Part shown: one piece after another, positions 1 through 64,000 of the stretch | Layout: each line of letters begins with the position of its first letter | Numbering within the stretch: position 1 is the stretch's first letter | Assembly (NCBI GenBank): GCA_965222225.1 | Contig: CBDCTK010000002.1 | Location: 3,936,001-4,000,000 of the forward strand | Direction of reading: 5' to 3' | Source of the DNA: Candidatus Poribacteria bacterium | GTDB taxonomy: Bacteria > Poribacteria > WGA-4E > JAJDTR01 | DNA length: 64,000 bases | The notes under the pieces: model-generated | What the model was told of the DNA's origin: nothing | The model's database searches: none | Seen by the model: the letters and a program-made list of their open reading frames with translations, nothing else | Made by a program: the position numbers and the translations under genes

Positions 1-378
1 TGCCTGTTTCACGAGAAACTGCTTTGTGAATCCATCTTTTGTTTTTTTTGACCCGATAAAATGCCACATCTCATCAAATTCCAATTCACGGGTGTTGATT
101 GGAATCTCAGGCTCCGACAACAGGGCTGCTTCCTTTGCAAGCCATTTTTGAACAGTACTTGGCGATACATTAAACAAGTTGGCAATAGTGCCATAAGATG
201 CTTTTGCAAGGGAGTAAAGAATTACTGCAAAAGCACGCTTGATGGTGGTTTGAGGGTTGGTTCTCTCGTCTCCCTCAACGAAATTATAACCGCACGTTTT
301 ACAACGGTATCGCTGTTTGGAACGAACGAATCCGTTTTTCGTGACTTCCGAACTATGACAGTTCTTACAGTTTGACAT
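1..378 (-). CDS. IS1-family transposase (InsA/InsB, programmed -1 frameshift), runs off the window start
   Basis: Manual translation MSNCKNCHSSEVTKNGFVRSKQRYRCKTCG (Zn ribbon)...ELEFDEMWHFIGSKK. A8C slippery site at 41-49; the -1 frame continues KNKRWIHKAVSRETG. Confidence 0.85.
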   Translation of the reverse strand, partial: MSNCKNCHSSEVTKNGFVRSKQRYRCKTCGYNFVEGDERTNPQTTIKRAFAVILYSLAKASYGTIANLFNVSPSTVQKWLAKEAALLSEPEIPINTRELEFDEMWHFIGSKKTKDGFTKQFLVKQA

Positions 379-448
379 AATGTCTCCTTCCTGACCTTTC
401 TGGTTAGTTAGAAGAATTATATCATAAATCTATCTATATGGCAATACT
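1..448 (-). mobile_element. IS1-family insertion sequence (partial)
   Basis: Transposase above plus AT-rich upstream DNA; likely end GAGTATTGCCATATAG near 448 (approximate). Confidence 0.65.
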
Positions 449-572
449 CTCAGATGTCTTATAGCGACTCCAATAGAGAACCCTTCATTGTGAGTCTTCT
501 GTAGGAGCGAGTTTTACTCGCGACTGGGAGATTAATTCTACAGGATTCCAATCCGTTTCATCTGCGTAATCC

Positions 573-750
573 GATCAACTGAGCGATCAAGCGACTGGAT
601 AAGGATCAAACGAGTGGATAGCGAGTGATCAACTGACTGGATAAGGAAGGCGATAGTGAATCCTGATAGCTAATCCCGCGCGATAGAGTTCCTATAGCGA
701 TGCGATAGCTAATCCCATAGTGAGTGCGATAGAAATCCCATAGAGATCTC
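573..750 (+). repeat. Nested cluster of GATCAA...GCGATAG...TCC hairpin mini-elements
   Basis: Openers GATCAA at 573, 585, 604 and 627, followed by six closers. Confidence 0.9.
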
Positions 751-812
751 TCATCAAATCGCCGATTCACTCCTTCTAGCCACTCTTCACTAGCCACTGG
801 CCACTGCTTTTA

Positions 813-3452
813 TCAGAATTGATTCGCCACAAACACCAAATCAAACACATTAATGACCCCATCCCCATTCACGTCCCCCTTCAAACTATCCGTCCCGAAC
901 CTCTGTGCCACCAGCGTCAAATCCAAAATATTCACCACCCCATCCCCGTACACATCCGCTGGGTTCTTCGGCTTCACCCGCAAATACATCTCCCCGTCAA
1001 GATTTGGTAACGCGTGCTGCGTGTTCACCCATCCGCTGGCGACACCCTGCACCTCCTCCGGCAACGTGTGACCTGTGGCGCCCCGCTGTGATTGTACACC
1101 GCCCAACCATTCGTGAATTCGCGAATGTAAAGCCCTTCTGTCTCTTGGTACAACTGACGTTTCGGACCGACGGGACGCCCAAGATCCGCGCCCCAGAAAT
1201 CGTACCAGTAATGGTGATGACCTCCGCCAGTTTGGAATAATACGTAACCGTCGGAGTGTGTGAGACTCAGCGTGGTAAACGTTCGCATCCAGCGGAGGTT
1301 CGTTGGACTATCAGGTGGTTCTGTAGGGACGCTCCAGCCCTCAAGACTGTTAATGTGCGGTTCTCTCAAGTTAGTTTCTAACCAGAACAGAGAACTTTCT
1401 ATTTCAGCGAGCAGCGCATCCAAATGATTTGCAGGCGCCTCACTCGGCACTAATGTTTCCATAAAGCTGCCGTTGAGATACTTACCGGTCTTGGGGATTT
1501 TGCGACGATTGGTGTTTCCAATGATGAGGAAGTTAGGCCTCGTTTCAGCGCGGATGCGTTCCAGTATGTTTATTTTCGCTTCGATTTCAGTTTCGTATCC
1601 AACATATTCGGTGCGCGGATTGCGGGTAACTAAAAGAGGTGAATTGTCGTTCCACCAGTCAATCATGATGCCATCGAACAAACCACATTTGGAGACGGCT
1701 ACGGCTTGGGCGACCATTCGATCCTGAAAGCCGGGGAGTGTAAAATTAATAAATGCGTCGCCTTCCCCAGCGCCAACCAGGTTGCCGGAGGCGTCGCGCA
1801 GCCAATACGGCCAGTCGGGGGGAAATTCATGAGGCGGTTCGGCGCGAAATGCAAGCTGTACAAGAAAGACCATATTGGGGTTGTGGGCGAGAAATGCGTC
1901 GCGATTTTCTATAGCCTAGCTAGGACCGTAGGGGGTAACCATTTGGATAGTGTCCGACGTTTCGCGGAAGTATGTCTCAAACCGCGGAACGCTAAACCAC
2001 AAATCGTGAGTTGCGAGGTTTTCAATATCTGATAATTCAGGTCGGTTCAAGGTGCGAATCCAACCTGGGCCGCCCCATGCAGCGAACAGTGATGGGAACG
2101 TTCTATTCTCCAATCGAGGTTGCAGTGGCACGGGCGGCAGGTCACAGGTCTGGTCGTAAAAGTAATGGGTAAGCGGGAGGTCGTCCAGCGGGCTGTGGTC
2201 TACAATTTGGTTCTGGTGGATTGCCAAGTGTTCGAGTCTTGTTAGTCCGGCGAGAGGTCGGACGTCGGAAATACGATTGCCGTGCACTTCCAGGTATTCT
2301 AACTGAGTCAACGCGGCGAGAGCGTTGATATCATGAATGTCATTGTATTCGAGATTGAGCCTTTGAAGTTTCGATAGGCGTGCTAGGGGGCGATGTTGAT
2401 AATCTCGCAGTCGGCTGCTTTAAGTGTGCTTAAATTTGTTAGATGCCCTATCGGTGTGATGTCGGAAAATGAATTGATGGATATGTTGAGCCATGTGAGA
2501 TTGATGGCGAATTCTAAACCGGTGAGATCTGTTATCTGACTATTTGCTGCAGCCAACCGTGTTAATTGCCGCATAAATGCGCGATTGACAAGGACGCCAT
2601 GGGGAGCTTGAGAGTTTCTCGGATAGCGGCTCTCAGGTTGGGGTCGGGGATATCGACGACCGGACTGTTCGCGTCGAATATGAGGTTGTTTTGAGTGTCA
2701 AGATATTCTAAATTTGTGAGATTTTCAAGTGGAGTAACATCCGTAATATCGTTATTGCCCAGCAGTAGTTTCGTTAACGCCGTAAGGTTGACGAGCGGGC
2801 TAACATCAACAATGCGGTTGTCCTTAACTTCTAACCATTCCAATTCAGTCAAATTCGCCAGTGGACTGACATCGGTAATCTGGTTTGAGTGCAATCGCAA
2901 CTTCTTTAGTTGACTAAAATTCGCCAGTGGTTTGATGTCTGTAATTGCGTTTCGTTGGAGATAAAGCCCGGTCAGTGCTGTTAGGTTTGCCAATGGACTG
3001 ATGTCGGAAATACGGCAATCCTGCGCAGCCAAGCCTCTCAATTTTGTAAGATTCGCCAGCGGACTAATGTCGGAGATTGGAGTCACTTGGATAAATAGTT
3101 CCTCCAGTGTCGTGAGTCCTGCTATCGGCGTAAGTTCAGTTATCGGGTTGCTCGGTATGTGAAGCCAAGTAAGGCTTACGGCGAATTCCAAACCGGTGAG
3201 GTCTGTTATCCCTCGGTTGGCGGCGTCTAAGCGTTGCAATCGCCTCATAAATGCAGTCGTAACGGGTGCGTCAGGACGGAGATTCAGCGCTTCTCGCACC
3301 GCGGCGCGCAGATTCGGGTCGGGCATGTGGACCGGATCTTCTATCGCATTCGCTATCTGCTCGCTTGATGGCTGGGCGTAAGTATCGGCGCAGAGTGCCG
3401 TCAATGCCAGTGCGATTATCGCGAATATAGTATAGGTCTTTCGTTTCTGCAT
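813..3452 (-). pseudogene. Secreted internalin-like LRR + putative glycoside-hydrolase-like domain + C-terminal dockerin protein, disrupted
   Basis: Signal peptide MQKRKTY..., PDPNLRAAV caps, LRRs, CGLFDGIMIDWW domain, DVNGDGVxNxxDL dockerin pair. Frameshifts near 2603, 2388 and 1070; in-frame TAG at 1916-1918. Confidence 0.8.
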
Positions 3453-3618
3453 AGGATAAGTCTCCTTATTCGGATGTTCCGACCACAGCAGCCACAAACA
3501 TCTCTGTTTCAAATAACGTCCACAATTCTGCCGCGGTAGATATCTTGAGATGAACGAAGGCGTCTTCGTCCGCTTTGCACCGCCTCAAATCCGTGAAATC
3601 CTTTAATCCGTTTAATCC

Positions 3619-3655
3619 GATCAACTGAGCGATTAGCGAAGGCGATAGAAATCCT
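3619..3655 (+). repeat. Single hairpin mini-element
   Basis: GATCAA CT GA GC GATTA GC GA AG GCGATAG AAATCCT. Confidence 0.9.
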
Positions 3656-3670
3656 ATCACGCATCACGCA

Positions 3671-5575
3671 TTAAAACGCATTCGCCACAAACACCAAATC
3701 AAACACATTGACAACCCCATCCCCATTCACGTCTCCCTTCAAACTATCCGTTCCAAACCCCTGAGCCACCAGCGTCAAGTCCAAGATATTCACCACCCCG
3801 CCCCCGTTCACATCCGCCGGATTCTTCGGCTTTACCCGCAAATACATCTCCCCGTCAAGGTTCGGTAGTGCGTGCTCCGTGTTTACCAAACCGCTGGCGA
3901 CGCCCTGTACCTCCTCCGACAACGTGATGACCTGCGCCTACCCACTGTGATTGTAGACTGCCCAACCGTTGGTAAATTCGCGGATGTAAAGTCCTGGGAT
4001 CTCTATCGCACTCGCTATTCGCTCCCTAGATCGGTTCTCGTAGAGTTGACCTTTTTCTTCGCTGACCGGACGACCGAGGTCGGCATCCCAGAAATCGTAC
4101 CAGTAATGCTCGTGCTGAATGCCGTCGTTAAACAAGACGTAACCGTCGGAATGCGTGAGGCCGAATGCAGTGAAAGCGCGCATCCAGCGTAAATTCGCCG
4201 GGCTATCCGGCGGTCCCGTGGGAATACCCCATCCTTCCAAGCCGTTAATCTGCGGTTCTCTGAGGTTGGCTTCCAACCAGAGCAAAGCGCTCTCTATCTG
4301 GGCTAACCCCGCTTCTAGACGCTCTCCGGTTTTATCGTGCGGCACCCCCGTTTCCATAAACCCGCCGTTGATATGCTCGCCTGTCCTCGGTATTTTGCGG
4401 TCGTTGGTGTTGCCCATTATCAATGGGCCCGGACGAGCCTCGGCGCGGATGCGCTCAAGAATGTTGCTCCGAGCGCGTTGCTCGACAATCGTGGCGTCCT
4501 CATCTTCCGCCCAATGGTCAAAAAGAACGCCGTCGTACAAACCGCACCTTGACACGGCGAGCGCTCGGTTAATGATTATCTCCTAGGCGACGGGGTGTGT
4601 AAAATCGACTTTGTAAGCACCAGGCAGGGAAGATTGCGATCAGGCTTGCCGTCAGCGCCTTTTACCCAATAAGGCGAGTCCTCCGGCACGTTTTCGAGAT
4701 AATCTCTTTTCATTGGAATACTTACAATGAAAACCATATCCGGATTAATCGCTGTATACTCAGCACGCAGTTGCTCACCCCGTCCGGGAACGCCCCGTAC
4801 TTCCCACGTTTCGCCCGTGCAAAAAAAAACGCTGGTCAAATATTAGTGCCGATATATACAAATCGTGTTGAGCGTATTTCTCCACATTACTAAGATGCGG
4901 TTGATTGAGAGTCCCGGCCCATGCGGCAAACACTGAGGGATAATTTCTGCTTTTCAACCTGGATTCGAGTTCAAATGGAGGCGTATCACAGACCTGATCG
5001 TAGGTAAAACGGGTAAGCGACAGACCGTCAAGCGGAGAGCGATCCATAATAAAATTTCCCTCAATGGCGAGTTTCCGTAATCCGGTCAAACCGCGTAACG
5101 CTTCTACATCGGCTATTTGGTTGTCGCGAAGCAATAACAAGCGCAGAGAAGTTAATCCGACAAGCGGAGAAACATCTTTGATTGCGTTTCTGTCCAACCC
5201 CAACTCTTCCAAACTGTGAAGGTTGGCGAGCGGGGATATATCGGAAATGCTGTTTCTTGCCAAATCCAAGAGCCGTATATTGGGAGCATATTGCAACCCT
5301 TCAAGATTCTCAATCTCTCTACCGGGAGCGTCCAACCGCTCAAGTCGCCGCAAGGCAACGACCGTGATACGGTCGGGATTCGCTCCGCTCGCCTCGACGA
5401 CGACAGCCTTTAGATTTGGATCGGGAAAATGAACGACTTGGGCATGAACCCAAGAGGCAACCAGTAGAAAGGCAGTGACCAGTAGCCAGCGGCTAGTGGT
5501 CAGTAAAGACAAAGACGAGTTTCTGTTTTTCACTGACCACTGCTTTTTGGTGGTGGCTAAAACGCGATGTAACAT
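3671..5575 (-). pseudogene. Second LRR + GH-like + dockerin paralog, disrupted
   Basis: Same architecture as 813-3452. Frameshifts at the A9 run 4821-4829 and near 4628; in-frame TAG at 4583-4585 and 3938-3940. Confidence 0.8.
3996..4032 (-). repeat. Hairpin mini-element inserted in frame in a CDS
   Basis: GATCTA GG GA GC GAATA GC GA GT GCGATAG AGATCCC; encodes RSRERIASAIEIP, absent from the paralog. Confidence 0.9.
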
Positions 5576-5813
5576 CGTAAATCTTCTTTCAGGAAAGGGT
5601 CATAATTGGCTTGGTGCGGCGATAACCGTACCGCACTCCGGGGCAGGTCTGGCCGAAAATCTTCGGAAGATGTTGACAAACCGTGATTCTGTAGGCGTAG
5701 ACAGAAAAGTCTAGCATGACGCGACGGGAAGTCAAGGTATTTTGTGTGCCGGATAGGAAAACCTTTACCCGACAACCCAAAACAATGCCCTTAAAACGCA
5801 AATTCGTGGGTTT

Positions 5814-6011
5814 TCAGAACTGATTCGCCACAAACACCAAATCAAACACATTCACCACCCCGTCCCCGTTGACATCCGCCGGATTCTTCGGTTTCACCCT
5901 CAGATACATCTCCCCGTCCAGATTCGGCAGCGCATGCTCCGTGTTCACCAAACCGCTGGCGACGCCTTGCTCCTCCTCCGGCAACGTTATTACCTGCGCC
6001 TCACCGCTGTA
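5814..6011 (-). pseudogene. 3' remnant of a third LRR-dockerin paralog
   Basis: SGEAQVITLPEEEQGVASGLVNTEHALPNLDGEMYLRVKPKNPADVNGDGVVNVFDLVFVANQF; the two dockerin repeats are collapsed into one. Confidence 0.8.
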
Positions 6012-6024
6012 GCCATTCGCTCGG

Positions 6025-7140
6025 CTAACATTCCTGCAAGTACCGAGTCAACAAACACTCTCCAGCGGTGATTGACAATTCAATCGCGAGAACCAGAATG
6101 GGCAGGTAGTCACGAGTGGCGGCGTTGTCGCCTTCCTCCGTGCAAAAAGCTGCTAATTTGAGTTCATCCTTGCGGGTCGTTATGATAAAGTCAGCCCCTG
6201 CCTGTTGTGCCTCAGTCTGAATTCTGACGACATCCGCACGAGAATACTGATGGTGATCGGGAAACGGCAGCAAGTCGATGTACTGTGGCTCATACCGGCG
6301 CAGCGTTTCCGCAAGCGTGTCCGGATTGCCAATCCCGCACACGGCAAATAGATTCTTCCCCTTCAAAATACTGAAATCAACGTCCTCGTCTTTACCTAGC
6401 CGGTAGAGTCGCGTCGGATTGTGGCGGCTCTCTACAATCGGCGTATCCCCCGCCAACGAGGCGATATCCTCGCGTATCTCATCCGCGGATTCCGCCATGT
6501 CAACCCGCGTAAGCATAATCAAATCTGCCCGTCGCAACGCCGATATCGGTTCGCGTAACGTCCCCGCGGGGAGCAACCTTTTCGTTCCAAACGGCTGCGT
6601 CGCATCCACGGCAACGATATCCAGATCTCGCGGCAATTTTCGGTGTTGAAAACCGTCATCCAAAATGAGTACGTCACACTTCAAGCGCTGCAAGGCGTGG
6701 CAGCCGGTCTCATAGCGATCTTTCCCGATAAGCACCGGAACGCTTGGCAGTTCCCGCGCGATCATCACGGCTTCATCGCCGCTCGTCTCAACGGACGCCA
6801 TAATCTCGCGGCCATCGGACACGACATGTGTTGCCGGTGTTTTTTCCTCACGATGATAGCCGCGCAGCAGGATGGCTGGACGGTAGCCCGCCTCTTGCAA
6901 CGCCTTGGCAATCCAAATGACTACCGGCGTTTTGCCCGTTCCGCCGGATACAATGTTGCCGACGCCAATCACGGTGCGAGGCAACCGCCTCGATTTGAGG
7001 AGGCGGCAATCGTAGAGCCAATTGCGGAAGTTGACAATCGCCGCGTAGACATAACTCAACGGTGTTAGCAAGGTTAGCAGTAGAGTGGGAACAAAACCCG
7101 TTGCTTTCCGCGTGATAACGAAGTAAAGGTAGTTTTTCAT
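6025..7140 (-). CDS. lpxK: Tetraacyldisaccharide 4'-kinase
   Basis: VGNIVSGGTGKTP, LRGY, LDDGFQH, LPAGTLRE and FPDHH motifs. Confidence 0.95.
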   Translation of the reverse strand: MKNYLYFVITRKATGFVPTLLLTLLTPLSYVYAAIVNFRNWLYDCRLLKSRRLPRTVIGVGNIVSGGTGKTPVVIWIAKALQEAGYRPAILLRGYHREEKTPATHVVSDGREIMASVETSGDEAVMIARELPSVPVLIGKDRYETGCHALQRLKCDVLILDDGFQHRKLPRDLDIVAVDATQPFGTKRLLPAGTLREPISALRRADLIMLTRVDMAESADEIREDIASLAGDTPIVESRHNPTRLYRLGKDEDVDFSILKGKNLFAVCGIGNPDTLAETLRRYEPQYIDLLPFPDHHQYSRADVVRIQTEAQQAGADFIITTRKDELKLAAFCTEEGDNAATRDYLPILVLAIELSITAGECLLTRYLQEC

Positions 7141-8255
7141 GATTCGACGTAGCCCAATACCAACTGAGCCGTTCGTTCCGCCGCCCCGGAATCTCCAAGC
7201 TGCTCACGTACCCTGCAAAGAGCTTTGCGTTGTTCCTCTCGTTTTTCCGAATCTTGTAGTAGATCGAGTGCGATTGAGGTTATCCGCTCAACCTCTACAT
7301 CATCTTGCAAAAGTTCGGGAACGATTTGGCGCCCGGCGACAATATTCGGCAACGCGCTCGAATCGAGTTTAACGAATCGCTTTGCCGTCCACCAACTGAG
7401 CCGGGACAATTTGTAGAGAACGACCATCGGCGTCAGGAGGCATGCGGCTTCAAGCGTGGCTGTGCCCGACGCTACCAGTATTAGGTCGGACGCGCGCATG
7501 GCTTCGTACGTTGCATCTTTGACAATTTTGACCGTTGGCGCTTCGGGCAAGGTTTCTGGGGGGATGCTTGGTGCCAGTGGTAAAATCAACTGGCAATCGG
7601 GTAGGATTCGACGAATCTGTTCGGCGGCTTCCAACATCACGGGGTACAAGGCTTCCACCTCTCGCCGCCGACTGCCCGGCATCAAACCGAGAACAGGCGC
7701 ATTTGGTGCCAAGCCAAGTTTCTCACGGGCTTCGGCTATAGCGAGGTCCGAATTGGCGTAGTCCAATAATGGATGACCGACGAATTGTGCGTGCGCACCC
7801 GCACGCTGGTAGAAGTCCGTCTCAAAAGGAAAGATTGAGGCAACCGCGCTAGTTCTTTTCGCGATTTTCTTCGCGCGATACCCACGCCACGCCCACGCTT
7901 TCGGCGGGATGTAGTAGACGACCGGTATTTGCAGTCGATGCGCGCACGCAGCAAGCCCCATGTTAAATTCTGCGAAATCGACGAGCACGACCACGTCGGG
8001 GCGTTTCTTGCGAATGAGCCGTTTTAAGTGCCGCTGTTTTTTTAGGAACGCCGGAATCGCCGAAAGCACCTCTCCGATGCCCATCACCGCCGAATCGCGA
8101 ATGTGATAAACGAGTGAAACCCCTGCGGCTTCCATATGGTCGCCGCCCATTCCGAAGAGCTCGATCTCGGGACGGAGGGTTTTGAGTTGAGCTGCAACCT
8201 GAGATGCCTGCAAGTCGCCGGACGGCTCGCCGGCAACGATCAGAATCGCTGGCAT
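7137..8255 (-). CDS. lpxB: Lipid-A-disaccharide synthase
   Basis: IVAGEPSGD, WAWR, FVGHPL, LMPGSRRRE and ASGTATLE motifs. Confidence 0.95.
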   Translation of the reverse strand: MPAILIVAGEPSGDLQASQVAAQLKTLRPEIELFGMGGDHMEAAGVSLVYHIRDSAVMGIGEVLSAIPAFLKKQRHLKRLIRKKRPDVVVLVDFAEFNMGLAACAHRLQIPVVYYIPPKAWAWRGYRAKKIAKRTSAVASIFPFETDFYQRAGAHAQFVGHPLLDYANSDLAIAEAREKLGLAPNAPVLGLMPGSRRREVEALYPVMLEAAEQIRRILPDCQLILPLAPSIPPETLPEAPTVKIVKDATYEAMRASDLILVASGTATLEAACLLTPMVVLYKLSRLSWWTAKRFVKLDSSALPNIVAGRQIVPELLQDDVEVERITSIALDLLQDSEKREEQRKALCRVREQLGDSGAAERTAQLVLGYVES

Positions 8256-8280
8256 TGTTTCACACTCACATTTCGTTAGG

Positions 8281-8440
8281 GATCAACCGAGCGGATAGCG
8301 AGGGCGATAGAGATCCCTCAAGCGACTGGATAACGATCAACTGAGTGGTTAACGAAGGATCAAAGGAGCGGATAGCGACTGCGATAGCCAATCCCATAGA
8401 AGATCCCGTGCGATACAGTTCCCTTCAACCGAGTGAATAA
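8281..8440 (+). repeat. Nested hairpin mini-element cluster
   Basis: Complete copies at 8281-8317 and 8358-8395; interrupted copies at 8318 and 8335. Confidence 0.9.
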
Positions 8441-8470
8441 ATCAAGGGAATTCTTCAATGTGTATATCCG

Positions 8471-9514
8471 CTACGGCATCATACCCGGAATGCGTAACCC
8501 TGCGGTTTCGTCTAAGTCAAACATCACATTCAGGTTCTGCACAACCGCACTTGACGCGCCCTTGCCGAGGTTGTCAATCGCAGACAACACGACGACTCGA
8601 TTTGTGCGCACGTCGACTTCAAGTCCGATGTCACAGTAGTTGGTTCCGGCAACCGCTTTTGTCTGCGGGTACTCGTCCTGATCGAGAACACGCACAAATG
8701 GCTCTTTTTCATAGTATTTCGAATAAATCGCCAATAACGACTCAGTTGAAATATCGGCTTTGAGTTGGAAGTAGAGTGTGCTCAGAATTCCCCGCGTCAT
8801 CGGAACGATGTGGGGCGTAAAGATCACGCGGATAGTCTCGCCAGCGATCTTGCTCAACTCCTGCTCAATCTCCGGGGTGTGGCGATGCGTGCCGATGTTG
8901 TATGCGATAAAATTTGATTCTCGATTGGGAAAATGTGTTGTTGCGCTAGGGGTGCGTCCCGCGCCGGAGATTCCGGACTTCGAGTCGATTATGATGGAAC
9001 TCGGTTCAACCAAATCTCTGGCAAGCAGCGGCAGCGTGGGGAGAATGGCGCTTGTCGGATAGCACCCGGGATTTGCCACTAGCTCTGCCGTGCGAATCTC
9101 GCTTCGATAAAGTTCCGGCAAACCGTAAACTGCGCGCTCCATCCACTCGGGGTCCGAGTGCTCGACATGATACCATCCCTGATACGTTTCAGGATCGTCC
9201 AAACGGTAATCTGCACTGAAATCAACAACGCGAAGACCCTGTTTCAAAATCTCCGGTACGTACGACATGGCAACTTTGTGGGGGACGGCAAGAACAACCA
9301 CGTCCACCCGATCTCTGAGCGTCTCAATCTCCAACGGCTCGAAATCAAGGTCGATCAAACCGCGAAGGTTCGGCATTACCCGGTCTACCCGCTGGCCAGG
9401 ATACGTTTCCGACGTCACCATCTCGATTTTCAATTCGCCCGGGTGACTGATCAGGAAACGCAACAATTCGCTGCTCGTATAACCTGACGCCCCCACAATG
9501 CCAACCTTTACCAT
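8471..9514 (-). CDS. argC: N-acetyl-gamma-glutamyl-phosphate reductase
   Basis: GIVGASGY, VANPGCYPT, DSKSGISGAG and DNLGKGA motifs. Confidence 0.96.
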   Translation of the reverse strand: MVKVGIVGASGYTSSELLRFLISHPGELKIEMVTSETYPGQRVDRVMPNLRGLIDLDFEPLEIETLRDRVDVVVLAVPHKVAMSYVPEILKQGLRVVDFSADYRLDDPETYQGWYHVEHSDPEWMERAVYGLPELYRSEIRTAELVANPGCYPTSAILPTLPLLARDLVEPSSIIIDSKSGISGAGRTPSATTHFPNRESNFIAYNIGTHRHTPEIEQELSKIAGETIRVIFTPHIVPMTRGILSTLYFQLKADISTESLLAIYSKYYEKEPFVRVLDQDEYPQTKAVAGTNYCDIGLEVDVRTNRVVVLSAIDNLGKGASSAVVQNLNVMFDLDETAGLRIPGMMP

Positions 9515-9677
9515 TGAGATTCGCGCTCCTCGTCATGCTGCGCCTAATTTTAGAATATCAGTGAGACTAAACCCTCCGTGACCGATGAAAAATTGTAGCA
9601 TTCAGAACGACGGATGTCAAGAACCAACGTCAAGCGCCAACGATTCGATTCCGCTTCAAATCCCCTGATTGTGCTCA

Positions 9678-9845
9678 ATAGAGATCCCATAGAACTCCCT
9701 TCAACCAAGACGTAGGAGGGATCAAGCGAATGGATAATGAGTGCGATAGTAAATCCCACACGACAGAGATCCCCTCAAGCGGGTGAATAACGAGTAGGAT
9801 GAACTATCGCCTTCACTATTCGTTCAGTTGATCGATAGAAATCTT
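9678..9845. repeat. Hairpin mini-element cluster, both orientations
   Basis: Forward copy 9720-9757; reverse copy 9796-9833 inside a forward copy. Confidence 0.85.
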
Positions 9846-9914
9846 CTTGCCCCGACTCCGTTGCACCTCTTGGCGCCAGGGCTTTACCAACCGCTAACTT
9901 CTACCACCAAACAC

Positions 9915-10256
9915 TTACGCAAAATGTATCCAATGCCCATCAGGATCTTGAAAACTCAGACTCGGACCGCGCCGCGTGAGGGGAATATTCCTTTGGCGAA
10001 GCGTTTCAAGCGCCTCTTCTTCCGCTCCATCAGGCAGATTGAGCGCAAGATGATGCACACCCGCGCCAATTTGCGCCGGATCGGATGCTTGGAACAATGC
10101 CAACACTTCTCCGTTTGCCAAACGCAAGAAGATGCGATTCTCTGAAGCACTTCCCTCTTCCAGTCCCAAATGAGCGATATACCAATCGGCAGACTTTCGT
10201 ACATCGCTCACCCAGACAGCGACGTGATTGAACCCTTGCACCTTTATACTTGCCAT
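9915..10256 (-). CDS. VOC/glyoxalase family protein
   Basis: GFNHVAVWVSD...HHLAL...FQDPDGHWI. Confidence 0.9.
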   Translation of the reverse strand: MASIKVQGFNHVAVWVSDVRKSADWYIAHLGLEEGSASENRIFLRLANGEVLALFQASDPAQIGAGVHHLALNLPDGAEEEALETLRQRNIPLTRRGPSLSFQDPDGHWIHFA

Positions 10257-10440
10257 TGTCTATTGCCTCCTTTCTTCCAGACAAATCGGATTTTATCATA
10301 TTTTGAGCCACGCCGCTAGATGTACTTGGGATACAGACAGGGGAAATGCATCTAAAATCTATCGAATCGTCCTCACGCTGTAAATAACCACGATGGTTGT
10401 TTTTAACTTCCTATGTTTTCCGCCCTACAGCCCCAGAGGG

Positions 10441-10477
10441 GATCGAGCGAGCGAATAGCAAGTGCGATAGAGATCCC
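10441..10477 (+). repeat. Hairpin mini-element inside a GCCCCAGAGGGGCGACAGG REP-like palindrome
   Basis: Uninterrupted site seen at about 29237-29255. Confidence 0.9.
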
Positions 10478-10681
10478 GACAGGGCTGGTTGTGTCTCGGA
10501 TGTATCGTCCGAATTAAAGACGAATTTTCGATTATAGGCGGATTTGGGCGAATCGAAATTTAACCGAGAATGCTACAACCGCCACCGAGCTAGCCACTTT
10601 CCGATTTTTTCTAGTTGCTACCTAAGTGTCGCCCCTCTGGGGCTTTAGCGTGCTTACGATTGGCGTTGCTATACACCTTCC

Positions 10682-10707
10682 GGGATTTCTATCGCACTCG
10701 TTTGATC
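10682..10707 (-). repeat. Internally deleted mini-element inside a REP-like palindrome
   Basis: Reverse complement is GATCAAACGAGTGCGATAGAAATCCC. Confidence 0.75.
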
Positions 10708-11076
10708 CCGCGCTGGGGCTTCCGATGTGTGACGAATCGGTGTTGCTATCACTTTGAGAATCTCATCTTCAATTTGATGATGGTCTATCTCCTAGATTCA
10801 GATGCGTTTTCCCTTGGGATACAGACAGGGCAATCACACCTGATTCAGGAGATTTCTTCGTCCGCGATGAACACGGTTGCCAAATCTCCACAATTCTTTG
10901 AATGGTGCGACGGCATAAAGTTTCCCATATAACCAAAACCGGCTGTCAATAACCCTCGCCACGTCACGCACACGAAAAGGGTTGAATCGATTACGGCCGT
11001 GTGTTATGCTCTTAGAGGTACGAGTTGCCTTTACCTACGGCTCAACTGCTTAATGGCGAGAGATTGGTGGAATTGT

Positions 11077-11775
11077 ATGGCACACAAGCTATCGGTTGTT
11101 ATTCCAATATACAATGAAATCGCGACCTTGGAGGAGATTCTTACGCAAGTCAAAGCCGTTGACATCGGTATGGAGAAAGAGATCCTTCTCGTGGATGATT
11201 GTTCAACGGACGGCACCCGCGAAATACTCAAAAAGATTGAGCAATCGGACGATGAGCAGGTGCGCGTGTTCTACCACGCCGTTAATCGAGGCAAGGGCGC
11301 TACGCTGAGGACCGGCTTTCAACACGTTACCGGAGATATTACCATCATCCAAGATGCGGATTTGGAGTATGATCCGCAGGACTACCCCAAATTGATTCAG
11401 CCGATTTTGGATGAAGAAGCCGATGCCGTATACGGTTCCCGTTTCATGGCGTCTGCGCAACACTCTCTGCTCCGCAGTTTTATCGCCAATAAAGTCTTGA
11501 CCTACCTCTCCAATCTGTTTACCCAACTCAATCTTACCGATATGGAGACCTGCTACAAAGTCATCAAAACCTCTATTTTGAAGGAAATCCCGTTGCGCTC
11601 GGACCGATTCGGATTTGAACCGGAAATCACGGCAAAACTCGCTCGGCGGAAATGCCGCGTCGTCGAACTGCCGATTGCCTATCATGGACGCGATTACCAA
11701 GAGGGTAAATCCGTCAGTTGGAAAGATGGGCTTGCCGCTATCTTTCATATTATTCGCTTTCGATTCAAGGATTGA
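11077..11775 (+). CDS. Glycosyltransferase family 2 (DPM1-like)
   Basis: LSVVIPIYNE, VDDCSTDGT, NRGKG, QDADLEYDP and TDMETCYK motifs. Confidence 0.92.
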   Translation: MAHKLSVVIPIYNEIATLEEILTQVKAVDIGMEKEILLVDDCSTDGTREILKKIEQSDDEQVRVFYHAVNRGKGATLRTGFQHVTGDITIIQDADLEYDPQDYPKLIQPILDEEADAVYGSRFMASAQHSLLRSFIANKVLTYLSNLFTQLNLTDMETCYKVIKTSILKEIPLRSDRFGFEPEITAKLARRKCRVVELPIAYHGRDYQEGKSVSWKDGLAAIFHIIRFRFKD

Positions 11776-11857
11776 TTCCAAGGACAAAGTCGTGAGGTAA
11801 TAACCCGGCAAGTTTAGAGAATAAACTTCACATCTTGAGGGCAACATGGAACGGAAT

Positions 11858-11899
11858 CTTCCACCTTCCGCTCTTCCACCCTTCCAATTCTATCCTTCC
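11858..11899 (+). repeat. CTTCC(A)-rich short tandem repeat; related tracts at 14040-14088 (reverse) and 40864-40913
   Basis: Repeated CTTCCA(N) units. Confidence 0.6.
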
Positions 11900-12000
11900 T
11901 CAACCGGTTTTTCTCGCGTTTGCCCCTGTTCTTGTATCGTTTTCCCAAAATCTCGGCTCAAACCTAACGACTGCCTTCAAGACTTGACGCTCCCCGCCCC

Positions 12001-13839
12001 ATGAGGAACTTTCAGGCGCTACTCCAAGAAATCGACCAGCTTCTTGAATCGCCCCCGAACACTCCCAAGCCATCTTCCACCCCGGAAGGCGACCAACCCG
12101 CGGACGCCGCAATCGAACAGGATGAACTGCTCGCCTCACTAACGCGACACTTCGGTCACACCGGCTTTCGAGCAACTCAACGGGAGATTATTGAAGCCAT
12201 TCTAAAGGGGGACAATGTACTCGCCGCTTTCCCGACCGGATATGGAAAATCCCTTTGCTATCAATTGCCCGCACTGATGTTGCCGGGGTTGACCGTCGTC
12301 GTGTCGCCCCTGATTTCATTGATGAAAGACCAAGTTGACGGATTAAAGCAGCGCGGCGTTCACGACGCGGCGCTGATAAATAGCAGCCTCAGGTTGGATG
12401 AATACCAGTGGGAATTTGGACGCCTGACGCGAGGGGAAGTCAAGCTGTTGTACATTGCACCGGAACGTCTTCGCAGCCGCCGCTTTCTGGATCTGCTGGA
12501 GTCGCTTTCAATCTCTCTATTCGTAATCGACGAAGCGCACTGTATCTCGCAGTGGGGACACGATTTTCGGCCCGCGTACTTGGGGCTGCGTGATGCGATT
12601 CAGGCGCTTCATCCGCGCACAGTCGCGCTGTTTACCGCTACGGCTACTCCCGAAGTTCGAGAGGATATTTTCAACGCATTGGGAATCGATGGTGAGACGT
12701 GCCGAAAGTTCTCGCGCAGCGTTCAACGCCCCAACCTAAAATTCAGTGTGTATGAGGCCGCCGACGATGCCAAAAAGTACGAATACCTTGAAACCTGCCT
12801 TCGACAGCTTGAAGGCAACGGAATCATTTATGCCGGTAGGCGCGGCGAGACCGAGAAAATCGCACGTCATCTGAGAACGCGAGGATATCAGGCTGATTTT
12901 TATCATGCCGGTCTGTCGACGACCGAGCGCAAGCAGGTGCAGGACCGGTTCTTCAACGACGGACAAGGCGGGGTGGACCTTGTTGTCGCGACAAACGCGT
13001 TTGGCATGGGAATCGACAAACCCAACATCCGCTATGTTATTCATTGGACAATGACGGGCGCTTTGGAGGCATATTATCAAGAAGCCGGACGCGCCGGGCG
13101 GGATGAGAAACCCTCTCACTGCGTGTTGCTGTACTGCCCCGACGACCGAGAACTCCATGAATGGTTCGTCAATCAGGAAAACGTCCTGAATAAGCCCGAT
13201 CTCGCGAAACTCCTCGAAATACTTGAAACGCTTCCCTCCGTGGAACACTTTCGCATGGGGACGGCGGAGGAACTGGGATGGTTGAGCGGTTTCAAGGAGG
13301 CGAAAATCCGAGTCGGAATCAGCTATCTCGAAAAACTCGGGTTTCTCAGGTGGCGGTACAATGTTCCCTCAAGCCTCAATGTACGCCTATCCTCGTCAAA
13401 TATCCGCACCGCAAATCTCGTCAACGAGCCGCAACGGGCAATTTTGCAGCAGTTGAAACGGAAATCTCCCATCCATTTTCTCGAGTTTTGTCGGGAATTC
13501 AGCTTGCTTCCGCACCCCCTCATGGAACAACTCATCGATTTTCAGAACGACGGATACCTGAGGTACTGGGGAGCGGAGGATTTACTGCTCATTGAGTTGT
13601 TTAAAGACAGCGATTTGCTGGCGGCAACCTCTGCGGACGAGCTAGGTTTTGCGGATTACCAAGAGCGCAGATACCGGCAGATTGATCAGGTTGAACGGTA
13701 CGCACGGGAAAAGAATTGTCGGGGGCGGTTGGTGCGCGAATATTTCGGCGAGCCGGTTGAGGTGGACTATCGTTGCGGCAGTTGCGACATGTGCGATTCG
13801 AGTATTCGTCTTGTGGAAAGCGAACCGCCGCAGCCGTGA
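12001..13839 (+). CDS. recQ: RecQ-family ATP-dependent DNA helicase
   Basis: PTGYGKSLCYQLP, DEAHCISQWGHDFRP, YYQEAGRAGRD and a C-terminal Zn-binding CR...CGSCDMC. Confidence 0.9.
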   Translation: MRNFQALLQEIDQLLESPPNTPKPSSTPEGDQPADAAIEQDELLASLTRHFGHTGFRATQREIIEAILKGDNVLAAFPTGYGKSLCYQLPALMLPGLTVVVSPLISLMKDQVDGLKQRGVHDAALINSSLRLDEYQWEFGRLTRGEVKLLYIAPERLRSRRFLDLLESLSISLFVIDEAHCISQWGHDFRPAYLGLRDAIQALHPRTVALFTATATPEVREDIFNALGIDGETCRKFSRSVQRPNLKFSVYEAADDAKKYEYLETCLRQLEGNGIIYAGRRGETEKIARHLRTRGYQADFYHAGLSTTERKQVQDRFFNDGQGGVDLVVATNAFGMGIDKPNIRYVIHWTMTGALEAYYQEAGRAGRDEKPSHCVLLYCPDDRELHEWFVNQENVLNKPDLAKLLEILETLPSVEHFRMGTAEELGWLSGFKEAKIRVGISYLEKLGFLRWRYNVPSSLNVRLSSSNIRTANLVNEPQRAILQQLKRKSPIHFLEFCREFSLLPHPLMEQLIDFQNDGYLRYWGAEDLLLIELFKDSDLLAATSADELGFADYQERRYRQIDQVERYAREKNCRGRLVREYFGEPVEVDYRCGSCDMCDSSIRLVESEPPQP

Positions 13840-14147
13840 ACTGGCACCAAATCTATTGGGACTTTTACAAATCTTTACATATTTTGGCGTTTTCACGATC
13901 CACGTGTCCCGTTTTCACCCTATTTACACGCCCAATCCGGGGCGAGGTTGAGGCGGCGCCCTCACACCCCAAAACTCCATTCGATTCCGCGGTCAGGGGA
14001 AACGCATCTGATTTTTGGTTGTTGATGGTGAGTGAAGAGTTGGAATGGAGTAATGAGCGGAAGGATGGAAGATGGGAAGGATGGGATGGTGATTTTGAAT
14101 AGAATTCGTACCGCAAACTGTTAGTTTGCGGAAAGCACAATCTAACA

Positions 14148-14265
14148 GATCAAGCGAATGGCTAATGAGTGCGATAGTAAATCCTGATAGCAAGTCTTGA
14201 TAGCGATCCCATAGAAATCTTCTCCCGATCGCGACCTCCTGTCACGAGCAAACTCGTTCCTACAG
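14148..14265 (+). repeat. Mini-element cluster fused to half of a GTAG-type REP
   Basis: Complete copy 14148-14185 plus three orphan closers, then CCCGATCGCGACC...CCTACAG. Confidence 0.85.
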
Positions 14266-14525
14266 TAGGTTTGTCGTAACTGTCATCAAATCGCCCACCC
14301 CCATCCTTTTCATTTCGCGTCCAACTAGTCGTTCACTTGCGCGTAGACCGCAATATGTGTAAATGTGAATGCAAATGACTATAGATGCGTTCCTCCCGAT
14401 TCCCCTACCCTCAACGGTTGACACCATTGAAGAGCTGTGTTATTTTAGGAGACATGATTCGCAAACAATCCGAGCCATAGAAATCCGCGTCCGTAAGTGG
14501 CGACAATCCGGCGACGAATGAGAAC

Positions 14526-16076
14526 ATGAAAAACGAGGCTAAATCCCAAGAGCAACCCATTGATGAATTGCAGCGGCGCGTGGCGGAACTAGGGCAGGAC
14601 AAAGTCCAGTACCAGCGGCTAATGGCGCAGGTATTAGACGAATACGAGGAGTCGGTGACGGAGTATTTCGACATCTACTTCCACGCCCACGATATGGTTG
14701 TCTCTGTCGATACGGAGACGGAAAAAGTCCTCCAGTGCAATAGGGCCGTGATGGAAACATTGGATTACAGCAGAGCGGAGATTGTTGGAAATTCCATCTT
14801 TAAGTTGTATCATCAAGATTGTATCGAAGATGCAAAGGAACTGCTTCGTGTTATCACGGAGATCGGTGAAATACACGACGCCGAACAGACGTTGCGGAAA
14901 AGAGATGGGGGGAAAATCGATGTGAGTTTGAATGCCACAACCGTCCGCAACGAGAGTGGCAACCTAACTTCAGCGCAATTTGATTGGCGCGACATCACCC
15001 GCCGTGCGGTGGAAATCGGCGACTTGCGCTCCGAAAATCGCCAACTGAAGGAGCGTCTGAGTTCCGACAGACCCGAACGCCCCGAAGTGTTTTCCGACAT
15101 TGTCACCCAAGACCCGGCGATGTACTCAATTTTCCGACAAGTAGAATCCGTCGCAGTCACCGGGCAGTCCGTATTGATAACGGGGGAAACGGGCGTCGGC
15201 AAGGAGACAATTGCGGAGATAATCCACCAACTGAGCGGGCGATCGGGGGCGTTTATTCCGGTCACTATTGCGGGGTTTGACGACCACCTGTTTTCGGACA
15301 CGCTCTTTGGCCACAAAAAAGGGGCATTCACCGATGCGGATTCAATTCGCATGGGTTTGATTGAACAAGCGTCGGGCGGCACGCTATTCCTTGATGAGAT
15401 TGGCAACCTCGCCATGCAATCGCAAACTAAGCTCCTACGCTTTTTACAGGATGGAGAATACCGTCATCTGGGTGAAGACGCTCCCACTCAAAGCGACGTT
15501 AGGATTGTTGTGGCGACAAATCGGACAATTGAATCCCTGAAGGCGGATGAAAGATTCCGCGACGACCTCTACTTTCGCCTCCGAACCCATCATGTGAACC
15601 TGCCGCCGCTGTACGAGCGAAAGGGGGAGATTCCCATACTCGTATCGCATTTCTTCAAACGAGCCGCGGAGGCGCTTGGAAAGAAAATACCCGTCCCTCC
15701 ACCCGAACTCTTTACGTTGCTTGCAACCTACCACTTCCCCGGAAACATCAGAGAGCTTGAGGGGATGGTGCGTGATGCCGTTGGCAGACACAAAGGCGGC
15801 GTTCTCTCCACCGAATCTTCCCGGGAAGAGATTGACGAGCAAACTTTCGTTTCTCACGCGAACACCGTGACGGGAGTGGGGGAGGTTGGATTTGCCGAGG
15901 CATTGGCTAGCGCGCAAAAGTTGCCCCCGTTGAAAGAGATAGAGCCGCTGGTGATTGCCGAGGCCCTCAAGCGCGCCGATGGAAATCAGACTATCGCGGC
16001 TAGAATCTTGGGTATTTCAAGACAAGCGTTGCACAATCGGTTAAGCCGCCACCGAAAATTAACCTACGAAACCTGA
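14526..16076 (+). CDS. PAS-domain sigma-54-dependent transcriptional activator (Fis-type HTH)
   Basis: PAS, GETGVGKE, GAFTDA, LFLDEIG, FPGNIREL and a C-terminal HTH. Confidence 0.93.
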   Translation: MKNEAKSQEQPIDELQRRVAELGQDKVQYQRLMAQVLDEYEESVTEYFDIYFHAHDMVVSVDTETEKVLQCNRAVMETLDYSRAEIVGNSIFKLYHQDCIEDAKELLRVITEIGEIHDAEQTLRKRDGGKIDVSLNATTVRNESGNLTSAQFDWRDITRRAVEIGDLRSENRQLKERLSSDRPERPEVFSDIVTQDPAMYSIFRQVESVAVTGQSVLITGETGVGKETIAEIIHQLSGRSGAFIPVTIAGFDDHLFSDTLFGHKKGAFTDADSIRMGLIEQASGGTLFLDEIGNLAMQSQTKLLRFLQDGEYRHLGEDAPTQSDVRIVVATNRTIESLKADERFRDDLYFRLRTHHVNLPPLYERKGEIPILVSHFFKRAAEALGKKIPVPPPELFTLLATYHFPGNIRELEGMVRDAVGRHKGGVLSTESSREEIDEQTFVSHANTVTGVGEVGFAEALASAQKLPPLKEIEPLVIAEALKRADGNQTIAARILGISRQALHNRLSRHRKLTYET

Positions 16077-16174
16077 AAAGTCGTTCAATTCTTTGCTTTC
16101 GCTTTCCAAGCCGTACAATCCCGCTTCGTACACCCGCCTCCTATCCCTAAAAAGGCGTGACACATTTTGAATTT

Positions 16175-16193
16175 TGTAAAGATTGTGTTTACA
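16175..16193. promoter_or_regulatory. Palindrome TGTAAA-N7-TTTACA, candidate enhancer (UAS)
   Basis: Perfect 6-bp arms about 200 bp upstream of a -24/-12 motif. Confidence 0.5.
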
Positions 16194-16386
16194 TCGCGAC
16201 AACTCTTGCGTGGTAAGGCTTCACGTTGCTTTCGAGCCGATTTTTGCGAATTGTGTACACAAAACGTTTCACACCTTTCAATCTCGCCACGGAATGCCAC
16301 CTTTCTCAACTAAAAAGCCCCTAAACTCCCACCGTACCTTGCTCCAGTGCCTCCATCAACGCCAAATTGATGTTTGTTTTCGGTTT

Positions 16387-16402
16387 TGGCATAGGGTTTG
16401 CT
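16387..16402 (+). promoter_or_regulatory. Sigma-54 -24/-12 promoter
   Basis: TGGCAT-AGGGT-TTGCT with exact GG-N10-GC spacing. Confidence 0.7.
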
Positions 16403-16451
16403 CTAGTAATCAACGAAACTTGAGTCGATAGCCATTTCACAATAAGCGACC

Positions 16452-16547
16452 GATCAACTGAATGGACAGTGGAGGATCAAGCGAATGGCTAATGAGTGCA
16501 ATTGTAAATCCTGATAGAAAGTCTTGATAGAACTCCCATAGAATCCC
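16452..16547 (+). repeat. Nested mini-element cluster
   Basis: Openers at 16452 and 16475; closers similar to the 14148 cluster. Confidence 0.85.
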
Positions 16548-16641
16548 TTGTGCTACAAAGGTGGCAACTTAGCTCAATTATTTCCGCCAACGTGTACTAG
16601 TTACTTTACTTCTCATTTTATCCACAACCAAGGAGGGCAAA

Positions 16642-17577
16642 ATGCGATTCAAACTGACACCGAGATTTCTACTGTTTGCGGTGCTGTGCGTCAGTCTGAC
16701 GAGCGGGGAGCTGTGGTTAAGAGAAGCACTCGCCGCGCAGCAGTCACGGATTGTTTTTACATCCTTGAGAGATGGCAACAATGAAATCTATGTAATGGAT
16801 GCCGATGGAGGAAACCAAGAAAACCTGACAAACAATCCAGCGAATGACTTCGATCCGGATTGGTCTCCTGACGGGACGAAGATTGCATCCTCCTCCGCTA
16901 GAGGCGGTGACCGACGTCAAATTTATGTGATGGACGCCGATGGGCAAAAGATTGCATTCACCGTCCACCCAGATTTTAAAGAAGAGTGGCTAGATCGTAT
17001 CGCCGTGGTGGATGCTGATGGAAATAATCGTGGGAGGCATGAAGACCACGCGATGGATCCATCATGGTCTCCAGATCGGGGTGCGATTGCATTCGTATCT
17101 TGGAGAGATGTGGGCAATAGAGCTGGGGGTAATGAAATTTACGTGATAGGCGCTGACAGACAGGGGCTTAAAAGGGTGACGCACGATTTAGTGGGTCAAC
17201 ATAGCCCATCGTTTTCTCCCGACGGGGGACGGATTGCATACTATGCCTCGCACGAAGGATTCAATCACATCTATGTGGTGGGGGCGGATGGTAGAAATCG
17301 CAAGAGGCTTACGCACAATCAAAAGCATCATTCGCACCCCGCATGGTCTCCCGATGGAGGGGCGATTGCATATATGATCTCTAACGATATTTTTTTCGGC
17401 GGAGCAACGATTCACTTGATGACCGCCGATGGAAAATATCTTACGCAACTTGGCGATGTCCATGATGGGGAGGATTTTCAGCCCGACTTTAGCCCGGTAG
17501 GACTAGCTGTGTCCCCGACTTCCAAAACCGCCGCAACTTGGGGCAGGCTTAAGAAAAGTGCGTCGAACGTCCGATAG
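16642..17577 (+). CDS. TolB-like PD40 beta-propeller protein with C-terminal WGxLK motif
   Basis: Signal peptide, repeated PxWSPDG and IYVMDADG; one repeat deleted relative to paralogs. Confidence 0.88.
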   Translation: MRFKLTPRFLLFAVLCVSLTSGELWLREALAAQQSRIVFTSLRDGNNEIYVMDADGGNQENLTNNPANDFDPDWSPDGTKIASSSARGGDRRQIYVMDADGQKIAFTVHPDFKEEWLDRIAVVDADGNNRGRHEDHAMDPSWSPDRGAIAFVSWRDVGNRAGGNEIYVIGADRQGLKRVTHDLVGQHSPSFSPDGGRIAYYASHEGFNHIYVVGADGRNRKRLTHNQKHHSHPAWSPDGGAIAYMISNDIFFGGATIHLMTADGKYLTQLGDVHDGEDFQPDFSPVGLAVSPTSKTAATWGRLKKSASNVR

Positions 17578-17835
17578 TATGCAGGATAGCCTTTTGAACT
17601 ACGAATCCTGATAATGGGGCAATGCGAAGGGGCGGGTCATTGAAAACCTCGCCAGCGTCGAGAGTGTCACTTAATGGTTGGGATAGTGGAATACATCTGC
17701 CAACCCTATTTGTCTTAGACCTCGCTACTAAGGGGATTTTCCCCTGTATGAACGAGTACCCGGTCTTACAAGTCATTGCGCAGGATTTAGAGAATGTTCT
17801 ACAAATGAAGAACCCAAAAAAGGAGAATATGACCG

Positions 17836-18675
17836 GTGAATAAAATCAGCGCATTTTTGAGAAGATGCCTATTTCTACTGCTATTGGCGTTAATGGTTAC
17901 GTCACACGGCACAGCGCAGAGGTTCGAACCTAGAATCGTCTTTGCATCAAACCACGATGGCAACTGGAATGGCAACTGGGACATCTATTCTATGGACGTA
18001 CACGGCAACAATCTTGTCCAACTCGCCAACCACCCGGCATCTGATAATAATCCTGCCGGCTCGCCGAACGGGCGAAGGATAGCGTTCGCATCGCGACGTG
18101 GCCTTACGCCTGACCTGTATGTGATGGACAGCGACGGCAATAACGTGGTAAGACTCACCCAGGACAATTTTGATGAAGGCCGCTCTAGTTGGTCGCCGGA
18201 TGGCACGAAGATTGCCTTTACATCATTCTGTAAACTCAACTGCGACATCTTCACTGTGGACGCCAATGGAGCCAATCGGACAAGGTTGACAGAACACGAG
18301 ATGAAGGATGTCAAGCCGAGTTGGTCGCCAGATGGACGCAAGATTGCTTTCCAGTCGCAGCGCGTCTTCGAGGGTCATGACATTTACGTGATCACTGATG
18401 AAGGGAAAAATTTAAAGCAACTTACGGTAGAGGGTACTAACAGGATGCCGGCCTATTCGCCGGATGGTACAAAAATCGCCTTTGCGTCAAGCCGTGACGG
18501 AGATTTTAATATTTACTTGATGGACACCAACGGGATGAACGTTGTCAAACTCACGGCAAGCCCTCCCGGTACCGAGAACATATCTCCTTCCTGGTTGCCT
18601 AGCCCATTGGCAGTCAACCCAAACGGAAAGTTGCCGACATCTTGGGGAGTTCTCAAACTGACCGACAACCAATGA
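17836..18675 (+). CDS. TolB-like PD40 beta-propeller protein
   Basis: WSPDG repeats; ends LAVNPNGKLPTSWGVLK. Confidence 0.88.
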   Translation: MNKISAFLRRCLFLLLLALMVTSHGTAQRFEPRIVFASNHDGNWNGNWDIYSMDVHGNNLVQLANHPASDNNPAGSPNGRRIAFASRRGLTPDLYVMDSDGNNVVRLTQDNFDEGRSSWSPDGTKIAFTSFCKLNCDIFTVDANGANRTRLTEHEMKDVKPSWSPDGRKIAFQSQRVFEGHDIYVITDEGKNLKQLTVEGTNRMPAYSPDGTKIAFASSRDGDFNIYLMDTNGMNVVKLTASPPGTENISPSWLPSPLAVNPNGKLPTSWGVLKLTDNQ

Positions 18676-18837
18676 CGATGTCAATGAAATCGACGCGTTC
18701 ACCACAATTCAAACCGTGGAATGTATGCCCGAGAACCGAATTGTTTTGTACCAGAACCAGTAATTATTTGTACACTGCGGTAGGTTCGGTATCCTAACCG
18801 AACCTGTATTTATCCAGTCTCATAGGTGCGGTTGAAA

Positions 18838-18955
18838 AGAGATTTCTATCAGGATCTGCTATCGGGATTAGCTATCGCGGTCGCTATCCGCTCCCTTGAT
18901 CTCCTTATACAGTCGCTTGATCACAGTAGATCGCTCGTTGTCCACTCGTTTGATC
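18838..18955 (-). repeat. Nested mini-element cluster (reverse) inside a TGTAGGAGC REP
   Basis: Complete copy 18864-18901 plus two interrupted copies. Confidence 0.85.
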
Positions 18956-19178
18956 GCTCCTACAAAAGATCTTCCGTAATAGCTTGCAATCACTAGATTG
19001 ACAAAAAGTATGTGTGAATATGATTCCAAAAGATGATTGACGAAGGGGTAGGTCATTGAAAACTTCACCGCGCTAAAGCCGTCACTATGTCGTCGGGAGC
19101 GCGATCTAACGGTATTCGTGCACCCGCTCAAAGCGACGTACTTTGCCGCTCATTTTACGTTCAACTTAGGAGGAGAAA

Positions 19179-20171
19179 ATGCGATTCAAGCTGATACCTA
19201 GATTTCTGCTAATGGCGGGGCTATGCGTCTGGCTGGCGAGCGGGGAACTGTGGTTAAGACATGGACTCGCCGCACAGAAGTCGCGGATTGTTTTTGCAAC
19301 CGTGAGATTCGACAACTATGAAATCTATGTAATGGACGCCGATGGAGGAAACCAAGAAAACTTGACAAACCATCCTGTGGACGACATGGATCCGGATTGG
19401 TCGCCTGACGGGACGAAGATTGCATTCGTTTCCAACCGAAACGACGGCGTATATCAGGTCTACGTAATGGACGCCGATGGAACGAACCAGATTAGACTGA
19501 CATATGGACCACGGCGGAAGTCCCATCCAGACTGGTCTCCCGATGGGCAAAAGATTGCATTCACCGTCTACCCAGATCACATCGAAGATGAAGAGCGGGT
19601 ACCTCATATCGCCGTGATGGATTCTAATGGAAATAATCGTAAGAGGCATGAAGACCAGGCGAGTGAACCATCATGGTCTCCGGATGGACATCAGATTGCA
19701 TTCGTGTCGTGGAGGGATGATAACAATGGAATTTACATGATAGGCGCTGACGGACAGGGGCTTAAACAGGTCACTCCCGATTTATTGGGTGGACACAACC
19801 CATCGTTTGCCCCCGACGGAGGACGAATTGCACACTATGAGTAGCACGACGGATTCAGGCACATCTATGTGGTGGACACTGATGGTAAGAATCTCAAGAG
19901 GCTTACGCGCAATCAAGGGCATCATTCGCATCCCACGTGGTCTCCCGATGGACAGATGATTGCATATGTGGTCTATAAAGATCTTTGGTTCAAAGACGCA
20001 AAGATTCACTTGATGACCGCAGACGGAAAATATCTGAAGCAACTTAGCGATGTTCATGATGGGTTCGATTACCAGCCCGACTTTAGCCCGCTAGGACTAG
20101 CTGTGTCCCCCACTTCCAACACAGCCACACTTTGGGGTAGGGTGAAGACACTCACGCCCAACCACCGATAA
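19179..20171 (+). pseudogene. TolB-like PD40 protein with an in-frame TAG
   Basis: IAHYE*HDGFRHIYVV, stop at 19842-19844; the frame continues to TLWGRVK. Confidence 0.82.
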
Positions 20172-20356
20172 GCTGCGTGGCGACCACATGAACTACGAAT
20201 CTTGGTGATGGGGCAATACGACAAGGTGGGTCATCGAACACCTTACTAGCGCGAGGTCGTCATGAAATGGTTGGGAGTGCGTCCAAACAGTACCCGCGTA
20301 CCCGCTCAATGCGAGTTACTTTACTTCTCATTTTATCTACAACTAAGGAGGAAAAA

Positions 20357-21342
20357 ATGCAGTTCAGGCGCACACTTGTGTCGTTTATCGGGTTAACCGT
20401 GATGCTGTTAAGTGGGGAACTGTGGTTAAGACATGGACTCGCCACACAGAAGTCGCGGATAGTTTTTGCAACCGTGAGATTCGACAACTATGAAATCTAT
20501 GTAATGGACGCCGATGGAAAAAACCAAGAAAACTTGACAAACCATCCTGTGGATGACAACGATCCGGATTGGTCGCCCGACGGGACGAAGATTGCATTCG
20601 TTTCCAATCGAAACTTCGGCGTTGACCAAATCTATGTGATGGATGCCGATGGAAAAAACCAGATTAGACTGACGTATGGACCTCGGCGGAAGCAAGATCC
20701 AGATTGGTCTCCCGATGGGCAAAAGATTGCGTTCACCGTCCATGCAGATTGGAAAGACGATTGGTTTCCTCATATCGCCGTTATGGATGCTGGCGGACAG
20801 AATCGTGAGAGTTTTGAAAACCACGCGATGCAGCCGTCATGGTCTCCCGATGGGCAAAAGATTGCCTTCGTATCTTGGAGAGATGAGAACAATGAAATTT
20901 ACATGATAGGCGCTGACGGACAGGGGCTTGAAAGGGTGACGCACGATTTCCCGAGCCAACAAAACCCATCGTTTTCTCCCGATGGACGACGGATAGCATA
21001 CGATACGGAGCACGAAGGATTCGGTCACATCTTTGTGGTGGGGCGGATGGTGAAAATCCCATGAGACTTACGCACAATCAAGAGCATCATTTTCACCCCA
21101 CGTGGTCTCCTGATGGAAAGACGACTGCATATGCGAGCTCTAATAACAATAGAAATTTTTTCCTCGACGCAAAGATTCACTTGATGACCGCAGACGGAAA
21201 ACATCTTAAGCAACTTAGCGATGTTCATGATGGGTTCGATTTTCAAGCCGACTTTAGCCCGGTAGGACTAGCTGTGTCCCCCACTTCCAACAAAACCACA
21301 ACCTGGGGTAGGCTGAAGAAACTCGAGCTCAACCACCGTTAG
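20357..21342 (+). pseudogene. TolB-like PD40 protein with a 1-nt frameshift
   Basis: G-run at 21040-21043 is one G shorter than in the paralog; ends TTWGRLKK. Confidence 0.82.
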
Positions 21343-21758
21343 TTTGCACAAATATCTTATAAACTTGGATTTTTGATGATGGAGCTAGACGACGGGGTGG
21401 GTCATTGAAAACCTCGCCAGCGTCGAGCGCGTCCAAACAGCACCCGTGCTTGCGCTCAAAAGGAAATTTGCCGAGTAATGTCCGCAAGATAGTAGATCGA
21501 TATCGTCAAGGAACACAAGCACATCGTATGAAGATAGCCGAAGAGATGAAACGACGATATGGACAACCGCAAAAAAGTCGATGATTTGTATCTAACCAAC
21601 GCCTAGTGCCTCTACTACAGGAGGGTTATCATTTCCAAAGGAGCACTTATTGATGATTGGAGATAAAGAATCAATACACCGTTTCTTCAATAGACAATTC
21701 CCTCTGAGGAGCGGAACTAGGGGAGTTGCCTTTCTTTTTCTCCGCCTATGGATCTTTA

Positions 21759-21983
21759 GAGCCTGTTTGAAAATTCATTTCGGGTAGAACTTTTGCCCTG
21801 AAACCGAGTATTTTCTTGAAAACTCCGTTTCTTTCTTGCGCAATCCCGTAGGGTGCGCACTGCGCACCAGCCTTTGTAAGCCCCAGCGGGGCGATAGGTG
21901 TATAGCAGGCGACCACAAAAGCATGAAAAAGCCGCACCCAAAGTGACCGAAATTGCTTTGTCACCTATTATTCAAACGGGATT
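21759..21983. mobile_element. MITE-like element (GAGCCTGTTTGAA ends) carrying REP hairpins
   Basis: The same ends bound 39195-39424; solo right ends near 29300 and 30776. Confidence 0.55.
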
Positions 21984-22085
21984 TTAGGATTTACAATCTT
22001 CAAATCACCCGCAGGTTGCATGCCGCTATTTTGATAAATCCAGTTTCGCCCATGTCTTTGTAAAGTAGTTAATCACTCCTACCCG

Positions 22086-23360
22086 TCAACCTAGCACCCG
22101 CATCGCTTCCTGATACACCTGTCGAAACGGGACGCCGTGCTTCTCGGCGATGCGTTTGCAATCCTCATACTCCGGCACAGTCTTGATTGGCTCCCCATCC
22201 ATATAGCCGCGTTTGGCGCGAACGGTTCCCCACTGTGTCCGCACCGCAATGAAGTCACGAGCCAGTTTGGATCGCTCGACAACGTGGCACCTGACCCCGA
22301 ACGTTGTGGTTTCCCTGAGAACAATTTGCATGAGGCTCTCACGAAGGTCGGATGTGGCAAGGAGGCTGAGTTTTGTCGCCGGACGCCCCTTCTTCATAAG
22401 GATTGACGTGAGGAAAACGTCAAGAGCCCCCATCTCAAACAACAACTCTGTCAGATAGCCCGAAATCTCCGGGGACATGTCATCAAGATTGGTTTCGATT
22501 AGGTAAACCTGATCGTTCTCAAGACCGCTCTCCTTTTTCTCGCCGAGACAAATTCGTAGGAGGTTTGGTTGCTCCCCAAGGTCGCGCGTGCCGGCGCCAT
22601 AACCGACTTGGTGGACGACCATCTCCGGCATAGAGCCAAACCCGCGTGCGAGTGTAGTGACAATCGCCGCCCCCGTGGGGGTCACCAACTCCTTCCGAAT
22701 TTGCGTTTGCCGCACCGCAACCCCTTTCAGCAGTTCCATCGTGCCCGGTACAGGCACAGGCATTAGACCGTGAGCGCAACGCACAAAGCCGCCCCCGAGC
22801 GCAAGCGGCGAGGCATAGAGTTCTTCAATTCCCAACAGATTCGAGCCTATGACGCATCCGACAATATCTACGATTGAATCGATGCCGCTCACCTCGTGCA
22901 GGTGTATTCGATCTTTGGGGGTATTGTGAACTTTCGCCTCCGCTTCCGCCAACCGATCAAAAATTCGTTTCGCCCGATCAATTATCGGCGTTTCGAGGTT
23001 ACTGCCCTCCAGAATAGCGAAAATGTCCGATAAATGCCGGCTGGGAGCGTACTCGTGATGGGAATGATGATGTGTTTCGTGGGCGTGGTCGTGCGAGTGG
23101 CTATGAGCATCTGTTCCCTCTGATGATCCGGCGGTCCGATTTACGTCCTCTTGCCTGCTTTCGGTCGTCCGTACAATTGCTCGCGTGCCACTAATATGGT
23201 GTTTGCTGGCTTTCACAAAATCCAAGGTGAATTCGGGGTCAAGTTTTAGCTTCGACAACTCCGCCTTCAGCACCCCCGGTTCGACGCCAACATCAACTAA
23301 CGCGCCGAGCGTCATGTCGCCGCTGATGCCCGAAAAGCAATCAAAATATGCGATTTTCAT
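22086..23360 (-). CDS. larC: Nickel pincer cofactor biosynthesis protein LarC
   Basis: YFDCFSGISGDMTLGAL, His-rich insert, HLHEV, ELVTPTGAA, ETNLDD, MKKGRP and PEYEDC motifs. Confidence 0.93.
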   Translation of the reverse strand: MKIAYFDCFSGISGDMTLGALVDVGVEPGVLKAELSKLKLDPEFTLDFVKASKHHISGTRAIVRTTESRQEDVNRTAGSSEGTDAHSHSHDHAHETHHHSHHEYAPSRHLSDIFAILEGSNLETPIIDRAKRIFDRLAEAEAKVHNTPKDRIHLHEVSGIDSIVDIVGCVIGSNLLGIEELYASPLALGGGFVRCAHGLMPVPVPGTMELLKGVAVRQTQIRKELVTPTGAAIVTTLARGFGSMPEMVVHQVGYGAGTRDLGEQPNLLRICLGEKKESGLENDQVYLIETNLDDMSPEISGYLTELLFEMGALDVFLTSILMKKGRPATKLSLLATSDLRESLMQIVLRETTTFGVRCHVVERSKLARDFIAVRTQWGTVRAKRGYMDGEPIKTVPEYEDCKRIAEKHGVPFRQVYQEAMRVLG

Positions 23361-23551
23361 ATTTTCTCCCTAGTGGCTAGAATACTCCCACTCTACCGGA
23401 TTCATCGTCATAAGTATAGCAAAACCGAGATTCATTGTCAATTGGTGAACCTGAAGTCATCGGGTCAATCGCACGTGATTCTAGCGGCGTAGCAATCTTC
23501 AACGACCAAATCTCGGATTTACCATCGTATCCTCATTCACTGCGTCTCTTC

Positions 23552-23604
23552 TGTAGGAGCGACCTCCCGGTCGCGACTTGTCGCAATCAGTGCTCGCTCC
23601 TACA
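23552..23604. repeat. GTAG-type REP-like inverted pair
   Basis: TGTAGGAGCGA...TCGCTCCTACA; relatives at 500, 14225, 29542 and 49071. Confidence 0.75.
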
Positions 23605-23804
23605 CTGGGTTTGTAACGGCGGCCTTCAATCGGAAAATACACCGTGCGTATACGGGTGCGGCTTGGATATGTCTATCCAAGCAGAGCGCGGTTGCTGAAT
23701 AGAACGCAATCCTCACCCGCCATTTATTGAAACCGGACGATGGGGGTTACGTTCTCTATTGTGCAATCCATGCGTTGTTTCAGATTTAACCGGAGGCAGG
23801 GAAC

Positions 23805-24296
23805 ATGATTAAACCTTTCCGACTGCTCGCTCTCTTGCAAGTCTTCTTGCTCGCTTCTGCTATATGGATATCAGGTTGTGGCGGTAGCAACATTGAAAAC
23901 CCCGTCAAAGAAACCGATCCGGACGAGGATTCCCTCACGTCAGGAGGCCCCGATAATCCGCATCCCCTGAATGTAAAGGTAAATGTCAGTCAGGCTGTCG
24001 TTCAACCGGGCGAAAGCGTGCAGTTAACCGCAACAGTTGACGGTGTGCAAGGCTACCGTATCCTGCTTGATTGGATCAACGTCACCGAACATGGAACGCT
24101 TTCTGTCACAAGTCCCAATAGCGCTACGTGGGTTGCTCCCACCATCTCGAGCACGGATGGCGTTCAGCTAGAGGTCATCCAATTCGTTGTTACGGTGTTT
24201 GACCGAGTCGTCTCGGTTAAAGAATCGGGAATCGATACCGACACAAAGGTTTCTACCGAGACGAAAACCATACTCCTAACCGTGGCAACGACGTAG
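23805..24296 (+). CDS. Hypothetical lipoprotein (Ig-like)
   Basis: Lipobox ISGC; SD GGAGG. Confidence 0.75.
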   Translation: MIKPFRLLALLQVFLLASAIWISGCGGSNIENPVKETDPDEDSLTSGGPDNPHPLNVKVNVSQAVVQPGESVQLTATVDGVQGYRILLDWINVTEHGTLSVTSPNSATWVAPTISSTDGVQLEVIQFVVTVFDRVVSVKESGIDTDTKVSTETKTILLTVATT

Positions 24297-24345
24297 TTGG
24301 GGTTCGCCGGATTGAAACGCACTTGGCAAATCGGCTGACTCGCTA

Positions 24346-25956
24346 ATGCGCCGAGGGTTTTCACATACTGGCGGGATAGCGTTCTGTTGCCGTCCCCTCT
24401 CGAAAACTTCCAAATCACCCAACGATACCTCTGTATTTGCACGCAATGGTCTGCCCACCGTCCCTCCACCCAATCCGAATCCGGACAAAACAGTGAAGAC
24501 GTCAACCCGTCGTCATCCATCCACCTTCAATAGTCGCAGCCTGCGGTTACGCTCACTCTATGTATGCCTCGGTGTGTGGTTGTGCTGTTCTTCCTTCTCG
24601 ACACAAGCCGATTCGCGCCCCGAGATTGGAGTAAGAGCCCTCGGCTTGAGTGGCGCGTTTATCAGTAATGCCAACGGGTCAACCGGTGCGCTATGGAATC
24701 CGGCGGGGCTCGCCAGTCTACAACACGGAAGTCTGGTCTACGACCTCTCCCAAGGCGCACTCTCGTTTGCGTTACCCCTCAGCCGATACGGCACATTGGG
24801 GCTTAGTCTGGTCGATCTCAATGGTGCGGACCGTTTCTTCATAGAAAAACCCAACAACCCGATTGGTACATTTGAGTTTGGAAACAACCAAGCCATACTT
24901 TCTTACGCTGCAAGGATCCGAAGATGGCAAATCGGCGCCAATTTTGGTTATAATCGGGCACCCTACCACGGCAGTCTGTGGATTCCGAGTTATGACTTGG
25001 GGATTGTCGGACGACTACATCCACATTGGAGGGTCGGGGCGAGCATTCGCGACATAGCTGGCGTCGTCATTACGGATGGCGACGGCATATCTCTTCAAAG
25101 TTTCGACCAACAGTTTGCCATAGGCGGCACGTGGACGCCCATTCGACAGTTGCGACTCAATAGTGCATTCAACGTCACGAACAAGGCAATGGCGATGGGC
25201 GCCGAGGTTGGGACACACGACATCGCGTTCCGGTTTGGATCAGTCTTCGATTTCGTCGCGCCGGAGCCAACGCCTCACTGGAGCCTAGGGCTTACCCTGA
25301 GTCGATGGAGCAAGCAGCTCAATTACGCCTACGTGACTCGCCCGGATCCCAATTCCAAACACCTCGTTTCGATTGGATGGACATTCGGAGGAAAACCTCA
25401 ACAGCAGCGCAAACAACAGCCGGAGCGCCGTATTTGGCCTCAGCCAGACTCGTCTGACCGGAAAAAGGGGAAGAGTAACGCCTCGATTCGACAGCTTGCG
25501 GCTCGCCATAATGTCGAGTTTGAGTTGATGCTCGCCGTGATTCGAGTGGAGTCGAACTTCAACCCCAACGCGGTTTCCAGTTCGGGGGCGGTTGGGTTAA
25601 TGCAGTTGATGCCGGGAACTGCGCGGGATCTCGGTCTTAACGTGCCCAAATATAGTAATGTCCTAAAGCCAACCCACGACGAGCGGGTAGACGAGCGTTT
25701 CGATCCACGCAAGAATATGGAGGCGGGGGTTGCGTACTTGGCAACCCAGCTAAAAAGATACGACGGCAGCTACGTTCGTACTTTGGCTGCGTATTTTGTC
25801 GGTCCCGCCAAAGTACGGGAGAGCGGCTCAATACCGCAAAGAGCCGATCGATATGCCGGCAAAGTGTTGAAACGCTATTACGAGTATAAGTCGGGCTCCG
25901 CGCTGAAGCATGCGGCACTTGCACAGTTGGAAAATCTACTTGCAAACCGCCGCTAG
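24346..25956 (+). CDS. PorV/FadL-like beta-barrel fused to a C-terminal lytic transglycosylase (SLT) domain; start uncertain
   Basis: GVRALGLSGAF...WNPAGLA barrel N-terminus; VESNFNPNAVSSSGAVGLMQLMP SLT motif. Confidence 0.8.
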   Translation: MRRGFSHTGGIAFCCRPLSKTSKSPNDTSVFARNGLPTVPPPNPNPDKTVKTSTRRHPSTFNSRSLRLRSLYVCLGVWLCCSSFSTQADSRPEIGVRALGLSGAFISNANGSTGALWNPAGLASLQHGSLVYDLSQGALSFALPLSRYGTLGLSLVDLNGADRFFIEKPNNPIGTFEFGNNQAILSYAARIRRWQIGANFGYNRAPYHGSLWIPSYDLGIVGRLHPHWRVGASIRDIAGVVITDGDGISLQSFDQQFAIGGTWTPIRQLRLNSAFNVTNKAMAMGAEVGTHDIAFRFGSVFDFVAPEPTPHWSLGLTLSRWSKQLNYAYVTRPDPNSKHLVSIGWTFGGKPQQQRKQQPERRIWPQPDSSDRKKGKSNASIRQLAARHNVEFELMLAVIRVESNFNPNAVSSSGAVGLMQLMPGTARDLGLNVPKYSNVLKPTHDERVDERFDPRKNMEAGVAYLATQLKRYDGSYVRTLAAYFVGPAKVRESGSIPQRADRYAGKVLKRYYEYKSGSALKHAALAQLENLLANRR

Positions 25957-25967
25957 TTGTGGTAGAT

Positions 25968-26080
25968 TTCAAGCGATCCAGGGAATGGATAATGACCGCG
26001 ATAGAACTCCCATAGAAATCCCGTGCGATAGAGATCCTAGGGCGATAGTAAATCCCTACAGAGATCCCCTCAACCGAGCG
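25968..26080 (+). repeat. Nested mini-element cluster
   Basis: Complete copy 25975-26011 plus several closers. Confidence 0.85.
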
Positions 26081-26169
26081 GCACGTTTCAGGATATCCCA
26101 ATCCATAGACCCTACTTTCACCCCCGATTCAAAATAGATGAATCGGTCAACTCAAAATTAGGCACGTTA

Positions 26170-26780
26170 ATGCACAATCGAATAGCGGCTGCAACTTCGG
26201 TTCTCTTCAACCCACTTCTCACGCCAATTGCGACAACTCTAATGATTGCTCTAGTGATTGCCGAAAACTACGCTGCAACCACACGCGTGATGCTGTTGTG
26301 GATGGGGATTGCTTTCACTTTTTTTCCTTATTGCCGGTCTTTTTTATCTTTATCCTCTTTCGCCTAGGGAGGGTGAGTAACCTCAACCTTGAGGTCAAAG
26401 AGCAACGCACGTTACCGTTACTCTTTGTCATAGGAGCGGCATGCATCGGGCTAGGCATTTTTTACGTAATCGGCGCCCCGCGCGAGATAATTTGGGCGGG
26501 GATCGCCTATATCGCAAACGGAGTCATCTTCGGCGCCATTACACAAGTCTGGAAAATCAGCTTCCACACCGGGGTCTTTACCGGTTGTGTCACTGTGCTT
26601 GTGCTGATTCTTCATGATGCGAGGTTTGCGTGGCTGTTTCTCTTGGTGCCACTCATTGCATGGGCGCGAGTTCGACGGAAGAGACATACGCTCGTTCAAA
26701 CGGTTGTTGGCGCACTCATTGCGCTTATCAACACCGTCGTTGTTCTTCGATTGTGTGTTGAAATCGGTTTGGGATCTTAA
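26170..26780 (+). pseudogene. PAP2-like integral membrane protein, frameshifted at a T7 run (26319-26325)
   Basis: WKISFH and WARVRRKRHT motifs; one extra T would join the two ORFs. Confidence 0.7.
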
Positions 26781-26855
26781 GGGCGGGAATGACAGGGCTA
26801 GTGTCGCGGCAATTGGGCAGGAACTGATCGCCAGAACATCGAAACTCGGTTTCCC

Positions 26856-27626
26856 TCATCTCAGCGGTGGAAGATTATCCCACTCGCAGTCGAGGCAGAA
26901 GTATCTTCCCACGCCTATTTTTTGAATCGGTCCCCCACATTTCGGACATTCCGTCTGTTTCTCCTTCTCCTTCTCCTTTTTCACTTCGTCTGGTGAGAAC
27001 ATTAGAAGTTGCTCGCCTTCCATGGCGCGTTCGGATTCTGCGGCAACACTGCTCTCAAGTGTGTCAATGATATCTTGAGCGTGAAGATTGAGCGGAGGCG
27101 GCGTGTTCGTGACCAAATCGATGAAATCGCTGCGATACACATTAATCGCACGCGACTCAACTGCCTGCCGCATAAAGAGCGTATATTTGTTCGGGGCAAT
27201 CAAGTAGGCTTCCGTATCTTGAAGTTGTGTCTTGCGGCTCACGACAAGTTCATAGTCACCGTATGTCAGGCAGTTTCCAGCGCTCGCGTTATAGATTTCA
27301 AACACTTCACGAGAACGATTCGGGGACATGAGAAGGCAGTATAGACGTTGAGGATATCGATTGAGGCGGTTCATCGGCAGAAAAATGTCGGGCTGAGCGA
27401 TGCGCTGTAAGAACCCGATAAACGCTTCATAGGCAAACTCCATTGCTTCATTCAATACTTCAGTGTCCAAACTCGCGCTCGACCTGTCCGCAAACAGAGG
27501 AAGAAACTCTCGCGAGTGCGCGTGGATGTCAACGTCGACATCAACGTTCTGTTGCTCGCTGCGCGCCGTAATTCGGCACAGGCGCTCGACCGGGTGATGA
27601 GTAACTTTTATGGTGAATGGCAGCAT
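26856..27626 (-). CDS. Hypothetical protein with C-terminal Zn ribbon
   Basis: CPKCGG...YFCLDC; start at MLPFTIK is inferred. Confidence 0.7.
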   Translation of the reverse strand: MLPFTIKVTHHPVERLCRITARSEQQNVDVDVDIHAHSREFLPLFADRSSASLDTEVLNEAMEFAYEAFIGFLQRIAQPDIFLPMNRLNRYPQRLYCLLMSPNRSREVFEIYNASAGNCLTYGDYELVVSRKTQLQDTEAYLIAPNKYTLFMRQAVESRAINVYRSDFIDLVTNTPPPLNLHAQDIIDTLESSVAAESERAMEGEQLLMFSPDEVKKEKEKEKQTECPKCGGPIQKIGVGRYFCLDCEWDNLPPLR

Positions 27627-27884
27627 GGAGTTACTGATAAGACTAATAGAAGAATGGCTGGAAAATTTCGGTGATGCTTTCCTTAAGCTAATGCGATAGT
27701 GTATCATAGCGTGTCCAGCGTGTCCAGAAAAACCCTATCTCGCATCAGGATAACTGTGCGGCGTGGTCGGGACAGATTGTCCTTGACACTGTTGTCCGGT
27801 CAAACTATAATGCCTACCCAATAATGAAACTCACGGTTATTGACCCGCTTTGATGGAGTCGATAACCGACGGAGGGATTGAAAC

Positions 27885-29099
27885 ATGCCGAAAACGGCTT
27901 GCTTGGTAGGGACATTGGATACGAAGGGTCCGGAATTTGAGTTTCTTAAGGAGCGCGTAGAGGCGAATAACGTCGCAACATTCGTCATCAACACAGGGGT
28001 TCTGGGAGATCCGTATTTTGAACCGAGTGTGTCCGCCGAGCAAGTGGCAGAGGCGGGTGGGACATCGCTGACCACACTCAGGAACGAGAGTGATCGGGGC
28101 AATAGCGTCGCCGCAATGGCGAACGGAGCCGCTCAAATTGTCGAGCGACTCAACGACGATGGAGTAATTGATGGTATCATTTCGCTCGGCGGATCCGCCG
28201 GAACAACCATCGGGACGACCGCAATGCGCGCGCTGTCCGTCGGCGTTCCGAAGTTGATGGTCTCTACGTTAGCCTCCGGCGACACTAGTCCCTATGTGGA
28301 CACGAAAGACATCGCGATGATGTATTCCGTCGTGGACATCGCGGGCGTCAATCGTCTCTCGCGCCAAATTCTGACGAACGCCGCGGGGGCGATTGCCGGT
28401 ATGATCAACGCAGTGGTGCCCGTAGCCGATGATAAACCCTTAATCGCCGCGACAATGTTTGGGGTGACAACGGCATGTGTGACCAAGGCACGCGAGATTC
28501 TTGAGGCGGCTGGGTATGAAGTTCTTGTTTTCCATGCAACGGGCACCGGCGGACGGGCAATGGAAGATTTGGTCCGGGGCGGATTTATCGTGGGCGTGCT
28601 TGATGTCACAACGACCGAGCTTGCCGATGAGTTGGTTGGCGGGGTGTTGAGCGCGGGACAGGACCGCCTTGAAGCCGCGGGGAATCAGGGAATTCCGCAG
28701 GTTATCGCCCCGGGAGCGTTAGATATGGTGAATTTCGGTCCCCCCGATACCGTGCCCGAGAAGTTTAAGGACAGGAAGTTTTACCAACACAACCCGACAA
28801 TCACCCTCATGCGCACCACCGTGGATGAGAACGCCGAGCTAGGGAAAATCATGGCGCAAAAACTTGGTCGGGCAAAGGGACCGACAACCGTGATAATACC
28901 CAAGCGGGGAGTCTCCGCAATCGACGCTCAAGGACAGCCCTTCGATTCGCCGGAAGCCAGGGCGGCGTGGACTCAGAACTTGAAGGCGAACGTGGCGGAC
29001 AATGTCACGGTGATTGAAATGGACAACAACATAAACGATGACGCCTTCGCCACACGACTTGCCGAAACATTGTTGCAAAACTTAAAGCACCAGAGTTGA
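27885..29099 (+). CDS. UPF0261 / Tm-1-like ATP-binding domain protein
   Basis: GTLDTKG, GGSAGT, ATMFGVTT, VFHATGTGG and DMVNFG motifs. Confidence 0.92.
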   Translation: MPKTACLVGTLDTKGPEFEFLKERVEANNVATFVINTGVLGDPYFEPSVSAEQVAEAGGTSLTTLRNESDRGNSVAAMANGAAQIVERLNDDGVIDGIISLGGSAGTTIGTTAMRALSVGVPKLMVSTLASGDTSPYVDTKDIAMMYSVVDIAGVNRLSRQILTNAAGAIAGMINAVVPVADDKPLIAATMFGVTTACVTKAREILEAAGYEVLVFHATGTGGRAMEDLVRGGFIVGVLDVTTTELADELVGGVLSAGQDRLEAAGNQGIPQVIAPGALDMVNFGPPDTVPEKFKDRKFYQHNPTITLMRTTVDENAELGKIMAQKLGRAKGPTTVIIPKRGVSAIDAQGQPFDSPEARAAWTQNLKANVADNVTVIEMDNNINDDAFATRLAETLLQNLKHQS

Positions 29100-29337
29100 G
29101 TTCTTAGCTCGACTTTGTACATTTGTAGGGTGGGCACCGTCCACCATTTCTTGTAGGGTGCGCACTGCGCACCAGCCTTTGTGAGCCCAAGCGGGGCGGA
29201 AGGTGTGTAGAAACGGCGATTCACTACTCATCATAAGCCCCAGAGGGGCGACAGGTAGCAACAACTCAAATACCCAAGAATCGCTTTGTTACCTCTTTTT
29301 CAAACAGGGTCTTAAGAAACCTTCGTGGTGTACTATC

Positions 29338-29474
29338 TAACCCGAGTTGCCACCTTTGTAGCACAATCTGTTAGATTGTGCTTGTGATGCGCAAACTGAC
29401 AGTTTGCGCCACGAAATCTCCGCAATTAATGAACTGTTCTCAATTAAAAACGGTGATGCATGTCTAAAATCTTG
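29338..29474. mobile_element. MITE-like repeat, truncated copy of 40637-40792
   Basis: About 135 bp nearly identical to 40637-40773. Confidence 0.75.
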
Positions 29475-29613
29475 GGCCCTTCAGAGTTAAATGTGGAAAT
29501 GAAATTAACTTAGGGCTTACGCAGTGACGCATCCAAAGGATTGTAGGAGCGATCTCCGAATCGCGACCTCCTATCGCGAGCAAAACTCGCTCCTACACAA
29601 GACGCGCAATAAA

Positions 29614-29712
29614 GGGAATTCTATCGATCAACCGACTGGATAAGGAGGGATCAAGCGTATGAATAATGAGTGCGATAGAACTCCGATAGTAAATCCCGTA
29701 CGATAGAGTTCC
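29614..29712. repeat. Nested mini-element cluster after an uninterrupted REP (29542-29597)
   Basis: Copy at 29649-29684 lies within the copy starting at 29626. Confidence 0.88.
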
Positions 29713-29942
29713 GGTAAAAATCCTTCTCCCGATCGCGACTTCCTGTGGAATCGCCAATCGTTAAATCGCCGATTTCCCTCCCGCACGCGCAAATTTGCCT
29801 TGAAACAGAATCAAGAGTTTTGATACACTTTCCCCCAACAACCAGTGTTCAAGCACCCGGATTGAAGGAGTACCAAGGGTTTTAACGCAATTCTGTTTAG
29901 TGGGAAAGACGCTCCTATGCGTTGGATTGGAGGTATACTTAG

Positions 29943-30483
29943 GATGAAACGTCAGTTCTGCATACCGTTGCTAGTCCTGTCCTGCTTCATTGCAGGCTGC
30001 AAAGCCGGCTTCATGAGTGCCCTTGTGGCACCGCAAGAGTGGAGCGAAAATTACGCGCTTCTTGAGGGAGCAACCTGCTCCGTTCCCGCAATGGCTGACG
30101 GCAATTTGGAAACCGTTGGCACAGCCAATCAACATTGGATCGTTGTTACCTTGCCAACCCGCAAACCGATTCACCGGATAGTCATTCGGGAAACAAATAT
30201 TGAAGATTTGATTATTTATGAGAATATCGGCGGAGAAGGGGAGTGGAAAAGAATCGACAAGATTAATAATAACCGTAAATCAACGATTGACATGCGAGTC
30301 AGCGTGGTGACAGACGGCATCCGATTCAAGATTGGAGAAACCTCCGACGACAAACGACTTGCAGGGGATTTCTCCTACCAAGAAAGCAGGGTAAAAAACC
30401 GACAAGTCAAGCGCGGCTACCCTACCGCACAAGAGATCGAACTCTACGGGTTTGTGCAAAAAAAGACCTCTAGCGACGAGTAA
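29943..30483 (+). CDS. Hypothetical lipoprotein (discoidin-like?)
   Basis: Lipobox IAGC; ends EIELYG. Confidence 0.7.
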
Positions 30484-30835
30484 ATCCTCAAGTCAAATCA
30501 TCGTAACTGTTTAGTTCAGTTAATAGAAGCGATAAAAGGGTGTCCCATCAGGGCAATGGCACCTGATTCTAGAGGATCCGCGATCATCAAATCGCAGATG
30601 GAATTCCCCGACGATCGCCAAATCACCGATTTCCCTTTTCTCTTTGCACGAGAATCAAAAGCCCCAGCGGGGCGACAGGTGTATAGAAACGTGGATTCAC
30701 CACACACCAAAGCCCCAGAGGGGCGGCAGATGGATAGAAACTTAAATGGCCGAAAAATGGCTTTTCTTCCTAAATTCAAACAGGCTCTAAACAGTTACAA
30801 TTCATCGAATGCGTCAAGGTCTCGGGGAGTGAGGG

Positions 30836-33640
30836 TCAACTGCCGCCTTGGGCTCGGCGTTTCGCTCTCAACAACCGCCCCATGTTTCCCTCGCCTTGAA
30901 ACGCTGCTGAAGCGTTACTCTCCTTTATCAACACCGGATTTATGGCGGCTGCCTGCCGAGGTATTGGCGCGCTTCTTGATATTCCAGCCGATTCCCCTTT
31001 GCGAGCGCTCAATCGGATCATCGTTCGGGTTGACTCACCTTTCTCGCTGCGACGAAACGCCGCAACTTGCTCCCGAAGTTGCGTGAAGTAACCGCTTGCC
31101 ACGCTAAATCGGCGAAGAATCATCTCAAGCACAAAGATAAGAATGCCCGCAATTAGAAGTGTATGCGAAAGTGATTCGGGCGTTTCGACTGAACTACCGG
31201 TATGCTTCGCAATTTGCTTGGGTGTAGGTTCATAAATGCCGTTCGTGCGGCTGGCGAGCGCCCCCAGAAGCTGATGGTTAGTTTCAAACTCGCCGTACTC
31301 CGCAGGGTATGAAAGCGCGAAACTCGCCTGCCTCGATCCGCTAACGAGACCGTCCCGCTTCATCTGGGCGGTGACCAAATAAACTCCGGTCTCCCCAATA
31401 GAAAATTCCCCGCTGAACCGTGTCGGCTTTTCCCGATGCATTTCGACAATTTCCCCCGCTCCCTTCGGCGGCGCGACGCGGACATCGAACCTCTGAACGC
31501 CAGAGGTAGCTTCGGCGTTGGCAATATCGATTACTATCCGCCCGATACCGCCGCGGTGAGAAACATCAAGGTCAAAATCCCTACTGTCTCCATGAACGGG
31601 CGCCGCCCAATTGACCACTTGTCCCCAAAACTTGCCAAACTGCTCCCATTCTATCCACTCCGCCGCCCATCCGGGTTTCACATCTGAGGTAAAGGCGGCG
31701 GATTTGCCGAAACCGTAATGCCATGTGGCGAGAATCGGATGCTCCTGGTGAGAACGGATATAAACCTGACTGTATTCCTTTTCCGAGGTTGCAATGTAAC
31801 CGTGCAGTCGTGGAAGCCGGAAAATACCCGCCATGATTGCCGAACCCTTCTCGCTAATTATCGGTTGAAAAGCCTCTTGAATCATGTATTTTTGGGTTTG
31901 CCTGACCTCATCCGCCAATATCTTCGGCAATTGATTTACATTGTGAACAGCCACATAGTTTCCTTGTCCTCGCTCCGCAATCGCTTGCATGAGGTTCTGA
32001 GCCGCATCGCCGATAGCAATCGTCGTCACATAGATGTCGTCAGCCGCGATCTGTTCCGCGAGTGTGTTAAAATCCCCGTCAGACCTGCCATCGGACAAAA
32101 GAATAAGATGTTTCTGTTTGGCATCGACCGCCTTGAGCATTTCGTACGCTCGTTTGAGTGCGGGGTACATTTTTGTGCCGCCGGTTGGGGCTAGTCCGCC
32201 AACTTCGCGGATAATTCTCTCATGATCCGTTGTGGGTGAGATATCCAACCCAATCTTGGTGGAAAAACCGATTACACCCGCCTTGTCCTCCTTATCAAGC
32301 TCGCGCACGCCCGCTCGGATGCCTTCAATCGCCAATTGAATCTTCTGATCCGCTCCGACGTAATTTGCCATGCTGCCGGATGTATCGATAACGAACATCA
32401 GTGCCATAGATTCTTTACGCTGCCGAGGCGTCATCTCGACAGGCAACGCTCGCTCCAAGGGTGTGTCGTGATAGCCGCCCATTCCGAATGCACGTTCCCC
32501 GCCGATTACAACCAATCCTTTTCCGAGATCGCGGACATAGCTCTCAATCAGATCCATCCGGGAATCTGAAAGATCATCAGCCGAAACATTATTCAGAATC
32601 ACCACCGCACTGCTTCGCAAATCGGCTAACTCGGTCGTGAATTCATGCGGCGATACGACATCCACCGCAAAACCGCTGGATTTGAGGACGCGCTGCAGCA
32701 CGTCGGTCTGTCCCGAATCACCCTCTACATACAACACGTGAGGTTGACCAATCACACTGACATAGCCGTAGGCCTCATTGTTTTCGAGAATGGCATCACG
32801 CACCGAAATTTTGAATTGGTACGTATAGCTCCCCTGTTCGTTGATTCGTTGGTCGGGCATTCTGATCTCCTGTTTTCCCGGTTTCAGCGTAATGGACTGC
32901 GGATCAGAAACCGGTGCGCCATCGCGATGCAGATGAATCTCCACCGGCTTGGCTCCCGTGCTTTCGACAATCGCACGCACGGCGAAAGTTTGACCGGATA
33001 TCACATGCGAATGAAGATGCAGGGCACGTACCCAGACCTCATCGGCTCTCTCGGAATTCAACGGGATTGTGAAGATCTCACTCCCACTCGCCCGCGCGAG
33101 GTCCAAGAGCGGCTCCAGATCGCCGGTATTCTGCAATCCGTCGCTCAGCAGCACGATTCGTCTCTGTCGATCGTCCGGTAGAATACGCAAGGCTAAATGG
33201 AGCGCGGCTGCGGCGTCCGTCGCATTGTAATCTAGTGCCGCTTCCGTCAAGGTGTCGGGGGTGAAATTCGGTTGTTCCATCTTCGGGCGCATGGGGGTGG
33301 AGGCTGTCGACTGCGCGGCGAACGGAATGACACTATACAGGTCGGTCGGCTCCAACTCATCAATTGCCGCATTGATTAGATCGATTCCCCTGTGCTGTTC
33401 TCCCGTTGGCACGCTCTCCGAAACATCCAAGAGGAAGGCGACAGCGAGAATCTCTTCGCGGTGATTCCTGTGCAAACCTGCCAGCGCCAGAACAAAACAC
33501 AGTACGGCAATCGTTCGCAAAACAAGCGTGGTCGATTTTCGCCATCGCGACGCTACGACTCGCGTGCCGCGATGGATAATCAGCAGTAGCGGAATGCTAA
33601 TGAATAACAACAAGAAAAGGGGGGTATCAAGGTGAGCCAT
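30836..33640 (-). CDS. Membrane-anchored double VWA + class I GATase-like domain protein
   Basis: BatA-like N-terminal TM; MIDAS DVSES and DTSGS; LLSDG twice; GGERAFGMGGY...LPV. Confidence 0.88.
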   Translation of the reverse strand: MAHLDTPLFLLLFISIPLLLIIHRGTRVVASRWRKSTTLVLRTIAVLCFVLALAGLHRNHREEILAVAFLLDVSESVPTGEQHRGIDLINAAIDELEPTDLYSVIPFAAQSTASTPMRPKMEQPNFTPDTLTEAALDYNATDAAAALHLALRILPDDRQRRIVLLSDGLQNTGDLEPLLDLARASGSEIFTIPLNSERADEVWVRALHLHSHVISGQTFAVRAIVESTGAKPVEIHLHRDGAPVSDPQSITLKPGKQEIRMPDQRINEQGSYTYQFKISVRDAILENNEAYGYVSVIGQPHVLYVEGDSGQTDVLQRVLKSSGFAVDVVSPHEFTTELADLRSSAVVILNNVSADDLSDSRMDLIESYVRDLGKGLVVIGGERAFGMGGYHDTPLERALPVEMTPRQRKESMALMFVIDTSGSMANYVGADQKIQLAIEGIRAGVRELDKEDKAGVIGFSTKIGLDISPTTDHERIIREVGGLAPTGGTKMYPALKRAYEMLKAVDAKQKHLILLSDGRSDGDFNTLAEQIAADDIYVTTIAIGDAAQNLMQAIAERGQGNYVAVHNVNQLPKILADEVRQTQKYMIQEAFQPIISEKGSAIMAGIFRLPRLHGYIATSEKEYSQVYIRSHQEHPILATWHYGFGKSAAFTSDVKPGWAAEWIEWEQFGKFWGQVVNWAAPVHGDSRDFDLDVSHRGGIGRIVIDIANAEATSGVQRFDVRVAPPKGAGEIVEMHREKPTRFSGEFSIGETGVYLVTAQMKRDGLVSGSRQASFALSYPAEYGEFETNHQLLGALASRTNGIYEPTPKQIAKHTGSSVETPESLSHTLLIAGILIFVLEMILRRFSVASGYFTQLREQVAAFRRSEKGESTRTMIRLSARKGESAGISRSAPIPRQAAAINPVLIKESNASAAFQGEGNMGRLLRAKRRAQGGS

Positions 33641-33760
33641 CGTAAAAGGGACGGATTATCTGACGCCTGCAAGACTTGCGCAAAGAGCAAAATTGGAGGA
33701 TTTAGCAAATTCCTTCGTGATGTGGGGATTGTCAAATCAAGGCTTCACGACGGTAGGAGG

Positions 33761-33837
33761 GATCAAGGGAGCGAATAGCGACCGCGATAGAGTTCTTCGA
33801 GTGAAGGCGATAGAAAATCCCGTGCGATAGAGATCCC
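33761..33837 (+). repeat. Mini-element cluster inside a GTAGGAG...CCGAATCGCGAC REP
   Basis: GATCAA GG GA GC GAATA GC GA CC GCGATAG AGTTCT plus closers. Confidence 0.85.
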
Positions 33838-33905
33838 CTCCGAATCGCGACTCCGAACAATCATGATAACACGGGCCTCGCGCCGATCTTAGGAAGGATT
33901 GTGAA

Positions 33906-33978
33906 TGGAGCAGACGGGATTCGAACCCGTGACCTCATCCGTGCGAGGGATGCGCTCTCCCATCTGAGCTACGGCCCC
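33906..33978 (-). tRNA. tRNA-Ala(CGC), duplicate with an acceptor-stem mismatch
   Basis: Cloverleaf with G3:U70 and anticodon CGC; position 6 is C here and A in the other copy. Confidence 0.85.
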
Positions 33979-34091
33979 ATATGGCGGTGCTTCTTGAACG
34001 AAGTTCGAACGACCTATGAGCGAAGTCCGCTGGACTTCGCGCACTGATTCGCTGCGCCATCCTCGCTTCGGGGCGGAAATTTTTCGCGGTA

Positions 34092-36705
34092 CTATTCAAT
34101 CACTATATCCAAACCAGAAAACTCATCAAGCTCGCGGGATACAGCAAGCCTAACTTCATTGGCTTTCTTGTATCGTTCTGCTATTTGCCTTTGGGCTACC
34201 ATATCAAAATTACCATCGTTGTCGACTGGAATTGATATTGTTATTTTCTTTATGTCGTTAATCCTCAGGTTATTATTTGCGCTATATCCCATATTCCCGA
34301 TTTCTTTTTCAATAATATTAAGCATTGTCTGCAAAAACTCATCATCTAAATTTTTCCTAAATTCTTCCTTCAAAGAAAATTTGGCAATCCTTTGGTTTAA
34401 ATAAAATTTCCCCTCATCCCTCCACTTAGTTAGCCTGAAAAACGAACCGGATAGAGGGAGTAAATAATCACCCTTCGTTACACGGAATTTATCGTTAATC
34501 TCAATATTCTTTGGATAACGCACCAATTTTGGATTTTTCCCCGATAAGTTTTGAATCCGTATTATGGGGATATCTGATTCCTTTGCCGTGAACAGACTCT
34601 TTTTGAAAGTGAAACCAGAGACTACATCAAAAATTTCATCAATGGTTTTCTCTTTATACGAAAAGTCCTTTTTTCTATCAATAAGGTCTGCGACCTCCTC
34701 TCTGTATTCAAAAATACGATCAGCTACATCTTCTAATAGCTGGGGGAAATTATCGATGGCAATAGTTTTCTGTTCTTCCAGAATACCGAGTTTAATTTTT
34801 TCTTCCTCGCTCCACCATTTATCTACCAGCCAATCTTTTTCAATGCCGCTGATGAATTTTTCAATTGGTAGAACTTTACATCGATCATCAGAATTTATGT
34901 TCTCAAAACGGTTCTTATTTGCTCTAAAGAAGGAAAATAACGTTACTGCTTCCTGAAGGTCGTTTTGCTCACTACTGAATCTGTAAATATCCCGCGTTTC
35001 ACCTATTTCACTGACCAAGTATGTAAATACAGGTTCTTTTTGCTGTTCTGGTTTCAACTTTTTGGTGATACCAAGAATGTACGTCTTTTTGGAGGTTGTA
35101 AAGAATGTGTCTTTTGGCAGTGAAATTATTGCATCAATAAAACACTCGTCTAAAATGAAGCGCCTTAAATTTTTGTCATTTTGTCGATTAAGAATCCCAT
35201 CTGGAACTATCACAAAAGCTTTGCCCCCGGGCTTGAGAGCTCTAACGACCCATTCCATAAATAAGCCTTCAACACCCATGGCGTTTATTTTGTAATAGTT
35301 TACAAGTTTGCCATCCTTTTTAATTTCTTCTTTTAAGTTACTACTTCCCTTGGTGACATAAGGCGGATTTGTCAAAATTAACTCGTATCCATTTTCTACT
35401 GGATCTGATAGCGACCCTAGAATGGAATTTGTTTTCAGCATAAAAGTTTTGTTGAATAGCTCTGAGAATTCCTTAGTAAGTCCGGGATTTTCCTTTATTA
35501 AGTCTGAAAAATAGATGAGCATATTAGCCTTTGCCAATATGATTGTCTTTTGCTCATCTCTATCGAATCCCTTATCAAAACCTTCGATTGTAATCTGAGG
35601 GTGTATTCCTTTCTTATCAATCTTATAGAGTTCATCAAGTCTCGTAGCGAGCGGTTCTAGAAGGAATTTCCCGACGCCACAAGCAGGGTCGCAGATTTTT
35701 TTGCCCTTCTCAATTTCACTTTTTGCCATCTCCACGATGGCACGGACCACTTTTAGAGGTGTGAAAAATTGCCCCCAATTTTTCTTAACTAATGCTCTCC
35801 TTGAGAAAACTCTCAAAAAGTTTGCTCTTAAAATCGAGGTCGATGTGTTCAAGTTTTTCGTATTTAATAAACTTTTCTAAAACAGTTTTAAATGTTGTGC
35901 TATAACCCTTTACTGCTTTTTGATCTTTACTGACAAAAATTGTCCCGTTAATAATTGTTGTCTTGTCAACTGGATTTTCTGGAAATAAATCTTTGATTTT
36001 CTTTCTCACAGTATCCGCGTAATGCTCTAAAACTTCATTTTCTGTATTTTGATTGTACATTTCTGCAAGTGTATAGAAATTATGCGTTCCCTTGAGTACA
36101 CCTAGATCGCTCAGGTATTTGAATATAAAAAGCTCAACAAAAGTATACAAACAATTTTCAGGCGTCGCTCCACTGACTGACCAAATATCCTGCCAAATAC
36201 TTTTGGCTAAATCGGTTGGGTTAATAAGTTGCTTTGGTTTTATATTATCATTAAGTTCATTGATTGAATCGTATATTTTTTCAAGTAAATCAATGACTTC
36301 TTCTGATTTTGGATCGAATGGTGTTCGGATCTCATTCCCAGCCCAGTCCTTTACTCTATTTTCTGTGGCAGGATTCACCCAAACTCCATCTTTAGTATCG
36401 GTGGCAATGAATATTCTGGCTCCGAGTTTTCGTGCAACTTCGATCTCTTGCTTGACCGCTTGTTGTTTTTGGACGTTTGTTCTAAAGTCAGACGGCTTTT
36501 TATATTCAATAACTGCGATGATGTTTTTCCTTTGTGCTATCAAGGCATCTATTTTCTTTTTTTCAACTTCTCCATAATCAACGTTGCGAATAATTCCGTA
36601 TTCTTTGAGAGATTTGACGGACGTAGCACCTATATTATAAAAATCCCACTTGCCGATTTTATCCGGGCTTTTTACAAGATTCCGTTGTAATAATTCTTCA
36701 CTCAT
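34092..36705 (-). CDS. Fused restriction-modification enzyme (nuclease-like N-terminus + N6-adenine MTase + TRD), frameshifted near 35787
   Basis: KIDAL...IEYK, DPACGVGKF, NPPY and an HsdS-like C-terminus; low GC; removing one T restores ESISKKNWGQFFTP. Confidence 0.82.
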
Positions 36706-36881
36706 ATAATTTTCGGCTAATAGTTTATCCACAGTGGCTCCAAAAACTTTTGTAATAAGCCTTAGAGTGACCACGGTAGATTTTCTGTTGCGCTGTTCTA
36801 TAAAGTGGTCCCATTGTCTAGACCATACCGGATTGTATTGAAGGGACCGTTATGCAAATAGGCGAGAAACCGGGGACGGGG

Positions 36882-37244
36882 TTATGAGGAAGCGTTTTGC
36901 AGCGCTTCCACTTTTTCCCGCAGTTGTTGAATTTCGGCTCTGATTTCCTTCCAGTCTCTTTCCTTATAGGCAATAACGATTTGGGGGATTGCTACGGCGG
37001 CGGCTATTAGACCAATGAGCGCAATCTGCAGGAGTTGTAAATCGCCAATTCTGTTATTCAGGTTTTTTTCCGCAGCGTCAATTCTAGTATTCACAGCGTC
37101 AATTTTAAGATCGATATACTCCCTCGTGCGCTTCTCGAACGCTGCGATTTCTTCTTGGATTACAGCTCGCAGATCCGCCTTCGTCAATTCAGCAAAGGCT
37201 GGTGATGTCAGAAGCAGTAGGGACAGGATTGTTATGCACTTCAT
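36882..37244 (-). CDS. Small signal-peptide / coiled-coil / TM protein
   Basis: MKCITIL... signal peptide, heptad region, then a TM helix. Confidence 0.7.
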   Translation of the reverse strand: MKCITILSLLLLTSPAFAELTKADLRAVIQEEIAAFEKRTREYIDLKIDAVNTRIDAAEKNLNNRIGDLQLLQIALIGLIAAAVAIPQIVIAYKERDWKEIRAEIQQLREKVEALQNASS

Positions 37245-37375
37245 GATTGGATCTTCTTTCTTCTGTTTCGACCAAACACGCCGTATTGTCGGGAATCGCA
37301 ACTCACTTCGGTACGACCAATCCTGCACCGTCGCGATAATTCGAGCCTCGCGCCGATCTTAGGAAGGATTGTGAA

Positions 37376-37448
37376 TGGAGCAGACGGGATTCGAACCCGT
37401 GACCTCATCCGTGCGAGGGATGCGCTCTCCCATCTGAGCTACTGCCCC
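37376..37448 (-). tRNA. tRNA-Ala(CGC)
   Basis: GGGGCAGTAGCTCAG...CATCC-CTCGCAC-GGATG...GGTTCGAATCC...CTGCTCCA. Confidence 0.95.
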
Positions 37449-37528
37449 ATATGGCGGTGAATTACCAATCTTTGCTCGAACCCATTCTGAACGAAACAAC
37501 TGACGCTGCGCGCTGACTTTTGCTTGTT

Positions 37529-37795
37529 TCAACGGTGAGGGCAACCGGGCCAACAACAAGGTCGCCGCTTTCCCTCTATTAGCTCCGTGCGTACTCGCTC
37601 AATATGACATCTTCTCGTCTCCGGCTTCTTGACGGCTGTAACCCAGCAAATCCATTCATTACGCGCGAGTGATGTAAGGTCATTCCACGCGTCTCGCACC
37701 GCGTTCGCAGAAATAAGGGCCTCGCGTAAATCCGCTGGCACTCTATGTACCACGCCAGTGGCGATTCCTTTTTTGGTCATAAGATTATTAGACAT
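37529..37795 (-). CDS. YdeI/OmpD-associated family protein
   Basis: VPADLREAL...LARNEWICWV...KKPETR...RRPCCWPGC. Confidence 0.85.
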   Translation of the reverse strand: MSNNLMTKKGIATGVVHRVPADLREALISANAVRDAWNDLTSLARNEWICWVTAVKKPETRRCHIERVRTELIEGKRRPCCWPGCPHR

Positions 37796-38168
37796 CCTTC
37801 CAAAATAATCTCGGACCCCGATGGCGTCTGCCTTTGCTCTAATTGGCTTGGGAATAATGCCAATCGTCAGAACTCCGATGCCACCTGAATTTTGTCCATT
37901 ACATTGAGTTTATTATGACAAATGTCTATTCTTTTAGCGAATAGACCACTAACAAACCCAAAACTTAATAACATTAAAAGTCCATTATGATTAAAATGAG
38001 AAAAATCTCGCTTTTGGCTAAAAGAAAGTTCGAGCCGATATTTTTTCAGGTTCTTTGGCAGTTTTTAGAAACGGCAGGTCGACTGGCGGTGGCAGGCGCG
38101 CGAAAATTGCATCCGCCGCCTTCAAAATCAGTTCGAATTTTGTCGAATGCACACCGCCAGTTCGGAAA

Positions 38169-38258
38169 TGGCGGAGAGAGTGGGATTCGAACCCACGGTG
38201 CAGTTGCCCGCACAACAGTTTTCGAGACTGTCCAGTTCAACCACTCCTGCATCTCTCC
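38169..38258 (-). tRNA. tRNA-Ser(CGA)
   Basis: ACAGT-CTCGAAA-ACTGT, long variable arm, encoded CCA. Confidence 0.95.
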
Positions 38259-38264
38259 GCAGGT

Positions 38265-38711
38265 TCAACGACGCTCATGGAAGAAGGATTGAAGCAGAGC
38301 ACGACTTTCCTCGTCCAACACGCCTTTAACGACATTCACTCTGTGATTTAACCGCTTGTCTTGTAATATATCAAATATGGTGCCTGCAGCGCCGAACTTC
38401 GGCTCCGAAGCCGCGTAAACGACCCGCGGGATTCGCGCCAAGACAATCGCTCCGGCGCACATTGGGCAGGGTTCCAAGGTGACATATAACGTCGTATCCG
38501 TTAGCCGCCAATCCCCAACGCACCGCGACGCTGACCGAATGGCAAGCACTTCCGCGTGTGCCGTCGCATCCTCCGACTGTTGGCGTAAGTTATGCGAACG
38601 GGAAAGAACAACGCCCTCTCTGACGATTACGGCTCCAACGGGAACCTCGCCCATTTTGGATGCTTGCCGCGCAAGTTCAAGGGCTTCACGCATCCAGAAC
38701 TCATCTGACAT
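38265..38711 (-). CDS. tadA: tRNA adenosine(34) deaminase
   Basis: GEVPVGAV, TAHAE and TLEPCPMC motifs. Confidence 0.93.
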   Translation of the reverse strand: MSDEFWMREALELARQASKMGEVPVGAVIVREGVVLSRSHNLRQQSEDATAHAEVLAIRSASRCVGDWRLTDTTLYVTLEPCPMCAGAIVLARIPRVVYAASEPKFGAAGTIFDILQDKRLNHRVNVVKGVLDEESRALLQSFFHERR

Positions 38712-38768
38712 ACTCAAACGCGAAGTTAAGTGTAGGCAACTGTCCCTATGATGCGGCGTTAGCCTACC

Positions 38769-38834
38769 TGTAGTAGGCATACTCCGTATGCCGTAACCCT
38801 TGTGCAGACTACGGCGCCGCGGAGTCTACCTACT
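38769..38834. repeat. REP-like double hairpin; inverted relative at 57858-57924
   Basis: GTAGTAGGCATACTCCGTATGCC...CCTACT. Confidence 0.7.
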
Positions 38835-38840
38835 GCGCTA

Positions 38841-38914
38841 AGCGCCTGAGAGGATTCGAACCTCCGGCCTTCTGATCCGTAGTCAGATGCTCTAATCCAC
38901 TGAGCTACAGGCGC
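38841..38914 (-). tRNA. tRNA-Arg(ACG)
   Basis: TCTGA-CTACGGA-TCAGA anticodon arm. Confidence 0.95.
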
Positions 38915-38920
38915 AACTAA

Positions 38921-39009
38921 TGGCGGAGAGGATGGGATTCGAACCCATGGTACCACTGAGGCACAACTGCTTAGCAGGCAGCCCGATTCAACCGCTCTCG
39001 CACCTCTCC
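38921..39009 (-). tRNA. tRNA-Ser(GCT)
   Basis: Anticodon GCT, long variable arm, CCA. Confidence 0.95.
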
Positions 39010-39026
39010 ACACGTGTTCCAAACAT

Positions 39027-39114
39027 TGGCGGTGGGAGTAGGATTCGAACCCACGGTACCTTGCGGCACAACGGTTTTCAAGACCGCCGCTTTCGACCAC
39101 TCAGCCATCCCACC
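39027..39114 (-). tRNA. tRNA-Ser(TGA)
   Basis: GCGGT-CTTGAAA-ACCGT, CCA. Confidence 0.95.
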
Positions 39115-39128
39115 AAAATTGCCACTTT

Positions 39129-39158
39129 ATTTTATCAGAGATCTTTGGCTTTTGTCAA
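39129..39158 (-). promoter_or_regulatory. Sigma-70 promoter of the tRNA/tadA operon
   Basis: TTGACA-N18-TAAAAT with extended -10 TG. Confidence 0.65.
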
Positions 39159-39194
39159 GAAAATCCCCGCCCCAAAACAGGGTAGCCGCACCTA

Positions 39195-39424
39195 AGAGCC
39201 TGTTTGAAAAGTACAGTAGGGTGCGCACTGCGATCAAGCGAATGAATAATGAGCGATCAACTGACTGATTAAGGAAGGCGATAGTGAATCTTGATAGAGC
39301 TCCCTGAGAAATCCCGTGCGATAGAAATCCTGACAGGTATGTAGTAGCCAACAATGAAAACATGAAAAAACTTTCAACAAATGACCAAAAATGGCTTTGC
39401 CACCGATTATTCAATCAGGCTCTA
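39195..39424. mobile_element. MITE-like element containing a nested mini-element cluster (39232-39331)
   Basis: AGAGCCTGTTTGAA...TTCAATCAGGCTCT ends; the REP GTAGGGTGCGCACTGC is interrupted by GATCAA. Confidence 0.65.
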
Positions 39425-39654
39425 AGTCTACATTCTCGTTTTCTGGTCTTCCCGTTTTCTGATTTTCGATTGGCAACTTCAGGGCGTTGTTTGTATAATA
39501 CGGTGAGAGCAGGGGTTACGCCAAAGTTTCCACTATGACATGGCGTTAGTTCCTGTTTTCTGTTTGTGCTGGAGGAAGCCACTCGTGGAAGGGAGCGCGG
39601 GAAGCGATGAAACGGAAGGAGATAAATGGCTTGACTGTCAGAACCTTATGCGTT

Positions 39655-40398
39655 TTAACAAGGTGCGGCTAGAACTAGAGACACGTTGTCTTTTCCGCCG
39701 TACTCAAGAACCTTGTTAATCAGTGCGCGACTTGCGGCATCAAGGTCTGATGCGTTCGTGATTATCCGGGCGATCTCCTCATCGTCAACTATCATGTCGT
39801 GCAAACCGTCCGTGCATGCAAGAATAATGTCGTTGGAGGTGAGAGGATAAACCTCGCAATCGACCTCTACAGACGGCTCAAACCCGATTGCCCGATCGAT
39901 AATATTTCGATTGGTATGAACACGGGCCTCTCGCGGGGTTAATTTCCCGATATCCACCAGTTTTTGGACTAACGAGTGGTCTGTAGTTATCTGCTCAAGA
40001 ACGCCGTATCGCAAGATGTAGAGCCTGCTGTCTCCGACATGGGCATAGATTAGCTCGGATGGCGTAATAAAGCCCCCGATAAGGGTTGTTCCCATCCCGT
40101 TCCTATGATCTCTGGTTAACGATCTCTCGTAGATCCGGTGATTCGCCTCTTTGACAAGCTCTTTCAACGTCGTCAGTTTTCCGGCGGGGCTGGTATTCAT
40201 GCTGACCGCGGGCAAATTGTCAAGTTCATCTGCCCATTCTTGGAAAACGGCGACAGCGATACCGCTTGCCACATCACCCGCATCGTGGCCCCCCACCCCG
40301 TCCGCGAGAACAAACAGACCGATTTCTTCGTCAACGAAATATAAATCTTCGTTGAGCGTGCGATGTTTTCCTATATCTGTCCGCGCGGCGAATTTCAT
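39655..40398 (-). CDS. PP2C-type Ser/Thr protein phosphatase (Stp1/PrpC-like)
   Basis: RTLNED, ADGVGG, GMGTT, HVGDSR, CTDGL and GGKDN motifs. Confidence 0.93.
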   Translation of the reverse strand: MKFAARTDIGKHRTLNEDLYFVDEEIGLFVLADGVGGHDAGDVASGIAVAVFQEWADELDNLPAVSMNTSPAGKLTTLKELVKEANHRIYERSLTRDHRNGMGTTLIGGFITPSELIYAHVGDSRLYILRYGVLEQITTDHSLVQKLVDIGKLTPREARVHTNRNIIDRAIGFEPSVEVDCEVYPLTSNDIILACTDGLHDMIVDDEEIARIITNASDLDAASRALINKVLEYGGKDNVSLVLAAPC

Positions 40399-40522
40399 GT
40401 TTTCGGTTCTACCATCGGCGAGTCATGTGTGTGGGCTGGAATCCTACATATCAAGTAACGACACAAACGATGGAAACCGCTTTCGGTTTCATCGCCTTCG
40501 ACAGATGGCACAATAACATAAG

Positions 40523-40570
40523 GATCAAGCGACCGCATAGGGAGCGCGATAGAGTTCCCATCGAGATCCC
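40523..40570 (+). repeat. Hairpin mini-element
   Basis: GATCAA GC GA CC GCATA GG GA GC GCGATAG AGTTCCC. Confidence 0.9.
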
Positions 40571-40636
40571 CACGAGGTGTATTTCCAATAACTTCAGGCG
40601 TTGAAAACTGACCAGAATTAGTCGGATTTTATTACT

Positions 40637-40792
40637 TAACCCAAGTTGTCACCTTTGTAGCACAATCTGTTAGATTGTGCTTGTGATGCGCAAACTGACA
40701 GTTTGCGCCACGAAATCTCCGCAATTAATGAACTATTCTCAATTAAAAACGGTGGTGCATGTCTAAAATCTTGTAAGTAGCAACTTGGGTTA
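40637..40792. mobile_element. MITE with 12-bp TIR TAACCCAAGTTG
   Basis: Perfect TIR, internal hairpins, second copy at 29338, end fragment at 16548-16572. Confidence 0.75.
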
Positions 40793-40794
40793 TT

Positions 40795-40836
40795 TAAATC
40801 TCCTTCATTCCTGTCTAAAGGATGGAGGTAAGTTCA
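40795..40836 (+). repeat. 42-bp dispersed direct repeat (also 47354-47395 and 55686-55727)
   Basis: TAAATCYCCTYCATTYCTGTCTAAAGGATRGRGSTAAGTTCA. Confidence 0.8.
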
Positions 40837-40977
40837 AAGTTCAGGCTGACATGGAAAGGAAATCTTCCTCCCTTCCATACTTCCATACTTCCATACTTCC
40901 AATCTCATTCTTCCTGCTGGTCGCTCCGGAAGATAGTCATTAATACTGAAACTTGCTTAATGAGTTGAAAGATAGAC

Positions 40978-42147
40978 ATGCAAAAGGTATTCATCGTTCA
41001 TTACGCCGAGGTCGGGCTGAAGGGCAAAAACAGGTCCTTCTTTGAGAACAGGCTCGTCCGGAATATCAGGCAAGCGCTCGAAGGTACGGAATTCGTGGAT
41101 GTCCAACGGATTTACGGCAGGATTCTGGTGAGGTTGGAGGAAAGTTCGGATATCCACGAGATTCAACGACGCTTGGGCACAGTCATGGGCATCGCGCATT
41201 TTGAGCATTGCCGCGTTACCGAGCAGAATATGGAGGCAATCAAGAACGGGGCGCTTGAGTGGATTCGGGGACGGGAATTTCAAACACTGAAGGTCGAGAC
41301 GAAGCGGGCGAACAAGCTTTTTCCGCTGACCTCCCCGGAAATTAGCGCCGAGGTCGGCGGCTATTTGCTCAAGCACACCGGTGCCAAGGCGGACATGCAC
41401 CGCCCCGATCTACTGTGTTGGATTGAGATTGTCGAGAAATCAGCCTACATTTACACTGACAAGATTCGAGGAATCGGCGGATTGCCCGTCAGTGTCAGCG
41501 GCAAGGTGCTAGTCATGCTCTCCGGCGGCATCGACTCGCCCGTGGCGGCGTGGCGCATGATGAAACGCGGCGCGAAGGCGATATTTATTCACTTCTACAG
41601 CTATCCCTACACGGACAAAGCGTCGCTTGAGAAGACGGCGGAACTCGTGGAGATATTGGCGAAGTCGAATTATCGAACGCAGGTCTATTATGTCCCGTTC
41701 GCGGAGATTCAGCGCGAGATTGTGACAAAAACCCCGGCGCCGTTTCGCGTTATTCTCTATAGGCGAATGATGGTGAGGATTGCAGAGCGGATTGCGGCGC
41801 GGGAAGGAGCGTTAGCGCTTATTACGGGAGAAAGTCTCGGGCAAGTCGCCTCGCAAACCCTTGCAAATCTCAAGGTAATCGAAGATGCGGCGGGGCTGCC
41901 CATTCTGCGTCCGCTCATCGGCGATGACAAAGAAGAGATTGTCAATCTCGCCCGGCAGATTGGCACCTTTGACATATCGACACTGCCGCATCAGGACTGC
42001 TGCTCGCTTTTTGTGCCCGACCACCCTGCCACCAACGCGGCGATTGACGACGTTCAAGCCGCAGAGGACGCGCTAGAAGTCGATGCTCTCGTGGATCAGG
42101 CATTGGAAGCGGTTGAAAAACAGACCGTCAACCCCTCATTTTCCTGA
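40978..42147 (+). CDS. thiI: tRNA 4-thiouridine synthase ThiI
   Basis: EVGLKGKNR, THUMP, MLSGGIDSPVA, TGESLGQVASQT and DCC motifs. Confidence 0.95.
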   Translation: MQKVFIVHYAEVGLKGKNRSFFENRLVRNIRQALEGTEFVDVQRIYGRILVRLEESSDIHEIQRRLGTVMGIAHFEHCRVTEQNMEAIKNGALEWIRGREFQTLKVETKRANKLFPLTSPEISAEVGGYLLKHTGAKADMHRPDLLCWIEIVEKSAYIYTDKIRGIGGLPVSVSGKVLVMLSGGIDSPVAAWRMMKRGAKAIFIHFYSYPYTDKASLEKTAELVEILAKSNYRTQVYYVPFAEIQREIVTKTPAPFRVILYRRMMVRIAERIAAREGALALITGESLGQVASQTLANLKVIEDAAGLPILRPLIGDDKEEIVNLARQIGTFDISTLPHQDCCSLFVPDHPATNAAIDDVQAAEDALEVDALVDQALEAVEKQTVNPSFS

Positions 42148-42511
42148 GTGTAATACACCCGAAAACTAGACAGTTTAAAAAGTCTATTTCCCACTAGCAA
42201 ATCCCTTGTCATCTGTGCGATAATATGGCACATAAAAGTCATTTGTACTTCGATAGGATAGATTGTCCAGATTTCCTGCCTTGAATTCCCTTCAATTTCG
42301 TTTCAAGGACAAGGCAAGTTCAGGTGCGTTTCCCGAGCACAATGATACTCCAATTGTGAGTTTTTCACTCTCGCGCAAATGTCGAGTTTCGCGAAAGACT
42401 TATTGGGTCAAGTGATGTCCCCGCCCACACCAAAAGAACGAGACATAAGTGAGATATTTCTGATTAAGGTTTACGGTTTCGACCTCAAGAAATCGTTGTG
42501 TTGTATAGAAG

Positions 42512-43555
42512 TAGGAGTTACGCAGTTGGCTGAAGCGTATAAAGAGGTTGTGCCAAATAAGCCCGTACCGCATCTCTGACAATAGAGAGTTTTGCATCAA
42601 ACCAACTGATACCGGTATGATAGCAATAGTGCTCAATTCTCAGAAAGGCTCTCAGCGCTAAACCGATATGATTTCTTTGAGTGCGAGCAGAGCGCACTTG
42701 TGCGCGTTCAATGCCAACAAATTGCTTAATCCCGCGATGATATTCTTCTATTGTCCAAGACCATTCGGCATATTTGAGACGCGTCAATTCGTCCATCTGT
42801 AAATCATTCGTTGCCCAATATTCAATGTCACCTTCTGGAGTGTCAACCTTAAATACTCGAATCAATCCATAGCCTTTGAGATGGACAATTGTACCTGTTG
42901 ATTCACTCGGAAGCGTACTCACCGGACGGTTACCGGAATAATCTTTACTGACAAGTCGGTTGGCAGCTAGACGAGTAAGCCACTTCCAACCATGACCTCG
43001 CACCGCTTTTAGATTCTTTAGACTGGCATACCAACTATCAAAACACACACATTCAGGAGCAAAACCGCGTGTTTTCGCTTCTTCAAGCATGGCGCGGAAA
43101 TGCTCATTCTTCGTCAAGCCGTCTTTGGCTTTATCATAGATTCGATAATCACACGGAATATGTCTATCGCCATCCGTCCAGAGCAAAGTGACCAAGTTAA
43201 TCCCATTCACAACTCGGTGGTGTTTCCCTGACCAGTGTTTTGTCACGAGTTCAATCTTTTGTGAATAAGGTTTATCCAGAGTCGAGTCATCTATAACTAA
43301 AATTCCGGATTCTAATTTCACCTGATTTCTCGATTCTTGCCACAGTTTGCCAGTATCGGGTTCCTCTCGATGCAAGAGCCGTGTTATCGAATCGTGAGCC
43401 GGAGGATTATCAGCTTGGGGTTGAACTTTTTCCGATTCAAGACAACTGTAACTTTTCTGAGCGGCTACCAAGAAATCAATATAGTCAGTGTCAGTATATT
43501 TAGGGGGATTCATACTCAAATTATAACCTATTTTCACTCAACTGCGTAACTCCTA
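42512..43555 (-). mobile_element. IS701-family IS, complete
   Basis: Perfect 17-bp TIR TAGGAGTTACGCAGTTG; 5-bp target duplication AGAAG (42507-42511 and 43556-43560). Confidence 0.9.
42518..43513 (-). CDS. IS701-family DDE transposase
   Basis: LVIDDSTLDKP, FDSWY and WTIEEYHRGIKQ motifs. Confidence 0.9.
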   Translation of the reverse strand: MNPPKYTDTDYIDFLVAAQKSYSCLESEKVQPQADNPPAHDSITRLLHREEPDTGKLWQESRNQVKLESGILVIDDSTLDKPYSQKIELVTKHWSGKHHRVVNGINLVTLLWTDGDRHIPCDYRIYDKAKDGLTKNEHFRAMLEEAKTRGFAPECVCFDSWYASLKNLKAVRGHGWKWLTRLAANRLVSKDYSGNRPVSTLPSESTGTIVHLKGYGLIRVFKVDTPEGDIEYWATNDLQMDELTRLKYAEWSWTIEEYHRGIKQFVGIERAQVRSARTQRNHIGLALRAFLRIEHYCYHTGISWFDAKLSIVRDAVRAYLAQPLYTLQPTA

Positions 43556-44206
43556 AGAAGAAACAAAGTATGGCAGAAAAGAAGCACGCTCGTGTTAGAA
43601 CCCTGAGCAGTTTTATGAAATGGGCAATACAATTCACAGATGGACAATATCTTTTTCGAGGCGTCTCAAATGACACCTATAAAATAGAAGCATCTGCCTA
43701 TCGACGCTTGCCAAAAGAAGACAGAGAGGATCCGGGTAAACTCCTCACGATTACTCAAGAGTTAATAGATAGTGCGCGGTCTTTAGGGCATGATCGGAAT
43801 GAAGGTCAACCCCGGTCGGACTTAGAGCTACTCGCCCACCTCCAGCACTACGGAGCGGCTACTTGCCTAATAGACTTCACGCGCGACGTGATGGTTGCAC
43901 TCTGGATGGCGAGTCAACAGAGCACAAAAGAAAAAGACAAAAAAAAGAAAAAAGCAAAAGGCAAAGTGTTTGCGGTACGGAGCGACAATCTTTCCCAGTT
44001 CAGAGTTGTTTCTGACGAACAACGACGCTGTGCGAAAATTGGGGATTTTTTCGAGCAAGAAAACAAGAGGTATCCGCTCTATCAATGGCAACCCAATTAC
44101 CAGAATAACCGCATCATAGCTCAGGAGTCCGTCTTTATTTTTGGCAGTGCAGACGTTCCGGTAGAAGCAGAGTGCATTATTTTACCAAGTGCCAAGCAAA
44201 AACTTT

Positions 44207-45455
44207 CGGAATTAGTAGCTTGTAGCTTTTAGACTGACGACAAACATAAAACTTGGTACCCTGTCGTAAATCTTTTCGTCACACGTAGATGTCCATAGTG
44301 ACTATTCTTCTCGTAGGAGTTTGCTATGGACATTTTGAATCTTATGAAAGAGTTTCCAAATCAAGAATCTTGTCTCAGATTTATAGAGGAAAAACGTTGG
44401 AAGGACGGTGTTTGCTGTATCCACTGTGGCAGTGAAAAAGTTGGACGCAAGAACAAAAACGACATTACTACTGGTTGGAATTGCTACGATTGTGAATCTA
44501 GCTTTTCGGCTACAGCAGGAACCATCTTCCATGGTACCAAGATACCTCTCCAGAAATGGTTTTTGGCTATCTCAATTCTTTCCAATGCCAAGAAAAGCAT
44601 ATCGAGTTGTCAGCTTGCTCGTGACTTGGACATGAATCAAAAGTCCGCTTGGTATATGGCAATGCGCCTCCGTGAGAAAATGAGTGATAGTGATGAATTG
44701 CTGAAAGGGATAGTTGAAGCGGACGAAACCTATGTCGGCGGCAAACCCAGAGCAAAATCTAAGAGAGGTAGAGGCACAAATAAATCTCCCGTCATCGGCG
44801 TAGTCGAGAGAGGCGGTCGGGTGGTTGCTAAATTCATGAAGGTTCTATCTGGTGAAAATATCAGAGAATTCATCCTTAGCAATGTCTCACCCGATGAGTC
44901 TATTCTTATGACTGATGAATTTCGCTCTTACAATAGTCTGGACGAAGATATCGAAAGACATGTTATCCATCACCAAGAGAGATATGTTTCTGAGGACGGC
45001 GTAACTCACACCAACACCATCGAGTCGTTTTGGGCTTGTGTCAAGAGGTCATTCTACGGAACGCATCATCACTACAGCAAGAAGTGGCTGCCACTGTATA
45101 TCATGGAGTCTTGCTGGAAATATAATCGCAGAAAAGATGATGAGATTTTCATAAGATTTTTTGATGAATGCTTCACCTGAGCCACATGAATTGTTTGGCT
45201 ATCGGTATATTCTGTCAACGACAACATCATGGTGTGCTGAAAATCCCATAGTGTTGGAAATTAAAATCCCGCAGATAACCCGCAATGCTCCCGCGAGCAT
45301 GTACAAACGCTTGGTCAACATGATATGCCTCCATTTCTCTCTTATAGAGATGTATTTTAGTGTGAATCAAGATTCCGAACACTGTCTAAAATGATTGTAC
45401 ATTAAGAAGAGAAAAGCAAGCAAATCGACCAAAAAGCAGTTAACTACTAAGTCCC
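44207..45455 (+). mobile_element. IS1595-family IS, complete
   Basis: Imperfect TIR GGAATTAGTAG / CTACTAAGTCC; 8-bp target duplication AAAACTTT (44199-44206 and 45456-45463). Confidence 0.9.
44326..45180 (+). CDS. IS1595-family transposase
   Basis: Zn ribbon, GTIFHGTKIPL, VEADETYVGG, MTDE and HTNTIESFW motifs. Confidence 0.93.
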   Translation: MDILNLMKEFPNQESCLRFIEEKRWKDGVCCIHCGSEKVGRKNKNDITTGWNCYDCESSFSATAGTIFHGTKIPLQKWFLAISILSNAKKSISSCQLARDLDMNQKSAWYMAMRLREKMSDSDELLKGIVEADETYVGGKPRAKSKRGRGTNKSPVIGVVERGGRVVAKFMKVLSGENIREFILSNVSPDESILMTDEFRSYNSLDEDIERHVIHHQERYVSEDGVTHTNTIESFWACVKRSFYGTHHHYSKKWLPLYIMESCWKYNRRKDDEIFIRFFDECFT

Positions 45456-45719
45456 AAAACTTTTAACAGATCTATATCGAATATCAGGTATCTCCGAAGC
45501 AAGCATTTATCCTGACTTTGACGGTTTTGTCAGCCAACATGCTTGGAATAAGCCGTATCGTGAACCGGACGCATTAAACATATTGCAAAAAGGAATGCAG
45601 GCGGTCCAAGGAGAAAAACGGGATGAGAGTACCCCGTCCCCCGATGTAGGTCCGTTGCGTGATCCCCAATTACCTGAAGCTACCTCGATTGAAGCGCCAA
45701 AGCCACGAGGAGAGAAAAA

Positions 45720-47258
45720 ATGAATTCACAAAGCATAGCCTATTTCAATGAAGCCATTGCTCTTTTACAACCAGGTGACCCCACTCTCGTTACTGCGCAT
45801 CATAACCGTGGCTTTGCTTACTTCCGACAAGGCGATTATAAACGTGCTCTTGAAGACTACACCAAAGCGCTTGAACTTAGACCCGATGACGTGGAAATCT
45901 ATTTCGATCGCGGCATTGCTCATTTCCATAACCGCGAATTTGACTACGCAATTCACGACTATACCGAAGCGCTAAAACGAAAGCCCGACTATGTAGAGGT
46001 TTATCATAACCGGGGTGTTGCTCATCGTATCAATCGTAACCACGATAAAGCTCTTAAGGACTTTAACAAGACCATTGAATTGAAACCATATTATTCCACA
46101 CCTTATAACAGTCGCGGCCTTGTATTCTATCAACAAGACAATTTGGACCGTGCCATCAAGGACTTTACCAAAGCAATTCAGCTAGATCCGAATTATTTCG
46201 AGGCTTTTTGCAATCGCGGCGTTGCGCGCGATGCTAAAGGAGCCCACGATCAGGCGTTCAGGGACTACTCGAAAGCAATACATCTCAATCCCAATTATAC
46301 CGAGGCGTATTACAATCGCGGCCTCGCTTATGTCACCATGAGAGACTATGATTCTGCAATTCGGGACTTTACCAAAGCAATAGAATTGCGATTTGATTTT
46401 GCCGAGGGATATAACAGCAGGGCGGTTGCCTATGACTACAAAGGCGAATTTGATAGAGCAATTCAAGACTATAACAAAGCGATAGAACTTAGACCTAACT
46501 ACACCGAAGCATATGTTTATTGCGGTATTGCATTGAGCAAGAAGGGCGAGATTGGTAGAGCAATTCGAGGCTTTAACAAGGCTATAGAACTTCAACCGAA
46601 TTACGCTATCGCGTATGTCAATCGCGGATTAGCGTACTACAATTCAGGAGATTCCAATCATGCTCTTGAAGATTACGATAAGGCGATAAAGTTCGATCCG
46701 AGTCTCGCTCAGGCCTATAACAATCGTGGCAACGTACACCGGCGAAACGGGAATTATGACCGTGCCTTCTTGGACTATAACAAGGCAATTGAGCTAAAGC
46801 CGGATTATGCCGAGCCTTACAACAATCGCGGAAATGCTTACAGTGACAAGGACGAGCATGAGCGTGCTATCGAAGACTATTACACGGCGATAAAACTCAA
46901 ACCAGAGTTAGCCAAGCCGTATAGTAACCGTGGTGTTGCGTATTTCCACATGGGGGAGACGGAACTTGCCATTGAAAACTATAACAAAGCAATAGGACTG
47001 GCCCCCGATGATGGTGATACCTACTACAATCGTGCTGAGGTGTGGTTACATCGGAGCCAATGGGAGGACGCCCACGAGGATTTGAAGATTGCTAAAGGCA
47101 AGGGCACGGATATCATTGCTGCATTCCAGAACGACTACCAAAGCGTCAAGGACTTTGAGAAGAAAATCAATGTTGAACTGCCCACACATATCGCTGATAT
47201 GCTGACGAGCGAACTGCCTAGGAGTGCGATTACCCCAAAAAACCAGCCGGTCGAATAA
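45720..47258 (+). CDS. TPR-repeat protein (partner or C-terminal part of the FRG gene)
   Basis: About 13 AYxNRG TPR units; C-terminal GxDIIAAF...LPxxIAxML tail shared with 50893-53034. Confidence 0.9.
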   Translation: MNSQSIAYFNEAIALLQPGDPTLVTAHHNRGFAYFRQGDYKRALEDYTKALELRPDDVEIYFDRGIAHFHNREFDYAIHDYTEALKRKPDYVEVYHNRGVAHRINRNHDKALKDFNKTIELKPYYSTPYNSRGLVFYQQDNLDRAIKDFTKAIQLDPNYFEAFCNRGVARDAKGAHDQAFRDYSKAIHLNPNYTEAYYNRGLAYVTMRDYDSAIRDFTKAIELRFDFAEGYNSRAVAYDYKGEFDRAIQDYNKAIELRPNYTEAYVYCGIALSKKGEIGRAIRGFNKAIELQPNYAIAYVNRGLAYYNSGDSNHALEDYDKAIKFDPSLAQAYNNRGNVHRRNGNYDRAFLDYNKAIELKPDYAEPYNNRGNAYSDKDEHERAIEDYYTAIKLKPELAKPYSNRGVAYFHMGETELAIENYNKAIGLAPDDGDTYYNRAEVWLHRSQWEDAHEDLKIAKGKGTDIIAAFQNDYQSVKDFEKKINVELPTHIADMLTSELPRSAITPKNQPVE

Positions 47259-47953
47259 GGTGTATTTCCAACAGACAAATCTGCCATTACCTATGCGATA
47301 ATGCTACACTGAGACGCACTTTAGACGTGCCAGGCTCAAGCAGATTTCCACCTTAAATCCCCTCCATTTCTGTCTAAAGGATAGGGGTAAGTTCAACCCA
47401 CAATCCCTCTGCTTATTGCAATTGCCGGTTTATGATGGAAACTTACCACCAGCGTAACCACAAATGAGGATATCAAAGAACTCAAGGCTGACATGCTAGA
47501 GATTCGGTAAATGCTTTTCACCCACATGAGCGACGAAGAAAAACACTCCTGAAATCACATTCTATTCATCAAATCCCGCGATGCATCGCGTCACGTCTAC
47601 TGCATTACATGCTGCGTCCTGTTCTCGCACGCGCAAAGGAGGTGTATTGTGCAAACACACTGTTGTTGTCCCAAATGGTACGATGTCCTTGATTTAGACC
47701 CGTATTCGCCCTGATCGACAAATATGAGGCACAGCCCGTCTTTAGCAAGGGCTTTAGTATTTATCAGCCCTGCTTTATGTGCCAGAACGACGATCGAATC
47801 CCGGAAAACCCCTACGCAATTGACGAATTCAATGCTAAGGAGTTGTTTGGCGAATTGCCACACCCCGAAACGTTGAATCTATATTTCGTTGGTACCAACG
47901 ATGGCAACTTTGGGACGCAGGGCGTGCATCACCCACCCATTCTTGAAGGGTGC

Positions 47954-48028
47954 GATCAAGCGACTGATTAAGGAGACCAAGCAAGCGAATAGCGCGCGCG
48001 ATAGAAAATCCCGCGCTATTGAGATCCT
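47954..48028 (+). repeat. Two nested mini-elements
   Basis: GATCAA GC GA CT GATTA AG GA [GACCAA...AAAATCCC] GC GCTATTG AGATCCT. Confidence 0.85.
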
Positions 48029-48236
48029 GTTGCCGCGTCCTGTAACGAGTTGACCACGTAACCCGCCGCGTTAATATGCACTTGCGATCTTCGGCAGATG
48101 CCCCTGTGGTTGCTGCCCGCAGTCTTACCTATCGGAGGTAGTGCGCGAGGATACCCAAACTCCAGACGCGGGGATGAAGTGCGCGCTATTTGTAATCACT
48201 AAGGTCGGGGTTAACTTGGCGATTTCGCCATTCAGA

Positions 48237-48668
48237 TTAGGTGCTCTCGTCTTGATGGGGGCGCAACTGTTCGTCAACGCTATACTTTCCCGCGCCAATC
48301 ACGATTAAACTCAAGAAAACGATTCCGAGTTCGATGGCATGCGAGGCACCGCTCAGACCATCACCTCGACTCAGATGGCTAACAGCAGCAACCAGCATGG
48401 TTATCGTCAAGAGGATACAAGCCGGTCGAAAAACTATGCCGAGGATTAGACAGACACCGCCAAAGAACTCGGAAATCGCTGCCATGAATCCCCAGAATGC
48501 CGGCAAGAACCCGATGCCTAGACTCGCCATTGCCATGCCAATCTGTGTCCATTTCTCCGCGCCGCCAAATAGTTTGGGCGCTCCGTGAACGATGAACATC
48601 AACCCGATTCCGATGCGGAGCACTAAAAGACCGGTGTGCCTATGCTTGTTCAAAAATGTCAACACCAT
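48237..48668 (-). CDS. DoxX family membrane protein
   Basis: LRIGIGLMFIVHGAPKL, EFFGG and GAGKYSVD motifs. Confidence 0.9.
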   Translation of the reverse strand: MVLTFLNKHRHTGLLVLRIGIGLMFIVHGAPKLFGGAEKWTQIGMAMASLGIGFLPAFWGFMAAISEFFGGVCLILGIVFRPACILLTITMLVAAVSHLSRGDGLSGASHAIELGIVFLSLIVIGAGKYSVDEQLRPHQDEST

Positions 48669-49077
48669 TTCCCTGATTCTCCTTTCCTGCGATGGGTCAA
48701 TAGACCTTAAGGGAGACGACCAATGCTACGCTTCGCTTTAGCCGTCGCCGCGGCAGGGAGTGAAACTTATGCCGTTTAAACTCATCCGTTGAAATATAAT
48801 CTCCCCGGCTGGTTATGGTTGGTGCAATCTATAGCCTTTTGCTTCAAAAAGCGGAAGTCACCGGGTAAGACGGACGGGCTATGCGTGCGCCTCTCGGGAG
48901 ATTGTGATTGTCACGGTAACATAGCTGGTATACACTGTCAACAGTATAGACATTTACATTAATGTTTACACATATTGCGGTCTACAGGAAAGCAGACGAC
49001 CAGACGGACGCAAAATGAATGGAATAGAAATGTGCGATTTGATGATAGAAGATTGTGATGACAAACCGACTGTAGGA

Positions 49078-49248
49078 GATCAAGCGAGTGGTTAACGAGT
49101 GCGATAGAGATCCCTCTCCGAATCACGACCTCCTATCGCGAGCAAAACTCCCTCCTACAGAAGACGCGTAATAAAGGGATTTCTATCGATCAACCGACTG
49201 GATAAGGAGGACGATAGTAAATCCTGATCGCTATTCGCTCCCTTGATC
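49078..49248. repeat. Mini-elements inside a REP (49078-49114) and inside a reverse copy (49188-49225 within 49176-49248)
   Basis: Paralogous to locus 29542-29700, giving empty/filled comparisons. Confidence 0.9.
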
Positions 49249-49608
49249 GCGACTACAAACCGAACAGTGTAAATCCTATATGCATAAATCTTGGTTGAAA
49301 CGACTATATCTGTTCCAATCTCGGCAGAAACTACCCGGTAGTTGGAAGTGTCAAGAACGCATACATCGGGGCCTCCAGAACCATATTGGGTATCATTGCA
49401 ATCAACTTGGACTCTTGGACTCATAGGGCAAACGCGCGTTCCCGTAGCAAGTTTCATTCCCACACTTAACCCTGAAGACCCGACCGCAAATAAGCGAAAT
49501 TAGGGCAAGTTTCGCTTACATTGGGTGGCTATCAAGTCTTACCAAGTAAACCCCAACGCTTTACCCCTCTCCATCACGCACCAAGTCAAGAATCTTTTGG
49601 GGATTCTG

Positions 49609-50178
49609 TCAAACCCTTTCAAACATCTCTAATCCCTCACGGCATACAGCGTCACACAATTTTTTGAACACAACTCCTTTAAGGGCAATACCCATGACAC
49701 TGAGTTCTTTAGCTAATTCGCTGCCAGCGGGAACGAAATGGACATTCGGCGAATTAGGAATTAGCCTCCTATGTGTCGAGCCAAGCAGAAAAATCTGAGT
49801 GACCGCATCTGTAACCCCAAAAGGGAGTTCTAACGCTTGAACGTACTCTTTACCCAATAAGAAGAAAACTAAATCATAGCGCCTAATTAACACCTTTGTC
49901 CGTTCATGAAGTTGAAGGCTGTGGCTACGCTCTAAGATTTCATTTGTCCTGAGACCTTGAAATGTACAATTGTAAGGAGCTATAACTTTGCATTCACTGA
50001 GCAAACCATATTTCGCGGAAACAATTGCTAAATCAACGGCTTGCTCTCCATAAACTTGCCGAACCTGTTTCAGCCCTTCCATCAAACGCCTATGCTGAAG
50101 TCCGGTATACATCTTTGCAGCAGGTGCTTCACAATTTAGCTTATCGCTTGTGCATGAACTGATAACCAATCTCTTCAT
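49609..50178 (-). CDS. Hypothetical protein (DUF6884-like), possibly 3'-truncated
   Basis: ISSCTSDK...APAAKMYTG...IVSAKYGLL...IAPYN. Confidence 0.65.
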   Translation of the reverse strand: MKRLVISSCTSDKLNCEAPAAKMYTGLQHRRLMEGLKQVRQVYGEQAVDLAIVSAKYGLLSECKVIAPYNCTFQGLRTNEILERSHSLQLHERTKVLIRRYDLVFFLLGKEYVQALELPFGVTDAVTQIFLLGSTHRRLIPNSPNVHFVPAGSELAKELSVMGIALKGVVFKKLCDAVCREGLEMFERV

Positions 50179-50515
50179 GCTGCAAACTCCTTTCCATATC
50201 ACGACAACATCTGTACTATCATGACCACTTAATCAACAACCTCAAAGGCTTTCGTGTCCGGAGTAACGAACAGACCAATCCTCAAATCCATTCGATCTTC
50301 GGCCGCCATTATCGCACGAGGCTGCTAAACAACCAAGTTGCGGAATTAATGCAAGTATAGCAGCTATTACGTTGCTCATCATTTGCATAGTATCAATTCC
50401 TTAAACTTCAGGTCTAAGCTCGACTTTGTGCATTTGTAGGGCGGGCATCGCCCACCATCTACGTAGAGTGCACACTTCGATAGAAATTCCACCACCCTGT
50501 GAAAGCGCCAGCGGC

Positions 50516-50551
50516 GATCAAGCGAGTGAATAGCGAGTGCGATAGTAGTCC
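50516..50551 (+). repeat. Hairpin mini-element
   Basis: Preceded by GAAAGCGCCAGCGGC, the same flank as the reverse copy at 62488-62524. Confidence 0.9.
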
Positions 50552-50892
50552 GTTCATCTTGCCCCGACCTCTTGAGGTGCAGAACAGTAGGTTGGGTTGA
50601 GCGGTCATTTCCGAACTCAAAAGAACTCCCCTCTTCAATGACCAACCTGCCTAAACAACAGAGCGAAACCCAACTCCGCCACCACAATCGAACGATATAG
50701 CTTTCAATGCGATGGAGCTCCCATAGATGTTCCCCGCCCGCCTTTGAAAGCTCCACCTCGCCGACAGTTGTATGCAATCACCCAAATACCCGCTTAGCCG
50801 CCACAACTTCATTTCTCCCTATCAAATCCCTCCTCGTCTGTGCAATAATATCTATTGGAAACGCTCAAATAAATCTGGGAGACGAAAACCAA

Positions 50893-53034
50893 ATGGACAA
50901 CAACACGAACACGGACGAGACGAAAAAACGCCAAGAAGACCTAGACACTGCGCAGAGGTGGCTCGGCGATGCCCGCGAATGGATCAAATTGGCGGAACAG
51001 TTGAATAGCGAAAGTGCAGAGCGCCAGAATAGCAACTCTCCCGAATTCCACAAGTTGAACGTCGCGCATGTCTGTACAGTCTTGGCATTTCAGTTGGCGT
51101 ACAACTCGCTGCTAGTTGCCGAAGCGAAATGGCCGAGGGAAAAGGATGGCGTAGAGAAAACACACAGGAGGCTGCAAAAGGAGACGCAAAGCACAATAGA
51201 GGGATGGATTAGGGAGACAGGAAACGACAACAGCAATTTATTGAAAAATCTTGACAATTACATGAACGAATACGGGATGGAAAGTGCGTTGGAAGACGGA
51301 AACCACCAATTTAACACTTCGGCGTTGGCAACGGTACTTGATGAGTTACTGACGCTAGGTGAACAAAAACTAACTGACGCTAGAAACGTCATCCATCAGA
51401 ATCAACCCGCTCCCAATCTTGATACCGTCCTTGAGAAAATCGGAGAGATAGCAAGAGCCTCGGAAGGTAGCGACTATATCTATCGCGGTGAACCTGAATA
51501 TTATGACAAAGTATCGTCAAACCTATACCGACACTACGAAGGTGATATTGAGGCAGAACATTTCCGGATAGAAATTGCCCAAGATAACATGTTGGAAGAT
51601 GCCAAACGTTATGCCGAGAAAGGCACTAACTTCGAAATCCTAACTCAACTCCAGCACTTCGGCGGAAAAACCAATCTCATAGATTTTTCTACTGATTACC
51701 TAGTTGCCCTCTTCTTCGCTTGTGATGGCTCTTTTGATGAAGACGGTAGAATTCTCCTATTGAAAGAAACTGAGGTAATCAAGAAACAATATGGCGTCAC
51801 AACACCCCGGATTCCACAAAACCGTGTCTTAGCTCAAAAAAGCAAATTCGTTCAACCTCCCGAGGGCATCATTGATCCAAGCAACGAAATTGATATTCCT
51901 AGCAGCCTCAAAAAGCCGATATTAGACTACCTGAGAAAGCACCACGACATTTCCACTGAAACCATCTATAACGACCTTCATGGATTCATTATAAATCAGA
52001 ATCGCCATCAAAGCGCTTACACGGAGTTCTTCAAAGGTAAGACATGTCACGATAATGAAAACTATCCCAAAGCCATTGCGCATTACACTGAGGCCTTGCA
52101 GCGAAACCCGCAATTGTTTGAAGTTTGTAACAATCGCGGAGTCGCTTACGGTGAGATAGGAATGCATGACTACTCTATCAAAGACTTTGGCAAGGCGATA
52201 GAACTCGAATCAAATAATCCCACGGCATACATCAATCGTGGGCTGGCTTATTACCACAAGGGAGAATATAGTCATGCGATTCAAGATTATAATAAAGCGT
52301 TAGAACTGAAACCCGATTGGGCCGACGCTCAATACAATCGCGGGTTGGCTCACTACCACAACGGCGAATATGAACCTGCTATCAGGGACTTTAGCATTGT
52401 AATAGATAGCGATGCCAACGATTCCAAAGCGTATGACAGTCGCGGAACTGCTTACAGGAAGTTAGGCAAGCATGACTACGCCATCAAAGACTATAGTAAA
52501 GCGATTGAACTCCAATCTGATTATGCCAAGGCTCGTTACAATCGTGGGTTGAGTCATAACGATCAGGCCAGATATGACCGTGCCATTCAAGATTTTAACA
52601 AAGCGATAGAACTGAAACCCGATTGGGCCGACGCCCATAACAATCGCGGGTTAGCATTCTACCACAAGCGGGAATACGACCTCGCTGCCAAAGACTTTAA
52701 CAGTGCAATAAACATCAAACTTAGCCATGCCGCAGCGTACAACAATCGTGGAATCACACACGAGAAAATGGGCAAGCGGGACTGCGCCTTCGAAGACTAT
52801 GACAAGACTATAGAATTAAAACCCGATTGGGCCCCCGCTTATTACAATCGTGGATTGATGTGTTTACACATGGAAGACTGGGAGAAAGCCGAGTCTGACT
52901 TGACTACAGCAAAGAACAAGGGCATGGATATTGTGGCGGCATTTCGTGAACGCTATGCAAGTATTTCCTACTTAGAAAAAGAAATCGGCGTGAAGTTACC
53001 GGAAGACATCGCCGCAATGCTGCAACCTAGCTGA
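50893..53034 (+). CDS. N-terminal helical (HEPN-like?) domain + FRG domain + TPR repeats
   Basis: YIYRGE, LQHFGGKTNLIDFS, NRVLAQKSKF, then about 8 TPRs. Confidence 0.85.
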   Translation: MDNNTNTDETKKRQEDLDTAQRWLGDAREWIKLAEQLNSESAERQNSNSPEFHKLNVAHVCTVLAFQLAYNSLLVAEAKWPREKDGVEKTHRRLQKETQSTIEGWIRETGNDNSNLLKNLDNYMNEYGMESALEDGNHQFNTSALATVLDELLTLGEQKLTDARNVIHQNQPAPNLDTVLEKIGEIARASEGSDYIYRGEPEYYDKVSSNLYRHYEGDIEAEHFRIEIAQDNMLEDAKRYAEKGTNFEILTQLQHFGGKTNLIDFSTDYLVALFFACDGSFDEDGRILLLKETEVIKKQYGVTTPRIPQNRVLAQKSKFVQPPEGIIDPSNEIDIPSSLKKPILDYLRKHHDISTETIYNDLHGFIINQNRHQSAYTEFFKGKTCHDNENYPKAIAHYTEALQRNPQLFEVCNNRGVAYGEIGMHDYSIKDFGKAIELESNNPTAYINRGLAYYHKGEYSHAIQDYNKALELKPDWADAQYNRGLAHYHNGEYEPAIRDFSIVIDSDANDSKAYDSRGTAYRKLGKHDYAIKDYSKAIELQSDYAKARYNRGLSHNDQARYDRAIQDFNKAIELKPDWADAHNNRGLAFYHKREYDLAAKDFNSAINIKLSHAAAYNNRGITHEKMGKRDCAFEDYDKTIELKPDWAPAYYNRGLMCLHMEDWEKAESDLTTAKNKGMDIVAAFRERYASISYLEKEIGVKLPEDIAAMLQPS

Positions 53035-53319
53035 TTGCCTTGAGAAAACCGTGACCAAAACAACGCGTTGTGGTGTAATACCATTTCTCTTTATTTACAG
53101 TGCATTACTACCATCAATCAAGTCTTTCTAATGCGGGGCAAGATGCTCGCCTACCGTTTCGGTACGCAAGGTGATGGTCGGTATAGGCTTTTTCATAATA
53201 GCATAATTGAAATCCATTATACGCAATTTTATATTAGCGAAACGGTGTAATTACCCCAAAAACGAGACAGAGGATAGGACTACTAGCCTATCAAACTCCT
53301 TTCAAAATCATACGGTGTT

Positions 53320-54231
53320 TCACTTCCCATCCTTATACTTCTCCACAGGGCTCCGTTCCTCCGGCGCCTCCCTCACATACCGCGCCGGCATCGTCGGGTC
53401 CTGCCACCGCCCCGCCCGCTGCACCTCCTTCATTGTTGCCCCGGCGTCGGCAAGCGACACCGCAGACCCGATACGAAGGGAGTGTCCACCGATCAATTCC
53501 TCCACGCCAGCTTCCACCGCCCGCCGCTGTATCGCTTCTCGTGCCCCCTTCACCCCCAGCCGATCGTCAGTCACATGATTCTGGAAGCGTATTCTCCGGA
53601 ACAGAGCCGCCGACGCAATCCCTGCTCTCCTTCGATACCGCTCTATCAACCGACGTGTCGATTCGCAGATATACAGGAATTCGCCCCGCTTCTCCGCATC
53701 TGCTTTTTTGCCGCGCACCTGAAGTCCCTCGGCTTTAACATCCTCCACATCAACAGCAACCGCCTCCGAGATGCGTAACAGGCAATCGCTCATCAAGCTA
53801 ATCATGGCGGCATCCCGCAACCCCGCCGCTGTATCTGACGATTCCGCCGCCGCGCACACCCGCTCCACTTCGTGCCATGTCAGCCCGTCTACCTGACGGC
53901 GCCCGCGCCCTTTACCTTCGCCGCGGATACTCGACAATGTGCGAATGGTGATGTCCCCAACCACATTGCCAACCCCACGGTACTCAGCCATCCACTTCAC
54001 CGCGGAAACGACCAGGTTGATTGTCGCCGGTGACTTCCCTTCTGCATGAAGGAACTTGATATATTCCTCCAACACCGCATCGGTAAGGGCGCGTCCCTCT
54101 AGCCATGCCTCCAGCTTGCGCGTCGCGTGCTCATACGCTTTGAGCGTGTTGTCCGACACGTTTGCCCTAATCTCCTCGCCCGTACCAGAGGCGATACGCA
54201 AACCGGTGTCCAGTTCCTTCCCTTGCTTCAT
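53320..54231 (-). CDS. Tyrosine recombinase (Cre-like phage integrase family)
   Basis: RDAAMI...LLRISE, GHSLRIG, AGRW and RY catalytic motifs. Confidence 0.9.
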   Translation of the reverse strand: MKQGKELDTGLRIASGTGEEIRANVSDNTLKAYEHATRKLEAWLEGRALTDAVLEEYIKFLHAEGKSPATINLVVSAVKWMAEYRGVGNVVGDITIRTLSSIRGEGKGRGRRQVDGLTWHEVERVCAAAESSDTAAGLRDAAMISLMSDCLLRISEAVAVDVEDVKAEGLQVRGKKADAEKRGEFLYICESTRRLIERYRRRAGIASAALFRRIRFQNHVTDDRLGVKGAREAIQRRAVEAGVEELIGGHSLRIGSAVSLADAGATMKEVQRAGRWQDPTMPARYVREAPEERSPVEKYKDGK

Positions 54232-54376
54232 GATAAAATCCTCGTCAGACTTACGCCTACGTTGCCATATTCATCGACCATCCTAGCCTTCCGTCCATAG
54301 CTGGCACGCCAAGTGAACATGGCAACACGAACGTCGTTATTTACAGGCAGCTCCAAAGAATCTCGACCTGCCTGCC

Positions 54377-55387
54377 TTAGAACTGGCCTTCCCTGACCAT
54401 CGTTCGACTTAATCTTCTCACCACCGACGGCGTCACCGGATCATTGTCCAGGAGGAACCCCTCGCCCTTCTTTAGTTTAACGGAAGCAACACTGTCCAGC
54501 TCAGCCAGTTCCTTCGCCCCTTGCAATGCCTTTAGATCGCCCCCGTAGTAATCGTACCAAGGCAGTCCCGCGTTTGTGTAATTCTGAGCCGTCGGCGGCT
54601 CACTTGGCGGCTGGCACCCCGTCAAGTGCAAGAGCTGAACGCTATTGACGATATGCACGAAGCAGCGTGAGCCGTTCGACGTGTCCCACGCATCGATACC
54701 GTGTTCGTCCTCGTATATCTCTTGCCGCATGAGTCCCCCCGGCGCCAACCCCATCTCCTCAATTATTTTCAAGCTTTCCCGCGATGTCTCGCTGTTCGTT
54801 GATGATAGTACCTCACCTAGCCTTTCTTCGTAATTTGACCGCTTCATGGGGTAGACGGCGATCTGAAGTCCGCCGTGCTCCGCCTCTCCCGTTAGTTGTT
54901 CCTCCGCCGTGTAGCCGTCCCCCAGCGGCATCGCCACGAACTGCCATATCAAGCCCTTCTGTACGCAGAACCCGTCCAACCACGGCTGACCCGGCACCAC
55001 CACGTAGTCCTGCGGTTCACCGCTGAGTCCCTCGCTCCATGCCTCTCCGGTCACCGCGTTCACCTTCCCCGCCGCAATCTTCACCGCCATCGGATAGTCG
55101 CCGCGAAAATTAATCCACAGCGCCTCCGCTTGGAACATCGGTAAAAACACCCCGCCATGTCGGCTCCACTTTTCCGGCAAGTCATCTGGATAGTCGTCCA
55201 CGCGGCTCAGCGGAAATTTCCCCAGCCCCGGCGGTAGATAATGTTCCCGATTATCGTCCGGAATCCGCAATGTCCGCTGGAATTCGATCGCGAGCTCCGC
55301 ATCCTCGTGTACGTCAGGGAATCGAAATATAAGCTGATCGTCTTTCAGTTCGATAGTCTTGTTTCGCTTCTTGGTCCTGTTAGCCAT
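54377..55387 (-). CDS. Conserved hypothetical protein
   Basis: Long ORF with FQRTLRIPDD, QPWLDG, QFVAMPLG and YTNAGLPWYDY; function not recognised. Confidence 0.8.
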   Translation of the reverse strand: MANRTKKRNKTIELKDDQLIFRFPDVHEDAELAIEFQRTLRIPDDNREHYLPPGLGKFPLSRVDDYPDDLPEKWSRHGGVFLPMFQAEALWINFRGDYPMAVKIAAGKVNAVTGEAWSEGLSGEPQDYVVVPGQPWLDGFCVQKGLIWQFVAMPLGDGYTAEEQLTGEAEHGGLQIAVYPMKRSNYEERLGEVLSSTNSETSRESLKIIEEMGLAPGGLMRQEIYEDEHGIDAWDTSNGSRCFVHIVNSVQLLHLTGCQPPSEPPTAQNYTNAGLPWYDYYGGDLKALQGAKELAELDSVASVKLKKGEGFLLDNDPVTPSVVRRLSRTMVREGQF

Positions 55388-55972
55388 TTTCGTAACACCT
55401 CTTTATTTGAGTTTGCAAAAGCAATTGCGAAAGCCGCGCAGAATCCACTTATATCCTATAACAATAATTATACAACATAAGATTGCCAAAGTCAAATCCT
55501 TTTTTTGGGAGCCCCTTTTCAATTGCGCGAAACATCGGCACGCGTTATAATTCCCTAACCAGATTTTCCACACGCTTGACAACTCACCTATTTCCGCGTT
55601 AGTCGCTTTATTCCTCGTCATCTGTGAGATGATAAGACACTGAGAAGCTGGTTGCATGTTGCCGAATTGATTAGATTCTCCACCCTAAATCTCCTCCATT
55701 TCTGTCTAAAGGATGGGGCTAAGTTCAGTTATTTTGGGTAGCAATTTCGGTTTCATGCCTTCATACCGAAATTTCATACCTACGCTCTTTTGACTTTAAC
55801 ATGAAAACTGCGTAGAATCCAGTGATAGCATGAGTTCTACCCCTCTCTCTGTCTCTACCGAAAACCCCCGTTTGGTATGAAAATTATGAAATTTCCGAGG
55901 TGTACTAAACGAGGGTTTTCAGGTCACACTTGGAGTTTGCAAACAGGTTCAAAACGAAAGGACTCCTAGACC

Positions 55973-57742
55973 ATCAAACTCCACCACAAAATCTTCCTCA
56001 CCTACACGTCGCTCTTCCTCGTCACCATCGGCGGGATATTCGCGATTGCGAGTTATTTTATACGCGCCGCGTTTGACGGGCAGATTCGCGAGGAAGCGGC
56101 AGAATTCAGAACTCGTATCTCGGAGACGCACAATTCCTTGGTTGCGGACATTGAGGAGAAGGTCGAGACTGAAAGAACCGACCCCGATGTCGTGCGCGCC
56201 ATCAGAAACCAAGAAACACGGCCGACGACGATTAGAGACACCGTGCTGGAAATTCTGGAGTACGGGGACGCCGACGGGCAAATCATCGCCAGTCGATTGG
56301 ATCTGGATCTTCGCCGGGGAGAGGTTGATTCGGAAGCGCGGGATCGCGCAGTAAACAGAGCCCCCAAATCCGCGATTCGGCTGAGAAACACGCGGCGCGG
56401 CGAAATCGGTTCCTCCGAATCGGCAATCGAGGTCACGCTGCCAATCAAGGCGGGCGAGAGAATCTTGGGTTTTGTCACGGGCGGCTATTTCTTGCGAGAT
56501 CGACTTCGTCGTGCGCTGAGCAACCAATCACGACATACGGTTTTTCTTCGGGAAGCGGACGAACTAATCCCTCTGAATCGATCGGAAGGTTCCGTTCCGG
56601 TCGAGAAAAATGAGCTGATTCAGGCTGCCGGCACGGACAAAACCGGCAGGTTCTCAAAGATCAAAATTGATAACATGCCGCACAGCGTTATTCCGGTAGC
56701 GCTGCCGACGTTGCCGTCAAGCTCACCCGTCGAATTGATTATCGCGTATTCTCACCAAAACGAAATCAGGTTGCAGCGCCAGTTGACACTGATTCTTTTT
56801 GTCGTGGCGGCGGTCGGACTGCTGTTCGCCTATATTGCCAGCTACCTGATCGGACTCCGGATGACCAAACCCATTCACGAACTCACGTCAGGCGTAAGCC
56901 GGATCGCGTCCGGGGAGCTTAACCACCAACTGGATGTCCGCACCCGAGACGAAATCGGACAGCTTATGCAAGGCGTCAACCGGATGGCGACAGATCTGAA
57001 AACCAACTTGGAGCGACGAATTAGCGCTGAACGTGTCGCCGCGTGGCAGGATGTGGCGCGCCAAATTGCCCACGAAATCAAGAACCCGCTGTTTCCTATT
57101 CGAGTCTCAATCGAAAACCTTCAGAAAGCGCGCTCGCAGCCCGAAATCTTCGATAAGATATGCGACGAATGCACCGAGACCATCATTGAAGAGGTCGACC
57201 GACTCCAGCGGATGGTGGACGAATTCCATCAATTCGCTCGGCTGCCCCTTCCCGACCGAAAGCCTTCCAATCTCAATCAAATCGCCGAACACGCACTGAA
57301 TCTGTACTCCCAATCGTTATCGCAGATTCGGATTGAGGCCGACCTTCACCCCGACCTGCCTCGCATCTCCATCGACCCGGAACAGATTGCCCAAGTTTTG
57401 CAGAATCTGATCAAGAACGCCGTTGAAGCCATGCCGGACGGAGGAAGTTTGCGTATTTCAAACCTGCCAATTGATGGGAGCGGGGTTGCGGTAGAGGTTC
57501 AGGACACGGGTATGGGAATGTCGCCGGAAACACAGAAGGAAATGTTTACCCCGTACTACACAACAAAGGAAACCGGAACCGGCTTGGGCATGGCGATTGT
57601 GCAACGAATCATTTCCGATCACGGCGGCAAAATCTCCGTGACGAGTACGGAGGGGGCTGGCACAACAGTGCGTCTTGAGTTTCCGAATCCCGCCCGATCA
57701 ACCGAACGAATAGATCAAACGACCGAATTGGCAGTGCGATAG
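55973..57742 (+). CDS. HAMP-domain sensor histidine kinase (NtrY-like); start codon appears to be ATC
   Basis: TM1 upstream of the called ORF, HAMP, ARQIAHEIKNPL, NLIKNAVEA, DTGMG and GTGLGM motifs. Confidence 0.85.
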   Translation: MKLHHKIFLTYTSLFLVTIGGIFAIASYFIRAAFDGQIREEAAEFRTRISETHNSLVADIEEKVETERTDPDVVRAIRNQETRPTTIRDTVLEILEYGDADGQIIASRLDLDLRRGEVDSEARDRAVNRAPKSAIRLRNTRRGEIGSSESAIEVTLPIKAGERILGFVTGGYFLRDRLRRALSNQSRHTVFLREADELIPLNRSEGSVPVEKNELIQAAGTDKTGRFSKIKIDNMPHSVIPVALPTLPSSSPVELIIAYSHQNEIRLQRQLTLILFVVAAVGLLFAYIASYLIGLRMTKPIHELTSGVSRIASGELNHQLDVRTRDEIGQLMQGVNRMATDLKTNLERRISAERVAAWQDVARQIAHEIKNPLFPIRVSIENLQKARSQPEIFDKICDECTETIIEEVDRLQRMVDEFHQFARLPLPDRKPSNLNQIAEHALNLYSQSLSQIRIEADLHPDLPRISIDPEQIAQVLQNLIKNAVEAMPDGGSLRISNLPIDGSGVAVEVQDTGMGMSPETQKEMFTPYYTTKETGTGLGMAIVQRIISDHGGKISVTSTEGAGTTVRLEFPNPARSTERIDQTTELAVR

Positions 57743-57819
57743 AGTTCCCATAGAGATCCCTTCAAGCGAGTGGATAACGAGCAGTCAAAGGCGCGAATAG
57801 CGACTGCGATAGAAATCCT
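57696..57819 (+). repeat. Nested mini-element cluster overlapping the kinase 3' end
   Basis: Openers at 57696 and 57713; the stop TAG lies in GCGATAG. Confidence 0.85.
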
Positions 57820-58104
57820 AGTGAAACCCAACACCCAATCCAACTGAAGCGGGAAACAGTAGTAGGCGCGCTCCGTCGTGCCGTAACGTGCACAAGGGAC
57901 GGCATACAGAGTATGCCTACTACTGGCAACTTAGGTTAAATAGCTCTCTGCGCCCCTGAACTCCGATTGCAACAGCCCGCAACCAGCCCCCCATTTCTTC
58001 CTTGCATTTTCCATTGGCGTGTGCTAAACTCCGCAAGGTTTTCCAAGTACTAAACCGCACCAATTTTTATCGAATTTTGACATACAATATAAGGAGGATC
58101 ACAA

Positions 58105-58359
58105 ATGTTTGTTTGCACAGCTTGCGGCTATTTATGGACGGATGCGGCGGGACCACCCGACGAATGCCCCGCATGTACCGCGCCAAAGGAGAAATACGTT
58201 CCCTATGACGACCGTGCGGAAAGATGGGTGAAAAAAGCGGTGGCGTCTCATGTGATGTATCCCGATGAAGAAGGGGCAGATCTGCGCGCGGAAAATTCGG
58301 CGCTGTCCTCACATGTTCGCTTCGCACTCGTTGGTTTGCTTGAAGAACTCAAGGAGTAA
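58105..58359 (+). CDS. Rubredoxin-like small protein
   Basis: CTACGY...PDECPAC; SD AAGGAGG. Confidence 0.8.
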   Translation: MFVCTACGYLWTDAAGPPDECPACTAPKEKYVPYDDRAERWVKKAVASHVMYPDEEGADLRAENSALSSHVRFALVGLLEELKE

Positions 58360-58428
58360 CTTGCTAGTTATGCCATCTCTCTAAAATGACAGGCATCAAT
58401 GACGTGAATTAGAATCGCGATTCGGAGA

Positions 58429-58482
58429 GGGATTTCTATCGCGCTCCTTGTTCAGTCGCTTGATTTGTCCGCTCGCTTGATC
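58429..58482 (-). repeat. Nested mini-elements (reverse) next to half of a REP
   Basis: Reverse complement is AATCAA GC GA CT GAACA AG GA GC GCGATAG AAATCCC. Confidence 0.85.
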
Positions 58483-58552
58483 TTGAAACTAGCAGGTTTT
58501 CACCCCAAGGAGATATGTGATGCGACAACCGATAATCACTAACACAAAGATA

Positions 58553-60073
58553 ATGAAAATACTTAAACCAATTGCTTGCCTGCTGCTGACCCTATACGCG
58601 ACAGCACTATACGCGGCAGGATTCGAAGACATCGAAACTCAGGTGCAAGAGCACGTGCTGTCCAACGGAATGAAGTTCATTATCCTAGAGCGGCACGAGG
58701 CGCCCGTTTTCTCGGGATACATCTACGTCAATGTCGGCGGCGTTGACGAACCTACAGGGAACACCGGAATCGCCCATGTTTTCGAGCACATGGCGTTCAA
58801 AGGAACGACAACGCTCGGGACAAAGAACTACCAAGAAGAAAAAACCACCATGGACGAGATGGATGCGGTGTACGACCAACTTAGAAACGAGTGGGTAAAA
58901 GGCGATCGCGCCGACCCCGAGAAGTTGAAGCAGTTAGAGGCGGAGTTTGACACCCTGCAAGAAAAGGGATCGCAGCACTCCGACGGTGAGGAATATTCCA
59001 AACTTCTGGAGCAAGAGGGCGCTGTCGGTCTCAACGCAACCACATCCGCGGATTCCACCGAATATTTCTACAGTCTTCCGTCAAATCGGCTTGAACTCTG
59101 GATGGCGCTCGAATCGTCACGGTTTCTCGACCCGGTGATGAGGGAATTCTTCAAAGAGAAAGATGTCATCAAGGAGGAACGCCGAGGCCGCGTGGACAGC
59201 AGCCCTATCGGCAGGCTGCTTGAGGAACTGAAGGGAGTGGCTTTTCTGGCGCATCCCTACGGTCGTCCGATCATCGGTCACATGTCGGACATCAATACAA
59301 CAACGCGCGCCGAGGCGCTTGCATTCTTCAAGCAATATTATGCGCCAAGCAATATGGTGGCGGCTATCGTCGGGGATGTCCAGGCAGATCTAGTGATGCA
59401 AATGGCGGAAGAATATTTTGGCAAAATCCCGTCGCGTGCGAATCCGCCCCTTGTCGAGACCACGGAGCCGAAACAGTTGGGGACACGGCATGTTAAACTT
59501 CTGGAGCAATCACAACCCATTTTCATTGCCGCTTACCATGTCCCAGCCGTCAGGCATCCCAATTACATTGTCCTGGGAGCCATTGCGGACATTCTGTCCT
59601 CCGGGCGCACGTCGCGCTTTCACAAGAAGTTAATCCGTGACGAGAAATCCTCAATCTCTATCGGCGCTTTTCCGGGGTATCCGGGCGACAAATATGCCAG
59701 CCTTTTCGTAATTTACTCCTTCCCGGCGCAGGGACATTCAAACGAGAAAAACGAAGAGATGATAATGGCTGAGATTGAGAATCTCAAGACCGAACATGTG
59801 ACAGAAGACGAGTTGAAGAAAGTCAAGAGGAACGCGAAAGCTGGTTTTATCCGATCGTTGCGCTCCAACCAAGGCTTAGCCGCGCAGTTGTGCACCTACG
59901 AATTTATCCACGACGATTGGCGCGAGATTTTCAACCTGTTGGAACAGATTGAGAAGATAACCCGGGAAGACATCAAACGCGTCGCGAACGAATACTTCGT
60001 GGATAGCAATCGTTCTGTCGCAGAAATCGTTACGGAAGAAGCATCGAAAGAAGACATGGAGGCGGGTGAATGA
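58553..60073 (+). CDS. M16 (pitrilysin-like) zinc peptidase, active subunit
   Basis: GIAHVFEHMAFKGT (HxxEH), NATTS and EERR motifs. Confidence 0.92.
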   Translation: MKILKPIACLLLTLYATALYAAGFEDIETQVQEHVLSNGMKFIILERHEAPVFSGYIYVNVGGVDEPTGNTGIAHVFEHMAFKGTTTLGTKNYQEEKTTMDEMDAVYDQLRNEWVKGDRADPEKLKQLEAEFDTLQEKGSQHSDGEEYSKLLEQEGAVGLNATTSADSTEYFYSLPSNRLELWMALESSRFLDPVMREFFKEKDVIKEERRGRVDSSPIGRLLEELKGVAFLAHPYGRPIIGHMSDINTTTRAEALAFFKQYYAPSNMVAAIVGDVQADLVMQMAEEYFGKIPSRANPPLVETTEPKQLGTRHVKLLEQSQPIFIAAYHVPAVRHPNYIVLGAIADILSSGRTSRFHKKLIRDEKSSISIGAFPGYPGDKYASLFVIYSFPAQGHSNEKNEEMIMAEIENLKTEHVTEDELKKVKRNAKAGFIRSLRSNQGLAAQLCTYEFIHDDWREIFNLLEQIEKITREDIKRVANEYFVDSNRSVAEIVTEEASKEDMEAGE

Positions 60074-62277
60074 AGAATTTCTTGTGTTATTTGACAATCT
60101 GGAGTTGCGTTTTCGTTGTCGCCGCTTGGGGCGAGAGACCGCCGGAAGCGCTTGAGGAATCAATCATGGCGGTCGCGACAGATACATCGAGCGTTCAAGA
60201 GATGGACGTTCTTTCAAAAAAGCCGCACGAAGGGCTTGTGTTTCCCCCACTGAACCAACCTCAACCGCCCGTGCCTCAGAGGGTCGAATTGGACAACGGC
60301 ATGATCATTTATCTGTTGGAAGATCATGAGCTGCCCATTGTCGACATTTCGGCGCGAATTCGCACCGGGGCGATTTACGAGCCGGAAGACAAAATCGGAT
60401 TAGCCGCGATCGCCGGCGCCGTGATGCGTACCGGCGGAACCACCAGTAAAACGGGGGACGAGCTAGACGAGATTCTGGAGAATCTCGCCGCCTCCGTTGA
60501 AGTGGGGATAGGCGGTGATTCCGGGACGGCGTCAATGTCCGTACTGGAAGAAGATCTCGACACAGGCCTGGAAATCCTCGCGGACGTGCTGATGAATCCG
60601 GCGTTTCGGGAAGACAAAATCGACTTGGAAAAAGTTCAACATCGCAGCGGTATTGCCCGGCGAAATGATAATACCCGCAGTATCACGTCGAGAGAATTCC
60701 GGAAGCTAATCTACGGTGCGGACAGCCCGTATGCCCGCACAACGGAATACAACACCATCAACAGCATCACGCGGGATGACCTTGTCGCTTTCCACGCGAG
60801 GTATTTCCGCCCGAACAACACCATCTTGGGGGTGCTCGGGGACTTCGACTCCGAGGAGATACTCGGCAAAATTAGAGAGGCCTTCAAAGGGTGGCAGCCG
60901 AGGGAGATTGACCTTCCCGAAAAGCCCAAGGTGCCCGAGGGAATGGGGAGAAGAATCGCTTTGGTAACGAAAGACGACGTAAATCAGACGAACATCAGGA
61001 TGGGGCATGTCGGCTGGCTGCGCAGCAATGAGGATTACCCCGCCTTGGTCGTGGGGTGTCAAATCTTGGGAATTGGTTTCAGCAGCAGATTGGTGAACAG
61101 CATTCGAGTCGAAAAAGGATTGGCATATTCAGTAGGCAACAATTACGGCGCGGGCTACGATGTTCCCGGCGTTTTTCTTATCTCCTGCGGAACCAAGTCG
61201 GAGAGCACGGTTACGGCTACCGAGGCGATTCTGGCGGAAGTCGAACGGATGCGCGTCGAAGAGGTGTCGGACGAAGAGTTGAAGCAGGCGATTGATGGAT
61301 TCATGAACTCGTCCGTGTTTGACTACGATTCAAAGGGCGAGATCTTGTCGAGAGCCCTCCGATACGCGTATTATGATTACCCTCAAGATTTTGTCGAGCA
61401 ATTGATGGCGGGGATTCGGAATATCAAAAAATCGGACGTGAAGAGGGTTGTCGCCAAATATATGCATCCCGACCAATTCACTATCTTGGCGGTCGGCAAA
61501 GCGAGCGACTTCGAAAAGCCCCTTGATTCCTTGGGCGAGGTGGCCGAGATTGATATTACCATTCCGAGTCCATCGCCGGAGCCTGTGCCCGAAGCGGGTG
61601 AAGGCGATGTTGCCAAAGCGAGAGAGATCCTCGCCGCTGCCATTGACGCACACGGCGGGTTGGAGAATCTCAAGCAGGTGAAAACAATCGTGTCGATCGG
61701 AGAGATAGTTATGCATACGCCGGGCGGAGCGATGACGCTGGATGGAGAAGTTACCGTCGTGCTACCTAGCAAAGCACGATATGATGTGACTTTCCAAGGG
61801 ATGGGAATGACAATGAGTCGGGTTCTCGGTGAGCAATCGGCGTGGATGGCGTCTCCCCAAGGCACGCAAACGATGCCGGAAGTTTTTGCCGAGGAAGGCA
61901 GGAATGAACTTTTTCGACTGGATTCCCAGTTGCTTACCCATGTTTCCAATACCGATGCTGCCGTCCAATACCTCGGCGAAGAAGACGTAAACGGGAAAAT
62001 GGCAGATGCGGTTTTGGTTAGTGACACGCCCGCGGGTTCCATCAAACTCTTCATCGATCAGGAGTCAAAATATATCGTCAAGAAGGCGTTTCAGGCTTTG
62101 GGTCAACAGGGCGATCCCGTGCAGCGCGAGGAATTCCCCGGCGATTATCAAGACATCTCCGGAGTGAAGATTGCTTTTCATGTTGTCTCGATTGATAATG
62201 GCGAGAAAGCTGCCGAAGTGACCCTTAGCGAAGTGACAATCAACGCGGAAGTGGACGAATCAATTTTCGAGCAGTAG
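60070..62277 (+). CDS. M16 peptidase inactive subunit with C-terminal LolA-like domain
   Basis: LDNGM, no HxxEH, SRLVNSIRVEKGLAY; tail DYQDISGVKIAF...INAEVDESIF. Confidence 0.85.
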   Translation: MKNFLCYLTIWSCVFVVAAWGERPPEALEESIMAVATDTSSVQEMDVLSKKPHEGLVFPPLNQPQPPVPQRVELDNGMIIYLLEDHELPIVDISARIRTGAIYEPEDKIGLAAIAGAVMRTGGTTSKTGDELDEILENLAASVEVGIGGDSGTASMSVLEEDLDTGLEILADVLMNPAFREDKIDLEKVQHRSGIARRNDNTRSITSREFRKLIYGADSPYARTTEYNTINSITRDDLVAFHARYFRPNNTILGVLGDFDSEEILGKIREAFKGWQPREIDLPEKPKVPEGMGRRIALVTKDDVNQTNIRMGHVGWLRSNEDYPALVVGCQILGIGFSSRLVNSIRVEKGLAYSVGNNYGAGYDVPGVFLISCGTKSESTVTATEAILAEVERMRVEEVSDEELKQAIDGFMNSSVFDYDSKGEILSRALRYAYYDYPQDFVEQLMAGIRNIKKSDVKRVVAKYMHPDQFTILAVGKASDFEKPLDSLGEVAEIDITIPSPSPEPVPEAGEGDVAKAREILAAAIDAHGGLENLKQVKTIVSIGEIVMHTPGGAMTLDGEVTVVLPSKARYDVTFQGMGMTMSRVLGEQSAWMASPQGTQTMPEVFAEEGRNELFRLDSQLLTHVSNTDAAVQYLGEEDVNGKMADAVLVSDTPAGSIKLFIDQESKYIVKKAFQALGQQGDPVQREEFPGDYQDISGVKIAFHVVSIDNGEKAAEVTLSEVTINAEVDESIFEQ

Positions 62278-62487
62278 CGCATTGTCGAAACTCGATTTTG
62301 TACATTTAAGCAGCACAACAGGCGATGGTAATCAAGCGTTAAAGAAAAGTAGGGAGTCTTTGATTTTCTCGGCTTTTTGCCAGTCCATTGAAAAAAGTCG
62401 CATCCGTAGACCAGAACCGGAGTCTCATCCAACCCCGTGCATCATCGGAATAAATCGCCAACGGTTTCTGATACCGTGCAGCCTGCC

Positions 62488-62609
62488 GGGATTTCTATCG
62501 CACTCACTACTCGCTCGCTTGATCGCCGCTGGCGCTTTCAAAGGCTGGTAAGAACTCTATCACATTCGCTATGGGACTTCTATCGCACTCACTATCCGTT
62601 CGTTCGATC
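62488..62609 (-). repeat. Hairpin mini-elements (62488-62524 and 62573-62609)
   Basis: Both match the consensus with compensatory pairs. Confidence 0.9.
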
Positions 62610-62782
62610 CTACAACATCCTCCCCCAAACATCATTTCCCATTGCAACATTGGACTTAATCCTTTAACATTATAGTCGGGCGCACCCGCGAAGACGTGGG
62701 ATGAATTGCACTACTTAAGAATCGCGTACACCGCGAACTCCCTATTGCAATCCGAGTGCGTAAATCCAATGGTACCCTTCCA

Positions 62783-63901
62783 ATGCAAGTTGATGTTAAA
62801 CCCATCCGGTCTCCATCAGATCTGAAAGCGTTCATCGAGTTGCCTTGGCAAATTTATCGCAACAACGCGCAGTGGGTGCCGCAATTGCGCAGCCAACTCA
62901 AGGAACGGCTTAGCCGATCGACATCCCCGGTTTTTGATTACGCCGAGGTGGAGTTTTTCCTTGCTCGGCAGAATGGCAGTGTCGTCGGACGAATTGCCGC
63001 AATCAAAAACGAGAATCATATCATCTTCCATGACGAACGTGTGGGGTTCTTCGGGTTCTTTGAGTGTATTCAGGATCAACCTGTGGCGGATGCACTGTTT
63101 ACCAAGGCTGCCGACTGGCTGAAAAGCCGATATCTCAACGTGATGCGCGGTCCGACGAGCTACTCGACCAACGGCGAGTGTGGACTACTCATCGACGGAT
63201 TCGACTTCTCACCGGCAATCATGATGTCGTACAATCTACCGTATTACAGCGATCTCGTTGAGGGGTTCGGGATCAAGAAGACAAAAGACCTGTTAGCCTA
63301 CGAGGTTACGGATGAGGCATTCGCTCCGGATCGGCTGGGCAAAATCGTTGAGCGCATCAAGAGGCGAAGAAAGGTTGTGGTGCGTCCGCTTGAAAAGAAA
63401 CAGATTGATCGAGAAATCGAACGCATCCGAGAAATCTATAATTCCGCATGGGAGAGGAATTGGGGGTTTGTACCGATGACCGATCGGGAGATTGATTATC
63501 TGGCGGACGAACTCATCCAGATTGTTGACCCCGATATTGTGCTGTTTGCCGAAGTCGAGGACGAACCGATTGCCTTCATCCTTGCCCTGCCCGACTTTAA
63601 TCAAGCGCTGAGACATGCCAATGGACGCCTATTTCCACTCGGCTTGTTCAAGATCCTCTGGCACGCTCGAAAGATTAAAGATGCCCGCATGGTGGCGTTT
63701 GGCGTCAAGGAGTCGCACCGCCAGCAGGGCATTGATGCGCTCCTATACTATGAAGCCTTTCAAGCAAGCGTCAAGAAGGGTTACCGCCGCGCAGAGTTGT
63801 CGTGGATTTTGGAAGACAACCGTCTCATGAACCGAGCGCTCGAAACCATGGGAGCCAAAATCCATAAGCGCTATCGGCTCTACGATTATCCGCTTGTTTG
63901 A
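62783..63901 (+). CDS. GNAT-fold N-acetyltransferase (YghO-like)
   Basis: VVGRIAA, GFFGFFE, MRGP, NWGFVP and AELSWILEDN motifs. Confidence 0.88.
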   Translation: MQVDVKPIRSPSDLKAFIELPWQIYRNNAQWVPQLRSQLKERLSRSTSPVFDYAEVEFFLARQNGSVVGRIAAIKNENHIIFHDERVGFFGFFECIQDQPVADALFTKAADWLKSRYLNVMRGPTSYSTNGECGLLIDGFDFSPAIMMSYNLPYYSDLVEGFGIKKTKDLLAYEVTDEAFAPDRLGKIVERIKRRRKVVVRPLEKKQIDREIERIREIYNSAWERNWGFVPMTDREIDYLADELIQIVDPDIVLFAEVEDEPIAFILALPDFNQALRHANGRLFPLGLFKILWHARKIKDARMVAFGVKESHRQQGIDALLYYEAFQASVKKGYRRAELSWILEDNRLMNRALETMGAKIHKRYRLYDYPLV

Positions 63902-64000
63902 GAAGGGGCAACTGGACAAATCTACGAAGTGACGTGGACATTACGGAACTCGCGATCCAATGAACGCAATAAAGACAGATTTTTACCTTGGCGATTGCCT

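Follow-up and report, generated by a model that had tools for sequence, protein, structure and literature searches.

Element loci in the window

The window, a 64,000-nucleotide stretch of contig CBDCTK010000002.1 of a Candidatus Poribacteria bacterium, carries small repeats whose unit is laid out as GATCAA, a predicted hairpin, GCGATAG, two to four variable bases and ATCC(C/T). In the array at 573..757 (+ strand, end coordinate approximate), a 12-base 5' fragment and modules of 19 and 23 bases accompany a complete unit (627-664), after which come serial 3' remainders (GATAG/ATAG...ATCC). Immediately 5' of this array, at 500..530 (+), lies a REP that bears the GTAG tag but is of a different family (GTAGGAGCGAG...CTCGCGA type), a host or neighbor and not a member. 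Single units follow at 3333..3370 (-; a CATCAA variant in frame within ORF 2562-3512, translated QPSSEQIANAIEDP), 3619..3656 (+; variable pairs CT/AG and GC/GC) and 3995..4032 (-; in frame within ORF 3938-4555, translated NRSRERIASAIEIP, the paralogue at 1025-1873 being without it). The array at 8281..8423 (+) combines one complete unit with a fragment of 19 bases, two modules of 23 bases and three GCGATAG/ATAG...TCC tails, and is followed by a degenerate module, and the unit at 9720..9757 (+), with a GTAGGAGG head in front, converges with that at 9796..9833 (-), itself preceded by an inverted tail (CTATC). At 10441..10478 (+) a GATCGA variant comes after the 5' half of a hairpin repeat of GCCCC type (CCCCAGAGGG), and at 14148..14230 (+, end approximate) a unit with about four tails has the 5' arm and loop of a further hairpin repeat (CACAATCTAACA) in front of it and a REP's 3' part behind it. 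Two modules with tails occupy 16452..16560 (+, end approximate), and a three-module array with tails follows a GTAGGAGC head at 18835..18955 (-, low coordinate approximate).

Further along, a unit with four tails lies at 25975..26075 (+), a site at which the related genomes G001 and G002 hold only a short degenerate remnant, and two modules with tails at 29626..29740 (+) come after an inverted tail (CTATC) and a REP. The unit at 33761..33850 (+) again has a GTAGGAGG head, and is followed by tails and then by CTCCGAATCGCGAC, the 3' part of a REP; two modules with tails at 39232..39345 (+) are preceded by a REP's 5' arm and loop (GTAGGGTGCGCACTGC). A single unit with one tail (40523..40575, +) and one module with a degenerate second unit (47954..48040, +) precede a unit at 49078..49115 (+) that is flanked by GTAGGA and CTCTCCGAATCACGAC and therefore sits inside a REP. 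A convergent doublet at 49188..49248 pairs a unit on the + strand (49188-49225) with a module on the - strand (49226-49248), and the single unit at 50516..50553 (+) comes after a hairpin-repeat 5' half (GCGCCAGCGGC). The array at 57696..57840 (+) opens with a 17-base fragment and is replaced in G005 by a GTAG REP, and the 17-base fragment plus unit at 58428..58482 (-) is kept in G005 and expanded in G002. Of the last two loci, the unit at 62487..62524 (-), again after GCGCCAGCGGC, gives way in G005, where the flanks are 92-95% identical, to 53 bases of hairpin repeat, and the unit with tails immediately after GTAG at 62545..62609 (-, low coordinate approximate) is also present in G005.

Copy number and distribution

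The 30-base core GATCAA-NN-GA-NN-G-NN-TA-NN-GA-NN-GCGATAG, with up to two mismatches, was matched 24 times in the window and not once in 100 dinucleotide-preserving shuffles of it, which bears out the original prediction of a real family of structured mini-elements. A looser 23-base core yielded 39 modules in 25 clusters, two of which (4373r and 57890) resemble chance matches, leaving about 23 loci where about 21 had been counted. Extraction across the whole genome returned 1001 matches to the 30-mer (up to two mismatches) and 1233 modules of the 23-base core (up to one mismatch); this poribacterial sponge symbiont thus holds some 1,000-1,200 copies of a 37-base hairpin unit. On the main contig 1066 of 1230 modules (87%) lay outside ORFs, the ORFs used for this count being crude ones that span 81% of the DNA, and with its 1001-1233 copies the unit answers to the description of REPs as short palindromic repeats with more than 100 mostly intergenic copies.

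Public runs from eight studies contain the stretch, and three DNA runs yield contigs that extend into the arrays at 99% identity, so that faulty assembly of a single data set does not account for it. When contigs of four public runs were placed on positions 1-20000 of the window, their ends coincided with arrays, and they gave neither a usable presence/absence signal nor an expression signal; two contig joints that seemed to skip 37 bases have sides of only 19-24 letters and were set aside as probable cross-matches between copies. Within any one population no presence/absence polymorphism of units was seen, the public contigs breaking at arrays.

A scan of a genome collection returned at least 125 stretches, and among the matches listed these fell in Poribacteria records only, in two genera, most genera of the order being without the family. 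Stray copies in G133 (four contigs only), G010, G072 and G088 possibly reflect binning carry-over or transfer. The nearest genomes are 83-95% identical, and array positions are not conserved between species; in the orthologous intergenic regions of G001, G002 and G005 the arrays, at 83-89% identity, are too rebuilt for their junctions to be read, and informative comparison was limited to the stretch of 92-95% identity shared with G005. Rfam returned only six tRNAs for the whole window at the gathering threshold and no match in bases 1-20000 at E up to 1, and plasmid and phage collections held no match to the unit, so that across all of these, as had been suspected, no described family matched the element.

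Fold and covariation

On the GATCAA strand the unit would form a rod in which, from the base upward, a fixed ATC/GAT pairing leads to an AA/GC internal loop and two variable base pairs, and then to a fixed tandem G.A/A.G, two further variable pairs and a G-N-N-T-A loop; its stem counts 3 + 2 + 2 pairs and is interrupted by two 2x2 mismatch loops. All four variable pairs covary strongly. Among the 1233 modules, Watson-Crick pairs, G-T wobbles and unpaired combinations numbered 834, 260 and 139 at pair 7-23, 1041, 44 and 148 at pair 8-22, 1110, 40 and 83 at pair 11-19, and 1006, 173 and 54 at pair 12-18, whereas mis-registered control pairings were Watson-Crick in just 9-38% of modules. An independent sample joined the 24 window copies to 80 taken from Poribacteria genomes other than this one, 102 of them distinct. 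Of its 408 cells 97.1% were paired, as compared to 63.1% in shuffles (none of 500 reaching the observed value) and 21-59% in slid registers, and 141 of the 408 cells were altered on both sides. Selection that keeps the fold rather than the sequence, as originally proposed, is therefore supported. G-T combinations are tolerated far above A-C ones (257 vs. 41, and 172 vs. 24), which identifies the GATCAA strand as the folding strand.

The outer dinucleotides first read from the window were all recovered, with CT/AG at 627, 3619, 9833r and 39255, CC/GG at 8281 and 29626 (the latter module preceding another module and not GCGATAG), AG/CT at 8358, GG/CC at 18901r, 25975 and 33761, AC/GT at 57713 and 62609r, GC/GC at 40523, and GC/GT at 9720 and 49078, as was the exception GG/GT at 4032r. 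Under RNA parameters the GATCAA strand took the same fold in all four copies tested (-4.3 to -8.5 kcal/mol), outscored its complement, and spent 0.79-0.89 of the ensemble in this fold. Under DNA energy parameters no stable hairpin is predicted (between -0.4 and -1.8 kcal/mol, z >= 0), a result that counts against an explanation through ssDNA. Most copies have a loop that conforms to G-N-R-N-A (398 with AA and 272 with GA among 768), and the GATC that opens the unit frequently recurs 31 bases on.

Nested insertions and unit ends

In 153 cases a complete unit was immediately preceded by a 5' fragment, 10-21 bases long, from another module. The nested test set comprised 96 units with fragments of 10, 12, 17, 18 or 19 bases and a second GCGATAG downstream, and in 66 of these the outer dinucleotide of the fragment was fully complementary to the two bases before the second GCGATAG, against 22 of 96 in the inner-unit control; over all fragment classes 78 of 136 were complementary, as compared to a mean of 47.4 (sd 4.3, maximum 62) in 2000 permuted sets. 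The 96 cases represent 80 distinct combinations, and hence many separate insertion events. Where the fragment had 12 bases and the remainder was strict, the four cross-junction pairs all fitted in 12 of 19 cases and in none of the 19 inner controls (permuted sets: mean 7.4, maximum 13, n = 5000), and the remainder begins 8-9 bases past the inner GCGATAG in 17 of the 19, giving a unit length of 37-38 bases.

Nested copies show a clear preference for hairpin tips, with the left junction in the host hairpin falling variably at 10, 12, 17, 18, 19, 21 or 23. The two ends of the inserted piece are constant (GATCAA and ATCC), junctions are imprecise, with 2-4 host bases missing or ambiguous at most nested sites, and neither a target duplication nor a fixed target word was found. 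Slippage was rejected as the origin of the arrays, neighbors being no more alike than random pairs: adjacent modules differ at 6.07 of 10 variable positions vs. 5.56 for random pairs, and identical neighbors make up 3 of 309. Units lying at least 90 bases within ORFs of at least 250 aa were 14 of 998, all in stop-free frames. Complete units within older copies, within REP hairpins and at in-frame gene sites agree with the minimal non-coding mobile unit of the original prediction, and support its behavior as a discrete insertion unit some 37-38 bases long. This behavior is what is new here, and few discrete insertion units as small have been seen in bacteria.

REP hairpins as hosts

The element is closely bound up with the GTAG-tagged REPs of the genome, through common heads, hosts and strand polarity. 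Among 924 arrays, 235 have GTAG 0-5 bases 5' of their first GATCAA and another 46 have it 12 bases 5', against 2 for the CTAC control; at the spacing of 0-2 bases given in the REP definition it is found in 61 of the 924, too few for the unit to be a REP in that sense, and where present it is part of the 5' half of another REP family. The 3' half of the same REP family then follows the array in 18 of 19 cases for R5, 13 of 18 for R4, 23 of 39 for R1/2, 4 of 7 for R6 and 4 of 4 for R10, against a background in which those 3' halves follow 8-23% of all arrays. Upstream of one RAYT gene (L088, L089) a REP is intact in genome G003 and split by an array in G006, and in the second genus units likewise lie inside host hairpins. 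A GTAG head goes with slightly better preservation of the array (0.77 mismatches vs. 1.15). Exact and energy-based pairing of the sequences flanking every array was discarded as a measure, since head-to-tail pairing exceeded that of permuted tails only slightly (117 vs. 99 at -8 kcal/mol) and the family-by-family test is clearer. A stretch translated MKKLSTNDQKW... downstream of many arrays was considered as a gene start; its frame spans at most 69 aa in 53 of 54 copies, and it is another non-coding repeat, not a transposase.

Orientation relative to replication

With respect to flanking genes, orientation was nearly balanced (392 co-oriented, 355 opposed). With respect to replication-type GC skew, 545 arrays were concordant and 249 discordant, and those without nearby GTAG gave 179 vs. 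67. The same polarity was found in seven of nine hairpin-repeat families tested (GTAG R1-R6 and R2b, odds ratios about 2 to 8.5) and was absent from R7 and R8. Since orientation is blind to transcription and follows replication skew, the data favor ssDNA rather than RNA as the intermediate. If the G-rich strand is the leading one, array polarity is opposite to that expected for insertion into the lagging-strand template, and to reconcile the two one must further assume a faster loss of copies from the exposed strand.

Candidate mobilizing enzymes

No obvious mobilizer had been recognized in the window, and the Y1 matches of the genome indeed all lie elsewhere. Y1 is the sole single-strand transposase type found in the genome (five Pfam Y1-family matches and two via NCBIfam RAYT); no IS110 was found there, and a reverse transcriptase is represented by one weak match, in a 679-aa ORF. 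Y1/RAYT enzymes are thus the only candidates found for mobilizing the unit. Among the Y1 loci of this genome, inward-facing units flank an intact IS200-type gene (L001) and a 73-aa RAYT remnant (L005), but Y1 genes have no consistent element flanking, and 50 RAYT loci inspected in relatives were without a constant arrangement. As elements are dense in intergenic DNA, chance flanking of Y1 genes is likely. The IS200-type gene was rejected as the mobilizer, its orthologues in element-free genera being flanked by a different, GCCCC hairpin repeat, and so was the best-scoring RAYT clade (about 200 bits), which is present in the element-free genus g6 and missing from this genome; RAYT clades occur also in genera without the element. 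According to passages of PMC3333891, E. coli TnpA-REP binds only REPs that retain a stem mismatch, cuts single strands and exchanges strands.

Proposed explanation and alternatives

We favor, with slightly better than even confidence, an account in which a non-coding insertion unit of about 37-38 bases is copied in trans to hairpin tips, most likely as ssDNA and by a Y1 enzyme; copying in trans, the intermediate and the enzyme are what we infer from the patterns described above. The unit, encoding nothing, would have its copies placed at or near the tips of DNA hairpins, those of its own older copies and of the stems of several GTAG-tagged REP families, and more rarely in unique sequence, genes included, and successive insertions would give rise to arrays in which 5' fragments accompany a single complete unit and a row of 3' remainders. 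If only copies that still fold were recognized and copied, the fold would be maintained, and covariation across hundreds of unlinked copies would result. The most likely substrate would be ssDNA at the replication fork, and the most likely enzyme one of the Y1 (HUH) REP-associated transposases of the genome. Against this account stand the inconsistent flanks of Y1 genes, the occurrence of RAYT clades in element-free genera, the direction of the polarity, the weak DNA fold, the imprecise junctions, the lack of polymorphism seen within a population and the small head-to-tail pairing excess. More tentatively, the element could be a transposable module of 37 bases that seeks out hairpins, its own included. 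It would then be the smallest discrete insertion unit yet to show defined ends, and a parasite of REPs that adds a third tier of genomic parasitism. Recognition would then occur through the tandem G.A fold on ssDNA and insertion at extruded tips of REP or self hairpins, and the enzyme might be a domesticated Y1 transposase in an undescribed use, or belong to a class not yet tied to transposition.

About one third of the arrays have a REP head and many have both REP halves, in genus g4 particular haplotypes accompany particular host hairpins, as though host and unit had been copied together, a few nested composites recur four to six times at unrelated loci, and the replication polarity of the unit is that of the REPs. 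All this would suit a unit that is only a loop or linker module of REPs or BIMEs, not mobile in itself, spread inside REPs moved by RAYTs and shuffled among REP families and copies via recombination or strand exchange at REP hairpins, and passages of PMC3333891 trace some BIME variants to strand exchange at linker sites. We nevertheless consider such a passenger unlikely, given that 621 of the 924 arrays carry no GTAG head, that the 246 arrays with neither GTAG nor CTAC nearby have an even stronger polarity, that lone units lie within genes, and that the unit occurs in 80 different unit-in-unit combinations and in at least five unrelated host hairpins. An improbable route is copy choice with no dedicated enzyme, whereby replication stalled in a hairpin would switch template, copy one unit and switch back: the many positions of the left junction, the few host bases lost there, hosts that are always hairpins and a polarity that tracks replication are consistent with it, but the inserted piece always ends in GATCAA and ATCC, insertions into unique coding sequence have no hairpin host, and the unpaired G.A and its flanks are conserved in two genera, pointing to recognition by a protein.

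The uniform and dominant fold under RNA parameters, the tolerance of G-U, the mostly G-N-R-N-A loop and, weakly, RNA-library contigs that extend up to arrays would be expected of a structured RNA selected locus by locus, e.g., as a protein-binding G.A motif, a transcript stabilizer or a terminator. Orientation that is random with respect to flanking genes, units nested, truncated and piled into arrays, positions that differ between species and the lack of Rfam matches make this reading very improbable. Least probable of all appears a polar chromosomal signal or dsDNA binding site, similar to KOPS, Chi or nucleoid-protein sites, whose function would impose the orientation with replication; the strong replication-linked polarity and the GATC at the unit start, often repeated 31 bases on, speak for it, but complementary variation of unfixed bases would be meaningless to a protein reading a duplex, the fixed GA/GA is non-palindromic, and most genera of the order live without the family.

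How REPs, SDRs and other minute bacterial repeats are copied has long been debated, since fresh insertions with clear ends are rarely seen. In this element, nested copies constitute a record of dozens of separate insertion events, covariation pinpoints which bases pair and which stay unpaired, and a defined substrate (30-38 bases, one strand, mutable G.A pairs) together with a short list of Y1 enzymes is available for in vitro work, a useful route although the host is uncultivable. The arrays are also relevant to annotation, as they break short-read assemblies, enter proteins in frame and reshape the intergenic regions of sponge symbionts between species.

Comparison with known systems

The unit resembles REPs, BIMEs and REPINs in its short imperfect hairpins, hundreds of intergenic copies, compensatory stem changes, which are described for REPINs (Bertels and Rainey, in passages of PMC3116915), and mosaic arrays. 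Passages of PMC6006769 define REPs by GTAG or GTGG 0-2 bases 5' of a hairpin with a basal stem of 7-20 bases, whereas the unit has neither a fully paired basal stem of that length nor its own GTAG 0-2 bases away. Its arrays run head-to-tail and do not alternate, its copies are nested in each other, and no cognate RAYT was found for it in the genome or among the RAYT loci of relatives. Unlike MITEs, it has ends (GATCAA and ATCC(C/T)) that are not mutual inverted copies, and its insertions into older units, REPs or genes show a loss of a few host bases instead of a target duplication; unlike palindrome-associated elements derived from IS200/IS605, it has one hairpin per unit and not a left and right subterminal pair. 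As for the unit, REP hairpins are preferred landing sites for the insertion sequences IS1397, ISPpu9 and others, as stated in PMC1525189, PMC8450116 and PMC12288879. These insertion sequences are 1-2 kb long with their own transposase, whereas the unit has 37 bases and encodes nothing.

Pneumococcal BOX elements are modular, with a head, a repeated middle of variable module number and a tail, and Rickettsia palindromic elements are palindromic repeats tolerated in frame within genes; both, as far as we know, measure 100-200 bases and lack nested self-insertion. Variable modules and in-frame gene copies recall our unit, the sequence design being unrelated. Integron attC sites are recombined as a folded single strand, conserve structure and unpaired bases over sequence, and are limited in their folding by orientation relative to replication; they are 57-141 bases long, have R and L core boxes and border gene cassettes. 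The unit has none of these last features, and the analogy is one of principle only. Nostoc SDRs are reportedly 21-27-base repeats with a predicted hairpin, and are said to be inserted in other repeats and to have been argued mobile without a known enzyme. The likeness to what is reported of them lies in a very small repeat found inside other repeats, our unit being nested in itself and in REP hairpins. One of them, SDR5, may take HIP1 as its insertion site, according to a passage of PMC5861425. Compared by description only, the unit differs from SDRs in belonging to Poribacteria and not to Nostocaceae, in its length of 37-38 bases, in its fixed tandem G.A and in its link to GTAG-tagged REPs.

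A covarying hairpin repeat

The repeat pattern on which the original prediction was built is real: its 30-base core (GATCAA-NN-GA-NN-G-NN-TA-NN-GA-NN-GCGATAG, with up to two mismatches) was matched 24 times in the window and not once in 100 shuffles. Across the 5.70-Mb genome holding the window the core was found 1001 times, and the 23-base hairpin module by itself 1233 times (at most one mismatch). Sequence diversity is high, the 768 exact copies falling into 297 haplotypes of which the most frequent has 50 copies. On the main contig 1066 of 1230 modules lie outside crude ORFs, which span 81% of the DNA. Public records carrying the pattern comprise at least 125 stretches, all of them titled Candidatus Poribacteria among the matches listed.

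The proposed covariation of the variable dinucleotides was likewise borne out. In a sample joining the 24 window copies to 80 from other genomes (102 distinct; paralogues rather than orthologues, so that the test is not phylogeny-corrected), 97.1% of 408 cells were paired, as compared to 63.1% in shuffles, none of 500 reaching the observed value, and to 21-59% in slid registers; double-sided change accounted for 141 cells and involved all four pairs. Throughout the 1233 modules of the genome, the four variable pairs were Watson-Crick or G-T in 89-96% of cases, against 10-63% for mis-registered control pairings (9-38% when only Watson-Crick pairs were counted). G-T combinations far exceeded A-C ones (257 vs. 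41 at pair 7-23, 172 vs. 24 at pair 12-18), which places the pairing constraint on the GATCAA strand. Some orientations were nearly absent, namely T-A at 7-23 and 11-19, A-T at 8-22 and purine-pyrimidine at 12-18. Of the four Watson-Crick orientations no covarying pair in fact uses more than two or three, with T nearly absent at positions 7 and 11 and the loop-closing pair pyrimidine-purine in all copies; this orientation bias is a constraint beyond pairing.

The element, of about 37-38 bases, consists of the 23-base hairpin part (module A) and of a tail made of GCGATAG, 2-4 bases and (A/T)TCC(C/T). Exact-frame modules were followed by GCGATAG in 559 of 768 cases and directly by another GATCAA in 69. 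For all four copies tested, RNA energy parameters predicted that the GATCAA strand folds as.(((..((..((.....))..))..))), i.e., an ATC/GAT pairing, an AA/GC loop, two variable pairs, the fixed G.A/A.G, two further variable pairs and a five-base loop, at -4.3 to -8.5 kcal/mol and with 0.79-0.89 of the ensemble; under the same parameters the complementary strand folded worse or not at all. Nearest-neighbour DNA parameters predicted a stable hairpin for neither strand. Sheared G.A pairs in tandem are unusually stable in DNA when set between a pyrimidine and a purine (pyrimidine-GA-purine), a context that was also the most frequent one among the modules.

Nesting of units within one another

Units are commonly clustered in arrays with fragments and tails, the main spacings being 23, 19, 12, 17, 18 and 10 bases, and 153 complete units directly follow a 5' fragment of another module, 10, 12, 17, 18, 19 or 21 bases long. 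Downstream of the complete unit lay the 3' part that the interrupted module lacks; in 66 of 96 cases its outer dinucleotide was fully complementary to the upstream fragment, as compared to 22 of 96 in the inner-unit control; these 96 cases represent 80 host/insert type combinations. When all fragment classes were considered, 78 of 136 were paired, whereas permuted sets averaged 47.4 (sd 4.3, maximum 62 in 2000). The signal is carried by the 10-, 12-, 17- and 18-base classes (45/68 vs. 8/68 in the control); the 19-base class contributes little to it, since a GT often precedes GCGATAG in any case (inner control 14/28). Among the 12-base fragments followed by a strict remainder, all four pairs across the junction fitted in 12 of 19 cases and in none of the 19 inner controls. 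The nested insert measures 37-38 bases. Slippage was considered as the origin of the arrays and rejected, since adjacent modules are not more similar to each other than random pairs; arrays therefore grow by insertion. That the element is a discrete insertion unit is well supported, and nested insertions are recorded here with unusual clarity.

Host sites and turnover

Other hairpin repeats of the genome also serve as hosts. GTAG stands 0-5 bases 5' of 235 of 924 arrays, heads that represent the 5' arms of a number of GTAG-tagged families of repetitive extragenic palindromes (REPs). In five REP families the matching 3' arm followed the array far more often than among arrays at large; for the most frequent head, GTAGGGTGC (72 arrays), there was no excess of the matching 3' arm (11/72). 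A REP that is intact in the related genome G003 is split by an array in G006, in both cases upstream of the same gene for a REP-associated Y1 (HUH) transposase (RAYT), and at window 62487-62524 a unit occupies the place held in G005 by a 53-base hairpin-repeat stretch. Orthologous intergenic sites in related species contain a different array composition, a REP, or nothing. At window ~62343, G005 has an extra block of ~390 bases (comprising a doublet of REPs and a unit in inverted orientation) absent from the window and edged by the direct repeat AGAAAAG, where either a larger composite was inserted or a microhomology deletion took place. A further non-coding repeat of ~60-70 bases with a gene-like start (ATGAAAAAACTTTCAACAAATGACC...) is present in 54 copies, 53 of which have a frame of at most 69 aa. 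It is often found immediately 3' of arrays, an inverted counterpart AGAACCTGTTTGAAAAGTACA standing upstream, and the window has an example 3' of 39345.

Deep within long ORFs 14 of 998 units were found, exclusively in stop-free frames. The window unit 3995-4032 contributes ~11-13 residues which the paralogue at 1025-1873 does not have. The genes at 1025-1873 and 3938-4555 (minus strand) form a paralogous pair ending in dockerin-like repeats GDVNGDGVVNILDL, and both are broken at the same point after ...AVYNHSG, by an in-frame TAG in one and a frameshift in the other, with the reading frame continuing for ~70-90 more residues; they may be a pseudogene pair or a case of recoding. Elsewhere in the window, six tRNA genes lie on the minus strand at 33906-39114, four of them within 280 bases (38841-39114), and an array begins 118 bases beyond the end of the cluster at 39114. 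The 306-base tandem repeat at 52275-52858 (1.9 copies, 74% matches), inside a 775-aa ORF (50707-53034), includes GCGATAG by chance of coding.

Replication polarity

Unit direction bore no relation to that of the flanking genes (392 co-oriented vs. 355 opposed). Array orientation was instead regionally coherent and tracked the GC skew left after subtracting its transcription-linked part: where the plus strand was G-rich within 25 kb, 243 arrays lay on the minus strand and 124 on the plus strand, and where it was C-rich the figures were 125 and 302, respectively. In most cases, then, the GATCAA strand coincides with the C-rich strand of the replication-type skew, conventionally the lagging one. 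The polarity persisted among arrays with no GTAG or CTAC around (179 vs. 67), and it is common to seven of the nine hairpin-repeat families tested, with odds ratios of ~2 to 8.5; R7 and R8 were the two of the nine that did not show it. Along the 5.6-Mb main contig the replication-type skew reverses six times or more and the repeat polarity flips with it, which may reflect numerous inversions or a skew that is weak or atypical.

If units were simply inserted into the template of the lagging strand, the polarity would be the reverse of that observed. The observed one would agree with a process in which copies whose folding strand is exposed on that template were excised or deleted more often; a similar argument of loss upon exposure has been made for the orientation of integron attC sites.

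Candidate enzymes

The genome has five Pfam matches to Y1 transposases and two more by the NCBIfam RAYT model, several of them broken; the intact ones include RAYT-like genes of 247 and 160 aa. A search for other enzyme classes returned no IS110 and one weak match to a reverse transcriptase. In E. coli, according to PMC3333891, TnpA-REP requires GTAG and a stem mismatch, acts on single strands only, cleaves at C^T at a distance and carries out strand exchange. Because of these properties a Y1 enzyme would be the most economical candidate mobiliser, and a plausible one by analogy; a single-stranded DNA route is plausible as well. Among the relatives every RAYT clade goes with a GTAG REP of its own, often with arrays inside it, and clades with flanking GTAGGGTGCGCA- and GTAGGAGCGACC-type REPs are present in G001, G005 and G009; when the clades were compared across relatives, none was tied to the element.

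At L001 (G000:C2:3078872-3082216) an intact 157-aa IS200-type Y1 gene shares, with L012-L019, 66-91% identity across five genera; these genes are flanked by inverted copies of their own hairpin repeat (GCCCC-NNN-GGGGCGACATGT...), which is a RAYT-like arrangement for an IS200-type protein. L003 (G000:C2:3087437-3090769), the top match of the genome to the REP-associated transposase model, is divided by an internal TAG into frames of 74 and 91 aa and has inverted GTAGGAGCGATCTCCAGGTCGCGA REPs on its flanks.

Distribution and comparison with known repeats

Hundreds of copies occur in all ten species of the genus, this genome counted, and ~120-140 copies in all four species of a genus in another family. 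Four other genomes hold stray copies only. None turned up in the remainder of the 151 sampled genomes of the phylum, among them 100 that belong to its largest family. The second genus has the same 30-base core, likewise placed in or just after hairpins, with a different tail (TCTTCTCC or TTTT) and fewer haplotypes.

No described family had been recognised in the original prediction, and database comparisons agreed, neither Rfam nor the plasmid and phage collections yielding a match to the element. Our search for literature on REPs or MITEs of Poribacteria found nothing relevant, and a description elsewhere is possible. The features of MITEs are absent from the element. Among the canonical REP features, as PMC6006769 gives them, it fails those of a GTAG of its own at 0-2 bases and of a stem of 7-20 bases; it works, nevertheless, in a manner like that of a REP or SDR, and we rate it as belonging with the very small dispersed hairpin repeats.

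Follow-up and report, generated by a model that had tools for sequence, protein, structure and literature searches.

The window analysed here, a 64-kb stretch of DNA from a Candidatus Poribacteria genome, contains at positions 573-750 a compact cluster built from a short dispersed repeat (Table 1). Positions 573-716 consist of four copies of this 37/38-nt unit, each enclosed by the preceding one. Three truncated left parts (openers) of 12, 19 and 23 nt, all of which start with GATCAA on reading of the sequence, are followed by an intact 38-nt copy and then by three right parts (closers) of 13, 16 and 23 nt, whose ends read ATCC(C/T). An unsupervised position-weight-matrix (PWM) parser, which removes the innermost copy, rebuilds the outer one and repeats the operation, returned exactly the four levels, opening at 573, 585, 604 and 627, that a first-pass annotation of the sequence had described. 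The level-2 unit is interrupted after model position 23, which leaves the halves 604-626/627 and 665-677; the level-3 unit is broken after GA at model positions 19-20 (585-603 plus the shared GA, and 678-693), and the level-4 unit after GA at model positions 12-13 (573-584 plus the shared GA, and 694-716). The break points are complementary in last-in-first-out order, namely 12+23, 19+16 and 23+13. The outermost copy scores only at the threshold because its closer, 694-716, is one base short.

Beside this cluster, window 1-378 on the minus strand is occupied by a truncated open reading frame with weak helix-turn-helix matches, all below the Pfam cut-offs (HTH_28, 22.6 bits against a cut-off of 25), which may be the beginning of an insertion-sequence protein. 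Adjoining clusters, at window 481-545 and 29122-29182, are GTAGGAGCGAG...CTCGCGAC and GTAGGGTGCGCACCGCCCACC hairpins of the GTAG-tagged REP type; both hairpin families are hosts of the unit at other sites in the genome.

Table 1. Repeat units, unit fragments and nests in the 64-kb window (k, junction class).
Feature	Position	Strand	Basis or remark
Truncated openers	573-584, 585-603, 604-626	+	Sequence
Level-1 innermost intact unit, 38-nt variant	627-664	+	PWM score 56; removal restores next copy
Closers	665-677, 678-693, 694-716	+	Sequence
Level-2 unit	604-677	+	Rebuilt score 49 once 36 nt removed; junction k=24
Level-3 unit	585-693	+	Rebuilt score 53; k=21
Level-4 outermost unit	573-716	+	Rebuilt score 20; k=14
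Unmatched closer, model positions 14 to end	717-739	+	No opener upstream of 573
Unmatched short closer fragment, ATAG...ATC tail	740-750	+	Sequence
Three-level nest	8316-8423	+	8358-8395 inside 8335-8407 inside 8316-8423; parser
Outer unit holding opposite inner unit 9796-9833 (-)	9773-9845	+	k=24, at G|C of GCGATAG
Two-level nest, absent from the first-pass list	16452-16525	+	Parser
Two-level nest, inner 18864-18901	18851-18922	-	Parser
Two-level nest, inner 29649-29685, then unmatched closer to 29712	29626-29697	+	Sequence, parser
Two-level nest, inner 39255-39292, within GTAG-type REP	39232-39304	+	Sequence, parser
Two-level nest, inner 47975-48012	47954-48028	+	Parser
Outer unit holding opposite inner unit 49188-49225 (+)	49176-49248	-	k=24, parser
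Simple unit; orthologue in G002 has three further nested layers	58429-58465	-	Alignment

The repeat unit folds on one strand

The unit is 37 or 38 nt long and non-coding. Its consensus, built from 828 to 1,119 copies, runs GATCAA, sC, GA, ny, GrATA, rn, GA, nn, GCGATAG and a 7- or 8-nt tail ending in ATCCC. Scanning of the 5.70-Mb genome with the PWM at a threshold of at least 20 bits identified 1,096 intact copies, and the reversed sequence yielded 0; a chance origin of the nesting at 573-750 is excluded. Recursive parsing of the genome brought the total to ~1,395 units, comprising 1,062 at top level and 333 that were excised. The great bulk are intergenic (925/1,059). The unit at window 3996-4032 (minus strand), by comparison, lies in frame inside a long open reading frame, 3938-4555 on the same strand, where its presence lengthens the coding sequence by exactly 33 nt compared with the corresponding region of four congeneric genomes; the copies compared at this site may be paralogues, because 813-1873 and 3681-4483 match the same region in relatives.

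Model positions (6,22), (7,21), (10,18) and (11,17) covary and define a four-pair hairpin in which a constant G.A/A.G separates the two blocks of pairs and GrATA forms the loop. In the 792 simple units 93.7% of the paired cells are canonical, compared with 59.5% after partner shuffling, and each of the four pairs is represented by three or four pair types. In the 25 contiguous copies of the window the corresponding values are 98% and 62% (none of 500 shuffles was as high), with 37 double-change cells, whereas slid partners gave only 18-58% canonical pairs. It should be emphasized that the matrix treats columns independently and therefore cannot favour pairing. At the paired columns G.T wobbles far outnumber A.C, indicating that the GATCAA strand is the folded one. 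Thermodynamic folding of the unit revealed almost no stability signal (MFE -1 kcal/mol, z = 0.64), and a search of Rfam with the unit matched no family.

Units are nested within units across the genome

The first-pass annotation had listed nine nested loci in the window, and nesting was recovered at eight of these, those at 573, 8281, 18838, 29626, 39232 and 47954 and the two in opposite orientation at 9796-9833 and 49176-49248, both of which the parser finds. At the ninth, 57696-57819, the parser detected no nesting; this stretch contains two simple copies (57713-57749 and 57783-57819) whose flanking fragments have break points that do not complement one another. The 8281 locus comprises three true levels, and the nest is abutted by an intact copy at about 8283-8319, while unmatched closers follow the nest at 39232-39304 and extend to 39331. 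At window 25975-26100 one intact unit precedes four closers that have no openers, and in two relatives this site has only a short, degenerate unit-like stretch.

Across the genome the recursive parse made 333 excisions in four rounds, of which 303 are true nests, up to four levels deep. Among the 1,062 top-level units 792, 223, 39 and 8 have 0, 1, 2 and 3 inner levels, respectively. Thus, ~22% of the units hold another unit, though units make up less than 1% of the DNA. In an excision scan each intact copy was cut out at all offsets and lengths and a new intact copy was sought across the junction. Rebuilds in the same orientation peaked at 36 nt (about 90-98) and 34 nt (60-79), with 26-37 at 35 nt, and those in opposite orientation at 36 nt (about 30), against a background of 2-19 at other lengths.

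If one unit has been inserted into another, the two halves of the outer copy should still pair. In the 132 events with a junction inside the hairpin, 302 of the 375 cells that contain split pairs (80.5%) are canonical in the rebuilt outer units. Random re-pairing within the same junction class gave 68.4% +/- 1.5%, with 0 of 1000 trials reaching the observed value, and crossing parses, in which the outer left half is joined to the inner right half or the reverse, gave 41.9% and 57.9%. Outer halves thus pair better than random combinations, and belong together. In the k=24 class, where the hairpin is not split, linkage between the type of the left half and that of the tail favoured the nested parse only modestly (nested better in 65 cases, crossed in 41, tie in 9). 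Some nested composites share longer flanks or are embedded in larger repeats, and may have spread as intact blocks, so that the nested events would not all be independent.

The genome is not, however, a pure collection of balanced stacks. Abutting the 1,062 top-level units are 295 unmatched closers and 184 unmatched openers, compared with false-positive rates at random positions of 12 and 8 per 3000, respectively; the commonest class of orphan closer, with 75 cases, starts at model position 26. The bracket structure proposed in the first-pass annotation is therefore sound at eight of the nine loci but unbalanced genome-wide, and even 573-750 carries two orphans. Head-to-tail tandem junctions (k = 3, 32, 35) account for 25-30 of the 333 excisions, 25 of them with k=3 in G000. 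The most extended example is in genome G005, where locus L134 (G005:C1:3218101-3218900) contains, at about 190-640, ~13 units (TCAA...ATCCC) arranged head to tail at a period of 35 nt. This run consists of nine near-identical units and four of a second variant, has the leading GA in its first unit only, and ends in a nested cluster. The claim that the arrays did not grow by slippage is consequently upheld for 573-750, with its complementary opener and closer lengths, but was too absolute for the family as a whole given these tandem junctions and the G005 run. Indeed, a constant head-to-tail period is lacking in the 573-750 cluster and occurs in a minority of arrays.

Insertions replace short targets at fixed positions

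The 303 nests occur at a few fixed positions of the unit. Self-junctions lie after model position 23 (k=24) in 157 cases, 20 (k=21) in 42, 17 (k=18) in 33, 13 (k=14) in 25 and 19 (k=20) in 15, with a few at 14, 21 and 10. Nearly all the junctions (291/303) overlap the 5' end of the unit by 1-3 bases (G, GA or GAT), and the net gain is 34-36 nt, the 38-nt variant adding 36 in 148 cases and the 37-nt variant 34 in 90, which corresponds to the replacement of two or three bases of the target. No target-site duplication was found at the 303 self-junctions or at REP hosts; a short target beginning with G (GC, GCG, GCA, GCAT or GA) is replaced, with the loss of 1-4 target bases. Inner units in opposite orientation number 43, and 42 of these are at the palindromic G|C that starts GCGATAG (k=24), a bond that is identical whichever strand is read.

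Units that do not lie within another unit are often found in other hairpin repeats. For 160 of the 1,062 units an empty paralogue of the site, with the same 9+9 nt of flank, was identified, the spacers that the unit replaces being GC, GCA, ACA, GT, GCAT, GA or GCG. Sites were counted in three REP host families. GTAGGGTGsGCACnGCsCACC is represented by 141 empty and 34 filled sites (unit orientation 24 forward, 0 reverse), GTAGGnGGGGCA..TTGCCCC by 20 empty and 22 filled (18 forward, 0 reverse) and GCCCC-nnn-GGGGCGACAGGT by 35-38 empty and 10 filled (8 forward, 0 reverse), giving an overall orientation of 50 forward to 0 reverse. As the genome contains about 209,000 GCG trinucleotides, the trinucleotide alone is not the target, and the context required seems to be a short hairpin or the foot of one. 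A Watson-Crick run of at least 5 bp across the unit flanks was present in 61 of the 1,062 units compared with 25 in re-paired flanks, and under this crude test hairpin hosts thus account for a minority of sites. The first-pass proposal that the element carries its own GCGA-like target is borne out in a refined form, in that a GC, GCG or GA beginning with G is replaced at a few fixed positions, and a comparable target is also used in the unrelated REP hairpins.

Nesting depth and layer age differ between species

Congeners share 83-95% identity in genes, while the spacers between these are unalignable, and the sites at which exact junctions could be compared across species are 58429, 3996 and 25975 only, most other spacers being too diverged. 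At 58429-58465 there is one unit in both G000 and G005, with flanks that are 99% identical, whereas in G002 three more layers, one of them inverted, have been inserted at the k=24 bond. Comparison of orthologous spacers, which the first-pass annotation had put forward, thus reveals a nesting depth that differs between species at this site. Orthologues of 8281-8440 have no units in six congeners, a different nested pair in two and a single inverted unit in one. These between-species differences suggest that the unit has been mobile.

Sequence divergence points in the same direction. Mismatch to the core is 4.7% for inner and 5.9% for outer copies (117 and 85 pairs, respectively; Wilcoxon p=0.01), and is 4.0%, 8.2% and 9.5% at levels 1, 2 and 3. 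This gradient fits, as expected, outer layers that are older. Serial insertion of the unit into its own earlier copies, the central claim of the first-pass annotation, is consequently supported by the pairing of split halves, the complementarity of break points, one orthologous locus and the divergence between inner and outer layers.

Short-read contigs from four public runs (X3, X13, X14 and X15) end at every cluster, and none bridges 573-750 or 8281-8440. Contig joints such as 627 to 665, in which 37 positions are skipped with one C between, have sides of just 19-24 nt, and these 37-nt skips may derive from different members of the family.

A scan of a collection containing one genome per species returned at least 101 stretches, and among the matches listed 80 out of 80 are metagenome-assembled genomes (MAGs) of Candidatus Poribacteria, to which the family, among those matches, appears to be confined. 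In 31 relatives a 30-nt pattern from the unit has 323-862 occurrences per genome within the window's own genus (ten genomes), 118-137 in a second genus and two in a third; it is absent from the 16 genomes of six other genera, and the reversed-pattern control gave 0. Identical hot spots and net lengths were observed in at least 101 loci of other Poribacteria species, which contain 87 nested events among 265 top-level units with up to 3 inner levels.

Orientation follows GC skew and Y1 genes are linked indirectly

The orientation of the unit tracks GC skew (Spearman -0.53, p=1.5e-4, 46 bins of 100 kb) and not transcription: the correlation with gene strand is negligible (rho 0.05), and in tandem spacers 346 units have the same orientation as the neighbouring genes and 278 the opposite. 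The forward strand of the unit is mostly on the C-rich strand. On the 5.6-Mb contig C2 the cumulative GC skew switches sign several times and unit orientation flips along with it; either a heavily rearranged chromosome or inversions in the assembly would produce these switches.

The genome contains five matches to Y1 (PF01797), the best of which is a 157-residue protein of the IS200 type; its score exceeds the cut-off of the NCBIfam IS200 model (65.8 bits against 55) but not that of the RAYT model (30.6 bits against 80). In genus g1 an inward-facing unit lies within 200 nt on 13 of the 28 sides of 14 Y1 genes, compared with a baseline of 4.4% for all genes. These Y1 genes, however, have inverted REPs of the GCCCC type on their flanks, an arrangement classical for REP transposases, and the nearby units have been inserted into the REPs at GGG|GCG|ACAG. 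The enrichment arises because units have invaded the REPs that flank Y1 genes, and the link is therefore indirect; gene neighbourhood does not identify Y1 as the cognate enzyme of the unit. Y1 genes are also present in genera in which the unit was not found. At L159 (G000:C2:3080001-3081100) and L144-L152, which span three genera, IS200-type Y1 genes lie between inverted GCCCC-nnn-GGGGCGACAGGT hairpin repeats, and these repeats are invaded by the 37-nt unit in some species; the Y1 genes include a 157-residue open reading frame at G000:C2:3080255-3080728.

Discussion

The data presented here are best explained, in our view, by a stack of a 37/38-nt non-coding repeat that probably grew by repeated integration into resident copies through a replication-linked process acting on single strands. 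A new unit would replace a 2-4-nt target beginning with G, without duplication, and would add 34-36 nt net. Favourable targets would lie in or beside short hairpins, which is to say GTAG-type and GCCCC-type REPs and about seven fixed places in the unit, the main self-target being the G|C with which its GCGATAG motif opens. Because every unit would bring new targets for further integration, arrays in the form of Russian dolls, with the younger units inside, would result. The lack of duplication, the strict orientation in hosts, the strand-specific structure and the bias with replication strand together point to a single-strand, replication-linked process, and we infer that this is transposition-like and operates on single-stranded DNA at the replication fork. 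A net gain of 34, 35 or 36 nt and the loss of 1-4 target bases are untidy for a classical HUH transposase.

It could be argued that runs of openers and closers were generated not by insertion but by local duplication, through replication slippage or unequal recombination of unit halves. The k=24 hot spot gives openers of 23-24 nt and many closers of 11-13 nt, the program TRF reports separate periodic runs, unmatched halves are frequent, and both the ~13 head-to-tail units of G005, with a 35-nt period and many identical members, and the 25 tandem-type k=3 junctions of G000 are in keeping with such a process. We nevertheless regard it as very improbable as the origin of the clusters, since differing break points complement each other in last-in-first-out order (12+23, 19+16, 23+13), 80.5% of the split-pair cells are canonical compared with 42-58% in the crossing parse, and 43 inner units are in opposite orientation. 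In addition, the unit resides inside unrelated REP hairpins that have empty paralogues, and G002 contains extra inner layers within a shared outer unit.

A second view, and one that we judge distinctly unlikely, invokes templated repair rather than a dedicated transposase: a structure-specific nuclease would cut a hairpin, bases would be lost, and a unit would be copied in through 1-3 nt of microhomology. This would accommodate the replacement, rather than duplication, of target bases (lost spacers GC, GCA, GCAT and GCG), the overlap of 291/303 junctions with the 5' G, GA or GAT of the unit, the variable net length, the excess of truncated closers over openers and the association of targets with hairpins. 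Repair of this kind, however, would be expected to use filler sampled from many sequences and not from one family of ~1,400 copies, and it sits poorly with copies that are nearly always complete and constant at both ends, with an orientation of 50:0 in REP hosts and with the few, fixed sites within the unit. The least probable of the explanations considered is spread through RNA, in which a structured small RNA of the GATCAA strand would be reverse-transcribed into nicks to leave 5'-truncated copies. The retention of structure on one strand with many G.U-type pairs, and the larger number of orphan closers, which are 3' parts, than of orphan openers (295 against 184), are consistent with an RNA intermediate, whereas orientation follows GC skew and not the neighbouring genes (346 same, 278 opposite; rho 0.05) and Rfam provided no match.

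Returning to replication-linked integration, the enzyme responsible may be a Y1 (HUH) transposase of the IS200/RAYT type, although this is a tentative guess. In the GCCCC-type REP as in the unit a hairpin is followed by GCGAYAG, and the site of invasion is common to the two, which leads to a speculative reading in which one Y1 enzyme serves both. We consider doubtful, but worth stating, the proposition that the unit is the smallest known cargo of HUH/Y1-type single-strand integration, in which a weak hairpin plus GCGAYAG marks both element and target and the enzyme of the GCCCC-type REPs pastes in ~36 nt. If this were true, the Y1 enzyme of these REPs would cut at the foot of the hairpin and paste a ~36-nt piece into G|C on either strand, which would account for the k=24 hot spot, the insertions at GGG|GCG|ACAG and the Russian-doll growth; the order of transposition events in an uncultured symbiont could then be read from the nested arrays.

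The family described here provides an unusually large and clean data set on how repeats only a few dozen bases long move, with ~1,400 copies per genome in at least ten congeneric species and a second genus, and it offers fixed target positions, strict orientation rules and layers ordered in time, making both in vitro and population-genomic tests feasible. The stacks are also of practical relevance to the annotation of Poribacteria and other sponge symbionts, as they break short-read assemblies and may sit in frame inside genes.

Comparison with known systems

A literature search found no published account of repeats in Poribacteria. The unit has features in common with several classes of small mobile DNA. 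Elements of the IS200/IS605 family, such as IS608 and ISDra2, carry two subterminal hairpins that differ from each other and integrate cleanly on the 3' side of a target of 4-5 nt. Similar to these elements, the unit causes no target duplication, uses a short specific target, is structured on one strand and has an orientation tied to the direction of replication. In contrast, it possesses one hairpin, overlaps its target by 1-3 nt and loses 1-4 target bases, and its preferred strand is apparently opposite to the active strand predicted by the IS608 model. A canonical IS200/IS605 derivative was accordingly rejected on the grounds of the single hairpin, the target loss and a net gain that varies from 34 to 36 nt. 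A MITE was likewise discounted, as there are no terminal inverted repeats (the ends share only GATC) and no target-site duplication, and target bases are replaced.

REPs are typically stable imperfect palindromes of about 20-40 nt. REPs and REPINs are associated with RAYT (Y1) transposases and include GTAG- and CGTC-tagged types, according to the available excerpts of Di Nocera et al. (2013; PMC3733652) and Bertels and Rainey (2011; PMC3116915). The unit resembles REPs in being a short, abundant and mostly intergenic hairpin repeat that is occasionally in frame inside genes, in a genome that contains Y1 genes, and its hairpin followed by GCGATAG parallels the hairpin followed by GCGACAG of the GCCCC-type REP that flanks Y1 genes. 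Its consensus, however, has neither a GTAG nor a CGTC tag at either end, on which basis identity with these REPs was dismissed; its stem covaries but is short, with only four Watson-Crick pairs and a tandem G.A, and is thermodynamically weak, and the Y1 genes are flanked by another REP and not by the unit itself. Moreover, self-nesting is not among the REP properties described in those excerpts of PMC3733652 and PMC3116915. Insertion sequences that target REP hairpins (see Tobes and Pareja, 2006), such as IS1397 and ISKpn1, which enter BIME palindromic units, are also mentioned in the excerpts of PMC3733652. As with these, hairpin repeats are preferred integration targets of the unit, but IS1397 and ISKpn1 are full insertion sequences with their own transposase, whereas the invader here is ~36 nt and non-coding.

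The closest parallel is provided by very small repeats of cyanobacteria, and the unit, in its sponge-symbiont genome, appears to belong to a type of very small mobile DNA that is rare but has been described before. The small dispersed repeats SDR1-8 of Nostoc punctiforme and its relatives, reportedly described by Elhai et al. in 2008, are said to be 21-27 nt long and non-coding, to show compensatory changes that support a secondary structure, and to be nested in one another and in other repeats. We know of no enzyme that has been named for the cyanobacterial SDRs. In the available excerpts of Elhai (2015; PMC4390886), the insertion of SDR5 is reported to be precise, falling after the third base of GCGATCGC and before the fourth. 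The Poribacteria units are, like SDRs, very small and dispersed, with a covarying structure, and are nested both mutually and in other repeats, here three REP families. They also enter precisely at a short G/C-rich motif, which is GCG|AT... for the SDR and the G|C of GCGATAG, or GCG/GCA, for the unit. In contrast, the unit is 37/38 nt rather than 21-27 nt long, its hosts are Candidatus Poribacteria and not cyanobacteria, and the genome in which it resides is poor in GCGATCGC (240 copies). On account of this scarcity of GCGATCGC, and because the matches listed are without exception from Candidatus Poribacteria, a cyanobacterial origin, which the GCGAT-type motifs had at first suggested, was rejected. 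SDR1-8, which are likened to the unit here by their description, probably differ from it in sequence. The evidence thus gives good support to the view that the unit represents a new family of the known but poorly understood class of very small self-nesting repeats.

Follow-up and report, generated by a model that had tools for sequence, protein, structure and literature searches.

A ~36-Nucleotide Noncoding Mobile Element Inserts, Probably by Copy-and-Paste, into Hairpin Repeats of a "Candidatus Poribacteria" Genome

INTRODUCTION

Several hairpin repeats in the genome of a "Candidatus Poribacteria" bacterium, a sponge symbiont, occur in two forms, one empty and one filled by a short insert. 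We analyzed a 64,000-nt stretch of this genome (here called the window) and asked what the inserts are, whether the filled or the empty form is the derived one, and how the inserts could have spread. The original prediction for this locus held that they arrive without target duplication, mostly at G^CGA, that their junctions lose 0 to 2 nt, and that their mobility is not of the DDE type. DDE transposons are recognized by terminal inverted repeats plus a target duplication of fixed length, and HUH and tyrosine-recombinase chemistries both give exact junctions. REP (repetitive extragenic palindrome) hairpins are substrates of RAYT transposases.

RESULTS

Filled and empty sites in the window

Three comparisons within the window, all found as originally predicted, pair an empty site with a filled one. 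The REP at 29542-29562 is empty and reads TGTAGGAG|CGATCTCCGAATC, while the REP at 49071-49125 reads TGTAGGAG|ATCAAGCG...GAGATCC|CTCTCCGAATC. The copy at 49188-49223 is uninterrupted, and its counterpart at 29626 holds a second copy at 29649-29684, behind which the outer copy's own tail (GATAGTAAATCC) follows; an alternative reading of this pair is a clean insertion of 34 nt at G^CGATAG. The empty site at 29237-29255 is GCCCCAGAGGGG|CGACAGG, and at 10430-10483 the same 12 + 7 bases enclose ATCGAGCG...GAGATCC. The common flank GAAAGCGCCAGCGGC also precedes two different variants, at 50516 and at 62524 (reverse strand), as predicted. The filled copy at 49071 lacks a CG that other filled copies of that REP keep (GGAGCGATCAAG...). 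All features of the window are collected in Table 1.

Table 1. Element copies and empty sites in the window. Entries rest mainly on nhmmer matches; model positions refer to the element profile.
Positions	Strand	Feature	Evidence
585..739	+	Nested stack; heads at 585, 604, and 627, tails up to 739	nhmmer, sequence
3340..3370	-	Copy; position 1 is C, not G	nhmmer
3619..3654	+	Full copy	nhmmer, model 1-36
3996..4032	-	Full copy	nhmmer, model 1-37
8281..8400	+	Full copy (8281-8317), then nested stack with heads at 8318, 8335, and 8358	nhmmer
9720..9756	+	Copy with 13-nt tail variant (GCGATAGTAAATCC)	nhmmer
9797..9833	-	Copy with variant tail	nhmmer
10441..10477	+	Filled site (iii); element between GCCCCAGAGGGG and CGACAGG	sequence, nhmmer
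10682..10702	-	Internally deleted copy in another hairpin-iii host	nhmmer
14148..14184	+	Copy	nhmmer
16475..16499	+	3'-truncated copy	nhmmer, model 1-25
18865..18955	-	Copy (18872-18901) plus head (18932-18955) within GTAGGAGC REP	nhmmer
25975..26060	+	Cluster; one full copy plus additional tails	nhmmer
29237..29255	+	Empty hairpin-iii site GCCCCAGAGGGG^CGACAGG; junction 29248/29249	sequence
29541..29598	+	REP-B doublet (GTAG-tagged), loop empty; junction 29549/29550	sequence
29626..29696	+	Nested pair; outer 29626-29648 + 29685-29696, inner 29649-29684	sequence, nhmmer
33761..33837	+	Cluster within REP-B copy	nhmmer
39232..39330	+	Nested stack at REP-A site 2; left flank cgcactgc	nhmmer
40523..40570	+	Full copy plus additional tail; corresponding gaps of G001 and G002 too diverged for alignment	nhmmer
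47954..48010	+	Degenerate nested pair	nhmmer
49078..49114	+	Filled site (i); element in loop of REP-B copy (49071-49125)	sequence, nhmmer
49188..49223	+	Uninterrupted counterpart of the outer copy at 29626	sequence, nhmmer
49228..49248	-	Head fragment	nhmmer, model 1-21
50516..50551	+	Copy behind flank GAAAGCGCCAGCGGC	nhmmer
57713..57830	+	Three-copy cluster in 302-nt gap	nhmmer
58429..58465	-	Copy; position 1 is A	nhmmer
62488..62524	-	Different variant behind the same flank GAAAGCGCCAGCGGC	nhmmer
62573..62609	-	Full copy, then additional tail	nhmmer

The inserts form one noncoding family

The inserts are copies of one ~36-nt noncoding mobile element family with the consensus (G)ATCAA-hairpin-GCGATAG-AGATCC(C), also written (G)ATCAA...GCGATAGAGATCC. 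The element pattern occurs 1,006 times in the genome (G000) and the reversed-pattern control 0 times; nhmmer returned 1,428 matches, 547 of them near full length. Just 3 of the 1,428 lie on the second contig (63 kb). Most copies (1,085/1,169) fall outside open reading frames, and the element encodes no protein, the unit being far too short. At gathering thresholds, Rfam identified six tRNAs only and no family matching the element, and the literature searched describes neither this element nor any small repeats from Poribacteria.

Copies are insertions into other hairpin repeats, and donors stay in place

At least one empty paralogous site was found for 160 of the 547 near-full-length copies, and the hosts were mostly GTAG-type REP hairpins or older element copies. 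Element copies are thus insertions, not deletions, and they land almost only inside other hairpin repeats and older copies of the element, in one orientation. Among 219 instances of the host repeat REP-A, 106 were empty, 48 carried forward heads only, 1 carried reverse heads only, and 4 carried both. Site 2 of REP-A was occupied by six different element variants, and 29 identical 35-mers were each found in at least two unrelated contexts. Because one REP position can hold different variants and the same variant can recur in unrelated hosts, the events were independent and recent. The element kept the same boundaries in five or more unrelated host families and when inserted into itself, where 43 nestings comprised 42 distinct outer/inner combinations. 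Simple replication slippage was rejected, since it would give tandem identical heads and the nestings join different variants.

Not every copy reflects an insertion of its own. Unique flanks surround just 9 of the 547 near-full-length copies, composite REP-plus-element units have been amplified (one variant 24 times with identical flanks), and 18 REP-A site-1 copies share 6 distinct heads. Passive multiplication inside composite REPs accounts for many element copies; the element is a parasite of REPs, not itself a REP.

In G000, no excision footprints were found against 600 intact self-targets and 76 nested ones, nor were any found at REP-A against 62 empty copies. Donors are not excised, and spread is most likely copy-and-paste. 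The stretch is contained in 20 sequencing runs from 9 studies; short contigs from 4 read runs break at repeats, and none spans an element site, filled or empty.

Insertion occurs directly 3' of a G, usually with loss of target bases on the right

As predicted, insertion leaves no duplication: none of 145 distinct filled/empty comparisons showed a flanking direct repeat, and the net gain was +34 in 68 of them and +35 in 36. The hallmark of MITEs (miniature inverted-repeat elements) of DDE transposons is therefore lacking. A target logo from 63 distinct sites had G at -1 in 95% and C at +1 in 65%, and position 1 of the element was G in 480 of 518 copies. The left junction lies directly 3' of G (GSG^C), and the right junction usually replaces 1 to 3 target bases. 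The few positive junction overlaps, of 1 to 2 nt, are simple ambiguity. The predicted G^CGA preference needs correcting to G^C in a GSG^C context; that CGA follows is owed mainly to the element's own G^CGATAG, the most frequent target. Likewise, the anticipated loss of 0 to 2 nt becomes 1 to 3 bases once base 37 is counted as element.

The outcome at the junction was fixed for each site, with +35 in 10 of 10 cases at GCACTGCG^CACC and +34 in 14 of 15 at GGGTGCG^CACTG. Where a copy was nested after G24 by strict definition (43 cases), the tail of the outer copy resumed with CATAG in 21, GATAG in 4, and CGATAG in 0. That unit boundaries stay constant across hosts this different counts against the copying scheme favored in the Discussion, since it suits a defined cleaved unit more than free template switching.

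Three further ideas about the ends were rejected. The sole terminal symmetry, GATC...GATC, is missing from copies in a second genus (g4), and an outer GGGATC/GATCCC stem cannot be essential, because g4 tails are TCTTC or TTTTC. A target-supplied guide, in which the left flank pairs with the tail, gave a mean longest complementary run of 2.73, versus 2.77 after shuffling. A tyrosine-recombinase crossover in the shared CGAT core, with a circular form, predicts junctions with the core on both sides, and these were not observed. The classification as non-DDE thus fits, there being no terminal inverted repeats plus target duplication, but the further step to HUH or tyrosine-recombinase chemistry was unsupported.

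A covarying hairpin is selected at copying and decays afterwards

The unit consists of a three-tier hairpin followed by a pyrimidine-rich tail of 7 to 9 nt. In stem I, A2-T3-C4 pairs with G26-A27-T28; an internal loop (AA/GC) follows, then two covarying stems of 2 bp each, separated by a tandem G·A step, and finally a hairpin loop, G(A/G)ATA. There is one hairpin, at positions 2 to 28, and the 3' tail is unstructured. Across 329 distinct heads, the four stem pairs were Watson-Crick in 59 to 81%, compared to 30 to 46% in shuffled pairings, and wobbles comprised 176 G·T versus 60 A·C, G·T marking the GATCAA strand. In 28 distinct window copies, 97.3% of stem cells paired, compared to 61.1% after shuffling; 0 of 500 shuffles reached 97.3%, and slid controls gave 19 to 57%.

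Nearest-neighbor folding energies were -0.8 to -3.1 kcal/mol with DNA parameters and -4.3 to -7.8 kcal/mol with RNA parameters, and with the latter all 3 copies compared folded better as the top than as the bottom strand. The z-scores (+0.7 to -1.7) gave the hairpin no significant thermodynamic support; with so little folding stability, the structure rests on covariation and not on energy. Mismatched stem cells numbered 25 of 196 in outer copies and 7 of 196 in the inner, younger ones (p = 0.0014). Pairing on the GATCAA strand is selected at copying and decays afterwards.

Orientation follows GC skew

The GATCAA strand lay on the strand of negative local GC skew in 465 of 680 single-orientation clusters (Fisher p = 1.6e-21), GC skew serving as a proxy for fork direction that is irregular along this chromosome. 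Of 290 multi-copy clusters, 227 had a single orientation and 63 were mixed; same-strand nesting is typical. The direction of flanking genes had no consistent link to element orientation (249:163 in ++ gaps and 180:142 in -- gaps). Empty REP-A copies carry the same strand bias (odds ratio, 0.14), and the bias of the element may be inherited from its host REPs. Orientations in unique flanks were 3:3 and 2:1, counts too few for a test (9/547 copies).

High copy number is confined to two genera, and no candidate enzyme examined tracks the family

Among 176 Poribacteria genomes, high copy number was confined to two genera and 14 genomes, 10 in genus g1 and 4 in g4. Ten species of one genus hold about a thousand copies per genome, and the second genus carries a diverged subfamily. 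For orthology comparison, 80 kb was taken from each of three genomes (G001, G002, and G003). Genes were 76 to 90% identical to those of G000, with a few weaker, paralogue-like matches in G002; intergenic DNA was barely alignable across the four genomes, so that lineage-specific content could be counted but polarity could not be read site by site. Of 18 syntenic gaps, 11 had heads in G000, 7 had them in G001, and 4 had them in both. The G001 counterpart of the 302-nt gap with the three-copy cluster is 97 nt long and had no head by the pattern used.

A search for a conserved master copy began from 30 loci of G012, about 20 of them mappable; 2 had an element in the same G000 gap, which we read as chance level, because about 1 in 5 G000 gaps holds an element. 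No autonomous relative emerged from 184 head-to-tail pairs 250 to 6,000 nt apart, which had no recurrent length or common interior. A search of viral_contigs for the element gave 0 matches.

The genome encodes five Y1_Tnp (HUH) genes. All five are flanked by their own GTAG REPs; for none does the element serve as that flanking repeat, and the distribution of none follows that of the element. Of 61 genomes, 37 have the L089-type gene, element-free families among them, and 2 of the 4 g4 genomes gave no match for it; the L090 type turned up in G000, G005, and part of G009 alone; and close homologues of the L093 type (63 to 77% identity) occur only in genus g1, flanked by other REPs. A Y2_Tnp search gave no match, and its controls were silent too. 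The sole reverse-transcriptase-like gene had a weak Pfam score and no elements nearby; it occurred in 6 of the 10 g1 genomes, in several of them with stop codons, and in 1 of the 4 g4 genomes. No co-distributed enzyme was found among the handful of candidates examined (Y1 HUH and reverse transcriptase), a sample smaller than a full phylogenetic profile.

DISCUSSION

How could so small a unit be copied? The reading we tentatively favor, at somewhat less than even probability, has the element copied and pasted by way of a single-stranded form, with the replication fork as the probable place and an enzyme supplied in trans. The target would be nicked 3' of G, and the new 3'-OH would be extended on a single-stranded copy of the element. 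The nascent hairpin would then fold, and the new end would be sealed to downstream DNA after the loss of a few target bases. The enzyme would act in trans, not being encoded by the element. DNA is a likelier template than RNA because no reverse transcriptase tracks the family. Priming on the top strand needs a bottom-sense template, but the wobbles mark the top strand as the folded one, a difficulty that obliges the model to place the folding in the nascent product.

A rather unlikely alternative is HUH transposition, in which a RAYT-like or IS200/IS605-like Y1 transposase would cut the folded element at both ends and transfer it 3' of a short target on single-stranded fork DNA. IS200/IS605 elements insert without duplication, with exact junctions, excise precisely, use subterminal hairpins at both ends, and are replication-biased. 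The present element shares with them and their miniature derivatives a single-strand logic, a conserved hairpin near the ends with conserved flanks, and a replication-linked orientation bias, here against GC skew and common to the GTAG REPs. It also inserts strand-specifically 3' of a fixed base without duplication (145 pairs; G at -1 in 95% of 63). Five Y1_Tnp genes are at hand, and the targets, REP hairpins, are RAYT substrates. However, the element has one hairpin instead of two and a target of one base (at most three). Its right junction is inexact, replacing 1 to 3 target bases reproducibly per site, and it leaves no excision scars; its structured strand is opposite to that expected from IS608. 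Each Y1 gene has GTAG REPs of its own on its flanks, the distributions of L089, L090, and L093 do not match that of the element, and the Y2_Tnp search, like its controls, was silent.

The same tension marks the comparison with REP, BIME, and REPIN sequences mobilized by RAYTs. Like them, the element is a high-copy intergenic imperfect palindrome, a short hairpin repeat present in hundreds of copies without target duplication, and it has the strand bias of the genome's own GTAG REPs. In the cited account, REP hairpins have a conserved GTAG or CGTC tag at one end (PMC3733652). Neither tag abuts the stem of the element, which is not typically arranged as inverted doublets and has no cognate RAYT flanked by the repeat or co-distributed with it. 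According to the cited part of Tobes and Pareja (2006, PMC1525189), full-size, transposase-encoding insertion sequences target REP hairpins; the element shares this landing site, but it is 36 nt long and encodes nothing.

Copying through RNA is improbable to our minds. A processed top-sense RNA of ~36 nt would serve in target-primed reverse transcription at a nick or yield an msDNA-like product. Such a route would suit G·T (G·U) wobbles tolerated on one strand only, the better folding of the top strand with RNA parameters, scarless copy-and-paste, and one sharp and one loose junction with small target loss. The tandem G·A step and the loop, which we take to be of GNRNA type, are presumably common RNA motifs. 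However, the sole reverse-transcriptase-like gene is weak by Pfam, patchy (6/10 g1, 1/4 g4), and without elements nearby; the direction of neighboring genes does not set element orientation; and Rfam holds no matching family.

We likewise see little chance that the family has no dedicated mobility and spread passively, by RAYT amplification of composite REPs plus gene conversion or replication template switching. The scarcity of copies in unique flanks (9/547), the amplified composite units (one variant 24 times in the same flanks), the failure of any candidate enzyme to emerge, and hosts that are hairpins, where forks may stall, all lean that way. Identical boundaries in no fewer than five unrelated host families and in self-insertions, six variants at one REP-A position, and 42 distinct combinations in 43 nestings do not. 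Flanking homology of 1 to 4 nt is probably too short for homologous conversion, and the intact hairpin selected in younger copies argues for a structure-dependent step.

That filled sites are ancestral and empty ones precise deletions, the reversal that could have undone the original prediction, is extremely improbable and already contradicted by the counts: partial deletions between short direct repeats do occur (a REP-A solo tail; window 10682-10702), but the empty form is the majority in every host family (REP-A, 106/219, versus 48 with forward inserts) and forms a complete REP hairpin, six variants share one position, and 29 variants recur unchanged in hosts unrelated to one another. Inner copies have also kept their sequence better than outer ones. 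Insertion removes 1 to 3 target bases, which a deletion could not put back; the canonical sequence is intact in 600 self-targets, and the expected scar was seen 0 times.

The closest analogue of the element is the small dispersed repeats of cyanobacteria. SDR4 to SDR6 of Nostocaceae were reportedly described by Elhai et al. in 2008, in Genome Res 18:1484. Citing papers describe SDR5 as a unit of 21 nt inserted precisely between bases 3 and 4 of the short, G/C-rich motif GCGATCGC, with function and mechanism unknown (PMC4390886, PMC5861425, PMC13756078), and a 2026 paper still calls its function unknown (PMC13756078). By these citing descriptions, both families consist of very small noncoding repeats that act as mobile insertions without any gene product, and the preferred G^CGAT of our element resembles the SDR5 target motif. 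By the same descriptions, our element differs in length (36 nt versus 21 to 27 nt) and phylum, is massively self-nesting, and, compared with SDR5, cuts one base earlier in the motif and replaces 1 to 3 target bases.

Returning to copy-and-paste through a single-stranded form, a bolder version, which we regard as unlikely, would make the family a new class of mobile DNA, a 36-nt "nano-element" without its own enzyme that hijacks lagging-strand synthesis or nick repair. A nascent 3' end would stop after G in an extruded hairpin, copy a single-stranded element elsewhere, and be religated. If this were true, hairpin repeats would breed further hairpin repeats.

Ever since the cyanobacterial repeats were described in 2008, mobile DNA of such small size has stood as an unsolved curiosity. 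The Poribacteria family is a much richer data set, with clear empty sites, nesting as a relative clock, and a covarying structure, and it makes the mechanism directly testable. It also means that the intergenic regions of uncultured symbionts are rebuilt quickly by parasites of parasites, which matters for assembly, binning, and strain typing.

Element anatomy and predicted fold

The commonest 12-mer of the genome is GCGATAGAGATC (283 copies), and a consensus for the ~36-nt noncoding hairpin element was built by anchoring on GCGATAGA (1143 sites). The resulting 36- to 37-nt sequence reads (G)ATCAA-NN-GA-NN-G(A/G)ATA-NN-GA-NN-GCGATAG-AGATCC(C). A search that left position 1 free found 518 copies, with G there in 480, A in 32, and C in 6; base 37 was C in 310 and T in 155. 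The four NN positions covary, defining two stems of 2 bp each with a tandem G·A step between them; we take this step to be sheared, and the loop is presumably of the GNRNA type. In 845 strict heads (the 5′ hairpin part; 329 distinct), each stem pair was Watson-Crick in 59 to 81% of cases, versus 30 to 46% after shuffling. Among 28 distinct window copies, the proportion of pairing cells was 97.3%, versus 61.1% for shuffled copies (0 of 500 shuffles reached the observed value) and 19 to 57% for slid controls.

Folding with RNA parameters added a third stem, A2-T3-C4 with G26-A27-T28, giving a predicted hairpin at positions 2 to 28 and a remaining 7- to 9-nt tail. Predicted stability in the folding calculation was weak and no better than that of shuffles, and the case for this putative structure rests on covariation, not stability. 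Since G·T outnumbered A·C (176 versus 60 among distinct variants) and, in all 3 copies folded, the GATCAA strand did better than the complementary strand, the GATCAA strand is the structured one.

Copy number, distribution, and orientation

In spite of GATC-rich repeats that hint at a cyanobacterium, the window is not cyanobacterial; its 404-aa ORF has its best relatives in Candidatus Poribacteria assemblies (see the table). The genome (5.64 Mb plus a 63-kb contig, 50% G+C) contains 1428 nhmmer matches to the element, 547 of them near full length; an IUPAC pattern with ≤2 mismatches found 1006 copies, versus 0 for the reversed control. Against a crude ORF set covering 80% of the chromosome, 1085 of 1169 copies lay outside ORFs. 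Grouping gave 743 clusters, of which 290 are multicopy; in 227 of the 290, all copies point the same way. Nesting of another copy cuts many matches short at model position 21 or 24. Of the 547 full copies, only 9 are bordered left and right by unique 32-nt sequence, so the element lives almost wholly inside other repeats.

Among 176 Poribacteria genomes screened, counts of ≥200 occurred only in the genus of the genome under study, g1 (10/10 genomes, 708 to 1457), and in g4, a genus of another family (4/4, 233 to 256). In g4, the head and GCGATAG are conserved, but copies end in TCTTC or TTTTC; the 3′ GATC is therefore dispensable, and the subfamilies of the two genera have diverged. Seven further genomes had 1 to 21 matches; all 21 in G059, an otherwise element-free genome of genus g6, lie on contigs C72, C83, C91, and C116, which may be mis-binned from a co-occurring g1 organism. 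At 18 syntenic gaps between the study genome (G000) and G001, heads were present in 11 and 7, respectively, and common to only 4.

Element orientation showed no tie to the direction of flanking genes. The GATCAA strand lay on the skew-negative strand in 465 of 680 single-orientation clusters (local GC skew, P = 1.6e-21). Empty REP-A and REP-B, GTAG-type hairpin repeats that host the element, have the same bias; with almost every element lying in a host of this kind at a fixed relative orientation, intrinsic and host-inherited bias are inseparable. GC skew along the whole chromosome changes sign many times, about every 0.5 to 1 Mb, rather than marking two replichores; this irregularity could stem from rearrangements, mis-assembly, or something else. 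Examples of both MITE-like repeats in the table are 85 to 97% identical in G000, G002, G009, and G015.

Features in the window and on the chromosome contig (G000:C2) of the genome under study
Feature	Coordinates	Size	Remarks
ORF	window 27885-29099	404 aa	Best relatives in Candidatus Poribacteria assemblies (91, 81, 79% identity)
MITE-like repeat	window 29335-29475	~140-150 nt	Many copies in genome and other Poribacteria genera
MITE-like repeat	window 29476-29627	~140-150 nt	Many copies likewise; REP-B doublet inside
Six tRNA genes, minus strand	window 33906-39114		Five within 37376-39114; element stacks on both sides of the cluster
Segment with four ORFs (42518-47258)	window 42148-48225	~6 kb	78 nt between same flanking genes in G001; may be a lineage-specific island
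Y1-like gene	G000:C2:2563962-2564735, outside window	257 aa	99% identical in G000 and G005
IS200-like Y1 gene	G000:C2:3080209-3080962, outside window	165-aa frame	Inverted GCCCC-AGN-GGGGC-GACAGG hairpins on either side, one already with element
RT-like gene	G000:C2:4499560-4501599, outside window	679 aa	Weak reverse-transcriptase match

Insertion sites and junctions

The filled and empty sites of the original prediction read as it claimed. The empty REP at 29542 is TGTAGGAG|CGATCTCC, and in its relative at 49071 ATCAAGCG...GAGATCC sits between TGTAGGAG and CTCTCC. The unit at 49188 is whole, and its relative at 29626 is interrupted by a second unit (29649-29684), followed by its own tail. The GCCCC-AGN-GGGGC-GACAGG hairpin is empty at 29237 (GCCCCAGAGGGG|CGACAGG) and filled at 10430-10483, and the flank GAAAGCGCCAGCGGC precedes two differing variants, at 50516 and 62524r.

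Using 12-nt anchors on either side, we found an empty paralogous site for 160 of the 547 copies; 12 whose sole "empty" partners had >12 extra bases were dropped, which left 148 events (145 different filled strings). None of the 145 had a flanking duplication, in agreement with the prediction. The net gain was +34 in 68, +35 in 36, +33 in 15, and +36 in 6. At least the G before ATCAA was common with the empty site in 101 and nothing was common in 8; a mismatch immediately before the junction made 36 unreadable. A target logo limited to events with the left junction within 1 base of position 1 (63 distinct sites), a selection that inflates the −1 G somewhat, gave −1 G 95%, +1 C 65%, −2 C/G, and −3 G; the preferred site is G^C in a GSG^C context, and the CGA of the proposed target comes mainly from the element's own G^CGATAG, the commonest target. 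A loss of 0 to 2 nt had also been proposed: bases are indeed lost, but the number is 1 to 3 once base 37 is assigned to the element, and apparent losses of 4 to 6 are upper bounds, extension being by exact match only.

Outcomes were consistent within a site: GCACTGCG^CACC gained 35 in 10/10 filled cases and GGGTGCG^CACTG gained 34 in 14/15. In 43 strict nestings after the element's own G24 (42 distinct outer/inner pairs), the outer tail resumes with CATAG in 21, GATAG in 4, CGATAG in 0, and otherwise in 18. REP-A (GTAGGGTG-CGCACTGC-GCACCAGCC) has 219 instances: 106 empty, 48 with forward heads only, 1 reverse only, 4 with both, 57 with headless other inserts, and 3 with a shorter (0- to 7-nt) middle segment. 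Its site 2 holds six differing element variants, and 29 identical 35-mers recur in at least two unrelated contexts.

Excision scars were absent from the genome, both at self-targets (G|ATAG, 0, versus 600 intact and 76 nested) and at REP-A (0, versus 62 exact empty copies). An outer head is necessarily older than the inner one, and in 49 distinct nestings mismatched stem cells numbered 25/196 in outer and 7/196 in inner heads (P = 0.0014); the hairpin therefore matters at copying and decays later. Insertion is strand-specific copy and paste 3′ of a G, with no duplication and a small reproducible target loss, and a single-strand hairpin is selected.

Candidate enzymes and mechanism

The predicted non-DDE mobility agrees with the element's failure in DDE-MITE tests. 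It also fails REP/REPIN tests, having no tag, no doublets, and no RAYT. Its behavior matches that of the Nostocaceae "very small mobile repeated elements" as citing passages describe them; there, the 21-nt SDR5 splits GCGATCGC between bases 3 and 4, and its role is given as still unknown (PMC4390886, PMC5861425, PMC13756078).

Five Y1_Tnp matches were found in the genome. The Y1 (HUH) genes are flanked by their own GTAG REPs, and elements adjoining them sit within those REPs. The L089 type occurs in 37/61 genomes, element-free families included, and was not found in 2/4 g4 genomes; L090 was found only in G000, in G005 at 99% identity, and in part of G009; close relatives of L093 are confined to g1 and flanked by other REPs. 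The IS200-like gene may be the RAYT of the GCCCC-AGN-GGGGC-GACAGG hairpin. Shared genes of G000 and G005 are ~85% identical, and the 99% identity of the Y1-like gene suggests recent transfer between species. A Y2_Tnp search gave no match, its controls being likewise silent.

HUH and tyrosine enzymes perform exact strand transfers. A junction pair of which one is sharp and the other lossy, and the absence of excision, are better explained by target-primed copying, and the HUH or tyrosine chemistry originally suggested was not supported as stated. HUH strand transfer, which the constant element boundaries and the lack of any identified enzyme keep alive, is rather unlikely. We consider an RNA route improbable; the single RT-like gene occurs in 6/10 g1 and 1/4 g4 genomes with stop codons in several relatives, has no elements near it, and may be a defense-type RT. 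Passive multiplication is real (18 REP-A site-1 copies represent just 6 different heads, and a single variant is present 24 times), but there is little chance that it is the only means of spread. The remaining odds go to a mechanism not yet imagined.

Tentatively, we favor nick-primed single-strand copy-in of the element. The target would be nicked 3′ of G, and the nicked end would prime copying of a single-stranded element or be joined to one, most probably at forks with extruded REP hairpins.
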